DNA from: Malacoraja senta
Lineage: Eukaryota
Direction: 5' to 3'
Assembly: GCA_038087875.1 (NCBI GenBank)
Contig: CM075987.1
Span: 21,082,001 to 21,146,000, forward strand
Length of the DNA: 64,000 nucleotides
In this document: positions 1 to 64,000 of the stretch, piece by piece
Layout: each line of letters starts with the position of its first letter
How positions within the stretch are numbered: the first letter of the stretch is position 1
Notes under the pieces: model-generated
The model's database searches: none
Told to the model about the DNA's origin: nothing
What the model saw: only the letters and a program-made list of their open reading frames with translations
Program-made: the position numbers and the translations under genes

Positions 1-3000
1 AAAAGGGGCAAGATACTAGCTCAGTTGAAATCATACAACACGGACATTGCGTTTCTACAGGAAACACATCTTAAACAGCAAGATCAGACAAGACTGAGGG
101 CGAACTGGATAGGCCAAACATTTCACTCTTCATTTACCTCCAAATCTAGAGGTACTGCAATTATTATTCGTAAAGGAATTCCATTTAAATCAAAGAACAC
201 TATTTTAGATAAGGAAGGGAGATATCTTATAGTAGCAGGGGAGATCAATAATATGCCAATTACGCTGGTAAACATATATGCGCCCAACTTTGATAACCCT
301 CAATTTTTTAATAAAATTCTGAATATAATTGCAGAATCTAATTATCAAAATGTTATAATCGGAGGAGATTTTAATTGTGTTTTAGATCCTTATTTAGATA
401 AATCGATGCAAAAACAAAAAGGTCAGACGAAATCTAAAACCAGTGAACTCTTACACACATATATGGAAAACACAAATATAACAGATGTATGGAGGATTGC
501 AAACCCGACGGGAAGGGATTACTCGTTTTATTCAATGGTGCATAAAACATATTCACGGATAGACTATTTTCTTGTGGATACAAAATTAATTTCGCAATCT
601 CTGAATCCTAAATATCATATTAATGCGATCTCAGATCATTCTCCGTTAACTTTTGTTCTAAAACTAGAAGGAATGTCTATGAATAAACCGTTCTGGAGGT
701 TTAACTCACAAATTTTAAAAGACCCTCAAGGGAGTATCTATCTAAAAAAACAGATGGATCTATTTTTTGAGTTAAATGATACACCAGAGATATCCCCCAC
801 GTTATTATGGGAATCCTTCAAAGCATTTATAAGAGGAGTCATTATTTCATTTCAAGCTTATCAAAATAAAAAGAATAAGAATGAACAAAGACACTTAGAA
901 GATCAAATAAAACAGTTAGATATAGATAATGCTAAAGACCCAACTATGGATAAACATAATAAAATACTACTACTGAAATTTCAGTTAAATAAATTACTGT
1001 CAGAGAAAGTTATAACATTATTTCAAATCACAAAACAAGAACACTTCGAATTCGGGGACAAACCCCACAAACTTCTAGCACGACAACTTAAAAAACGGGA
1101 AAAAGAGAATGCAATATTAAAGATTAAATCAGATAGAGGGGAAGTATTAACACTACCCAAGGATATTAATAAAAGATTTGCTCAATTTTACCAGAATCTA
1201 TACACATCTAAAACGTCAATAGACAATAATAAAATCTCAGAATTTTTAGATAATTGTAATCTACCACAATTAGAACGCAGGGAACAAGAGGAACTGGGAG
1301 CACAAATTACTTCTAAGGAGATAGAAGACACAATAAAAACACTAAAAAATGGAAAAACACCAGGACCAGACGGATTCAGTAATGAATTTTATAAATCTTT
1401 TTATGATATAGTTACTCCACGATTACAAAAAATGTATACATATGCTTATAAAGAGCAAAACCTACCTGAAACACTAGCGGAATCAACGATCATATTAATA
1501 CTTAAAAAAGATAAAAATATAGAAGAACCAGGATCATATAGAGCTATTGCTTTGTTAAATACGGATCAGAAAATAATAGCAAAAACATTAGCCAATAGAT
1601 TAAGCAAGTATGTTAGTAGACTAATACATGAGGATCAAACAGGATTTATACCTAAGAGACACTCATTTAATAATTTGAGACGTTTGCTTAACATAATGCA
1701 TTCACATAAATCTGATGACCAAGAGTTAGCTATCATCTCACTGGACGCAGAAAAAGCGTTTGATCAAGTAGAATGGGACTATATGATCAAAGTATTGCAA
1801 AAATTCCAATTGGGAGAAAACTTTATTGCATGGATAAAACTACTATATAACAAACCTACGGCTAGAATACTAACTAATAATATATTATCTTCAAAATTCG
1901 AATTATCTAGGGGCAACAGACAAGGATGTTCACTATCACCGCTGTTATTTGCTTTGGTAATTGAACCCCTTGCTGAAAAAATAAGAACACACTCGAATAT
2001 TCACGGTTATAACACAAAATATTCAAACAACAAACTATCCCTATATGCTGATGATGTACTACTGTACATCACAAAACCACAAATTAGTATACCAAATATA
2101 TTAAACTTAATTGAGGACTTTGGATCCTTTTCAGGATATAGAATAAATTGGAACAAAAGTGAAATTATGTCGATTAAACCAAAAGACTCAACACATCTCA
2201 GGAAATTCCCTTTTAAAATAGCTATGGAAAAATTCAAATATTTAGGAATTGAGATTACTAGAAATTACCATGATATGTTTAAAGCTAATTATAATCCCCT
2301 ACTTAAGAAATTAAATAATCTGATTAAATTTTGGAAAACACTTCCGATGTCCTTAATAGGTAGGATAAATGCTATAAAAATGATTTTCTTGCCACAAATC
2401 CTTTACCTATTTCAATCAATACCTATATATCTCCCAAAAAAGTTTTTCAAAAAACTGGACTCAGACATTACAAATTTTATATGGGATTACAAATCCCACA
2501 GAATACAAAGAACACACCTTAACAAACGAAAAGAGTTGGGGGGTCTAGCGCTCCCTAACTTTATGTATTATAACTGGGCAGTAAATATTAAAAATATGAT
2601 TCACCTGCTGGACAATTCTGCCCAGCAGGTGGACTGGATTATAATGGAAAAAGGGGATTGCTCCCCGAATAATATAGGAGCGATTATTCTCTCTCCAATA
2701 AATTTGAATAATAAAAATTATAATAAAAATCCAATTATATATAGCACTATTAGAACATGGAAGCAAATAAAACAGAATCTAAAATTAAGAAACCTATCTC
2801 TCTTAATACCAATAGTCAATAACCCATCGTTTAAACCTTCAATCATAGATAAAGCATTTATACAATGGGAAAGAATGGGAATTAAAACGCTCGAAGATCT
2901 GTATGAATTAGAAAAATTACTATCATTCCAACAACTACAACTGAAATATAATTTGAAAAATAATCAATATTTTAAATATCTACAAATCTGTGACTATTTG

Positions 3001-3714
3001 AAAACACACACAAAAGATTATTATAATATGCCTTCCGACTTACTAGATGAAGCAATGAAGACAAAGGCGGAATCAGTTAATTTAATATCATACTTATATA
3101 ATATCATCTTAAATATAGAAATACCCACAACAGATGGAATTAGAAGAGATTGGGAACAAGATCTAGGTATAAAAATTTCAAAAGAGAGTTGGGATAATCA
3201 TTTATTACAGGTGCATAAATGCTCGATCAACGTACGACATACGCTTATCCAATTTAAAACATTACATAGATTATATTATTCAAAAACCAAACTAAATAAA
3301 ATCTTTCCTAACGTCTCACCAATCTGTGATAAATGTATATGTCAAGAAGCTACCATAGCACATTCTTTTGTTTTTTGTACAAAAATCCAAAAATTCTGGT
3401 TTGAAATATTTGATATTTTTTCAAAATTAATCAAAATAAAACTGGTACCAAAACCAGAATGGATTATTTTTGGAATATCGGAAGGTATTCCTGAATTAAA
3501 CGTGTATCAGAAGAATTTACTCAATTATGGGCTAATAATGGGAAAAAAGCTTATACTTAAATTCTGGAAAAATGCGCCCACACCAACAATAAAAATGTGG
3601 ACATCAAATATGTTGGAAACATTACATCTGGAAGAGATGAGATTCCTCCTAGTAGGCAAAGTAGATCAATTTCAAAAGACGTGGTCTACGTTTTTGGACC
3701 TATTACAAGCATGA
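1..3714 (+). CDS. L1 (LINE-1 clade) ORF2: APE endonuclease + reverse transcriptase + C-terminal cysteine-rich domain; 5' end lies outside the window
   Basis: Frame open from base 1 (KRGKILAQL...) to the TGA at 3714, >1229 aa. APE motifs LQETH, YAPN, GDFN, SRIDYF, SDH. RT motifs PGPDG, DAEKAFD, QGCSLSP, YADD, KYLG. Cys/His motif CDKC...H...C. Confidence 0.95.
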   Translation, partial: KRGKILAQLKSYNTDIAFLQETHLKQQDQTRLRANWIGQTFHSSFTSKSRGTAIIIRKGIPFKSKNTILDKEGRYLIVAGEINNMPITLVNIYAPNFDNPQFFNKILNIIAESNYQNVIIGGDFNCVLDPYLDKSMQKQKGQTKSKTSELLHTYMENTNITDVWRIANPTGRDYSFYSMVHKTYSRIDYFLVDTKLISQSLNPKYHINAISDHSPLTFVLKLEGMSMNKPFWRFNSQILKDPQGSIYLKKQMDLFFELNDTPEISPTLLWESFKAFIRGVIISFQAYQNKKNKNEQRHLEDQIKQLDIDNAKDPTMDKHNKILLLKFQLNKLLSEKVITLFQITKQEHFEFGDKPHKLLARQLKKREKENAILKIKSDRGEVLTLPKDINKRFAQFYQNLYTSKTSIDNNKISEFLDNCNLPQLERREQEELGAQITSKEIEDTIKTLKNGKTPGPDGFSNEFYKSFYDIVTPRLQKMYTYAYKEQNLPETLAESTIILILKKDKNIEEPGSYRAIALLNTDQKIIAKTLANRLSKYVSRLIHEDQTGFIPKRHSFNNLRRLLNIMHSHKSDDQELAIISLDAEKAFDQVEWDYMIKVLQKFQLGENFIAWIKLLYNKPTARILTNNILSSKFELSRGNRQGCSLSPLLFALVIEPLAEKIRTHSNIHGYNTKYSNNKLSLYADDVLLYITKPQISIPNILNLIEDFGSFSGYRINWNKSEIMSIKPKDSTHLRKFPFKIAMEKFKYLGIEITRNYHDMFKANYNPLLKKLNNLIKFWKTLPMSLIGRINAIKMIFLPQILYLFQSIPIYLPKKFFKKLDSDITNFIWDYKSHRIQRTHLNKRKELGGLALPNFMYYNWAVNIKNMIHLLDNSAQQVDWIIMEKGDCSPNNIGAIILSPINLNNKNYNKNPIIYSTIRTWKQIKQNLKLRNLSLLIPIVNNPSFKPSIIDKAFIQWERMGIKTLEDLYELEKLLSFQQLQLKYNLKNNQYFKYLQICDYLKTHTKDYYNMPSDLLDEAMKTKAESVNLISYLYNIILNIEIPTTDGIRRDWEQDLGIKISKESWDNHLLQVHKCSINVRHTLIQFKTLHRLYYSKTKLNKIFPNVSPICDKCICQEATIAHSFVFCTKIQKFWFEIFDIFSKLIKIKLVPKPEWIIFGISEGIPELNVYQKNLLNYGLIMGKKLILKFWKNAPTPTIKMWTSNMLETLHLEEMRFLLVGKVDQFQKTWSTFLDLLQA

Positions 3715-4123
3715 GGTGCAATAGTAATTTAGAAAAACAAATAAATAAATAAAAGGTATCTGGACCTGGTAATGGGAGGTAAAATAAAAACAGACTTGGT
3801 TGGTAGTTCCTTCTCTACGAAGTATGGTATAAGAATTATAATAGAGCGATTGTTCCTTCTTTCTTTCTCTTTTTTTTTCTAGGGTCTATTTTCTAACTTT
3901 ACTTCCTTCTCTAACTTCTTTTCTAAGGGGCTTTCTTTTCCCAACACTCTTTTGCACTTCACAACCTTTGTGCACTTTCTTCACTTTTCTTACTTCTTTC
4001 TTTTTCTTTCTTAAAGTTTAAAAAAGTGAAGCGGTACAAAAAATGTATTAATATATACGTGTTGTACATTACTGTAATCTACCGTACTTCTAAAAAATAA
4101 AAAATAAAAAATAAAAAAAAAAA
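1..4123 (+). mobile_element. Young L1 retrotransposon (ORF2, T-rich 3' UTR, A-rich tail)
   Basis: ORF2 is followed by a ~375 nt pyrimidine-rich UTR and a (TAAAAAA)n/poly-A tail at 4091-4123. Confidence 0.93.
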
Positions 4124-4530
4124 GCTTTGGGATGTTTTTAATCCAACTTGCCAAATCCATTTAGTGGCCTCTTTTAGTCCCTTTCGCCCACTAGAGATTT
4201 TTTCCTCCTTTCTTTATATTCCTCAAAGGCCCTGTCTGATTCCAACCTCTCAAGCCTTGCATACGCTTCCTTTTCCTTTTTGACCAAATTTACAACCTCT
4301 TTGAAGGTTCCCTTACATTACCATCCTTATCCCTCCTCTTTACTGGAACATTGCCGGTTCTGAACATTGATCAAATGGCCTCTAAACATCTCCCACATAT
4401 TTGATGTGGACTTACCAGATAACAATTGTTCCCTCCCGAGCTCCTGCCAAATAACATTGCAGTTTGCTTCACTCCAATTAGCACCTTTCCACAATGCCCA
4501 GTCTTCTCCCTGTTCAAAACAATCTTAAAA
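4124..4530 (-). mobile_element. Degraded CR1 LINE ORF2 fragment, probable host of the L1 insertion
   Basis: The reverse complement resembles the CR1 region between APE and RT (compare 53750-54160). Many substitutions. Confidence 0.5.
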
Positions 4531-6040
4531 TGTATAGAATGTAATAAAAAGGAACTGCAGATGCTGGTTTATACCAAAGATTGTTACAAAATGCTGGAGT
4601 AACTCAGTTGTGATCACGTCGAAGTCGAGGGGAATTCTGCATGATTTCCTGGATAAGGTCATTTTTTCGACTAGCATCATCAGAACAAGCTATCTTTTCA
4701 TTCTCACATTACCCTTTGTGGAAACTTGCTGTCCCTAAATTGTTTGCTGCGTTTACAATAGTAACTCCGCTTTAAATGTACACCATTAGCTGTAAAGTAC
4801 AGTGGGACACGCTGAAGGTGTGAAATGTAGCGTATAAATTCAAGCTCTTCATTAACTATGTGTGATATGCATTAGTTCCTAGGAAGGAATACCACTTTAT
4901 TTCTAAAGAACAGATGTTTGCAACAAGGTACAGGTCCTTTGGACATGATTCTGAAGAATCTGCCAGGGTCCTGTCTCATTAAATTCAGCTGTAAACCAAG
5001 ATCAAAACAGAATAAAATCAACAGAATACATTTTCTCAGTGCATTCTGACTCATAAAGCAGCACGGTGTAAATTTTAAAGTCTTTAAGTGCTTCTAAGTG
5101 CCTTCAATCAAGTCATGAGGTTTATATTAAATATGGATTATTTCATTCAATCCACTTTGGTTTCTAAGAACAGGCTTTGATTCTTCAATTTGAGCTTCTT
5201 AGTTTCAACATCATCAATTCATATCTGAATTCCTTGGCTTTTCATCTCACTCCCCTCTTACATAATTCTAAACCTGCTTATTTATCTTCTCTCACTTCCT
5301 GTCATTCCTGCCACGACCTCTCCTGTGCCACTTTTACTCCTTACCGCATCAATCTTATTAGGTTAATTATATGGTTTTCTGAGCCAATGTTCCACTCAAC
5401 ACATCCTCAGCAGCGTTGAGGCAATGTTGCACTGCTAGAGATATTTTTTTAGATGGTATGTTAATTCTATGTCTGGTCGTTCCTTTCGTTCCAGATGTTT
5501 TTGTTGGTCAACAGACACAATTTCATAGAGTTGCACCTGCTGGGCTCAAAGCAATTTGTATCAGACCTTCTGGTAATTATCACATTGCCATATAGGGTTC
5601 TTGCTGTTGCAAAATATGTGTCATGTTATGGAGTAGACAGTCATACTCGTTATTAGCATAGCAGCTGCATCTACACGCTCTTGAGAGCATAAAGAAAAGG
5701 GAAAAAGTCATATTTGCTTAGTGCCTTGCAATACTTAAGGATATGCCAAAATAAAATTAGGAAAACAGTCTGCATGCTCTCAAGGACAGAATACAGAAGA
5801 TGTTCTAATTAAGGAGATTGAGAGGATTAACAATGGTGTAGATGGAGTGAAGCCTTCGCTCAGATGGGTAAATTCAGACCAAGTGCGTGTACATGTAAAA
5901 TTAGAGCTAGAGTATGCAGGGGTAATATCAAAAAGCATTTCACACAAAGAGTATTAGAAATATGAGAAATATCTCCATGTGAAGTTGTTGAGGCTGGGCA
6001 GTCAATTGTAAATGACTAAATAACAAGACTTTTATTAGTA

Positions 6041-6268
6041 CATAAAGTGCTGGAGTAACTCAGCGGATCAGGCATGCATCTGTGGAGGGAATGGACAGAC
6101 GATATTTCGGGTCGGGACTCATCTTCAGACTCTAGAAGGGTCCTGACCCGAAACGTCACCTATCTAATTCCTCCATAGATGCTGCCTCAATGCTGCCTGA
6201 CCCACTGAGTTACTCCTGCACTTTATGTTTTGCTTAAGATTCCTGGATCTACGGTTCCTTCAGTCTCC
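6041..6268. mobile_element. Head-to-head pair of Penelope-derived terminal units (fold-back) inside an old CR1 3' end
   Basis: cataaagtgctggagtaactcagc... (6041) is mirrored by ...ctgagttactcctgcactttatg (6227). The centre carries ttcgggtcgggactcatcttcag / gaagggtcctgacccgaaacgtc. Confidence 0.8.
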
Positions 6269-6493
6269 AAAACTTTTATTGGATGCAGACATAAAGGGTT
6301 TATGAAACTGAAGCAGAAGATGGAATGGAGACACAGATCAACCATGATCTAAATGAATGGTGGAACATGTTTGAGGCGTGAATGGTCTCTTCCCTCAGGC
6401 TCCATGTACTAAGGGTTCAATGTTGCTTCTGATTTCTATAAAAGACCCAGCAACATGAGAATCCTAATTAACCAAAACCTTTCCTTGTTGCAG

Positions 6494-6958
6494 AAGCTGA
6501 GCTGTGGCTACGTGCTATGTATGGTCCTGCTCTTTCTGGCAGTGTTACTGGCTGTGGCAGTAACAGGAACCCTCCTCTTCCTCAACCACTATCACCATGG
6601 CACGGAAGCACCACCTCTCATCAGCACCAACCAGGACAAGACACAGGCTCTGGTTACCATAGACCAGGCTGACAGCTCAAGGATTAGCATCTTTGTGGAC
6701 CCCAACTGCCCGGATTACAAGACAGACTTGGACCGCTTGGAAGGACTCCACTCATCGGTTCTCACTGCCGTGTCCAGCCATGGGGAGGAGATGGGGGCAA
6801 CTGAAGGGCAGGATATGGCGATGCAGGTCACAGTGGCAGATCAAGTGTCCAAGCTTTCGGCCCAACTGAGGCAGGATTATGAGGCCTTGAAACAGGGCCA
6901 AGGCAGCTTGAGACAGGAACTGAAATCACTCCAGTCAGAGCAAGGCAGGTTAATTGAG
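6494..6958 (+). CDS. FIBCD1: FIBCD1 coding exon (human exon 2 equivalent): transmembrane helix and coiled-coil stalk
   Basis: ttccttgttgcag acceptor; 465 nt, phase 0/0; KLSCGYVLCMVLLFLAVLLAVAVTGTLLFLNH...DPNCPD...LQSEQGRLIE; GAG|gtaagg donor. Matches the recalled FIBCD1 N-terminal half. Confidence 0.93.
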
Positions 6959-7729
6959 GTAAGGCAATGAGATCAACCCCCATTCCTGGATTGAAGCACT
7001 CGGAAGCTCAATTCACAGTTCACCCTAAAGCCTGTCAGGTCAGGCAAGTTTTTAACTCACTGACATTGCTATCTACCTTCTATGTCCATTGGCAGCTGTT
7101 CTTTGCAACATCACAGTATAGGATATCCCTTAAGTCGTTTGTATAACTTAAATGTGAAGAGGCTTGAAAATCTGGGGTTGTGATCATTTCAACTGAGAAG
7201 TTGTAAGGGTGACTTAAAATCAAGAAGGGTTTGACAGAGTAAAATGGAAACTTTTCTCACTGTCGCAATAGTTGGAGGCAAAACAGACTTAATAAATTTG
7301 GAAAAACACCCAGAGGGAAAATGTAGAGAATCAATTTTATGACCTGGAAAGCTCTCCCTGAAGGGAAATAAAATGCGGGGATGCAGTGGAAATGGATAAG
7401 GGAGAGAGGAATGCAGGCTGCCAGTCTGATGAACTACTTTCCGTCTCATATAATTCTCCAGTAATTTATATTATTCTCCACTGTGGCTTCTGTATTGACA
7501 TAATGTCATATTTCCACAGTAACAGGGGGCCAAATTCACAAAGCAGGATCAGGTTAATGTGACCAAATAATTGGTGATGATAGCAAGCAGTTTCATTGCT
7601 GGAATATTGGCTCATGAGTTGAAGGATCGTACTTGAATCATGGTTTTGGCATAGGAGAATTAGTGGCCTATTTTACGGTCTGTTGAAGACAATTACAGTA
7701 TGTCCCAGCGGATTAGCCCTCTTACCTTG

Positions 7730-7870
7730 GACTCAGAAGGCACACTGCAGAGACTTGAGCACAAATTCCGTCTGTCATTCCCTCTGCAGTACCAAAAGAG
7801 ATTTACGCTTTTGGATATTCTATCTTTTGGATGAGACGGTAAACCAAGGCCACACCTGCCCTCAGTAAAC
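7730..7870 (+). mobile_element. Old DeuSINE (SacSINE1/AmnSINE-like) fragment
   Basis: cactgcagagacttgagcacaaatt...ttttggatgagacggtaaaccaagg resembles the Deu core. Related copies lie near 5390-5480, 13985-14100 and 22130-22255. Confidence 0.55.
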
Positions 7871-9062
7871 TCGCCAACACTGTTTGGACAAGTAGAGCAT
7901 GTTTCCCTGCAATTCTGCACAATATTAAAAAAATATTCATCTATATAACAGACAACCTGAAATATAGCAAACAACCTGACTATTTTTTCAAATATACTTT
8001 GAAATCTTAATGGAAATGAATTGTTCAAAATTCTTACTTCTTAAATTCACTCTCAAATGATGGGGGTCATCATGCAAGGCCAGCAATTATAACGACTGCC
8101 TTCGAGTAGGTGATGGTGAGCTGCAGCAGTCCTTAGTATGTACGTCCTTCAGAGCTGTTAGATTTGGATATCCAAGATTTTGATCCAATTATGGTAAATA
8201 AATGGCATTAAAATTCCACATTATAATGGTGAGACTTAAAGGGACACTTGGAGATGATGGCACCTCCATCTGGTTGCTACCCTCGTGCTTCCAGGTGATG
8301 AAGTTCATAGGTATGTAAGATTTCTCGTAAAGAAAAGTGGTAATTTTCTACATTGCATTTTTGGCTGGAGTGTGGTGCATACGCATGGTAGGCTGATAGT
8401 GATGAGAGCTAATCTTTCGGGACTGATCAAGAGGGCTGCTCTGTCCTGAATAGCTTAGGGCTTCATGAGTGTTATGGCTGCTGCAGTCACCCTGGCAAGT
8501 AGACATTGGTACATCACATTCTTGATTCCTGTCTTTAGATGTTAGAAAGGCATTGGCAATTCATAAGTGACATAAAGCAGGATACCGAGCACCCAACCAG
8601 CTCTTATAACCTTATGATTTCTATGGTTGTTCCAGTTAGACTTCCCTTTAGCGGTCCCCTTGGGCTATCCATAGTGGGATTATTTATCTTCTAAGGAGGT
8701 CAAATATAATTTAACATTATCATTAACAATGCAGCAATGGACAGTCGGCTTTAGGGGAACAACTGTACTAATATCCTGGGACCTCAGGTAGCTAGGTATA
8801 CTTATGGATTTAAAATAATTTCTGCCAGATCCTGCACTGCTATTAATTAAACAAAAAAATAGAGATCGGGGCAGATGGAGAGAGTAATGAAAGGTCTGCT
8901 GGGTTCTCTGATCAGTGTTAGAAAATAGGGCATGTTGGACATTTTATGTTCAGAGAGTGAGGTGTGATATTACAGGCAAGGTATATGACTCCTCTAGGAA
9001 TAAGGCCAACAAGAGTTGACAACACCTAAATCTTCCTATTATACCGTTTCTCTTCCCCATAG

Positions 9063-9219
9063 CTGCTCTCAGAGAGTCAAATAAACTTGGTTAACGTCAT
9101 CGGTTCGATGACAGATGCACTGGATTCTCTCCAGAGAGAACAAGGAGCCTTAAAGCCCCATGTGAAGGCAAATCTGGTGAAAGGACCAACTAGACATCGC
9201 CCCAAGCATTGCCCAAATG
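9063..9219 (+). CDS. FIBCD1: FIBCD1 coding exon (exon 3 equivalent); not in the ORF track
   Basis: tctcttccccatag acceptor; 157 nt, phase 0/1; LLSESQINLVNVIGSMTDALDSLQREQGALKPHVKANLVKGPTRHRPKHCPN; G|gtaagt donor. Phases join the flanking exons correctly. Confidence 0.92.
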
Positions 9220-9549
9220 GTAAGTGTGACTGGCACTCACATCATTGCTTTCCCTAACACCTTGCTCATCCAGCCCCATCTGGCAATCATTCTGCCGCAC
9301 TTTCGTGCAACTCATCCTACCCATGTTTCTCCAATTCTGAAGGAGAGAAAGGGATTAAGAAATGAAGATAATAATTGTATTTACATTGAGTCTTTATTAA
9401 CCTAAAGATATCCCAAAGCACTTTACTCCTAAAGCATTGTCGTCATTATTGCATGTAGAAAATGTGTAGCATGCAAATTATACCCAGCAGGAAATCACAA
9501 ACAACAATGTGCTGATAACCAAATAACTGTTTTAATGAGATAAAAGACA

Positions 9550-10325
9550 AACTGCGGATGGAAATTACCTGGTCAGGCAGCATCAGTAGAGGGAAATGGA
9601 CAGATGATGTTTCAGGTCTGGACTCTTCTTCAGAGTGATGGAATAGTGGGGAGATAGCTGCCATAAACAGGTGAGGAGAAAGGGTGGACCAAGAGGTGGC
9701 AAGTAATAGGTCGATCCAAGTAAGGAGAGATGATTGACAAATGAGTCAGAGAAGGGTAGAGATGGTAATCGAGGCTCCGGGACAACCCCTTCCCCTCACA
9801 GCTGCCTCCACTCTACTCCGTCAGTCTGAAGAAGGGTCCCAACTTGAAACATCATCTGTCCATTTCCTCGGCTGGTGCCTGACCCATTAATTTCCTCCAG
9901 TGGAGGACAAAAGGGTGCAAATGGTAGAATCTGGTATGGAAGGTGGGGCAGTAAAATGCAGTACCAGAGAGAGGGAGGGGGACGGGAGCGAGAGTGGGAC
10001 ACTGGAGTATGAGGGGTGGGTGATGAGTGGATGGAGGAGGAAAAATGATCTGGGTGATGGAGGTGGGGGAAGTGGAAAGAAAATTATGTGCAATGTTGTT
10101 GGGAAGCTGGGTAGATGAGGAGAGTGCACGTGTGTGTGTGGGGGGGAGAAGAATGTTCATGCAATTAGAATATGAGGCATTGTTCTTCCAGTTTGCATGT
10201 AGACTCACTCTTGCATTGAAGGAGGCCAGGGACAGATAGGCCAGCATGGGAAAGAGAGGGGGAATTAAAGTAGTTAGCATCCAGGAACGCTAGTTGGCCT
10301 TGATTGACATAGTGCAGGTGTTTGT
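9550..10325. mobile_element. Rearranged Penelope-like element fragments (terminal units in both orientations, GIY-YIG C-terminal remnant)
   Basis: Minus unit 9550-9635; plus unit cagtctgaagaagggtcccaacttgaaacatc at 9822-9853; purine-rich spacer; 10150-10325 is similar to 36420-36630. Confidence 0.65.
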
Positions 10326-10509
10326 GAAGTATTTTAATAAAATTGATTGATCAAAAAATATTAATCATGAGTTTGAGAAGAGCTAGTCATTAAAATACTG
10401 CCATAGGGTCTTTTAAATCCAACTGAAAGATGACATGTTATCTGTTGAATATTTGTGGAAACAAGAGAGTACATATTTTCCCTAGTATCAATAGTGTCAC
10501 AAGTATCAG

Positions 10510-11430
10510 CCTATGACATGAAAAAAGTAATGGGCCATTCAGCCCGCTCATTCTTGCTTCACCATTCAATAAAATTATACCAGATCTTAGATATCATTCC
10601 TAGATGATCCCAACATTCCTTGATTCCCTTAATGTCCAAAAATATTTGATCATGAATATTAGTTAGTGATGAGTTTACACATTCTGTATGGATAGCAAAT
10701 TCCAAAAATTCATCTCCTTTTGAATGAATTAAAATGATTTCATTGTTCCTGAACAGTTAATTTCTTATTTTGAAACTGTGGCCCCTGTATCTAGGCACCT
10801 CGGGAAGGAGAAGCATCAATTCCACACTCCTTCATCAAACTATTAAAAAATTCTGAACATTTCAGCGAGTTCATCGCTCATTCGTCTGAACTCCAAAGAG
10901 CTTTGGCTCAGTTAGATTTTTATCTCCTCATATGACAAACCCTTCATTCAAGCAATCAATCTGACCCAGATATTCACGCACAAGATCACCTGCCCTCTGA
11001 ACCTGTCATTCCCTCAACATTTAAAAAATAACCTTTTCTACCAAAGTGGGTGACTTTATGTTCTTTCATGTTATTTTCCACCTGCTGTGTTCTTGCCCAT
11101 TCACTTAGTCTGTTGATATTCTCTGAAGCCTCTTTGTATCCTCACAGAGCATACTGTTAACTAGTTTTATATCATTACCAAACTTGGGTTCAGTACACTT
11201 GATATTCTTATCCATATCAATGATAGATTGTGAACCGACGGGGCTCTAGCACTGATCCCTGCAGCACTCTGTTGGATTCAGCTTCACAACCCAAAAATGA
11301 CCTGTTTATTTATATTTGATTTCTCTCGATTAACCAATCCTCAATCCTTGCCAGCATAAAACATCCAAATGCCACAAACTCCAATATTGTTTAATAAACA
11401 TGTGGAATCTTTCCAAACAAACAGGAATAT
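10510..11430 (-). mobile_element. Degraded CR1 LINE 3' part
   Basis: The reverse complement follows the CR1 RT C-terminus and 3' UTR (compare 54880-55880). Confidence 0.65.
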
Positions 11431-12809
11431 ATAAAATGTATCCTTGCAATTTAAGAACAGTGAGAAAAAAATGATCTTTTGATTAGTTAGTCTAACATCA
11501 AAAGCAGGGAATATGTTGTTATCTATTATTAAGGAAGTGGTAACAGAGTGCTTGGAAAATGATAAGTGGACTGACAGAGACTGTGTGGATGTACAAAAGA
11601 GAAATTGTGTGACAAATTCACTGGAATTTTTTGATCTCACACTCACACAATGTCCATCAATGTCAAACTCACTCTATGTCCATCAACCCGAGATAAGTAA
11701 TAACAATATTTGAATATATATTGACCACACGGAGTATAATAAAAATGTCTCAATGTGCCTCAAATGAACAAAATGAAACAAAGTTGACACGGTGACATGA
11801 GTCATTTAAGACAAATGATCAAATTTTGGGGTCAAAAAGGTAGTTATTTAGGAAGACAAAGATTCAGGGAGGACATTTCAGAGCTTAGGATCTGGCCATC
11901 TGAAAACGAAGGTAAGTTGAAGAGCCAGAATGGTCAGGATTGCAGGACCACAGAGATCTCAGCAAATTGTAGGGTGGGAAGAAGAGGTTACAGAGAAAGA
12001 CAGAGATAAAGCTAAGAAGTGGTTTGAGGACAATTTTAAATTCACAGCATTTCTCGACAAGGAGCCAATATAAGTCAACATACTCAGAGTTGATGAGAGA
12101 AGATGAAATGGTGTGAGTTAGGAAAGCAGAGATTTGGATGAGCTTAAGTCTGGAGAGGATTATAAATAAGAAGCTGATGAAGAAAGCATTACAATAGAGG
12201 ACATGACAGCGTAGTAGTCAATGCTGCTTCACAGCTCCAGGAACTCTCGTTTGATCTATGTGAAAAAAAATCTGACGATGAGCATGTGTGAGAGAATTTC
12301 AATTTCATGAGTAAACAGAAATAAGGAGAGGGAGAATGGGACTAATGGGATTGCTCCCCCGGGAGCCAGTATTGACTTGAAGAACTATGTCGCCCCTTTA
12401 TGTTATACACAAGGCAAAGTATTTAAGCATGAGGTAAAAAAAGTCGGATTAGGAATATTTTCGTTAGTTCTTTGATGGCCCACAGGATTTTAAATCACCA
12501 TAAAGCATTTACAGTATAGACATTATATATTTATGCAGTGCAGCGTGGGTGTTTGATTTGTGAGAAGCAGGTGTATGCCCCATTTAAAGGTGATAATTGC
12601 AGAAATATATTTAAAGCAAAAAGTGTCTATGAATCTGTATATAAAGCCAAAATCTGGTGCCATCTTACCATCTGTCTCCATTTATTACATTTATTAATCG
12701 AGACAGAATCAATCCACTCAAAGTTATTTAGCGCACGCATGCTTGTCTTCTTTGGTCAGGGCATTGAGTACAAGAGTTGAGAAGTTATACTACAACTGAA
12801 CACATCACT

Positions 12810-13335
12810 GGTATTGGTATAGGTTTATTGTATGCATCAAGTACATCAAGATACCATGTGAAACTGTTTTGTGTGCTATCCAGCCAAATCATACCATTCA
12901 TGAATATATCAGGTGGTGCAAAAGAAAAAATAAACAGAATGCACAATGTTAAAACTACAGATAAAGTGCAGATAAAAAAGGACCACAACCAGGTAGATTG
13001 GAAGATTGGGAATTCATCCTTCTTCCTTCCTTAGGAAGGTGGTATGCGCTTTCAATCTTCCGTATCTTCAGCCTGATGGAAGAGGAGAGAAGAGAGAATG
13101 ATCTGAGTGTAAGTGGTCCTTGATTATGTTGGCTGTTGTCCCGAGGCAGATGGAGTGTGGATGCAGTCGATCAGGAGGGAGGCTGGTTTGCATGATGGAC
13201 TGAGCTGCATACAGAACTCTGCAATTACTTGCTGTCTTGGGCAGAACAATTGTCATACCAGGTTCTGATGCATCTGGATAGGATGCTTTCTATGGTGCAT
13301 TTCGTAGAAATTGGTAAAAGTTGTTGGAGACATGT
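12810..13335 (-). mobile_element. Rex1/Babar-type LINE 3' fragment, nested in CR1 remnants
   Basis: Minus ORF ...TTANIIKDHLHSDHSLFSPLPSG is the same family as 48185-48985; tttattg 3' terminus near 12825. Confidence 0.7.
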
Positions 13336-14199
13336 TGCACTTGGAGTATTGTGTGCCGTTGTAGTCGCTAAGGTACAGGAAAGATGTCATTAAGCTGGAA
13401 AGATTCACAACTATATGCCTTCTTTTCTGCTTTATCTTCTTATGTTGCCACTTTCAGAGAGTTGTGGACTTGGACCCCAAGATCCCTCTGTACCTCAATC
13501 CTATCAACGGATAGGGTGGGCCTTTTTTCCCTGGAGCAAAGGGATTTGAGGGATTGACCTGAAAGACATACATAAAATCATGAGGGGCATAGATAAGGTG
13601 AATGGTCACAGTTTTTTCCCCAGAGTAGGGGAGTCAAAAATTATAGATCATATATTTAAGATGAGATGGAAAAAAATGTAAAGAGGCCTTGAAGGGCAAG
13701 TTTTTCACACAGAGGGTGATGGGTATGTTAAACAAGCTGCTAGAGGAAGTGGTAATGGTGTGTACAAATACGGTGTTTAAAAGGCAATCACACTTTGTAT
13801 AGGATTATGGCGATATGGACCAAATTCAACCAAATGGGACCTGCTTAGACATTCTGGTTGGCATGGATGGGTTGGGCCAAAGGGCCTGTTTCCATGTTGC
13901 TTAAATCTATGATTTCTGGATGGCTTAAGAAGGGTGAGGAGGTGGCTGGTAGGGTGTAGAGCTGATTTCCTCTGTCAGTGAGTAGTGGGTTGAGTCCCAT
14001 TCAGAGACCTGAATGCACAAATCTAGGCTGACACTCCCAAAACATTACAGGAGGAATGTTGCAATGTCAAGGTTCCTATGAGCACTGATAGAAAAACCCT
14101 TCTGTTGTGTTGAAGGGATCTAAAAAGCCCTTCCCCCTTTGTTTCAAATATGCTGCAAAACACTTATACCTTAACCTGAGTAAGTTCAGGCATGTAGAA

Positions 14200-16040
14200 T
14201 TAGGGAATGAGTATCTGAATGGATATCAAACTGGCTACAAAACAGAACACAAAATGGAGATTAAAGGTAGTAATTCAGATGGTGAAAGTGGTCTATTGAG
14301 AGATTTGTTGCTGGGTTCTTTGTTGGTCACTATTTAAAATTAATTATGATTCAGGATGTTGCCAATTTCCAGAAATTTAGAGAGGTGTAGTTAATACAGA
14401 GGAGAACGGAGACAAATACATGAAGATGATAAATGTGCAGAACAGAAGTCTAATTGAGAAAAGAACTTCAATCTAACTCAAGGTGTAGTCAAGCATTCTG
14501 GAAGCCATGTCTTGTTTGAAAATTAACATTGAAATGGATTAAAGTACAGAAGGACATGGGGATACATAGTGATCACTAAAAGTTGGTTAATGTGGCCACT
14601 TAAAAAAAACACATTGCAATTTACTTCAAGAGAAACATATTTGAAAATTAGAGAAATTATTTAGAACCTTGATGAGGCTATACTTGGTATATTGTGAACA
14701 GTTCTGGTATCCATATTATAAAAATAATAAGAGGGCACTGGAGACAGATTAAAAATAGGAGAATGGTATCAGAACTGAAATAACGCGCTTATTAAAAAAT
14801 ATAGCTGGTCCACTTTTCTCTGGATAAAAGACTGTTGGGAATTTAAGATTATGAACAGGTTTAACAAGATAGATATAAAGAGAATGTTTAGTTGCAAGGT
14901 GTACCTGACTAGAATCCACAAGATGCTAAATAATACAATGGGGAATTCACAAGGAATTTTCTCTACAGAATGGGGTGAATGTAGAACTTGGTAGCATAAG
15001 GACTACTTTATGCAAGCACTACAGATTCAATTAAAGGGAAGCTAAATAGGCACAAAGAGAAAATATAGATTATATTGATGGGATTAGATAAAGAGGGGTA
15101 GGAGGAAGCTTGAGTGAAGCATAAATGCCTACAATAGCAATTTCTATGCTTTTAATAATTTGTAATATTCTATAAACTCCATTATTGAAATGGATTATTC
15201 TGATTGCTGTTTGTGCTGCTGAATGTCTGCCATGTTTCTTACATTATAATAGTAATATTTTCTGGATATCCTAATGTTGTGAAAAATGCTTCATAAATCA
15301 ATGTTCCTTCTTTCAGTTCTTCACTTTTATACATTTTATAAATAGTAGGTCCCTAGGGATCATTGAGAAATGGAGGGACCTCAATGTGTAATTCCAAGGA
15401 TCCCTGAAGGTGCAGCATGGATAGATAAGAGGGTGAAGAAAGCATAAGGGATACTTGTCTTCATTGGCTGGACCATAGAATCTATGCAGGGAGGTTATGG
15501 TGCTGGTTTATAAAGCACTGGTTAGGCCACAAATGGAGTTCCGTGTACAGTTCTGGTGGCCATGTTATAGGAAGGACATGAGGATGCAGAGGAGATTTAC
15601 CTGGATGTTGCGGGTATGGAGCATTTCAGATAAGAGAAGAAACTAGATTGGCTAGGTTTATTTTCCTTGGAATAAAGAAGGCTGATGTGGGACCTGTCAG
15701 AGGTATACAGAATTATGAGGGAAGCAGACAGGGTAGATGATAGATAATAGGAAATATTCCCCATTTCAGAGATATCTAAAAATAGAAGGCATACGTTTAG
15801 GGCAAGGAGTAAGAGTTTGGAAGGGATCTGAGGTGACTGTAATTAGACCACTCTGCCTAAATGGGTCAAGTAGGGAAGGACTCTCACAATATTCATTAAG
15901 TATCTCGATGACCACTTGAATTGGCAAGGATGGAAAGTCACAAATCAAGTGTTGGTAAATGGAATTAGCGTAGGTTGGTACTTAATAGTGGGCATGGACA
16001 CTACGAGCAGAAGGATCTGGTTCTGTGCTGTATGACTGCA
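14200..16040 (+). mobile_element. Two consecutive degraded CR1 3' fragments
   Basis: Remnants of the RT C-terminus (gttaggccacaaatggagttccgtgtacagttctgg = VRPxLEYCVQFW-like) and a CR1 3' UTR ending ...ttctgtgctgtatgact. Confidence 0.65.
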
Positions 16041-16101
16041 GTTGTTATGTAGATTAACAGTAATACACTGACTCTCTTTCTCTTTTGGAAATCCCTTGCA
16101 G

Positions 16102-16238
16102 ACCCTCGCCCCAAAGACTGCTATGACATCTTCTTGAGGGGTTACAAAGAGGATGGAATCTATTCTGTTTTTCCTACCCATTACCCTGGAGGATTTCAGG
16201 TCTCATGTGACATGACTGTGGCTGGAGGAGGCTGGACA
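16102..16238 (+). CDS. FIBCD1: FIBCD1 coding exon (exon 4 equivalent): start of the fibrinogen-related domain
   Basis: cccttgcag acceptor; 137 nt, phase 1/0; (D)PRPKDCYDIFLRGYKEDGIYSVFPTHYPGGFQVSCDMTVAGGGWT; ACA|gtaagt donor. Confidence 0.94.
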
Positions 16239-17446
16239 GTAAGTAGTCAATCTCCACCTGAAAAATGCTTTCTTCGTGAAATTCCATTTTATCTCCCAAA
16301 GCCCAAATCCAACACAATTTTATGTTGTAATCTTATTTCATTTGCCTTACACTATCCCACTTGCCTGCATTAGATCCGTATTTTTCCATGCCTTACCCAG
16401 TCCAAATGTCTCTTAAACGTGATTGTGTCTGACTCCCCATCCATTTAATCGTACCGATAATCCATTACATTTTAACTCCTAATCTCGTCCATACTATCTA
16501 TCAATCCGCTCAATTATATTTCCTGATCTATTTCATTCTGTCTCCAAAATTGCATTCCGTTCGCTACTTCTCACTCCTTTCATTCTCCATATTTTATTCA
16601 GTTCTCCATCTTCATTGCCTTCCATTTTATTTTCCCAATCTGATTATATGCTCACAGAACAAAATTAGATAATCACTTTTTTAAATGTTCTCATCCTTGT
16701 GCCAGTTATTTTCCACATTATTTTAGGCTCTATGATCCTGTCATCTAAATATATCCATTGAATTTCAGCAACTGATTCACAAAGTCCAGACAATTTGGTT
16801 CTATTTTGATTGTTATACTGATTGTTATTCTCTAGTTTTGTCCCGTCTTTGTTGGCCTGGATCTGTTTCAATTGGGAGCAATGAAATCTGTTGGAAACAG
16901 CTGCTTGAAATATCATATAGAATTCACAACCAACAAACAGGTCATATGGTCTACGCTGGTGCTAATTCTTCAAATGAACCTCTTTCAAGCATTGTACTTC
17001 TCAAAATGTCCTCCATACCTTTCTTCTTAATGCACTTGTGAAGCCTATTATTAAATAGATTCATAGTGTTCCCTTTAGCCATTTCTTCTGATAGATAGTT
17101 TCCATCCTGACCTTCAAATAAATATATTATTGATAAACTAATTTTGGTGGCCTTTACCTTTGGCCTCCGCCAAAGAACATCTTCGTTACTTCTACTCACC
17201 AAAAGGGATAAATCACAATATTGGTTGTTATTATACCAATAATCAAGAAGCATGGACTGCTGATGTTCAAATTCACATTTAAATTTGATGAATTTGGAAT
17301 AAAAAAGCTTGTGTCTGTAACAGTAGCCTAATGCCACTAGAATATTGTTTTGAATCCTTCTGATTCCTTTCAGGAAGCAAATCTACCGACTTGGAAATAT
17401 ACACCTTTACACAATCTGGCCTGGATGTAACTTAAAACTCTAAGTT

Positions 17447-17870
17447 ATAGATAGATAGATAGATAGATAGATAGACATTTATTGTCACATACACCAATTG
17501 GTGCAGTGAAATTTGACTTGCCAATGCAGCACACAAATAAAGATTACATCAAAGAATTTAACAACATAAAAACATCCCCCCACAATGGTTCCCACTGTGG
17601 GGGAAGGCAGCAAAGTCCAGTCCCATCCCCAGTTCACCCATAGTCGGGGTCTATTGAGGCCTCTGCAGTCGCCGATACGGCAGCTCCATGCCTCAGGCCC
17701 TCTCGCCGGATGATGAAGCTCCGGCGTCGGTTGAACACTCTCAGCGGCCCGGAGTGTCTGGAGCGGCCGCCTCCTCCCAGTAGACCGCGGCTCCCGAAGT
17801 CCACGAGCCGCGCTGGTCGATGCTCCGACTCTGGCGACCTCGTCGTGAGATCCCAGGCTCCGCGGTGTTC
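17447..17870 (-). mobile_element. GC/CpG-rich SINE-like retroposon with Rex/Babar-type 3' end and (CTAT)n tail
   Basis: The minus strand ends ...atttcactgcaccaattggtgtatgtgacaataaaatg(tcta)n. CpG-rich body at 17640-17870. Confidence 0.65.
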
Positions 17871-18079
17871 TAAGTAATTTATTTCAGGTGTCCAATTAAT
17901 GTTGGCCTTACCGATTTAAAAGTTTCCTAACTTTAAAGACCATCCCTTGAAAATCCCATCCTGCTTGTTTTAATATTATTTGATGCCTGCATAGTAATAG
18001 ACACATGATTTAAAATTAGAGTTGTAGAGTTATACAGCACATAAAATTGACTATTGACTATTGATGTGCTTTTCAGCCC

Positions 18080-18880
18080 ACCATGTCCATGCCAATCTTT
18101 TTGCCTTACACTATCCCACTTGCCTGTATTAGATCCGTATCTTTCCATGCCTTACCCTGTCCAAATGTCTGTTAAGCATAATTGTGTCTGACTCCACCAC
18201 CTACTTTGGAGTGAGTTCCAGGTATCAACCATTCTCTGTGTAAAAGAAACTTTCCCCTCAAATCCCTTGTGGGAAAAGGATGCTGATTGTCTACCTTATC
18301 TATGTCTCTTATAATTTTATCTATCTTCATCAGATCACTCCTCACCCTTGTTCACGAGAGAGTGAGAGAAAAAAAAGCCCAGCCTATCCAATCTCTCTCT
18401 ATAAATAAAGTCCTATGTTTCAAGCAACATCCCAGTGTATATTATCGGCACTCCCCAATACAACCACATTCTTACTATAATACGCCAACCAGAACTGCAC
18501 ACAATACCCTGTCTCATCAATGTTTTGTAAAGTTGCAACATAACCTCCCAACTTTCATATTCTATGCCCCAACTATGAAGGCAAGTATGTCAAGTGACTT
18601 CTTCATCCTATCTACTTGTGTTGCCACTTTCAGGGATCCATGGATTTGAACCCCTCCGTTTGTCAGCATTCTTAGTGTCCTAACATTTACTGCACATGGC
18701 CTACCCCTATTTAACGTCAAAATCAAAATCAATCACCTCACATTTGTCAGGATTAAATTCCATCAGCCAACATAATACCCAACTTTCCACCTGATCTATA
18801 ATTTGTTGCAGCCTGAGACAACATTCCTCGCTACTTGCATCACTACCACTTTTTGTATCATTCCAAGTACTTACGATCAT
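18080..18880 (-). mobile_element. Degraded CR1 LINE 3' part
   Basis: Minus ORF 18707-18889 LQQIIDQVESW...MEFNPDKCEV, followed by a CR1 3' UTR. Confidence 0.75.
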
Positions 18881-19185
18881 ACTGTGCAAGGGAGCCAGCT
18901 GTGATTGTAGCTATAATCCTTACTATAAGCTCATCTGATTTATCTGTAAGGCTTCTTGCATTAAAGTAAATGCAATTAGGCCTGCCAGATCTTCCATGTT
19001 CTGAAACATCTCACTGTCTGCTCCATACATAATGCTTGGGGTGTCATGATGTCGAGCAATATTACCTGTTGCAACTATCAGACAGCGTTGAGTTGGTGTC
19101 CATTTCTTTTGACTTCATGGATTAACATTCTCCAACCTATTACTATCAAAATACTGAAGCGATTGTAGTGACTGAAGAGGCTGTA

Positions 19186-19285
19186 GAGTCTGAAGAAGGG
19201 TCACAACCCAAAACGTTACACTTTCCTTCTCTCCAGAAATGCTGCCTGTCCCGCTGAGTTACTCCAGCATTTTGTGTCTATCTTC
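19186..19285 (+). mobile_element. Penelope-derived terminal unit
   Basis: agagtctgaagaagggtcacaacccaaaacgttac...ccgctgagttactccagcattttgtgtcta. Confidence 0.8.
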
Positions 19286-19690
19286 GGCTCTAGTGATATG
19301 TCTGTTGTGACTTTGATCCCATTCTTCCATCTTATTTGTGGCTTTTCTCTTTCACTTTATTAGATATGAATGACTTCTCTATTCTATTATTTGCTTGAAT
19401 TTAAAAGGATGTCAGTTTTATTGGTGGAAGAGTGGTTTTATTTGTTCTCGGTGGGACTTTGAGCAATCATCCTTAACACCAAAATTTAACCCAGTGGATT
19501 CCTTTCCTTTTGCTCTTCTCCAAAATCCAACTTTCACATGCAGCCAATGCCTCCGGGAAAACTTGCCTTCTTTTGATTTCTATGACTTACAGGTGTATAT
19601 TTTTGGGAGAAGCAACATGCACAGATTGTCATGGGGAGAAACCCTATAAAATCACGAGAGAGTGGGTGCGAGTGTGCAGGAGAGGATGGG

Positions 19691-19843
<153 letters not shown>

Positions 19844-20200
19844 TATAATGATTACCATTGTAATATGTTCTTTCAAAAACAATCATATTTAAATTCCTGT
19901 ATATGCACTAGGGATATTTTTCAATTTATGTCATGAATCAAAGGTACAATTTTGTTAATCAACCCTTGCTTCACCATATGAACCCAAATTGTTCTGAGCA
20001 GACTATTTTTATTTTGATAGATTTTTTTGAGTAAAGCACTTAAAGTTCTAAAGTAGTTTGAATTCCCCAGGTTTACCCATCACATTACATGAGCTCAGGC
20101 TGCTTCATTAAACATTCTATTTGCAGCATTCAGTTGAAAGCAGTCATTCATGTACAGATTCTCCTGTGAGCCTGTTCTTGGTTTATCCAGCAATCCCTTA

Positions 20201-20203
<3 letters not shown>

Positions 20204-20266
<63 letters not shown>
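20204..20266. repeat. (CA)n microsatellite
   Basis: Directly visible. Confidence 0.99.
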
Positions 20267-20269
<3 letters not shown>

Positions 20270-21885
20270 CAGTATGAGCCACAGTGAAACTCTGCACCAC
20301 TGCATTCCTTTTGTGCATTATCTGATTTTCATTGTCCTCCAATTGGTCCTTCATTGTCCTTCATTGTCCTCCAACTGGAGCAGTGCTTCTTAAACTATTT
20401 CAGTGTCATTCACCCTTGAGTCTTTATCACAAAATTTCATTCACCCTCGACTAAATGTTCTTATGTTTTTTGGTAATTTTCGTCTTATTCTCCCTTGTGT
20501 ATCATTTTATATATAATTTATTTTGTCACATGAGCAAAAAACATGAACTCATTTTTTAAGCGTTTATTTTATTCAACTTTTAGAACATCCAAAAAATATA
20601 TATGTAAAGAAAACTAGGAGTGAAAAAAAAAGTTTTTAATTACCACTGGAGTTGGAAAATCATTCCATTAGAATGATAAAAGACCATTCCAACGTCTAAA
20701 CACTGGGCTTCAGCCCCATCCTACCCTTTCGGGCTTTGATTACTGCAGTTTTTTTCCTGGAAAACTAGCTCAAAAAAACATGGAGTATGTGATTTAATAT
20801 ATTAGTATCCAACTAATATAACTTTCTATAACTCTCCCTGACGAAAGCTCACAATACCACCAAATATCAACTTTGGTAGCTAAATTGCTACACAAAGTAA
20901 AGTTACAGTTCAACAGTTGACTACGGCAATCCTCCGGTGTTGCCATTTTTAAATTTCCAGCTCCACTGCCATTAAAACCAATAAGAGCTTGCTAACCACT
21001 TTAATGCAATGGCTTTTTTTAAGCATAGAATAGAAAAATATATTTAAATATCTGAATAAATTAAGTCATTCACCCTTCATTAATAGGGCCATTAATGGAG
21101 TGACAAGTCTGGCAACCATTGTTGGGAGTTCATGGATACAGTGGTAACACATAAGGGTGCTGAATAACAATTTATTTCCTTTGTATAGAATTATGAGCTG
21201 TGTAACATGCTCAAGAAACTGAATGCCTCCTACATTTTCAGGGTAGTAGGCTCAAAGGATAGCTTAAAGGGTGTTGGCACCAATAGGTTTGATTCTCCCC
21301 TCAAATAAATCATACAGGGGAAGAAAGGGATTTTCCATTCTCCAACACTTCCCTGCTTCATAGGATGTAAAATGGAAAGCAATTTTGGTGAAATCCATTT
21401 ATTTTGCTTTTGCTTTTGCTTTCATCACATGTAGTTCAGCCCACAGCCTTTAAATTGTTATCATTATCTCATTGCAGAATCAAGCCTAAGCCTCAAGTTG
21501 TAGCCATGGCTTTACAGGACATCATTCATTGACTGAGCAAATCCAGTACTTCCAGACTTTCCTTCCACTTCAAAGCAGCAGCTGATTTAAGGCAGACTAA
21601 AAGATTAGTTTATCAAATTTGTGGTGGAAGTGTGAAGGAAAATCCATGGGGAATTATCTTCTTTTACACACAGTGACTTCTCTACATTTGTTCTTAGCTG
21701 TAAGAGGGTTTGAGATCTTTGCTGCATTTGAAGTTACGGATAGATGCATGATTCTTCAGCTCAGTCTTTGGAAACCAGCAATTCCCTCCCATCATACTGC
21801 AGTCTCAGTAGTTTTTGAAACAATGGATAGATTTTTGCCTCTGTATCCTGATCCAAACCCTGTTCACAGTATTAAGCAGTGGGGA

Positions 21886-21976
21886 TAGACACAAAATGCT
21901 GGAGTAACTCAGAAGGACAAGCAGCATCTCCGGAGTGAAGGAATGGATGACGTTTCGGGTCGAGACCCTTCTTCGC
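21886..21976 (-). mobile_element. Penelope-derived terminal unit
   Basis: tagacacaaaatgctggagtaactcag...gacgtttcgggtcgagacccttcttc. Confidence 0.8.
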
Positions 21977-22424
21977 AGATATCAGTCCTGAACTGAATGT
22001 TCCCCTTCCAGTTTTGTTTTTGAACTGAAATTAAGACTTAGAATAAACCATACTCTTTGTAATCCCCCACCCTTAATATCAAGATATTAATTTTACCATG
22101 GCTCACACTCTCATGTATCAAGTCTAAAGGACTCAGTTCTAAGTATTCATTTCACTTCAAGACATAATCCAGACTGACACTCCCAGTGGGCCAGAGGGAC
22201 TGCTGCACTGTCAGAGATGCTACCTTTTAGATAAGAGATTAAATCAAAGTACCACTTGTTCTCCCATTCTTCCTTCCTCTTGCCTGTTTATTATGCTGGT
22301 CATAACCATTTGTACACAATTTTTGCTGGGATGGGGGAAGGAGATGCATCATATTTATCTCTTCCGTCACTCCTAGACTGTTCAATTTTCACAAGTCTCC
22401 TTGCATCTTTTTGCACTTTTGCAG

Positions 22425-22521
22425 GTATTTCAGCGGCGGAAAGATGGATCAGTGGATTTTTTCAAAGGATGGGATGCCTACAAAGATGGATTTGGGAGGA
22501 TAACAGGAGAGCACTGGTTAG
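22425..22521 (+). CDS. FIBCD1: FIBCD1 coding exon (exon 5 equivalent): fibrinogen-related domain
   Basis: ttttgcag acceptor; 97 nt, phase 0/1; [33 protein letters not shown]|gtaaag donor. Confidence 0.94.
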
Positions 22522-24069
22522 GTAAAGAGACAAATATCTTATTTGTGACAGGGGACGATGCACAATCTCTTAAGCCTGCTTAGTCATTCTATAACAACAT
22601 GGCTGACCGCCATTGCAATTCAGTTTCACTGCCTTTGCTCATTTTTTTGATATCCAACAAAAAATAATTGGTCTCAAGTCTTGAAAGCTTCACTGGTATC
22701 GAGATTTTTGGTTGAGGAGAGTGTGGAATAGACTCTGTATGTGATGACTTATTTTCTTTCCAGTATCAAGGGGAGAGATCCGCCATTGATTTCTTGTTTT
22801 ATTTTAGGAAGTTTTCCCCTGTATGATTGCACCCATGCTGCTCTGTTTTAAAGACGATAATACTGCAACTCATTAGAAGAATTCGGCATGGAACATCTTC
22901 CTGCTTTTGAATCTTTGCCGACATTAAAAATGTGATATGGTGAGAGGCGACCTGTAGTCTGGCTCAGATTGAAGATTATTTGCCATAAAATGAGAAGTTG
23001 TTCTTCTATTTTGTGTCTGCTCTCTCAGGTGAAAGATCCCAAGGGCTCTAATGTCAATTGGAGCCTCAGTTTTATGTCTGAGTTTTATGATGTGCCTCCA
23101 GCAATGCAGGATTCCTTTAGAACCATACAGGAATATTAGCTGAGAGTGTGTACACCAAAAGTTGGCCTTTGACAACTCTTGGCAAAGCCGACTGAACATG
23201 AGGCCACACCATTAAAGATAATTGAGATCGTCAAGAAGGTGTCCAGAAGGGATTTCTGGAGAGGGGAAGTGAGAGATCAGAGAAACTTAGAAGGGATGGA
23301 ATAGGAGACAAGATCAAGACTGAAGCTATGATTAAAGACACCATTGAGATTTGGCGAGTTGGGTGCTGGGGAATGAATGGTGGATTGGGGTTAGCAATGA
23401 CATTTGGATTTGGAGAAAGAATAGTGACCTCGAGGAAGGTGTTCGGGAAGAGATTCGAGACTTGGTGACTGGTCATAAAAAAGTACTGATATGGAAAGCT
23501 GGGGTGATGTCACTGGTGGGAGATTTCAGATGTTTTTAAATGGAAGGCATGAAATGTTCCTATCGGCTTAGATGAACAAGTTCCAATTGATCAGATTCAT
23601 AGGGTCATGATGCTACAAGGAAAGCACAGAGCAGGTGGGTAATCATTATGCAAAAAACACACGGCCTACACCACAGGGGCTTCTCCTGGCCATCAGACTG
23701 AAGATCACCTTACGTGGCTCAGCTGATTCAGAGTACTATATTCTGTTAGAGCGGACATTGATAATTAATGCTTCCCATGCTGGCCAGCTGGCCTGAAATA
23801 CTTACCAAATAATTTATCCTGACAAAAGATTCCTTCCTTTTGCTTAAAATAAAACAGTTAATACAACTTGGAGTAAGATCAATTCATAAGATCAATCAAT
23901 TTTCATAACTACATGAAATAAATTTAGATTTTCAGCATCTGCATAGTTTTTCTTTGGCTCTCAAATCTTGCCCAAGAAAATGAACAACTAAATTAATTCA
24001 GAAGTTAATTTTGTATTGATCTTTCATGTGAAGAAAGGCTTGAAGCCTTTCATAATAGCAGGGCAACGC

Positions 24070-24133
24070 TTCTGGAAAACGCTTCCGATGTCTTTAATAG
24101 GCCGAATAAACGCAATAAAAATGATCTTTTTAC
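24070..24133 (+). mobile_element. 5'-truncated L1 ORF2 fragment running into the gap
   Basis: Encodes FWKTLPMSLIGRINAIKMIFL, identical in protein to 2329-2391. Confidence 0.9.
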
Positions 24134-24333
24134 NNNNNNNNNNNNNNNNNNNNNNNNNNNNNNNNNNNNNNNNNNNNNNNNNNNNNNNNNNNNNNNNNNN
24201 NNNNNNNNNNNNNNNNNNNNNNNNNNNNNNNNNNNNNNNNNNNNNNNNNNNNNNNNNNNNNNNNNNNNNNNNNNNNNNNNNNNNNNNNNNNNNNNNNNNN
24301 NNNNNNNNNNNNNNNNNNNNNNNNNNNNNNNNN
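24134..24333. other. Assembly gap (200 N)
   Basis: Run of exactly 200 N. A round number suggests a placeholder of unknown true size. Confidence 0.99.
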
Positions 24334-26708
24334 ATGTGTTTCTATATGTATGTACATGTATATGTTATTATGAAGCTAATGTGTAATGAATGCCCTGGTT
24401 ACACCACATCTGGAGTATTGTGTAAAATTTTGGGGACGGCACCTGGAATAGACATTCACACAATGTATCAGGCTCAAAGAATTGTATTTTGAGGACAGAC
24501 TGCGTAAACTAGGCTTGTATTTCCTTGAATTAAAAAAAGGTTAAGGATAATTTGACGAGTATTTAGAATTTTGAAATAACTTATTCAGGTCGATGGAGGA
24601 GAAACTTTTTTTTCTGTTGGTTGCAAATTATTGGTTACGTTTGAACAAGATCATTACAAGAGAAGTTAAAAATACATCACTCAAAGAGTTTTAAACAGAT
24701 ACATTTCTTTTACAGTAAAGAAATGCTGACTTAATAATCATTTCATAGTTAAGATTAATAGCAGTGGGTATAAAAGATTTGAAACTGAAATGGAGTTAGG
24801 ATCTACGTTAGTCATGATCTGACAATGAAATAATACGATCAGGGGGCTGAATCCCAATCTGACATTTCATATTTATTCTTTGTTTTTCCTCTACGGATGG
24901 TAGCTTACCTACTGATTACTTCCAGCGCTTTCTGTTTCATTCCTTTGATATGCAATTTTGTAAAATAACGTGCTATGGTGGAGGTGTTGAACTTCAGATT
25001 CATCCTTCAAAATGGCCTGGTTCCTTTTAATGTAACTTATCCAAAATTGAGGTTTAGTAACAGAAGCTCTCGGTTTGACCTAGAATGGAGAACTGAAATG
25101 GAAGGGGAAGACCAAGTGTACCAACAGGTAAACAGAGATCTTGGAAAGTAGAGAAAAACTCTGAGGGTTTTTTAGGCAATTTATCTATGACTTGCTCGAT
25201 GACATTCCAGGTTTCATTTGGTGAATCCTTTTCACTGGGTCTGGGGATTTGCATTCAAGTTTTCTCCAATGTAAAATTGGTCACTGAAAAGGATCAATTA
25301 GTTTTCATCCTTTTTATTTTGTTTACCTCTTTAAAATGATTGAAATGCCTCACCTTCATATCCCGCCTTTTCATGAATCATATGGAATCTGAATTGCATT
25401 TACTGTTAGGTCATTGCAAAGTATTTTGGGAAATATATCTTCTCATGAGCGACAAAGTAAATCAGGATGACACTGGGGCTTTGAATAGAGGGTAAGTTTT
25501 ATAGTGTTGCATCACAATGTGAGACTGACCATTCTATAAAGTTTGGAAGCTGGTAGAAATGCTGCCCTTGGTGCGCATTGCTCTGGGTTCAACACTGACC
25601 TCTGATGCTCCCTTAAAGGAATTTGCATGTTCTTTCTGTGAATGAATGGTTTTCCTTCCACATCCCCTTATTTGGGCACTGTAAAATGTATCTCCTGCAG
25701 GGAGAGTTCATGGAAATGTGGGAACCATTAAATGGCTAGTGTGAGATTAGTGTAAATGGGTGCTTGATGGTCAGTATGGACTTGATAGGCTGAAGGGCCT
25801 ATTTCCATGTTGAATGCTCTGACACAATGAAAAATTTAAAGAATCGTATGTCGTTAATGAAGAACCTGATATGGTAGATGAAGAGAACCCGGGGTCATGG
25901 TCTCATGATAAAGGGTCAGTATTCTTGATTAAAATTACTCTACTCAGATGGTTATGATTTTTTGTAATTATTTATCCCAGAAGATGGTGGATACTAAGTC
26001 AGAGAATGTGTAAAACTGTGATAGATAGATTATTCAATGCAACCAAAAAAACATCAGGAGATGGGAATCAGGGAATGAAAGTGCAACTGAAGTAGGAGAT
26101 CAACCATAATCATTTAGTGCAGCAAGCTCAATGGACAGAATAGCTTGGCATTCTTCCATTTCTTACATTACATTTATGTTATCGTGTTAGGCATAGTTCA
26201 AAAAAAGAGGGTTGGTCTGATCAATGCTGTAAGAATTGATGGGCTGGATACAGGGAAATTATTTTATGTAAGTCAATTCAAAGTCAAGTCAAGTATGAGG
26301 TGGACACAGCAAGGACATTTTGGACGAAACCTTGAAGCAACTCTCACAGAAGGCTTAAAGATATCTGAAATTATGAAGCCATAGGATGACAGAGGTCAAG
26401 TGAAACCATCAGTATTTGTTGGGTAAGAGAAAAGAGAGACATGAAGTAAAGGTAGATAAATTGTTGAGGCACTGAGCACTGTAAACTAATCAAATACACA
26501 GAAGGTTTGATAGGTCTAATGACCTGCTTCTATCTCAAATGCTCATGAATGTAATGCAACAAAAAAAAGAAGAAGAAAATGCCAGTAACTGGTGCATATA
26601 AAAGGAGTGAGATGTAATCAGTTACCAGATGCACAGATAACATTATGAATTGAGCAAAGTAGAAGAGCCCCAAGCCTTCATATCCATCTAAACCACAAAA
26701 AGGGCCAC

Positions 26709-26783
26709 ACTCTATGGCATTCTTCAGGAGATGCTGATGAAATAGAGTATTTCATCAGCATCTCCTGAAGAATGCCATAGAGT
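26709..26783. repeat. Perfect inverted repeat, 36-bp arms, 3-nt loop
   Basis: actctatggcattcttcaggagatgctgatgaaata-gag-tatttcatcagcatctcctgaagaatgccatagagt. Confidence 0.97.
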
Positions 26784-27769
26784 TGCCATATAATTCTAAC
26801 TGGGCTTGAATACAACAGAAAATACACAGGTTTTCATATTGACTTCAAGCAGAGACTATTTACTCAGCTCGCAATTACAAATCATTAAAAATGGGACAAT
26901 TGCACATTTTCCATTAAAGCATTCAGCTCAATATTTATATGATTTTGAGCACTTTTATTCTGACATTTCGTATTGATTATTGCATTGTGGTTTTTTAATA
27001 GACCCATTGAAGTTCAATATCAATATGAAGTTTCAGAGTAACGTTAACAATGATCGACAGGTAACATTTGCTTTTAAGTGAAGATTGATCGAAGGAATCT
27101 GCTTATGACCTCTTCGCATTTTGCAAATTGCCAACTACCTTTCCACAACAGTTGATAACACAAGCCTTTTTCAATAGAACCTTTAAAACCCATGACCCAT
27201 CGCATCCAGAGGATGAGAGATCCAAATGCATGAGGATGTCCTCACCTTCTAGTTCCTGAGGTCACATACCATCTCTTTGAAATATATATCTGTTCCTTTA
27301 AGATGGTTTAATAGCCTTTAATTCTCCCTGAATAGTGCGAGTGATGTCAGCATGGTTGAGTAATTCAAAGAGATGGCTGCATAACATTAAATTAGTCAAT
27401 CAATGAAGGAGCCACAAGATTTCCACTAATGCTTTTTAATGGTTCAGAATTCCTATGTATTTAAGTGTGAGAATAAATATCAGCTACCAATAGTTACTTC
27501 AGTGCTTATGGATTATTTTCAGATTTGTTTTGTAAACAAAATAGAATGCTACTTAGAATCAAAGTACTTGGCAGTTAACATTCTATTGATCCTTGATATC
27601 TCCGAGCCATTCTGAAAGCCTTCAAGCTGCATTTTCCAATGTAGATTTGCTCTCTCTGCCTCTAAAAGCCGTATCATTCCTCCAGCCCCCAGACCAAGGT
27701 GTCAAAGTGTTTTTTGAAGTTTATTACACTCAACATATCTGAGATGCTTTGGACTGTGATCTAAATGAA

Positions 27770-28960
27770 CAATTATGCAGTGCCAGAAGGGCAATGCCAG
27801 AGCAAAATTATTAAAAATATGAATGGAGTCTCTGGATTAAATAAAACTGCCACCATCAATCCATTTTGGAAAGGTTAATAGCAAAAGCCAGTGAATGATT
27901 TTTAGAAATGCAACATGAGATGGGAAAGATTAGAGGGCTGGAACTTTACATTGTATTGGAGAAGACGGTTTTGGTCTCCTAATCTGAGGAAAGACATTCT
28001 TGCAGAGAGGGAGTACAGAGAAGGTTCACCAGACTGATTCCTGGGATGACAGGACTTTCATATGAAGAAAGACTGGATAGACTCAGCTTGTACTCGCTAG
28101 AATTTAGAAGATTGAGGGGGATCTTATAGAAACGTACAAAATTCTTAAGGGGTTGGACAGGCTAGATGCAGGAAGATTGTTCCCGATGTTGGGGAAGTCC
28201 AGAACAAGGGGTCACAGTTTAAGGATAAGGGGGAAGTCTTTTAGGACCGAGATGAGAAAAACATTTTTCACACAGAGAGTGATGAATCTGTGGAATTCTC
28301 TGCCACAGAAGATAGTTGAGGCAGTTCATTGGCTATATTTAAGAGGGAGTTAGATGTGGCCCTTGTGGTTAAAGGGATTAGGGGGTATGGAGAGAAGGCA
28401 GGTACAGGATACTGAGTTGGATGATCAGCCATGATCATATTGAATGGTGGTGCAGGCTCGAAGGGCCGAATGGCCTACTCCTGCACCTATTTTCTATGTT
28501 TCTATCTCCAGACAATGGCCATGAAAGAACTGCTCGGGTCTTTTGCTCAAGGAAGAGCTGAAGGAACTCAAGTGCCAAAGAGGTGGAGAGAGCACCAAAG
28601 CCACATCAGAGAGTGACGAGCCTTAAACGAGGGTTGTCAGTTGGCCAAATAACTCAGAGGCTTTTCATTTTACTGAGGATCCATTTAGGGAACATAATTT
28701 AGAAATCAACATAAAACTTGAGGATGTGCTGGCTCCATGCAGGGAAGTTTACAAAGACAGACAAAATAAAGTCAAACAACTGTGTATCATTTTTTTTATA
28801 TGCACTCACCTCTGCTACCTCTAAACCACAACCACTCCCTCCAGTACCCCAGAAGAAACCCTCACAATTCATACATCAATAACAATACAGCGTAATCATT
28901 GTTACAAGTTCATCAACATGAGTAACAAGTTGTGAACAAGTTTAAATTTGATTTTTTTTC
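27770..28960 (+). mobile_element. Possible degraded Tigger/pogo transposase 3' remnant, split by a CR1
   Basis: KNMNGV-like segment near 27815 and ...AFHFTEDPFREHNLEINIKLEDVLAPCREVYKDRQNKVKQLCIIFF at ~28660-28800 resemble Tigger C-termini from memory. No TIR identified. Confidence 0.4.
27965..28505 (+). mobile_element. Young 5'-truncated CR1 (3' end)
   Basis: ...LDAGRLFPMLGKSRTRGHSLRIRGKSFRTEMRKTFFTQRVMNLWNSLP; canonical 3' UTR; ttctatgtttctat tail. Confidence 0.9.
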
Positions 28961-31900
28961 AATAAATATTTGTACAGGGTATATTAGAAGAATCATCTTG
29001 TTAACCTGATTATAATTATTTTCCTTTAATTAAAAAACACAACACAATTTCTGCTTGTACTTCTTGAAATGAGCCACTGTGTTAAATGGAGTTTTAAAGA
29101 ACACATGAGCTTATTTAAGTAAATTATATATTCAGAAAGAGCAACAACTGCACTAAATGCAAGGATGCCAACTCATGATGAAGACAATCAATTGATTCAG
29201 CACCCAACTCACAATCTGCACTTCAGAATGGGAGTAGAGGAGAAGGGGATAGAAAAATATTTCAGGTAACCTGGAAATCTTCAGTGAGCATGCACTTCCT
29301 GACAGCTTCTGCTGGTCTTCATCCCATTCTTCATCAAGGAAAATGTATTCATTTCACAGAATTGTCAGTGGCCACGGTGCTCATCTGCCATAACTTGGAA
29401 AAACTAGAAATTTTGTTCAGTGATGTTGGGGAAAGGAAAGAAATTGTCTCCGGGCACTCAAGAGACTGCTTTTGGTCTTCTTTGAAAGAGTGGCAATGGA
29501 ATATTTTATTTCCATCCATTCCATTAGACTGTGACTGATCTGTACATCAACAAATCACCAGGGGAAATGATTTTTGCTGCAGCATCTCTGTCAGACACTT
29601 TCATCACTATAACAACTTGCATCAGAAACCCCTCAAAACATTAATGCCCAATATAATATAACGCAAACTTATGCAACTTTTCCTCACAGATTAACCTGTC
29701 AACTTTAATAAGCAAATTTTCTGTAGCATGTCAAATCATGAATGCATCATCTGGCGCAGTGGCTCATATTAATCAATACAGGCTGTTATTCCATTAAAGT
29801 ATAAAATTTACATCACAGCTATGGCATGCCCAAGTTAGACTGCTGATTGCCTGATTCTCAGGTCTGCCTGCTTGCGAAGTGTCCAAAAATAATGCTTTCA
29901 TCTCAGGTACGTGTCTACAATACAGAAAATTCAAGCTAACATTCTCATAACGTCATATTATTCCAATTAATTTACATTAACACACCACTAATCAATTATA
30001 TACAACCCTTCAGCAAACGGTTTATAGGGTTTTAAACACAGATCAACTGTGTTAAAACTTCTTAACGGTGGCCCTTCCCTATAGAGTAGCTGCACTCATT
30101 TTGAGTTCAACTCTCAGGATACAGCCCCGGACCACTCAATCGCAGACAACATCTTGACCAGCTTGCTATGGACAGACCAGTGGCCATTTCACCAAGCTGA
30201 GCATCAGCTGATATCTGCCTCAGTGTGTAACCTTGGAAGCAGCCCAAAGAAAAACAAAGCCCTCTGATTTATAGCTGATTGGGATGAGCTTGACAACTAA
30301 TATCTCTCCCAAATCGTTGTGGAGGTAAATGAATGACGGGTTAATGATCTATTTATGAACAAAGGTGTTCTTTTGCATAATATGCACTAGAAGATAGAGG
30401 TAGTGCTGCCAGTCCAACTAAAAGAAATGTCTGTGGAAATAAAAACATGCACATCCTTTGTACACCAGATGGAATTGTGGCACCTAAATGCATCTGCAGT
30501 AGATGTATCCTGATGCGTAGGGTTCATGCATAGCTTGATTAATCCACACATAAAAGTATTCATCAAAATGAGAGCCTGGCTGAGATCATGTTTGGCCTTT
30601 TGTCTGTAGGTTTGTATCATGATGGATGTTGAGCTCCAGCTAAATTGGGAAAAGCTCCTCCAGGTGTTTGCTACAGTGCAGTTGCAACAACTAGACCACA
30701 AGTACAGCACTACTAAGAGCAGCTTCCACCCAATAAGCAGACTCCCACGATCAAGATTGATTGCTGTTGAATAGAATGGGAAATCCTCAATCTGAGAGCT
30801 TTGTAACTGTTATTAATGATTTGAATTAAATGCCAAAAATTAGTTTTAAATGGGCATAAGGGATTTGAGCTCTTATCATCTCAATTATTCGTCCTAAGAA
30901 ACATAACCGCTGAATTTCATACATAATTGTTCCAGATCCAAATACTTTATTTAGGAAATGCATCAACACAGCCAGCTGGTGGTGCTGGATCCTTACAAAT
31001 CACTTCCAGTAACATTCCAAATTAAACTGAAATAAGGACATCCAAAATGTGTTGAACTAAAGGCCTTGGACATAAAAAACATAGTTTTGGGACGGCATAC
31101 ACATGATTCTACAAAAGCCATCAGATTGAAAGCCCTGCTAAAATTGTCCAATTCAAATGTTAAAACAGTGAAGAAAGGCAATTAAGGCTACAGTTTGAAA
31201 TCCACAAATTGTTCTGACGGCCTTCTTATTGATTTGAATTCAGTATATCAGTTATCATAGGAACGGAAAAAAAGCATTTTCTTGGTAATACACTTTGTGA
31301 AGTACTGTTATGTGGAAAATATAAACAATTTCCACACAGTAAACCAGCACAAATAACAATGGGATAATGGCTTGATAGCCCACGTTAATTTATCTGCACC
31401 ATAAATATTGACTAGAACATTGGGGAGATTGCTCCTGGCTCTTTTTAGAAGTCCATTATGATCTTAACCTGGGAGTCAAGGGGCAAACAAAGTTTTGGTT
31501 TAATGTGTCATGCAAAGAAAAGACTCCTTTAATAATGTAGCATTTTTCTCAGAGGCGAAATGAATTTTCAGCAGAGGTCTCCAGAGTGGACTTTTCTGAC
31601 TCACGGACTAAGGCTGCAGTTGTTACAATGAAAAATAACAATGTTCATCGTTGGTTTGAGGCAGATACATTTTCAAAAAAACAAATGCAGGGTCACAAGA
31701 TGAATCAAATGCATTGATGTTGGCATGGAATGGGTTACCATATCTCAACATTGTTTTTCTTGGACATGAATCAGCAAATGACGACACTCCAATAGAAATA
31801 ATTTAAATCTTGTAAAGGATTCAAGTGTAGATGCAGTGAAATATTTTCACCCGCAGACCTCCTCCAAAAACCGGAGTAAGAAATACAAGGTACGACAAAA

Positions 31901-32049
31901 AAACAAAACATTGTTAATATATATAAATATACGATAATGGAATAATATTATCAGGGAGCATGGCGACTCTATACATGTTCTTCTCAGAAAAGGATCTACT
32001 ACCATCGGATACAATGCCTCTACTCTTCTAAATCCCTTTTCCACCTTTA

Positions 32050-32360
32050 AGTTTAGTTTAGTTTAGACATACAATGTGGAAACAGGCCCTTCGACCCACA
32101 AAGTCCGCACCGACCAATGATCCCCGCACATGAACACTATCTCACACACTATGGATAATTTTACATTTATACAAAGCCATTTAATCTACAAACCTGTACG
32201 TCTTTGGGGTGTGGGAGGAAGCCGAAGGTCTCGGAGAAAACCCACGCAGGACACAGGGGAGAACGTACAAACTCCATACAGACAGTATCCGTAGTCAGAT
32301 CGAACCCGGGTCTCTGGAGCTATAAGGCAGCAACTCTCCCGCTGTGCCACCATGCCACCC
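32050..32360 (-). mobile_element. tRNA-derived HE1/V-type SINE
   Basis: Minus strand: ggtggcacagcgg (A box), gggttcgatc (B box), gtatggagtttgtacgttctcccc core, CR1-like 3' end gaagggcctgtttcc and (ctaaa)n tail. Older copies near 25550-25820, 43940-44400 and 49130-49380. Confidence 0.85.
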
Positions 32361-33555
32361 ACAAGTAGGTATAAAACTATATTTTGTATCTTCCCCTTTG
32401 CTCTATCTATTGCACTTAAGTTTGAATTGGTGGTACATCTGATCTGTATGGATAGCATGTGTGACAAGGCTGTAATACTGTACCCCAGTACATGACAATA
32501 ATAAACCTCAACTGAAACCTAGGGATTTCAAGAGAAACATCTTCACTCAGAACACAGTATGAATATAAAGAATTAATATATTTTAGGGGAAAAGCATAAA
32601 ATGCTGGAGGAACTCAGTGGGTCAGGCAGCATCCCAGGTACACTCTCCTACAATTGCAGGAGAGAGTACCTGGGAAGGAGGTGGGGGTTGACTGGGAAGG
32701 GAGGAGTGAACCAAGGAGCTGCAGAGGTTTCTGCAGAAATAGACAGTCAATGTTATGGTTGAGAACTTTCATCTCCACTGCTGATACAGATGAGATACAG
32801 GGTGAATGTCCCTGATGGTGGGGAATCCAGAACCAGATGTCACAGCCTTTAGATATGGGGTATGCTATTTGGATAAGGCAAAATACCTTCATCCAGGGCA
32901 TGGTGAACCTGTGGAATTGTCCACCACAGAGAGCAATGGACACAAAGGCATTCAATATATTCAAGAAGTGGGTATATTTCTTGAAGCTGAAGGGACCGAG
33001 GAATATAGCTCAAACAGAGTACTGATGTGGAAGATCAGATATGGTCACATTGAATAGTGCTGCATGTCCAAAGGGCTAAAAGGAGTAATCCTGCTTCTAT
33101 TTTCTACATTTCTATGGCTACTGTTAACCCACCCAAGTATTAAGTATAGATATGAACAGGACTGGTCCCAGCATCAATACACAAGCCATTCATCCATCCC
33201 CAAAGTACTATACAAATTTTTGAGTAAAACAATTTGTCATTCATGTTGACTCTTCTTGTTTGTATTATTATTTTCTCTAGGTCCTGTTATTAACTCTTTG
33301 ATGATGGAAAACCATGCGAAGTCTGCTTGAAAAAGCCCCAGGCCAAATCCCAACAAGTATCCGACCATTTCTTCCAGGCAATTCAATCCCACGGTTCAAA
33401 AAGAACAAAATTGCATCATTTTCAGCATGCTCTTTCATCAGAGAGAAGAGTGTAATACTTGAGGGAAACCCACAATGCATGCATTTATTAGATTAACTCA
33501 TCCTCTGATTAAGAGATTGTAAGAATGTCTGTGTCATCTGCACCATGCCATGTTC

Positions 33556-33604
33556 TATGGATTAGGCACTCGTTAATGCTGGATTAACGAGTGCCTAATC
33601 CATA
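33556..33604. repeat. Perfect inverted repeat, 22-bp arms, 5-nt loop
   Basis: tatggattaggcactcgttaat-gctgg-attaacgagtgcctaatccata. Confidence 0.95.
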
Positions 33605-33699
33605 CTATAATTTGTATCAATTTGGCAACAAAATAATAAAACACAGCAGCAAGGAAATCCACATTGAAGGTCTGAAAGACCCAATAAATAATATCTCAC

Positions 33700-34900
33700 A
33701 GACAAGTTGACAGTTCACATCAAACAAGAACCACACAGTGCTGGATCAGCTATAAAACCCACCGTAGTTGGCAATAGCGAAGAGACTCTTTGCTTCAATA
33801 ATAGAAGACACCAGAACTATTTTGATAAAATGACCAGGAGATCCAGTAGCTAATTAACCATAATGCAAGGTATTCTTGAATTAGAAACTCAATACCTCAA
33901 GGGGAGGAACACAGCTCTGCACATTTATGAAGGTTGAAATCCAACAGACCAACATGTGAGCCAATTACGATGGTGGGGGTTGGGTTTGGGGAAGAAGCAC
34001 AGGAAATACTGCATCTGGCTAATAACCACAACAAGATTGATACTACATTGCTGTCAACCCCATCAATGGCCCAACACCCAAGGATCCGCTTTCAGAGTGT
34101 CGGAAACATAGGATAGCTCATTAAAAAGACAGACAGCCTGTTGAAAGGAGGGCTTGAATAACCCTGAACCAAGCCTCTGTCTTTGACCTGATTATCTTCA
34201 AATCCATTCTACAATATGCCACCTGGTCTCATATTGTTGTAACTCCAGATCAACAAGCGATCGACGAGATGGTTTTGCTTTTGAAATTCTAAAACTTGAA
34301 AAAGAGAAACTTCTGCCATGAATTTTAAGTCTTGCCTCTTTCATCTGGCGAGAGGACAATGTTCCAGGGAAACTCAGAAGTTTTAATTGCAATCAGCAAG
34401 GAGAAAAATTTAATTGCAGCAATTAGAGGGGCCTCTCTGCTGTATGCTATAGGTAAAACCATCACAGAGTTCCTGTCCACTACCTCCTCCCAGTTAACTT
34501 ATAGTTGTTCCCCAGTAGCATAGCTAATCCAATCCATCAATAATTGCAATGACAACTCCAAGGAAAATGCCAGAAGTACCATTGATTATTAAAGATTGAC
34601 ACCTTTGGTTTTACAAAAGCCTTCAACTCTGAAGTGATCAGGATTATGCAGTGAAAGGAAATCATCTTTGATCCTGAAGGACTACATAAGAATAATAATT
34701 GAGTCCACTATTTTTCCAGCAAGAGGTTAGGTTAATTACCAGAGGCATTCTGCCTCATTTCCCTTGTCTCCTGAAAAGTGAAATTGCATTTGCATTGTTC
34801 CATCCCACTGGGACCTTTTTGGAACCGAGGAAACTGGAATGATTGTGTGCAATCTGTCCATGATTTTTGACCCATGTCTTTTGAGCTCCCATGAAGCAAA
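33700..34900 (+). mobile_element. Ancient RTE-clade LINE remnant
   Basis: 34340-34500 reads like CxNyRGiSLL...GK.I.R.L...LLP; aaaagccttcaactct (KAFxS) near 34615. Many stops and frameshifts. Confidence 0.5.
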
Positions 34901-36106
34901 TCTCGACAGCCTTTAATGACATTACTTGACTGGTATAATTTTACTAATGAATGTGCCTTGTTAACTTTCCCCCCAGATTTTCCACCATACTCAGTATACC
35001 TTCAGTGTTCCTCACTCTATAAACAGACAGCAACTCAAATTCAAAGTCTATGTCATTTTCGTTTTCAATTAGAAACTCCCCCATTTCATTCCCTAAACTA
35101 CCTTCCTACTTTTATATGCTTACAAAAGCTCTAATATTTGCTTTTATGTTCTGGTTTAGCTTACTCTCGTAACATATTTTCTCCCACTTTACAGTTTCTC
35201 TACATTTGGCACTTGTTAGCCATAATTAAATCCGTATCAAAGTCAAGATGGAACAAGCACTGCTATAATTAGGTTTGAAAAATTCTCAGCATACAAACAA
35301 AAATACTTGGCCCCTTGAACTAATCAATATCATGGCTGATCTTGTACCTATTCCACATCGCAACACAAATCATCAATTTTTTACCAATCCCAAAATATAC
35401 GAAATTCAATAATGCATGTCTTCAACAATTGGATAAGAAATACCAATGATTTCCAATTCTCGGATTGCAATTATTCCTTAAAATGGCTAGCCTCTTACCC
35501 TGATGCAATCTACACCAATTTGAGAGTACCTTGTTAAAGAAAATTGTCTCTCTGCCCAGTCATGCTCTTTCAGGGAGAAAGCAAAATAGACAAAGAGTGA
35601 ATGAAGCACCAGAAGATGTCATCAAAGTGTTGTGGTGCAAGACAACACGGATTACCACAAAAACCACATTTTCATAATTGGTCCTTCAAAACAAAACAGA
35701 AGTGATAATCTATTGAGACTAATTGCTGATCTGATTCAAATCTTGAGCATATTACCAAATAAATAAAAAGGAATGCTACTTATACACAAGAGCAGAAAGG
35801 TTAAAGCCTGAGCCAGCCATTGGTCTTTAAACCCTAGCTCAATATAACTGCAATTCAGTTATTGAACAAACCTCTCCAGGTTTTAATCGTACAATGGTTT
35901 ACAGGTACAAAATGTTAATGGATCAACAGAATGTCAAGCTCTCTGAGACTTCCCATCAGGGTATCAAATACATGGAAGGCCTACATCAGTTCTCTTTGGC
36001 ATTCAGAGTATTGAGAGGTTTGATAGAGGTGTTAAAAATTGAGTTCAGTGGAGAACAACCAAGTGGTATTGTGTATGACGGAATTACCGATACTGGTTTA
36101 AACCGA

Positions 36107-36633
36107 AGAAGACACGAAATGCTGGAGTAACTCAGCAGGACAGGCAGCATCTCTAGAGAGAAGGAATGGGTGACGTTTCGGGTCGAGACCCTTCTTCAAG
36201 CTGATGTCAGGGGAGATACATAGATAAGGAAGTGTAAGGTGCGAAAACAGAACAAAGGGAACAGCGATCAAGGAAAATGTAGAATGAATCATTGTTAGCT
36301 GGGAGAAGGTAGCAACAAAGGAAAGATAAAATGTAGTCAGAGACAAAAATACTCTAGTCTGAGAACTGGGAAGGGGGACGGATGGAGAGAGGGAAAGCAA
36401 CGGTTACAAAGTTAGAGAAGTCAATGTTCATACCGCTGGGGGTGTAAGCTGCCCAAGCAAAATTTAAGGTGCTGTTGCTCCAACTTGCACTGGGTCTCAC
36501 TCTGACAATGGAGGAGGCCCAGGACAGAAAGGTCAGTGTGGGAATGGGTGGGGGAGTTAAAGCGTTTAGCAGCCGGGAGACCAGGTAGGTCTAGGCGGAC
36601 TGAGCGGAGGTGTTCAGCGACACGATCGCCTAG
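36107..36633 (-). mobile_element. Penelope-like element 3' end: GIY-YIG endonuclease C-terminus, pyrimidine-rich UTR and terminal unit
   Basis: The minus strand translates LGDRVAEHLRSVRLDLPGLPAAKRFNSPTHSHTDLSVLGLLHCQSETQCKLEQQHLKFCLGSLHP, then ttgaagaagggtctcgacccgaaacgtcacc. Confidence 0.85.
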
Positions 36634-38051
36634 TGGTATTGACAGTTAATAAATAAAGGCCAGAACTTTAACATAATTGGTGCAAGTTCAGGGCATAAAT
36701 GAGAAATAATAATATAAGCAGTGAATTACTTAATGTGCTGAATAAAAAGGTTATGGTATCAGTGAATGTAATTAAAAAACTTTGTAGCTGTAACTGAATC
36801 AGATCTTGTCTACACCCTCTCCTTTCCAAGAACCAAATACAGTTTTCTCATGCAATTAAAATCCTCATCACTCGTACTATTTAGGTAAATCTATCATGCA
36901 CCAATTCCAATGCCCTGTAATGAGTTTAACACACTCACTAAGGATTAATCAGTGATTTATTGGAAAAAAGTTTAACATAGTGTCTTTGCCTCAAACTATA
37001 TTTACCTCTTCAGAAAACTAAAGATCTTAAACACTGTAATACAAACACTTAAACACTATATCAATGATTTGGTAAAGGACGTACATGGCAACATTAGCAC
37101 GTTTGCAGATGATACAAAAGTGGGTGGTTTTGCAGATGGTTGTGAAAAATTGCAGCAGGATCTTCATCGATTGGCCAGGTGGGCTGAGGAATGGTTGATG
37201 GAATTTAATACAGATAAATGTGAGGTGTTGCATTTTGGGATGTCTAACATGGGCAGGACCTACACAGTGAATGGAAGGGCTCTGGGGAGTGTTGCTGAGC
37301 AGAGGGAGCAGTCTCGAGGAGTGCAGGTGCATGGTTCCTTGAAGGTAGAGTCGCAGGTAGATAGGGTGCTCAAAAAGGCTTTTGGCACATTGGCCTTCAA
37401 CAGTCAGTGTATTGAGTATAGAAGTTGGGAGGTCATGTTGCTGTTATATAAGATGTTGGTGAGACCACATTTAGAGTATTGTGTTCAGTTCTGGGCGCCA
37501 TGTAATAGGAAAGATGTTGTCAAACTGGAAAAGGTACAGAGAAGAATTATGAGGATGTTGCTAGGACTAGAGGATCTGAGCTATAGTGAGAGGTTGAGTA
37601 GGCTAGGACTCTATTCCTTCGAGCGCAGGAGGATGAGGGGCAATCTTATAGAGGTGTATAAAATCATGAGGGGAATAGATCGGATAGATGCACACAGTCT
37701 CTTGCCCAGAGTAGGTGAATCAAGGACCAGAAGACATAGGTTTAAGGTGAAGGGGAAAAGATTTAATAGGAATTTGAGAGGTAACTTTTTCACACAAAGG
37801 GTGGTGGGTGTATGGAAAAAGCTGCCAGAGGAGGTAGTTTAGGCAGCGGCTACCCCAACAGTTAAGAAACATTTAGACAGGTACATGGATAGGACAGGTT
37901 TTGAGGGATATGGACCAAATGCAGGCAGGTTCTTCTTGGATCTTAGTTCTTGGTCCTCCAAAATATTCCAAATGGAATTTAAACTGGAGGTGGCGGAGGG
38001 TGGACTTAAGCAAATAAGGATTCTTGGAGAAGAAGAGCTACCTTAAATTTA

Positions 38052-38149
38052 AGGTAGACAAAAGTGCTGGAGAAACTCAGCGGGTGTGGCAGCATCTATG
38101 GAGCAAAGGAAATAGGCAACATTTCAGACCGAAACCCTTCTTCAGACTG
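38052..38149 (-). mobile_element. Penelope-derived terminal unit with 11-bp flanking duplication
   Basis: ccttaaattta at 38041-38051 and 38150-38160 flanks the unit. Confidence 0.85.
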
Positions 38150-39802
38150 CCTTAAATTTAGTTGCGTCTGGTTGAGTAACTATGGTAGGGTGAAGACTGT
38201 TCCATGCTTTAATTGTGCGGGGGAAGAATAAATTGCTGTACACATCTGTCTTGGTAGCTGGTATCTCAAATTGGATCGAATGCCCTCGTCTGCTCCTAAT
38301 AGGTTTAGGTTTGGTGTAGATTTGCTAATCTACGTCGAGCTGACCATTTAACATTTTGTAAAAACAGGTCAAACGATGAGCTTTACGTCTGTCTTGGAGA
38401 GGGTTCCACCCCAGTGAATTCAGAAGTTTGGTAACACTCGCTTCTCTCTCATAGGTATTCGCAACAAATAGAGCTGCCTGTCTTTGGACACGTTCGATGG
38501 AAGAAATGTTTCTATTTGTGTATGGATCCCATGCTGCAACTGCGTAGTAAAAATGTGGTCTAACGATGGTGAAGTATAACTTCTCCTTGATAGAAGTTGA
38601 ACAATAATGAAAGTTGCGTCTCAGAAAATTTAGGACACCTGTTGCTTTCACCGTTGCATGATGAGTCTGACCATTCCAACGTAGATCGTTCTGTAATTTG
38701 ATGCCAAGATACTTGGTCTGTTTGGATTCTTCAAGGGTGGCACCAAGGATATTGTATGATGTTTCGCCTGGATTCCTCTTTCTGGTGACACGCATGGTTT
38801 CACATTTGGAAGGATTGAACTGCATGCCCCATTGTTGTGACCACTCAACCATAGTATCGAGATCTTTTTGGAGAGCATCTTTATCATCAGCTGGCGTAAT
38901 TGGATGGTACAGCAAACAATCATCAGCGAATAGTCTGGTCGTGCTTGTGACTTTTTCATGAATGTCATGAATGTAAAGCAAAAACAGATCTGGGCCCAGT
39001 ACTGTGCCCTGAGGTTACCACTTTAACACTGGACGTAAATCAGAGCTTTTTCCATTTACACACGCGCGCTGAAGACGTTTTGTCAGAAAACTGGAAATCC
39101 ATTGTTTTGTGTTGGAACGAACACCGTAGAAGTCAAGCTTCCGAAGCAGTCTCTGGTGTGGGATGACATCAAATGCTTTAGAAACGTCTAGCACTACCAA
39201 ATCCGTGATGACATTGCTATCAAGGTTCTTGGCCAGGTCATTTGTCATCAGGATAAGCTGAGACTCGCATGATCTATGCCTCCTAAATGCATGTTGGTTG
39301 TCAGCAAGAATGTTATGTTTGCTAAGGTGTCTCATCAGATTACTATCGATTAAATGCTCCAGTAGTTTGCAGCAAGTGCTTGTTAATGAAACAGGACGAC
39401 AATTCGCCGGGTTGGTGGTTGAACCCTCCTTAAAGAGAGGAGTGATGTTAGCCTTCCTCCAATCCAGCGAAACATCACCTGAGTCAAGCGACTGTTGGAA
39501 AATGAACTGCAAAACAGGAGCCAGTTCTTCGGCCGCGATCTTGAGGGCTTGATTCTGTATCTGGTCTGGTCCAATAGCTTTTGTTGTATTGATGTTGAGC
39601 AATAACTTCTTGACACCTTCAACCTCAATTTTAATAGCAAGCATATTAGCATACGGGCTGGGCAGTAGGTCTGGAAATGATGAAAGCTCCGTATCTTCCC
39701 GGGTGAAAACGTGTTGAAATTGGTTTGCAAGAGCTTCTGCTTTCGCCTGGTCCTCAGTGATCAGACACTTGTTCACATTAAGCACCTGGACACCAGTGTT
39801 GT

Positions 39803-40616
39803 GTGAGGTCATTGGGGGCGCTGCAAGTCGACTGCCCTGCCAGCTGCGTGTTCGTTCTTTCGACTTTTTTTTGTTTTTTTGGTGTGTCTAATGTTAGTTT
39901 AGGTGTCTCTTGGTGTGTCTTTGTGGGGGGTGGTGGGGGGGGGGGAAGGGGAAAAGGGGGGAACCACTTTTGGTCGCCTCCTCGACTCCTCCTCGATTTC
40001 CCGGAGTCGGGCCCGGAGCATCAGCAGCGGGCGTAGCGTGGACTTTTCCATCGCGGAGCGGGGAGAACCCTTGCCGGGGGTCGCCAGAGAGGAGTGCACC
40101 GATCACTGGCCTGGTGACTTTGGCATCATGGGGCTGTGGTCTGTAGAGCTTCTAGCCGCAGGCGTGGCATGGACTTACCATCCGGAGTCTGGGATCCCTT
40201 GCCGGGGATCGTCAGAGAAGAGTTCCGACCGCTGGTATGCGGCCAATAACATCCTGAAGCCGCGGTCTCCGGTAGGAAAGTGCCGATTCGGGACCTCCAA
40301 GCTGTGGAGTGTGTTTGACCGTCTCGACGTCAGAGTTTTGAACATCCCGACGAGAGAGCCTGTACATCCGGCCGTCCGTAGTGGCGACTACGGAGGGTTC
40401 ATGGCCCCGACCACGGGTGAACAAAGGAGGAGGACTGGCTGAAATTTGTTGCCTTCCACCACAGTGAAGAATGCTGTGGTGGATGTTTGTGTTAAATCTT
40501 ATTGTGTATTGTGTGTTCTTTTTAAGTGTATCGCTGCTGGCAAATTAATTTCACTGCACCTTCGGGTGCATGTGATGAATAAAATTGACTTTGACTTTGA
40601 CTTTTGACTTTGACTT
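39803..40616 (+). mobile_element. GC/CpG-rich SINE-like retroposon with Rex/Babar-type 3' end and (CTTTGA)n tail
   Basis: Interrupts the LINE reading frame and is flanked by tgttgt (39797-39802 / 40617-40622). Ends atttcactgcaccttcgggtgcatgtgatgaataaa + (ttgact)n. Confidence 0.8.
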
Positions 40617-40756
40617 TGTTGTCTGTCCGTCTAGATTTCACATACCTCCAAAAGGCCTTGGGTTGCTCACCCTCAAGAATAGAAGAAACATGTTGTCTTT
40701 GAGCACTCCTAATAGCACGATCGACTATTATGGGACTAGTATCCCTGGGACATATT

Positions 40757-41062
40757 TATTTATTTATTTTCAAAAAATGTATTCAATTATTAAAAAATAA
40801 TATTACACTACAATAAAACAAACCAGATCCCACCACAATAATACAATACAAACAAATATCCTTAATAAACAATTGTACAATTATCTTACACTCCTTGTCA
40901 AGGATGCATTCAACACCCTGCTGAGCCCAGCGGTCCCAGAACTCCCCCAGGGTGCCCCTGGACAGGGCGTATTCCCTTTCTAACCCCACCCGGGCACGGA
41001 CGTAACCCCGGAAAAGGGGCAGGCAGCCAGCTCGGGTAAAGCCCTCCACCGTCTGGCGCCAT
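40757..41062 (-). mobile_element. Tx1/L1-clade LINE 3' end with 12-bp target site duplication
   Basis: Minus ORF GCLPLFRGYVRARVGLEREYALSRGTLGEFWDRWA; (aaat)n tail; TSD ctgggacatatt at 40745-40756 and 41063-41074. Confidence 0.8.
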
Positions 41063-41409
41063 CTGGGACATATTGGCAGGCGTGGGCAAGTTGGGCCGAA
41101 GGGCCTGTTTCCACACTATATCACTATGACTCCAACCACCAGTTAAGGTCTGAACTACATAGACTTGGGGGCATTGATTTTGCCTTTTTGCATTATTATT
41201 GTTTGTTTGTGTGTGTGTGTGTATATACACACTAAACTTTTTTTTCTCAATACACAGCAGCATATGTAAACATAGTACTCTGTAAGCAATATAATAATTA
41301 TATTGCTTACGGAGTACTATGTTTACATATGCTGCTGTGTTGCTGCAAGTAGGACAACAAAACACTTGACTCCTGCGCTTTCAACTTTTAACTTGTCCCA
41401 TTACATTCA

Positions 41410-41800
41410 AAAGCGCTTCACCTATAGGATTTTTGTTTAAGTTAGTACCTGAGCCATGGCAACGTCGTCGTTGACAACCGGCGGGTTTCCCTCCCCCCCC
41501 CCCCCCCCCCCCCCCCCAGTGGCGGGTACGCAATGACGCCACGGGCAGTGCGTGGCCTCGTTTTGAGCGCAGTTTACCCCAAACATGGCGGGTGTCTCGG
41601 GCTGAGCGAGGGAGACAGAGTGGAGGCGGTTTCCATCTCAAGAAAGTTTTACCTCCAGCCCTTCCTCTCACCCCTGCCTCCACGAGGCGTGGGAAGAGAA
41701 ATATGAGTGAAGAGAAGCCGATGGGAACGGAGTCGGTCCGAAATAGTGCCCCATGAGGGACCTCAGAGGGTTCTCAATCACCCTTCCCCTCTGGGCTTCG
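41410..41800. promoter_or_regulatory. CpG-rich promoter region of ABL1 (1b isoform), possibly bidirectional
   Basis: CpG-dense non-repeat sequence 350-700 bp upstream of the ABL1 ATG. RFX half X-box ccatggcaac 41454-41463, poly-C 41493-41517, CRE-like tgacgcca 41534-41541, YY1-like aacatggcgg 41582-41591. Confidence 0.75.
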
Positions 41801-42130
41801 AACTTTCACCCCAATTCTGTGACTGACCCCATTGCCTGTGGCCCTTTTCGCCGTGCCCCCTCTCCCTGTACCCCTTTTATTATCTCACCTTGACCCCAAG
41901 TTTGTGATTTCTATCTGCACTTCATCCTATAACACCCAATGTACGCTCGCTCTGTTGCCTCATACCCCTGCTACCCGCACCACTACCTGAACTTACTCGC
42001 CACGACCAGTCCCAATCTTGTTCCTATGCCGAGAGGAATCCTACACCTCTCTGTTCCCTAGCCTTCTCGTATCCTATTTTCAGTTTTAAATGAGTTTTTT
42101 AAATTGCTTGGACCTGGAGTCGGTTAATTT

Positions 42131-42263
42131 ATGGGGCAACAACCAGGCAAAGTTCTTGCGGACCAAAGGAGGCCAACTTTAACGGCGCTGCAGTTTATCA
42201 AAGGAGGGAGGAGAGACGCATCCAAACATGGAGCTCAACATTTCAATGTTTTTGTGGAGCACG
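42131..42263 (+). CDS. ABL1: ABL1 tyrosine kinase first coding exon 1b (N-myristoylated cap); not in the ORF track
   Basis: [44 protein letters not shown] + G|gtaagg, 133 nt, phase 1. Recalled human 1b is [45 protein letters not shown]. Gly2 is conserved. Confidence 0.96.
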
Positions 42264-44854
42264 GTAAGGAGAAATCTCATGACTGGAGAAATAAGGTTTG
42301 ATGGCAAAGAGCTTGTCATCAATGTGTAATTTCAATGTTATACTTCACTGAATTATGAAACTTCTGCAAGTATTTTGATAAATGTAAACTCAATTCTACT
42401 TTTGATATTTATAAATTGGCACCACTGGTTGCAACTGACTCATATGATGTATGTATTCAGTCATTATTTATTGGATTTGCAGTTGTTGTTGTTGTTGTAA
42501 TTAGTTGGTTAAATGTGAATGTAAAGGTATTTAAGTTATATTACTTGAACTCCAAACTGGGTAAACTTATTTTGTGTTGCCAGTGAGTCTTCCATTGCTA
42601 CCTAAAACGTTTTAATCAGCATAACAGTCTTGGGTCTAATAAAACAAAAGCTTACATTATCATAGTGTCTTCCATATGGTAGGATGTTCCAAACCATTTT
42701 ACAATCTATAGAGAAGTTGTAGTTTTGATGATTAGTGATGAAGGAAATGTAGTAGTCAATTTCTACAAATGCTTTTCAAAATACTATCATGATAACGACC
42801 GTGTAATCTATTGTACGTGTGTTGGCTGAGAGTAATTTCTTGTGCAGAACATGGTTTTGCCTCGAGGCAGTGCAACTACATTGGCTAGAAGGTGGCATAT
42901 TCAAAGATTACTGAAGCCTGGCTTCCAGCAAGTACTTTCACAGTTATCTTCTTTATGTAATTACCAAGATCTGAAAGGAAACATTCAATTTAATTTTATT
43001 CCAATTGAGTTGAGCCATATCTCAGTCATTGCAAAAGAGATAATTTGAAGCAAAACAATTGGCTGTGACCCTTTTATTCTATGCTAGTATTTGTGTCCCA
43101 CAGACGCGTCTTCATGAGATGACATGCGTCTATATGTCATCTCACCTTCTCAATGTATCCCTTCGTGATTTTCTTCTTTGTTCTAATCTTCAGCTTTCTC
43201 TAAAAGCATTTGTTCATCCCAGCAACCTGTTCCCAAGTTCCATGTTTTATCCTCTTTATGTGATGAATTTTCTCCTTAATTACGTTTGATTTATTACAAC
43301 ATCAAATGCAAAGTTGATGGCTCTTTTATTCATGGCATTTAATTGTCTCCCCAATATGCTGAAGTATATTTTCCCTTCATATTCAATTCTATTCATAATC
43401 TTTCAATACCTTGCATTGGAGTCACCATTTGAACAATCAGCAGTAACACCATACAGGTGTGACAAAATTACGAGTAGGATTTGGGGTCCACAGAGAAAAT
43501 TTAAACCACGACAAAAATGGGGACTTAAAACGATCGGCAATAGATTTTAGATTTCTCCCTATTCTGTCAAAAATGTTGGGATATTTTCTTTCCTGGAAAA
43601 GTAATGCTTTATTTCAGCATTGTGAAATTCTCATCAAATTCTGGAAGGCAGGTGGAACCAACTTTACTTATTGGTGAATTTATAACAAAAAGCAACAAAA
43701 GTGAAACATGACAAAGTTCAGTTGCAGAGTGTGGTGATTGAATTCAGACTGAACAATGACTTTATGCACTTGTGGATTTTGAAGTTAATTCATTTTTGTT
43801 TAAAGTACCCGGTTGGCTTAATTCCCATAAACAGTAAACCATATCTGTCATTACACCCAAGTTGTTGAAGCTCATGTTTGATTATTTTAAGGATTGAATG
43901 CATCCTTGAGCGGCACATTCTATGAACCTGCACAGGGAGAGGGCAGCACAGTGGCAAAGCAATTGATGCTGATGCCCCATAGCTTTGTAACAGTTCTGAC
44001 TTCTGGTGACCTCAGTGTGGGTTTTGCATGTTTTACCTGTGGCCACATAGGTTTACCCCTTCCCAAGTGATGCTCTGGTTTGTTCCTGAATCCAAACATA
44101 TATTCTAGTTAATTGGTACTTAAATGTTTTTTTGGCATAGGTTGGCAGAATTGTGGGGAAGGAGGAGGGTGGTAGCGGCATAATCGATGGGCATGTGAGA
44201 GAGTAGGTACAAGGAACTGCACGTGATGGTTTATAAAAAGAGATAAAGTGCTCCTAACCTGCTGAGTTACTCCAGCACCGTGTCTTGGTATGTGAGAGAG
44301 AATGGGTAATAGGGAAATGAGTGCACCAACAGGATTGATGGGGTCATTCTGAGAGCTGGTACACTTGAAAGGCTGAATCCCCTCCTGTGTCATTTCAGAA
44401 GTGTGGCAGGCATAGACATAACAATGGACAAGGAGATTATTGTTGGTATGTTACTGGCTTTGAAAGAATTGTGATGTCTTGCTGCTGATTAACCACTGTA
44501 CCATTTAGAGGATTGTATTGTGCAAAGTACAGTGCTTGGGGAACTCAGTGGGCCAGGCAGCATCTTTTCGAGCATTGTATTATAGGTTTACCTAGAGTTA
44601 CCTAGAATTCCATCTGCCAGACGAACTTCTGTTTTCAAGACCCTACAGATATGCTAAACATGGATAAATTGTGAACTTTGTTTTGGGATATGTGAACCTG
44701 AATGCTTATAAAATTTTTACTGTTCCTATTAAATGATACATTCCAGCTCCTCCCCTTTAAGTGTTTTGTTGAGCAGGGAGCACCTAGTTTTGGAGGAGCT
44801 CATGTCATAAGTATAATAATACAACACAACACAACTGACTTGATATTTACCTTA

Positions 44855-45075
44855 AACAAAAGTGCTGGAGGAACTCCGCGGGTCAGATAGCATTTGTGGA
44901 AATAATTCTATGGGCTACGTTTTGTGCCAGAACCCTTCTTTGGGCTGTGGAAGGTTCCCAACCTGAAATATCACCTGAACACTCCCACCACTAACACTGC
45001 CTGACCCACTGATTTTTTCTTTTCCCAAAACTTAGTGTTTTGATCACGATTCCAGCATCTACAGTTTCTTGTGTA
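44855..45075. mobile_element. Old fold-back pair of Penelope-derived units
   Basis: aaagtgctggaggaactccgcgggtcag...cccttctt then gaaggttcccaacctgaaatatcacc...ctgacccactga...ccagcatctacagtt. Confidence 0.65.
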
Positions 45076-45564
45076 GATGTTTATCCTTTTGGCTTTTTGT
45101 GTTAGTCATCTGCTATAAAGTAAAACTGAGCTTGACTGAATGATAATGTTGCTTATAAAGACTACCTCACAAATGATGAGATTCACATAATTTAAGATAT
45201 TAACTTTGATGTAATGTGATTATAAAGCTGAATGGAGCTGATTGCATATCACTGGGTAAAATCACAATGATATGGGTTTGAAAATGGGATTTCAAAAGAA
45301 CAAAATTGAGAACAGTAGATCTTCAGTCAATTATATTAAGGGATATGGAGCCAAATTGGGTAGACGGTGTTGAGAAATATCAATCAACCATTATTGAATG
45401 GTAGAATGTTTGAATGGCCTTTTTATGTTAATGGACACAATGCGGTTTTGAGGGATTTTAGATAAAAATGCTGTGGTTTACTAACTTGTGAAATATTTAT
45501 TGGTGCACCCTGCGGACCAAAAGCTGATTGTGAACAGTAGTTTCACCCTCCAGTTCCAACAGAC

Positions 45565-45752
45565 TCATGCGACAAGTGCCACATATTCCCCTGTTCAGGT
45601 GCATTAAACATATCTTTCCAAGATCTGCAGTATCCTTGAGTTAATGGAACTACAACAGTCATGCGACAAGTGCCACATATTCCCCTGTTCAGGTGCATTA
45701 AACATATCTTTCCAAGATCTGCAGTATCCTTGAGTTAATGGAACTATAACAG
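45565..45752. repeat. Two-copy 94-bp tandem duplication
   Basis: Units start at 45565 and 45659 and differ by one substitution (tacaac/tataac). Confidence 0.95.
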
Positions 45753-46499
45753 TAAGAGGTTTTTCAAAATAGAGATCTTAGATCTTAAAAGCCACACAGT
45801 GGTCCTATTATCTTCATGAATTAGATAAAGTAGGATGCTGAGCTTTAGAAAACAAAGTGCTTCCTGTTTTAAAATGTATATAAATGCTCAAGCCCACAGT
45901 TTTGATCTTTGACGGAAAATGAATATAGTCTAAATTGTAAGAATGAAAGCTAAAGTGCATGGATGATGGGAAGAAAATGGGCTTTTGCAGTACAAGGTTA
46001 CTTTTACTAAACTCGTTAATATTGAAATTGTATATTTCTATCCAGCCTATCCAAGACTGATTTCAAAAGAAAGGTTACATTAAAATCATCTTCTTGGGGC
46101 ACCACCAAGTTTCAACCTGATCAAAAAAGTACTTCCTGTTACTCTAGAAGAAATGTCAATGCTGGAAAAGGAGGCTCTTGTCCCTGTTGTTCTTCAGTTT
46201 TGTGAATACCATGCGTCAGGCTACCTATAATAGCTCCTTTATATCTGTAATCGTGTGAACTTGCACTTTGTTAATAAGCAGCCCCAACTGCCAGATTACA
46301 TGAGGTTGAGGTTTGGATGACCTCTCGCCCATATAGTGGCCTCCCTCTGCTCCCATCTCTTTCTGTGAGTGGATTTCTTTCAATGTTTGTACTTGTGTGA
46401 TTAATCATTTTTATTCTGCTGGTTTTAATTTGTAAATGTTGTACACAGTAGCCAGGGAAAGTTCCTTGACACTGAGTAATCAAAGGAAATCCCACTGGA

Positions 46500-46945
46500 G
46501 TCATGGAATCATAGCACTGTACAGCACAGAAACAGTCCCTTCAGTCCACTTTGTCCATGCCGAGCAAGTTGGCATATTGAGCTATTCCTATGTGCCTACA
46601 TTTGACCAATATCGCTCCCAGCCCCTCCTCCCCCTATATCGGTTCAAATGTCTTGTAAAATTTGTAATTGTATTGTTCCTGTTGCTTCCTCTGGCAGCTC
46701 ATTCCAGATATGGACAACACTGAGTGAAAGTTTCTCCTGTGGTTCCTCTTAAATCTCTCCCCTCTCACTTTCAGCCTATGCCCTCTAGTTTTAGAAAGCT
46801 CCACACTGGAAAAGGACTGAGCATTCACTTTATCCAGGCTCTTCATGATCATGTACATCTCAATAAGGCCACCCCTCTGCCTCCCAATTTCAAAGAAAAA
46901 TGTCCCAGTCTGTCCAACCTCTCTATAAACTCAAGCCCAGCAAAC
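46500..46945 (-). mobile_element. CR1 3' fragment
   Basis: Minus ORF YMIMKSLDKVNAQS...SKTRGHRLKVRGERFK plus 3' UTR. Confidence 0.8.
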
Positions 46946-48184
46946 ATCTGGATGGTTCTCTTTTTCACTAGAAACACTTAATGCAAAATCGGTATCGAAG
47001 TAGTTTTTATTTTTATTTTCAAACTTCATGGCATTGGAAGGTTGTAATTCTTTGTGAAAGGACTTTTATGAGCTTTATTTTGCATTTTTACAAAACTGAA
47101 CAGTTGTCCACTCTGGCAAAATACTTTCCTTAATTTCTGGTTGGATTTATTAGTGATCATCTTATGTTTATAACCTAAAAAACCAATTTGTCATTACAAT
47201 CAAAATCCTATTATTTGTCTGAAAGATCAGAATAGAAATGTAGGCATCCATTATGGTATGAGCAGCTTTGTAAATAAACAAAATTCTTTGCAGGCACTGT
47301 TTGCCTTCACAAAAACTATCTTCTGTTTATGACTACTCGGTGATCTTGTAGATTTTTAACAGGCATTCTTTAAACATTCTCTCCCACCCACTCACCACAA
47401 ACACTTTTCTTATACAAGTAATGAGGAGCAGACCCGTTCCAAAGTATGTGGATTACATTTGCCAGATCTCATTTTTCTGTGTACAAAGTATTGTGCATTT
47501 CCTGGTCACGCCAGCTGAATGACAAGATACTACTGTTATCTTGGAAAGCTGAATAGAGTTGTTAACTCAATGAGCAAAGTAAGGAATATTTTAGATTTGG
47601 TGCTCTACATTTTGGTATTTAGTTTTGTAATGATATCTAAAAAACTGCAAACCTGTTTTGTTAATATTCAAAGAATGTTTATACTGGAGTAATTACAGTG
47701 ACATTTTTTATTGCTGTGCAGTTTTTTGAAAAGAAAAATTGCAGTGCCAAAGAACTGAAAATAGGCATAAATTAGCACTGACAAATCAGCCGAGTGTTGG
47801 GATTGAGAATGGAAAGGATTTTGGTATGTTTTTTGTATTGTTAATCTTGGGTGACAAATCTCTGTTGACCAGCTATGTGTTTTTACAATCTAGAAACACC
47901 TTGAACAGTGATGTTAAAAAAGGATACTGCTGCAATAATGCGTAGATCAAAGAATTGTATGGCAAAAACAAAGATTACTAGCTACATTTTGTCTATATTT
48001 GGTCATTGAAACTGCTATCCATTTTGTCCCTAATCTGCACATCTTATGCCTAACAGATCAATATATTGGGACATTAATGATTGCTCAGTGTTAGCCATCA
48101 ATTTTTTAAAATGTTTTCAGGGTTCTTTTTAATCCATCTATGTTGATTTGAAATGAAAAACTGTTTAAATTTCCCATTGAAGAT

Positions 48185-48985
48185 GTTTGGAGAGTGAACT
48201 GGTGGCAAGGCAGAGAAGATTGTGATTGACTTCAGGAAGTGAAGCAGTACACACACCCCAGTATGCATTGATGGTGTTGAAGTAGAAATGGTCAAAACCT
48301 TCAGGTTCTTCGGAATAAATATCACCAGCAATTTGCCCTGGACCACCCACATCAAAGCTATGGCCAAGAAAGCACACCAACACCTCTACTTCCCTAGAAG
48401 GCTTAGGACGCTTGGCATGCCCCCAACAATCCTCACCAACCTTTACAGATGTGCCGTAGAAAGCATTTTATCGGGATTCATCACAGCATGGTGTGGGAAC
48501 AGTTCCACCCAAGACCGCAAGAAATTGTAGATTTGTGGATGTAGCCCAAACGATCACACAAACCAACCTCCCTTTCATTGACTCTATTTTATGCCTCAGC
48601 AAGACCAGCAGCATAATCAAGGACGAGTTGTACCCTGGCCATGCCCTCCTCTCCCCTCTCCCATCAGGCAAGTGGTACAGAAGTTTGAAAATGCACACCT
48701 CGCGGTTCAGTGGCAATTTCTTTCCGGCTGTTATCATGCAACTGAACCAACCTCTCACATGCTAGAGTCCCGTCCTGACCTCCGATCTACTTCATTGGAT
48801 ACCTTTGAACTATCTTTTATCAGACTTTATCTCGCACTAAATGTTGTATCCTTTATCCTGCATTTGTACATTGTGGAGGGCTTCATTGTAACCATGCAGT
48901 GTCTTCTTTTTTTGACTAGATAGCACACAGTGAAAAACGTTTAACTGTAACTCGGTACACATGACAATAATATACAAATCTAAAC
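48185..48985 (+). mobile_element. Rex1/Babar-type LINE 3' part
   Basis: IVIDFRK, FRFFGINITSNLPWTTHIKAMAKKAHQHLYFPRRLR, YRCAVESIL, SSIIKD..PGHALLSPLPSG; terminus ...ggtacacatgacaataa. Confidence 0.85.
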
Positions 48986-51354
48986 TTTTGCCAACCCACC
49001 AGAGCTATTTCCAAGCCTCAAGCTCAGGCTTTATCTATTTGTGGTGTCTTCAGTTTAGGGTGCGATTGCAGCCCTCATTTGCTGCCATATTAAAAAAGGT
49101 TAAAATGTGGCATTATCATAATGAAGTCATTCATCCGTTGGCACAATCCCATCTCCCTGCAGCACAACCCTCTCGAGTCCCATTCGTCCATATAGTTCAC
49201 CATATCAGCTTGTTGTCTCTCAGGTGCCCCTAAATTCCCCCTTGATTCCTGTGCTACTTTTAACTTAGTCAATTAACCAACCAGCATGTCTCTGGGATAT
49301 GGGACAAAACGGGAAAATCTTGGTTTCGGGGAGAAATGTCACAGACACCATCCAAGGTCAGGATTGTCTCCATGTCACGGTATCATTCAGAATTGCTAGT
49401 GTAAGCTGGTGAGATTTGGCTCAATTGTCCAGATCTTTGATAAGAAATTGAAAAAAATTATAGATCAACGTCAAAAATAAATGAAAGTAGAAAGTTGTCG
49501 TATTTCTTCAGCTCACCAAGCTCCAGAGTATGCTGTCACACTTTCCCCTTTGCATCTCCTCTATTTCTCTTGCCTCCTCCTCCTTTGCACTATGTCATGG
49601 ACACAAACAGTTGTCTGCTGTCAGTATTTGTTGAGAATGTTGGAAAATCAGAGTTAGGAAAGGTAGTGAAATGGCATATTGCAGCTGTATTGTCATTCAG
49701 AAGAGTTTTGTGATTACATTCAGGAAATATAACATCAAGTTTATCCACAGGATGTGCCTATGGTTTGTGGTGTTTTAACACACAACCTCTGTAAATCCCT
49801 CGTATTTGTGAATGTGTAATTGAAAAACAGCCTAACAGGAGCTGAATACATGCCATGGGAATTGGAGCAGCATTGGTGTTAAATTCAGAATTTCTTAATG
49901 TTTATGATTTCCCCCCCTCCTATCGGAGACAGTTTTTCTTTTTCTTCCCACCATTCTCTTCCCCAAGTACCTCTGCTTTCTTCCTAATGCACATCCTCTT
50001 CCCCCCCCCTCCAACCTACCACAATTTTGATGAAAAAGCAGTGGAGTTGTCCTCCGTGACCCAATAAATTCTTATCCCTGCCAAAAGCACTGTCACCAAA
50101 AGTATAAGAAAATGACCAGAGAATCAGTGATATGTGGCTCGTTACAGTGTGCAAATGGACCACTACTTTTCATAATTATACATTGTTGGTTGTGAAACAT
50201 TTTGAACAATAATGTGTGTCAGCAGGACACTGTTAAAATGTGGCTTTTATTTCTTTCCTTGTATATGGAGAATAGAACTGGTTGACCTTTAGTCCAAATA
50301 AATTTGCACTGCTGGTGACATCATTTGGACAAAATAACCAGTGATCACCCCCTCAATAAGTGGTATTGACAGCACTGAATACTACCTGTCATTGATCCCT
50401 AGTGCTGTACAAAATAAACCCATTAAGGACGTGAAAATACTTTGTTAATATATATAGAATTTCATATCATTATAAAGACGTTATTCATTTTATGGTTCTG
50501 ATGTTTTATATTTTCCCTGTGTATCCAAGCATGGTGCCTTGGTACAATTTTATTTTTAATTGTATGTTTTCTGCTTTTATTTTTTTTTCGTGGTGTACCG
50601 TAGTGTCAACATGACAGTTATGTTTTACTCAATATATTGTACTGTGCAATGCCATCTTTCAAAGCACATCTGTAATTGCCCTTAGAAAGGTGATGATAAG
50701 CCAGCTTCCTGAATTTGTCTAGTTTTCCCAACGGAAATTCCATACGCTGGGCATTCTGTTGAAGCTGGACCCCAGAGTACAGTAAACAATTATAGCTGGA
50801 GACACCTAAGCATTACACACAGTGCATAATAAAGCTGAGGTGGATTCGCAGTTAGAGCTGGCAGAGACAGATTGATAGGACTTTTCAACCTCAAATAGGG
50901 GAGAGCTCAGCTGATTGACTCCGTGTAAAAGAGCAAGAAGCAATAGGTTTTCTGCTCTCAATTCATATTAGGAAGGAATGCTCAACGAGAGTTTATTTTA
51001 CCAAGGAGAAGGATTGACGGTTTTAATTTAAAGTGCAAGATGCCTTTTAAAAAAAATTAATAACTTTGGATTTTAAAAATTTAATTCTTTGTCTAGATCC
51101 CGTAATTGCTGCTCTTGTAATTCAATAATTGTGATTGGAAATACTTAAATACTGCAAACACAGCTGCGGAATTAATGGTGGCATGTCAGTGAATGTTAAA
51201 CTTAGCATACACATTTTTGTTTATAACTCAGTGCTTCAGTGGCATCCCATACAAGTGGCAGCAGATTCATTTAAAAAATTTTAATGACAATTATTTTAAT
51301 GGAAGGGACTGTTCCAGTCCTTTTATGCAGCATGTTTTCTTTTATAAGTGTAGG

Positions 51355-51745
51355 ATAGAACTGCAGATGCTGGTTTAAATCGAAGGTAGACACCAAATGC
51401 TGGAGTAACTCAGCGGGACGGGCAGCATCTCTGGAGAGAAGGAATGGGTGATGTTTCCGGTCGAGACCCTTCAGACTGATGTCAGGGGAGTGGGTGGGGG
51501 ACAAAGATAGATGTCAGGGGAGTGGGCGGGACAAAGATAGAATGTAGTTGGAGACAGTAAGACTGGTGGGAGAACTGGGAAGAGGGAGGGGATGGAGAGA
51601 GGGGGAAAGCACGGGCTATTTGATGTTAGCACGGGGTATTTGAAGTCAATGTTCATACAGCTGGGGTGTAAGCTATCCCTCTCTCTCCATCCTTCCCAGT
51701 TCTCCCACCAGTCTTACTGTTTCCAACTACATTCTATCTTTGTTT
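51355..51745 (-). mobile_element. Penelope-like 3' end with inverted duplication of its UTR
   Basis: Unit 51355-51480 and purine-rich UTR (with a ~31-bp internal repeat). 51675-51743 is the reverse complement of 51531-51604. Confidence 0.8.
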
Positions 51746-52399
51746 TATTTTATCATTGACCATAAGATTGCATATCCAGCTGATCCACTTGTCTGAGGTG
51801 TACCATCTTGCTGTGCTCACCACGAATTAGGCTTCATTAAACGCTGGACGTGCTTCCTGTTGGAATCAGATTAGGACCAACTTGAAATGCACAAGTATGG
51901 AGTAAAACAGTTGGAAACAATCCATTGTGATAAATTCAAGGTTGTCATATAACTGGCACACTCAAGGATTGTGCTGAACGATTTGTTCAATTCTGTAAAC
52001 AACAGTTATTTTGTTACTGAGGCAATAATCTAACTGAGCTCATTCCAACTTTGGTAGTGGCGTGTTTGCCTGGATAATTGTTTGATGAACAATAATGTAA
52101 TATAAATTTGTTCAGTGAGGTTAAAACTGCATGGTTTTCCATAACATAGAAATACTTTTAGTAATCTTGGTAACCATTTAGCCCAACATATTCATGCCAG
52201 GCACAAAAAAAAGTTTGGAATAATATCAATTCGCAACTCTTTTGGTCTTTCAGCTCATTCCTTGTGTGTGCCAGTTTTGTGATGACCTTGAATTTATTAC
52301 AATGAATTATTTAGAACCTTTTTTCCACACTGGTTGGTTATGGCACATTAAGTGCGCCTCCCTGCACTTTTTAAATGTAATGAACCTTGGGGTTGATGA

Positions 52400-55300
52400 T
52401 CTCTTGCTTGTAGGGGATAGTATTATTCGGGGGGTAGATAAGGTTCTCTGTGGCCAGCAGAACATGTCCCGAAGGCTGTGTTGCCTACCCGGTGCTAGGG
52501 TTAAGGATATCTCTGCGATGCTGGAGAGAAATTTGCAGGGGGAGGGGGAGGATCCAGTGGTCGTGGTCCATGTTGGGACCAATGACATAGGAAGGACGAG
52601 GAAGGAGGATCTGCTGAAGGAGTTTGAGCAGTTAGGGAATAAATTAAAAAGCAGAACCTCGAGGGTACTGATCTCCGGATTGCTACCTGAGCCACGGGCC
52701 AAATCGGCGAGAGTACGTAAAATTAAAAAGCTGAATGCGTGGCTAAAAGACTGGTGTGGGAATAATGGGTTTGGTTTCTTGGGCCACTGGCACCAGTACT
52801 GGGACAGGGGGGATCTGTTCTGTAAGGACGGACTTCACCTGAACGGTGCTGGGACTGGGGTCCTGGCAAATCATATAACTAGGGCAGTAGAGAGGTGTTT
52901 AAACTAAGTAGCGGGGGGAGGTATCAAGGGTGGTAATAACGGCAGGGGTAGAGGAAATAGAGCAGGGTATCAGTGGGGAAACGGAAAATCAAAATGTGAC
53001 AGGAGGATTCAGAATGTGTGAAGATAAAGCTCTAGATGTAAAAGAGGCAAAAACAGAAAGGAAGGGTAGTAAAAATCATCTGAAAGTGCTGTATCTAAAT
53101 GCACGGAGTATTCGAAATAAGATAAATGAATTAACGGTGCAATTAAGTGTATATAGTTATGATATCGTGGCCATTACGGAGACATGGCTGCAAGGGGATC
53201 AGGACTGGGAGTTAAATATAGAGGGGTACTCGACAATTAGAAAAAATAGACAGAAAAGAAAGGGAGGAGGGGTGGCCCTTTTAATAAGGGAGGGAATAAC
53301 GGCAATAGAGAGGAAGGATATTGCGTTGAAGGATCAGGATAGTGAAACAGCTTGGGTACAGATAGAGAATAACAAGGGGAAAAAAACACTGGTGGGTGTA
53401 ATTTATAGACCTCCAAATAGCTGTGACGCTGTTAGTCAGAACATAAATCTGCAAATAGTTGACGCATGTAAAAAGGGAACTGCTGTAATCATGGGGGACT
53501 TCAATTTTCATATTAATTGGGCAAACCAAACTGGGCAGGGTAAACTAGAAGAAGAGTTTATAGAATGTATTAGAGACGGGTTCCTAGAACAGTATGTCAC
53601 AGAACCGACAAGGGGGGAGGCAATCTTGGATCTGGTCCTGTGTAATGAAGTAGGATTAATTAAAAATGTCATAGTTAGGGACTCGTTGGGAACAAGTGAC
53701 CACAATATGGTCGAATTCCATATTCAAATAGAAGGGGAGCAGGTTGAAACTCAGGCTAGGGTACTTAGTCTAAATAAGGGGGATTATGAAGGTATGAGGA
53801 CTGAGCTGATCAAAGTTGACTGGGATAGCAGACTCAAGAATAAGACGGTACATGAGCAGTGGTGTACGTTTAAGGATCTACTGTATAACCTTCAAGAAAA
53901 ATTTATTCCTATGAAGAAAAAAAGGGGTAAGGGTAAGAACAGGCAGCCATGGCTCAGTAAAACTATAAAGGATAGTATTCGGCTGAAGGCAAGGGCATAT
54001 AAGGTAGCCAGAGATAGTGGGAGGGTAGAGGATGGGAAGCATTTAAAGGTCAGCAAAAAATAACTAAGAGATTAATTTAAGACGGGGAAAATAGACTATG
54101 AAAGGAATTTAGCGAACACATAAAAACTAATAGTAAGAGTTTTTATAGCTATATAAAAAGAAAAAGGGTGGCTAAGGTGAACGTTGGTCCATTGGAGGGT
54201 GAGACTGGAGAGTTGTTGGTGGGGAACATGGAAATGGCAAAGGCATTAAACGAGTATTTTGTATCAGTCTTCACCATAGAAGACACAAAAATATTCCAAC
54301 GCTGGATAAACAGGGGGAGGTAGGAATGGAGCTAATACTATTAAGATCACCAAGGAGGTGGTATTAGGGAAATTAATGGGACTGAAGGAGGATAAATCCC
54401 CTGGGCCTGATGGATTACATCCAAGGGTTTTGAGGGAGATAGCGGGTGGGGATTGTGGATGCATTGGTGATAATTTTCAAAACTCCCTGGAGGCAGGAAC
54501 GGTCCCAGTGGATTGGAAATTGGCCAATGTAACACCTATATTTAAAAAGGAAGTAAACAGAAGGCGGGTAACTATAGACCGGTTAGTCTAACATCGGTGG
54601 TGGGTAAAATGTTAGAGACAATTATTAAAGAAACACTAACGGGGCACTTGGATAGACATGACTTCATCGGACAGAACCAGCATGGTTTTGTGAAGGGGAA
54701 GTCCTGTTTAACAAATCTGCTTTGAATTCTTTGAGAAGTAACAACCCGGGTGGATAAAGGGGAACCGGTGGATGTGGTATACTTGGACTTCCAAAAGGCT
54801 TTTGACAAGGTGCCACATAAGAGACTATTGCTAAAAATAAAAAATTATGGGATTGGGGGTAATATATTAGCATGGGTAGAGGATTGGCTAACAAATAGGA
54901 AGCAGAGAGTGGGGATAATGGTTCATATTCGGGATGGCAACCGGTAACTAGCGGGGTTCCGCAAGGGTCGGTGCTGGGACCCCAGTTGTTCACAATTTAT
55001 ATAAATGATTTGGAGGAGGGAACCAAGTGTAATATATCAAAATTTGCGGACGATACAAAAATGGGAAGAAAAGTAGGGGATGAGGAGGATAGGAAGAGTC
55101 TGCAAAAGGATATAGATAAGCTAGGTGAGTGGGCAACAACTTGGCAGATGAAATTTAATACTAATAAATGTGAAGTCATACACTTTGGGAAAAAAAATGA
55201 TAGGGCAAGTTATTTTCTAAATGAGGAGGAGCTGCGCTGTAATGCAACGCAAAGGGATCTAGGGGTAGTAGTACATGAATCACTAAAAGTTAGTATGCAG

Positions 55301-56213
55301 GTGCAGCAAGCTATCAGGAAGGCCAATGGAGTTTTGGCCTTTATTGCTAGGGGGATTGAGTATAAAAACACGGAGGTCTTGCTGCAGCTGTACACAGTAT
55401 TAGTGAGACCACATTTGGAATACTGTGTACAGTTCTGGGGTCCATACTTAAGAAAGGATGTACTGGCCCTAGAGGCAGTGCAGCGAAGGTTTACAAGATT
55501 ATATTCCTGCAATGAGGGGATTGACATATGAGGAAAGGTTAAGTAGGCTGGAACTCTACTCTTTGGAGTTTAGAAGAATGAGAGGCGATCTCATTGAAAC
55601 ATATAAGATCGTGAGGGGCCTTGATCGGGTGGATGCACCGAGGATGTTCCCAATGATCGGGGAAACTAGAACCAGGGGACATAGTTGTAGAATAAGGGGG
55701 GGCTCTTTTAAAACTGAGATGAGGAAGAACTTCTTCACCCAGAGGGTGGTTCATTTATGGAATTCACTGCCCCAGGGAGCAGTGGAAGCAGAAACATTAA
55801 ATATATTTAAGTCTAAAATAGATGGTTTTTTAGCTGCCAAGGGGATAAGGGGCTACGGGGAGAGGGCAGGGATATGGACCTAGGTAAGGTTAGTATAGTA
55901 AGACCTGAGTGATCTCCTGGACAAGTGTCGATCGCCTGGATTGGGGTCGGAGAGGAATTCCCGGATTTTTTCCCCGAATTGGACCTGGGTTTTTATCCGT
56001 TTTTTGCCTCCCCCAGGAGATCACTCGGTTCTTGGGGTGGAGAGGGGTGATAGCGCTATAAAGGGGAGGGTAGTGTCTTGTGTCTACTGTTTGTGGGTGG
56101 GGGTGTTTGTTTGTTTGGTGTTCAGCCATGAGCGAATGGCGGTGCGGGCTCGATGGACCTGGTGGTCTGCTCTCGCACCTACTTTCTATGATTCTATGAT
56201 TCTATGATTCTAT
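52400..56213 (+). mobile_element. Long young CR1 LINE: ORF1 SGNH esterase, ORF2 APE-RT (frameshifted), extended 3' UTR, (TTCTATGA)n tail
   Basis: ORF1 GDSIIR, CLPGA, HVGTND, DGLHLN (stop 52907). ORF2 NARSI, ITETWL, YRPP, GDFN, SDH, PGPDG, FQKAFD, PQGSVLGP, FADDTK (stop 55883). Tail 56183-56213. Confidence 0.93.
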
Positions 56214-57351
56214 AGATCTGAGATGACTGATGACGTCAGTATGGATCCACACACTGAACCAGAGATGAGGACAGGAGATCTCAGTGGAGCAACTGAGTGA
56301 AAAGTGTGGTAGGTGGTGTGTTTCGTCCACCACTTGTGCTGGGCCTTTCTGTGCATCTGATGAAGCAACTTGATGTTTTCAGTACTATCGTGCACCCACT
56401 TTCATTTTGTGTTGTCTTGTGCCAGGAATCCACACAAGTCAGTGGGGATGATTCAAATTTTCAAGGATAAAAATGATTTGGAGATTCTTGACCAAAAATC
56501 AAAGGGCTGGAGGAACTGAGTGGGTTAGCAGCATGTATGGGAGGAATAGACCGATGACATTTTGGGTCGGGAACCTTCTTCAGGCTGTGCTCCTAGAAAC
56601 CAGTCCTTATCACGATTTCCATAACATGAAGCTGCATCATCGGTGCAAGTGTCAAGAAACATGAATTGAAGAAAATAGTTTTTTTCTGATACGTGTTGAT
56701 ACTAACCCGAGGTTACCACTGGCTTAAACCCTTCCTCATGAGACTAGCAAACCTTCTGTACAAATGTATTGGTCCCAGCACTGTTGAACTGTGAAACATG
56801 CAGGCCCCACCTCCCAAGGACTGGTCTTGGTGGATTGAGAATCCGAGGCCCTCTCCATAGGTTCTCATTCATTAGCACCAATCTCTATTTTATCCTTAGG
56901 TAAATGGTAGTGGTAGATTTCAAGCTGCTTTTTCATCAATTTCTTGCTTCTTGTATAGAAGGATTTTATTCTCTTTCTGCCTCTTTGTACCATTATGCAG
57001 CACAACCTCTTAGGCTGTGGGCCGAGCATCAAAAATGTGTCTAGAATCCAGTTTTCGTGACCCAAGTCACCAAACTACATGACATTTTCCACAGATTTAG
57101 ATGAAATATAAGTGAGAAGGATGTCATAACTCGTCATTGCCAAAAGCTGCACATTAATTAATTAAACTAATTAGAAAATAAGATCGGGAGAGTAAGCGCC
57201 ATCTAGTGGCCAATGCCCATATTACACCATGGGCAGCCTATTTCCGTGTTGCAGTCCATTTAAACTATATATGATTATACCTATATATATATATATATGT
57301 AGTTCATGTACTTCATGAATGAATGAGTGAATGAACGAGTGAGTGAGTGAA

Positions 57352-58150
57352 TTGTTGTTGTTGTATTCAATTTATTGTCATCTCATTTTAGAGACAACGA
57401 AATGGATTTTCATTACAGTCAAGTAACATAAAAATAAATAATAAATAAATAAACATTTTTTTTTTAAAGCACAAACACAGAAGGTCCACACACAACATGA
57501 CTGTTGGGCGTTGGGAGCTCCGCGAAACACAGCTCCGCGCTGTCGGTGCAGCAAGCCCAGCACTCCGGAGCTCCCAACGCGGGTGGCGCTGACCAACATC
57601 GCGGAGTCCTGCGACTCCACCCGGCTCGGCCTGCGGACTCTGGTGGCTGATCTGGAGGTCCGGGCCGCTGAGGATGTTCTCCGTCGGGGTTCGGCGTCGG
57701 GGTTCCACCGTTCCCGGCGAGAGGGCCTGGACCTCCAGATCAGTCACCTCCCACCGGAGTCCGCAGGCCGAGCCGGGTGGAGTCGCAGGACTCCGCGATG
57801 TTGGTCAGCGCCGCCCGCGTTGGGAGCTCCGCGAACCACTGCTCCGCGCTGTCGGTGCAGCTGGCCCAGCACCCCGGAGCTCCAAACGGCGATCCCCGGT
57901 AAGGCATCGCCCGACCCGCGATGTTTCCAACGTTGTGCCGCTGCTGCCGGAGCGGGGGGGAGGGTGAGGACGCGACTTGAATAATAGTCGCATCCTCTCA
58001 AGGAAGCGACTGAAGGACGGTATCCCCCTTATCGTACCCTCTTCCCCCACATAAAAACATTTTTTTTTAAACCACAAAAAACGTTCTTCAAACATAACAA
58101 AAACATAACAAAAAGATACCGGACTGAAGACGGAGGCAGCTAGCAACAGG
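57352..58150 (-). mobile_element. GC/CpG-rich SINE-like retroposon nested in the TIR element
   Basis: Minus 3' end atttcgttgtctctaaaatgagatgacaataaa + (aac)n. The body contains internal direct and inverted duplications. Flanked on both sides by tgaa/tgag repeats. Confidence 0.7.
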
Positions 58151-58154
58151 TGAA

Positions 58155-58280
58155 TGTATGAATGAGTGTATGAATGAGTGTATGAATGAGTGTATGAATG
58201 AGTGTATGAATGAGTGTATGAATGAGTGTATGAATGAGTGTATGAATGAGTGTATGAATGATTGAATGAATGAGTGAATG
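58155..58280. repeat. 12-bp tandem repeat (TATGAATGAGTG)n
   Basis: About 8-9 perfect units. Confidence 0.97.
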
Positions 58281-59684
58281 TACAGCCTCCAAATCTCATT
58301 TTTTCACATTATAAAGGTGCAATTAAATTAATTAAAGTGCATACAGATTAATTTTCATAAATTCAGACTTTAGATCTTACCTTTTCAGTTCCAGTTGATT
58401 CACAAAGTTTGACTGCAGCACCTCAGGCAGGGACATTGCTTTCAAGACTTTATTCCACTTAGCTGCACATTCTTCAGACTTCTTCATGCTTTTCTCACTA
58501 AATTCAATTACCCTGCTGCTAGTTTCCACGACATGTATTCCACAGAGCTAGAAAAAATCTTCATCTGAATCTCCAGTAAAACAGGCATCAGCCCTCTCAG
58601 TGCTCCCTGCCTAGCTAGCCTGAAACAAAGCGCGTGATTGGCCGACTGGCATACAACTCAATGTTAAACGTGCTTTGATTGGACTAAAAATACCCCCAAA
58701 TTTTCAGTTTTTTCTCTAATTTAATGAAAATGTGCAAGTCTTGTTCATAACGAGTTTCAGGGGTGATTTGTATGATTTTTTTACACCATATGTGAAAATA
58801 TCATGTAGTTTGGTGACTTGGGTCACGAAACACTGGAATAAAGCTCCTCGGCCCACAGCCTATCTGGTTTCATCCTCTCACTTCAGCCTATTCTGCATCC
58901 TGTGTTCTTGATCCTGGTGCCAAGAAGGCAACCTACCAACCTGCCATGTGTATCTATCTATCTATCTATCTATTATAAAACTCTGTGGCTGCCATCCGTC
59001 CGGCGTCAAAATTCCCCTTTGATACCGCCCTTTGGCTGCCATCCGTCCGGCGTCAAAATTCCCCTTTGATACCGCCCTAGGCCCACACAGCACGCGGAAA
59101 CGCCGATATTTTTTACCATTTCTAAACAGATTACATTTATCTTTACGAATAGCCACTCCTGATTAAATTTGGTCGTGTTTATGTACACTTTTTAAAATAA
59201 AATACTTCTCCCCCCCCCCCCCAAACATTACAAAATGTTTTTAAAAAACAGCTCATCCATAGAATGTTAGTAAAGATTCCGTTGTGTGATGTCACAATGC
59301 CCGATGCTCACAGATGTCCAATCGGAATTAAACCATTTACATATGCCTTTGCAGCAGCCCCAGCACCAGCACCTCCCCCACAACCCTACAGCCTGTGTCG
59401 AAGGGCGTCGTCACGTGTGTGGGGGTGATAGGGAATGGGGAAATTTCAAAATGTTAAAAAATAAGCTCTCAGCAATAGAATGTTAATGAAGGTTCCGTTT
59501 TGTGATGTCACAATGCACAATGCTCACAGATGACAAATCGGAATGGATCAATTTACATATGCCTTTGCAGCAGCCACAGAACCAGCCCCTCCCCCCCACC
59601 CCCGCAGCCTGTGTCGAAGGGCGGCGTCACGTGTGTGGGAATAGAGAAAGAGGATTGGGGCTGATAGGGAATGGGGAACAGATG

Positions 59685-60455
59685 GACTGTCCCTACCCCT
59701 CCTACTTCCACTCTCCCTCCCCCACCTCTCTCCTCTCCCCCTCCCTCCCCTCCCTCTCTTCCCTCTACTCCACTCCCCTTCCCCTCATCCCCTCTCTCCA
59801 CCTCTAACATCCCCACCCCCACTCTCCCCCCTTCCTGCCCTCCCTGCTCTCCTACCACTTCCCACTCTGCTCCCCCTCCCTCTCCCCCACCCTGCTCTCT
59901 TCTCACTCACCAATCTCTCCCCTTTCCTCCTCCCCCTCTCCGCCTCTCCTCTTCTCTCCCCACCCTGTCTCCCTCTCCCCTCTTCTCTCCCCACCCGGAC
60001 TGTCCCTACCCCTCCTACTTCCACTCTCCCTCCCCACTCTTCCCCCTCTCTCCTCTCCCCCTCCCTCCCCTCCCACCCCCTCTCTTACCCCTCCACCACC
60101 CCTCTTCACCCCCATCTCCCCCCCACCCCCTTCCACTCTCTCTTGCACCACTCCCCGCAACCCCTCACTCCCAACTCTTCCCATCTCCCTCCCCCACCTC
60201 TCTCCCTCCCCCCTCCCTCTTCCACCTACTCCTCTCCCCTTCCCCTCATCCCCCCTCTCCACCTCTAACATCCCCTCCCCCCCTCTCCCCCCTTCCTGCC
60301 CTCCCCGCTCTCCTCCCACTCCCCACTCTCCTCCCCCTCCCTCTCCCCACCCTACTCTCTTCAACCTCACCAATCTCTCCCATTTCCTCCTCCCCCTCTA
60401 CCCTCCCTCCCCCTCTCCTCTTCTCTCCACACCCCGTCTTCCTCTACCCCCTCCC
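59685..60455. repeat. Polypyrimidine (C-rich) low-complexity tract with internal duplication
   Basis: ggactgtccctacccctcctacttccactctccctcccc occurs at ~59684 and ~59997. Confidence 0.9.
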
Positions 60456-60559
60456 GCTGAGTGTGTTTGGGGGGTGGTTAGTGTGTGTGATGCCGCAGCC
60501 CCCCCCCCTCCCGCAAACGCGCGTTGGGAAAACAGCCCACCAACAGTCTCTCTGTCTTT

Positions 60560-60775
60560 AAGAAGGAACTGCAGATGCTGGAAAATCAAAGGTACACAAA
60601 AAAAAGCTGTATAACCTCAGCGGGTGCAGCAGCATGTATGGCTCGACGGAAATAGGCAACGTTTCAGGAAAAAAAAATCTGAGATTGGCTTCGTTCCAGA
60701 ACGTTGCCTATTTCAGTCGCGCCATACATGCTGCTGCACACGCTGTGGTTTCTCCAGCTTTTTTTTGTATACCAG
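60560..60775. mobile_element. Fold-back pair of Penelope-type units inside the Helitron
   Basis: cagcgggtgcagcagcatgtatggctcgacggaaataggcaacgtt is mirrored by aacgttgcctatttcagtcgcgccatacatgctgctgcacacgctg. Confidence 0.75.
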
Positions 60776-63234
60776 TCTCTCTGTCTCTCCACTCTCTCTC
60801 TCTCTCTCTCTGCCCTTCTCTCTTCACAGCCCGCGGCTCGACTCATGCACTCCCGCTCCAACCCCCCCTTCACCTTTCTCCCCCATCCTCTCCTTCCTCT
60901 CTACACCCCTCTCCTCTCTCCCCCTCCTCTCTCCCCACCTTTCTCTCCCCCTCTCCTCCATCCCTCTTCAAATTTTTAACATTAAATTTTGTCTCTCTGC
61001 CCCCCCCCCTCTAGACACACCTGAGAGGTGAGGACTATTCATCAGTGGATAGGGTGGAGATGGGATAAAAGAAGCAAATAAAAAAATTAATGTAATATCA
61101 AACGGGTGTGATGAGTGTGTGTGTTTGTGGGTGCAGGATTCCGTGCTTTGGAGGAAAGGGGGTGGTTAGTGTGACGCCACAGCCCCTCCCCCCCCCCCCC
61201 CCCCCCCCCCGCAAACGCACGTTCGGTGTCCAGACCCAACGGGTCTGCACTTGGTCTAGTATACTATTAAAAGTCTTGACTTTGTCTGTCTGATCTCAGG
61301 AGCTATGCCAAAACGTGTACATGGTAGCATGAACATTTTTGCATGATCAGCTTTTTCCCGTGGTCGTTAGTATCGTTTCTTCACACTTGATGTTATAGTT
61401 GGCTGTCAGTTGGCTGCTCTGTCAGATAACTTGGATGTTAGTTTATTGTATGCTGTGGTTGCAAGATAGTCAATTTTAATGTACCTCTCTTTCCAAACAG
61501 CTTTTGACAACAAATATCCTTTTGCCTCAGTGAAATATAAATATTCACATCCACAACCCACATGAGAAACCTCCAATCTAAATTATGGACTTGTGCATTA
61601 TTTATGAATAATATTGCAGCATTATTCAGCGTAGCTGGTTACTGGAATGCTTCTTGCCCTAATGCCATCGGGAGCCTGTAATTTGCTAAAAACCAAAGGA
61701 TGTTCGTGTTACTCATGCTTCCCTGAACAAATTTGTCGTTTTTAAATATTTACAATGCTAGTGAGTCACAGTGCCTGAAATATAAATCCAACTCTATAAA
61801 AATTTGCTTTATCTATGTGGACTTAATCTTCTTTAACTATTCTCTACTTAAGTAATTCCCAATGTAACGGTTATCCCTTTAGATGGAAATTAAATCCTAT
61901 GTCATGTGAAATGTTAAATTGTGTTCCGTGACACAATCTACATTGAATTCAAAATATAATGCATACTATGCAACAAGTATCTAAGCAGTGCCTTGAGAAT
62001 GAAATATTTAAAGAAGAGTTTTATTGCACTTTCACATTTATACAGATAATTCTGACTTGAAAGTATGGAGAACATGCCACAGAGATGTTAAAAATTCAAT
62101 TGGATTGTTTTTAGTTGTTTTTCAAATCTGAGAAGGGAGATGAGGAAATTTAGAAAATAAATTCCTTTCTTTATGGTCTTGGAATATGATGGTGCAATCA
62201 CCAATGGAGGAGAAATTAAATGCACAGATAAGCCTGAATTACAGGAGCCTGGAATCTGAGGTCATCAAACTGGAAACTATTGAGGCCATCCAGTGATGAT
62301 GATGAGGATGACTGATATACCAACATTAAGCGTCAGGAGGCTGTTGAGGTTGGAAATAGTCATTGTGGTGGAGATGTACAGTTGGTACAGAGTTCATCTT
62401 GGAGCTGACGTGATATCAAGGTTGCAAATAGCTTGGTTCAATTTCGAGTGGTTGCAAGGAAAAGGTATGCTTTTGGAAGTTTGATGTATGCCATAGGTTT
62501 CTGAGGTTGCTCTCAGTCTTCCTCGTGTTTTGAACGTGGAAATTGCTGCTCATTTTGTTCATGTTGTTGGAAAAGCCATCTAATAATTTGCTGTGTGTCG
62601 AGGTGAAAAGAGGTGGCAGTGAAGTTGAGCAGGCTCAGTGTCCATGTACATATCAATGCAGTGGTTTCTGCTAGGAAGAAGTTCTGTTCTCAGCTAAGTG
62701 ACAGCCTCATGCATCACAAAAAAGCTTACGGCATTTGTATCAAGGATATTTTGGCTCAATGTTTTCAGTGTGCTTAAAAGGTACTAAATGCTCATAACAG
62801 AATGTACTGTTGTAAAAAAGAGTCAACATACTTTCTGGAATCCAGTCAATTGTTACTGAAAGTTATTAAATTATATAAACTTTTATTTTAGAGGATAAAC
62901 CTGGCTGATTGGGCATTGGGTTAGGCTGACCTGTGCTTTAGGATCTTGCATTAATGTTGTTTTCCATTGTAGCAATACGCAGATTAACATTAACCAATAT
63001 GAGAACTCTGTGAAATATGAATGGTAGAAATATAATTTTGCACCCGTCTGTGGTTAGATTTTTGTATTTAGAACAATCTAACCTGTTTGTTTTTGTTTCT
63101 GGGAAGGCCTTGAGAGAGTAAGAGAGAGATTTATTAAAAGGATTTAGCAAGCAATTCCTAATGCATAAATCATCCTGCAATAAATTTATTGCTGTCAAAG
63201 GCTAAGAAGATTGGAAATATTCAACTGGTCAGTC

Positions 63235-63575
63235 ACATCTGAAGAAAGGTCATCGTGTGGAAATATTAACTGTTTCTCTCTCTATACATACTGCCCAACC
63301 TGATGTGTATTTAAAGACATTTGAGTTCTTACTTGCCCTTGATACATATTTGCCATTCAGTCTCTCAAATCTTTATTCCCATTCTGTTCAATTGGAATGA
63401 TTTGTATCTCCGTTCTATTTTCCTGTCTTGGCTCCAAATCTAGAATTTTCAATTAACCCACTGTCCTGAACCTCTTCCGTTAGCAGAGGGAGGCTACATG
63501 CAAACGGGAAGAACAGCGCCTCATATTCCACTTGGGTAGCTTACAATTCAACAGTATGAACATTGAATTCTACAG
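63235..63575 (+). mobile_element. Degraded Penelope fragments (terminal unit and GIY-YIG C-terminus)
   Basis: ctgaagaaaggtc...gaaatatt at 63239; gaacagcgcctcatattccacttgggtagcttaca...atgaacattgaattc (EQRLIFHLGSL...MNIEF) at 63510-63570. Confidence 0.65.
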
Positions 63576-64000
63576 TTAGTTGGTGTGCCGATGTGGTTAA
63601 CAGTCATAAAAGACCATTTTGGCCAATTGCATTTATGGCCATGCTGCTGTAAACACAAATCCACCTCTGTAGCAGATTTTGCCATCAAACTTAATTTAAT
63701 CTGCCAAAAGTAGTTTGAGGGCACTGGATTAATTTAAGAAAAAGGCTTGAATGTTATCTCTGCTTCTGATATTGGGAAAATTAGCTTCTTTTGGGTCAGT
63801 GAAATTTTTTTATTAGCAGATTTGTAGTTTAATGCACCTCATAACTCATTAAGGCATGAGGGGGAAGGAAGTGGGTGAATGGTTGGGAATTAGCCCCGAG
63901 TAGCAACTGTGTGAGGGTTGTTGGACAATGGTATGGGCATAGCTCTTGTTATCCTTTCAGGCTTTACAATCATCTGTGTGAGAGGGAGGAAAAGAGAGCG

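Follow-up and report, generated by a model that had tools for sequence, protein, structure and literature searches.

FIBCD1, ABL1 and the dispersed repeat

The window, that is, the whole 64-kb stretch of Malacoraja senta DNA analysed here, contains a fibrinogen-C exon of FIBCD1 (16104–16245, + strand), a further FIBCD1 exon (~22425–22525) and the coding part of ABL1 exon 1b (42131–42262, + strand). The preliminary description had placed copies of a short repeat in introns of these two genes. Both genes are indeed present. An assembly gap occupies positions 24134–24333, and the copies at 24.8k–38.2k sit between this gap and ABL1 exon 1b. Because motif scans of the window recovered no later FIBCD1 exon, the intron placement of these copies, including those at 36k and 38k, is unsupported.

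A profile was built from six seed copies and searched against the window and the reversed window. With the six seeds included, 20 matches had E<0.01, and the total rose to 26 when E-values up to 10 were allowed; the reversed window yielded three (best E 2.3; none at E<0.01). Similarly, a 28-nt core pattern with up to three mismatches was matched six times in the window and never in 100 shuffles. The repeat family constitutes 4.3% of the window, in keeping with its earlier description as one of the commonest repeats of the genome. Profile and pattern searches located copies at every position listed earlier, and the consensus given then is the majority of the 16 copies that we aligned, with C or T as the loop base. 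The family was matched by 111,000–189,000 contigs per run in three runs from three organisms, a figure that is not a copy number; depth of run contigs was taken neither as copy number nor as expression, and run X15 was flagged as probably DNA. The exact 28-nt pattern had no matches in metagenome and viral contigs, nor did blastn return any in plasmids. Four viral loci retrieved with a degenerate pattern were set aside as unrelated, the best E-value of the family profile being only 0.41. Viral locus L003 displayed weak Rfam hammerhead matches, but at positions other than that of the degenerate-pattern match.

Four diverging head-to-head pairs of copies are present in the window; the profile search detected no tandem pairs in the 64 kb, and no two hammerhead-core copies on the same strand lie closer than ~1.9 kb. 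At 6k, the left arm of a head-to-head pair is a stub at 6040–6133 (−; core 6101–6128) and the right arm a stub at 6121–6238 (+; core 6130–6157) with a broken CUGA box. The copy at 9543–9639 (−; core 9606–9633), in which the boxes are kept and stem II and the palindrome are broken, diverges from that at 9819–9900 (+; core 9826–9853), which is sense to FIBCD1. Decayed stubs form a head-to-head pair at 44853–45067, and head-to-head stubs without an intact 5' box occupy 60566–60768; an optional 3' extension, present in four window copies, accompanies the right arm of the former (45052–45067) and the left arm of the latter. Further stubs were found at 19180–19287 (+; core 19190–19217, G12>A), 21881–21987 (−; core 21949–21976, C3 and U4 changed), 38048–38157 (−; core 38118–38145), 56494–56588 (−; core 56556–56583, G12>A) and, decayed, at 63238–63308 (+; core bases kept, stem II broken), along with a heavily decayed copy at 24843–24938 (+; E 0.006) and tail-only pieces at 4552–4608 (−; with optional extension), 32588–32637 (−), 44249–44286 (+) and 44530–44567 (−). 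The 38k stub lies between 14-nt direct repeats (13 of 14 positions matching), which may represent either a target-site duplication or a terminal palindrome. Close to the 19k copy, a repeat matching at 8 of 9 positions fell within the null range, and its interpretation as a target-site duplication was rejected.

Relationship to Penelope-like elements

The hammerhead at 36k had been described as directly following a GIY-YIG C-terminus. The association was confirmed, but the hammerhead is situated ~210 nt behind the C-terminus, past a 3' UTR. All parts of this locus are on the minus strand. A GIY-YIG endonuclease of Penelope type is represented by its 65 C-terminal codons (36439–36633; 134 homology matches), which are followed, after a frameshift, by the terminal GMNIDFSNF codons (36408–36434) and by a pyrimidine-rich 3' UTR/pseudo-LTR, which runs from the ORF end to the hammerhead (36200–36407) and is partly common to the 51k copy. 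Next come the best preserved minimal core (36172–36199), differing only by C3>U where the family majority has C, and the 3' tail (36094–36171) past the predicted cut site (after 36172), the usual 3' ends of the family being at ~36110–36120. Immediately upstream of C3, a pyrimidine tract followed by CAG was considered as a possible splice acceptor.

The 65-aa piece itself was recognised neither by Pfam nor by a word-index protein search. Its 134 relatives are up to 73% identical to it, and it aligns immediately after the YCIxCxxCxxxYIGET motif; Pfam GIY-YIG was matched at E≤0.01 by eight of the 20 relatives scanned, one of those eight passing the curated cut-off. Relative P0007 contains a weak RVT_1 match plus GIY-YIG; the reverse transcriptase is absent from the 5'-truncated window copies, and no full-length element was seen in the window. 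Relatives of the ORF end were present at one locus in metagenomes and at none in viral or genome contigs.

ORF-end remnants were identified near two more copies. A second, decayed GIY-YIG C-terminal remnant is located at 10168–10323 (−; tblastn E 6.5e-10) and an ORF-end remnant near the 63k stub at 63461–63571 (+). The longer remnant at 51358–51749 (−; core ~51448–51474 with a 3-nt deletion) comprises an optional 3' extension (51358–51373), a segment spanning the UTR to the ORF end (51533–51674) and an inverted UTR piece (51672–51749). The latter, at 51.7k, adds to the Penelope-type hallmarks of 5' truncation, inverted 5' copies and optional tail; in PMC8557442 and PMC11167929, head-to-head pairs and an optional extension of 30–40 nt are described as known features of Penelope-like elements (PLEs). 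Thus, the GIY-YIG ORF-end link, the head-to-head pairs and the optional tail support the Penelope origin that had been suggested for the repeat.

The hammerhead core and its decay

In order along the RNA, the majority of the 16 aligned copies reads a CUGAnGA box, one extra base, G10.1-C11.1, GAAA, a palindromic C15.2-G16.2 and UH. All invariant boxes (C3-U4-G5-A6-N7-G8-A9, G12-A13-A14-A15.1, U16.1 and H17) are included, and the majority therefore carries the whole core published for minimal hammerheads (PMC4209133), bearing out the earlier proposal that the consensus of the family contains a type I hammerhead of the minimal kind. C3 is C at 93–95% of the depth in other contigs in four runs; the extra base between A9 and 10.1 is A in 12/16 copies and U in 3/16, and the 15.2-16.2 palindrome, which lacks a loop III, is C-G in 7/16 and U-A in 3/16. 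A stem II is present as claimed, although it is predicted to consist of 4 bp with a 4-nt loop and not of 5 bp with a 2-nt loop. Helix I has 2 bp, followed by an A.C mismatch in which A2.3 (13/16) is opposite C1.3 (14/16); no stable longer helix I common to the copies was found. The published descriptor sets a minimum of 3 bp for helix I, and the majority and all window copies therefore fail it. No Rfam hammerhead was matched at E≤10 in either the whole window or 36100–36260. A variant with a 2-bp helix I has, however, been accepted in D. virilis (PMC4209133), so the failed descriptor points to a variant with a short helix and not to another kind of RNA. The chance of the majority core arising at random is ~2e-5 per 100 nt (23 matches in 292 Mb of simulated DNA).

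Conservation was 0.875 in the core and 0.759 in the tail (p 0.023; distal tail 0.80), a modest edge; across subfamilies the core is at least as well conserved as the tail. Covariation in the stems, earlier proposed as a check, was not detected among the window copies, where pair counts revealed no two-sided changes and nothing above shuffles and RNAalifold produced no consensus structure. Swapped helix pairs became apparent against one distant element only, L005, which has the same core behind its ORF and a 5-bp helix I with swapped pairs. When the 3' non-coding regions of L005 and the repeat were compared, the best local match coincided exactly with this core; an equally good match arose in 23 of 1000 shuffles. 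The change from CG to TA at 15.2-16.2 was rejected as covariation, as double CpG decay produces the same change.

All 11 invariant core bases are kept in 5/16 copies. Both core boxes are retained in the three copies named in the preliminary description and also in 38118–38145(−) and 63239(+). The core bases, stem II and a Watson-Crick 15.2-16.2 pair (ACGU palindrome) do not occur together in any of the 16. In copy 6101–6128(−) the 11 bases are intact, stem II has an A.C mismatch and 15.2-16.2 is U-A; in 9826–9853(+) the boxes are intact, stem II has two G.U pairs and the palindrome is lost (C.A); in 38118–38145(−) the core bases are intact, stem II is mostly G.U and 15.2-16.2 is U.G. C11.1-G12 is intact in 4/16 copies and 15.2-16.2 in 7/16. 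Most changes at CpG sites yield TG, CA or TA, and this decay strikes the catalytic G12.

Motifs of this kind, scattered as single copies and also arranged in opposite-strand pairs, have been described previously (Cervera and de la Peña 2014, PMC4209133). The repeat resembles the minimal hammerheads of metazoan PLE pseudo-LTRs (pLTRs) in that paper in its CUGAnGA box with extra base, G10.1-C11.1, GAAA, palindromic 15.2-16.2 without loop III and UH triplet, in its place behind an RT/GIY-YIG ORF, and in being found mostly as single copies with some opposite-strand pairs. The fish examples (Fig. S3 of PMC4209133) have the same boxes and the same CGUC end, whereas their helix II is 5–7 bp as against 4 bp in the repeat; the 2 bp of helix I, under the descriptor minimum of 3, are shared with the D. 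virilis motif. One supplement file of that paper that was searched contained no shark, skate or chimaera examples. The green anole Poseidon element PAc (Frangieh et al. 2024, PMC11167929) similarly has a pLTR hammerhead, AT-rich flanks, an optional tail and 3' ends that lie tens of bases past the cut site; in contrast, no full ORF is seen for the repeat, and only one copy has a start codon in the hammerhead. Non-LTR retrozymes, reported in one chondrichthyan genome, are likewise non-coding, pLTR-derived and equipped with a type I hammerhead (PMC7229834; bioRxiv 10.64898/2026.07.22.740005), but they form tandem arrays of 50–970-nt units, usually with canonical motifs. Copies of the repeat occur singly or in inverted orientation, with few tandem joints, unlike the tandem array with a hammerhead per unit by which retrozymes are recognised. 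Canonical Rfam hammerheads (clan CL00010) share the core boxes and differ in possessing a helix III stem-loop and a loop-loop contact. No description of the family was found in the literature (Repbase and Dfam being outside the scope), and the chondrichthyan families of the 2026 bioRxiv preprint may include it. With thousands of single-copy PLE minimal hammerheads in print since 2014, the finding mainly adds one very abundant family, which counts based on the standard descriptor would miss owing to its 2-bp helix I.

Origin of the stubs and their activity

We consider it likely, with a probability of about 0.85, that an abundant retroelement of Penelope/Poseidon type gave rise to the units, which would be its 3' ends (pieces of the pseudo-LTR) after 5' truncation and passengers rather than working ribozymes. 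Judging from the literature, cleavage after GUC in the master element would depend on the pairing of two copies by way of the ACGU palindrome, and it would be weak and probably require the element's own protein. On RNA that has not been cut, the reverse transcriptase would prime 55–95 nt beyond the cut site in the downstream direction and then deposit short cDNAs. Once inserted, the stubs would decay, fastest at the two CpGs overlapping C11.1-G12 and the palindrome, and would persist as passengers, both between genes and within introns of the host.

Most stubs start at the 5' edge of the ribozyme rather than at the cut site, and family-type sequence stops within ~12 nt of C3 in nine of the 13 copies with a 5' box. 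Such clustering bears on the role of the hammerhead in PLE transposition. Tentatively, the ~95-nt stub could be a defined product and not a random truncation, with uncut RNA as the template, reverse transcription starting 55–95 nt past the cut site and stopping or switching strand at the hammerhead 5' edge. This would account for the whole core inside the stubs, for head-to-head joints in or beside the CUGA box and for the very high copy number of a 2-bp helix I motif invisible to the descriptor. If so, the family would record, naturally and on a large scale, the points relative to the ribozyme at which PLE reverse transcription starts and ends.

The hammerhead-like consensus might instead be due to chance or be a catalytically dead relic of an element that no longer uses cleavage. 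We regard this as unlikely. Consistent with it are the 2-bp helix I with its conserved A.C mismatch, the lack of covariation in window copies, the uncut core in the stubs and the observation that anole PLE insertion in vitro is unaffected by hammerhead mutants (PMC11167929). However, the low probability of a chance match, the same core in the same place in the distant PLE L005, and core conservation that at least equals that of the tail make descent from a real hammerhead clear, leaving only present activity in question.

It is also unlikely that the ~95-nt unit propagates itself as a non-autonomous element, SINE- or retrozyme-like and mobilised as such by the PLE protein, rather than being a by-product of the full element. 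The narrow unit length and the clustered 5' ends would fit such an element, and non-LTR retrozymes do originate from pLTRs (bioRxiv 2026.07.22.740005), but longer copies grade into the 3' UTR and ORF and no internal promoter was seen. Position 36198, adjoining the 5' box, was the most numerous loose end among those listed in each of four runs, a peak that also points to a discrete unit but arises partly because the reference copy has two private mismatches at 36199–36200. Head-to-tail joints (36198→36110) do exist, in 43, 48, 63 and 12 contigs of the four runs, yet are very rare, representing a tiny share of the matching contigs.

There is very little to recommend the proposal of working ribozyme cassettes in FIBCD1/ABL1 pre-mRNA: five of the 16 copies do retain the invariant bases, 9826–9853(+) satisfies the descriptor once a 2-bp stem I is allowed, and domesticated intronic hammerheads of amniotes are described in PMC6155905, but no copy is complete or passes the descriptor as published, that at 9826 lacks the palindrome required for dimers, and no same-strand partner is nearby. 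Eight of nine Xenopus dimers failed to cut. Published minimal hammerhead monomers show no cleavage and dimers only weak cleavage (PMC4209133), and the anole motif requires protein (PMC11167929). The decayed window copies probably do not cut host-gene RNA. Several belong to head-to-head pairs that form a single long hairpin, the pair at 6040–6238 doing so with −118.7 kcal/mol (z −15.6), and for the majority sequence an off-pathway duplex (−20.8) is far more stable than the catalytic dimer fold (−6.1).

The repeat family and its Penelope-like origin

A profile HMM built from six seed copies of the ~95-nt repeat returned 26 matches in the window at E≤10, of which 20, including the seeds, had E<0.01; the reversed-window control yielded three matches, the best with an E value of 2.3. 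A 28-nt hammerhead pattern (≤3 mismatches) was matched six times in the window and in none of 100 shuffles. All copies listed in the preliminary description were found, and pieces of the family account for ~4.3% of the window. Sixteen of the 20 copies with E<0.01 extend into the hammerhead region and make up the alignment; the other four, tail-only pieces, were excluded from core counts. The sequence at 36000–36700 was found in part, in many cases at a small share, in 20 of 22 listed runs, the 20 covering nine coded organisms as well as a metagenome and a run that carries no label. Contigs aligned to 36060–36660 in four runs (110,996, 189,491, 182,725 and 19,939; these figures are not copy number) show that the repeat is greatly abundant.

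Translation of 36439–36633 (minus strand), within the reference copy, gives 65 aa. This piece was missed by Pfam and by a word-index protein search; a full HMMER search retrieved 134 relatives, the best sharing 73% identity, in which the segment comes after a YCIxCxxCxxxYIGET motif. Eight of 20 relatives scanned matched the GIY-YIG domain of Pfam at E≤0.01, only one of them above the curated cut-off, and one relative (P0007) additionally displayed a weak reverse transcriptase (RT) match. Further ORF-end remnants lie at 10168–10323, 51533–51674 and 63461–63571. Diverging pairs occupy 6040–6238, 9543–9900, 44853–45043 and 60588–60768, and four window copies possess an optional 3' extension; both features agree with the accounts of inverted copies and a tail in Penelope-like elements (PLEs) given in the available portions of PMC8557442 and PMC11167929. 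Taken together, the GIY-YIG relatives, remnants, pairs and extension uphold the previously proposed tie to a PLE and show that the repeat is a PLE 3' end. The GIY-YIG end is also borne by four predicted host proteins (P0002, P0019, P0021 and P0074, with DUF4518, a GPCR, a 3CxxC zinc ribbon and NYAP), most likely as PLE fragments caught in gene models. No description of this stub family was encountered in the literature searched; repeat databases and preprint supplements may contain one.

A minimal hammerhead in the majority sequence

The majority sequence of the 16 aligned copies contains CUGAAGA, an extra A, a 4-bp stem II with a tetraloop, closed by G10.1–C11.1, then GAAA, C–G and UC. These are the traits of minimal hammerheads given in the accessible text of PMC4209133, the supplement of which, as far as available, includes fish motifs with identical boxes. 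The family thus carries the minimal hammerhead consensus recognised earlier, with both boxes, stem II and the palindrome. Our own descriptor matched simulated DNA 23 times in 292 Mb, or ~1.6e-5 per 100-nt repeat. Position C3 is U in the reference copy and C in 93–95% of depth in each of four runs. A distant PLE relative (L005; 47% amino acid identity) has the same core 114 nt past its stop codon. When its 3' region was compared with that of the window family, no local match scored better than this core, and 23 of 1000 shuffles were equally good. Its helix I is 5 bp long, with A–U and C–G where the window family has U–A and G–C; it is a single sequence, and its own stem II contains a mismatch. 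Among the 16 copies, identity to the majority was 0.875 in non-CpG core columns versus 0.759 in the tail (p 0.023, columns not being independent) and 0.80 in the distal tail, a modest advantage for the core.

The family departs from the published PLE minimal hammerhead descriptor solely in helix I, as does the Drosophila virilis PLE motif in the part of PMC4209133 available. The motif descends from PLE minimal hammerheads, and the putative ribozyme would work like them.

Decay of the copies and proposed origin of the stubs

The window copies are decayed, and several results speak against their being active. All invariant core bases are kept in 5/16, two of which also have a paired stem II and none a Watson–Crick palindrome. 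C11.1–G12 is intact in four copies and 15.2–16.2 in seven, the changes being mostly to TG, CA or TA, a pattern pointing to methyl-CpG decay that would have reached the general base. Helix I has only 2 bp before an A.C mismatch (A in 13/16, C in 14/16). Because the published descriptor asks for 3 bp, neither the majority nor any copy passes it; when it was relaxed to 2 bp, two copies passed. There was no Rfam hammerhead match, and no covariation was seen among the window copies. For the majority, the predicted catalytic dimer (−6.1 kcal/mol) compares with an off-pathway duplex at −20.8 kcal/mol. The pair at 6 kb is predicted to fold as one hairpin, and the closest same-strand copies with a core are ~1.9 kb apart. 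According to the sections available of the respective sources, minimal hammerhead monomers are uncut and dimers cut weakly (PMC4209133), cutting by the anole motif requires protein and insertion in vitro needs no cleavage (PMC11167929), and one of nine Xenopus dimers was cut (bioRxiv 10.64898/2026.07.22.740005).

A retrozyme array was rejected as the identity of the repeat, head-to-tail joints being rare (12–63 contigs per run in four runs). We propose that the motif of the master PLE, if used at all, would act as a protein-assisted dimer, and that the stubs may be cDNA products of uncut RNA, since the whole core is present and none of the four tail-only pieces begins at the cut site. More than ~12 nt upstream of C3, family sequence is undetectable in 9 of 13 copies with the 5' box, where subfamily-specific UTRs could mask homology. 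The same upstream edge of C3 is the most numerous loose contig end among those shown in each of four runs, a peak inflated by two private mismatches of the reference copy. The repeat flanking the 38-kb copy has 13/14 matches (null maximum of 8 in 42 cross-pairs). Directly before C3, longer copies display a splice-acceptor-like pyrimidine tract and CAG (36200–36215, 51475–51490 and 9810–9825); the D. virilis PLE intron ends at helix I in the text available of PMC4209133.

Host genes and neighbouring features

The window is vertebrate DNA, perhaps from a cartilaginous fish. Sequence matches place FIBCD1 exons on the plus strand, and a segment near 6490–6960, devoid of a Pfam match, we take to be another; FIBCD1 exon 1 was not found in the window. 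ABL1 exon 1b lies at 42131–42262 (plus strand) and an assembly gap at 24134–24333. Given these positions, the earlier assignment of the copies to FIBCD1 and ABL1 introns stands for those at 9.5–22 kb, which lie between FIBCD1 exons, and most simply for those beyond 42.3 kb, in ABL1 intron 1; FIBCD1 intron 1 is the probable location of the 6-kb pair. The assignment is not supported for the copies at 24.8–38.2 kb, as the gap lies upstream and motif scans of the window detected no later FIBCD1 exon. Across 22525–42131, no FIBCD1 sequence apparently follows the second fibrinogen-domain exon, which is close to the start of the gap, and ABL1 exon 1b comes next on the same strand. A misjoin, missing exons or a rearrangement relative to what we assume to be the human order is possible.

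Near-perfect palindromes of ~80 nt are present at 41254–41338 and 26704–26787; the former scores 52.6 with Rfam mir-30 (gathering score 50.2), probably merely owing to its long hairpin. GC-rich repeat DNA at 57566–57831 contains an inverted repeat whose 81-nt arms are 98% complementary. A viral contig (L003) contains four hammerhead-like motifs within 1.5 kb (736–814, 1501–1529, 1811–1897 and 2190–2229), three with weak Rfam hammerhead matches under gathering scores; these motifs are unrelated to the window repeat. A near full-length, frameshifted CR1-type LINE occupies 52224–55880 (plus strand), encoding a GDSL esterase ORF1, AP endonuclease and RT. LINE RT remnants lie at 36976–37900 (plus strand) and 38170–39890 (minus strand), the latter with the 38-kb stub at its 3' end.
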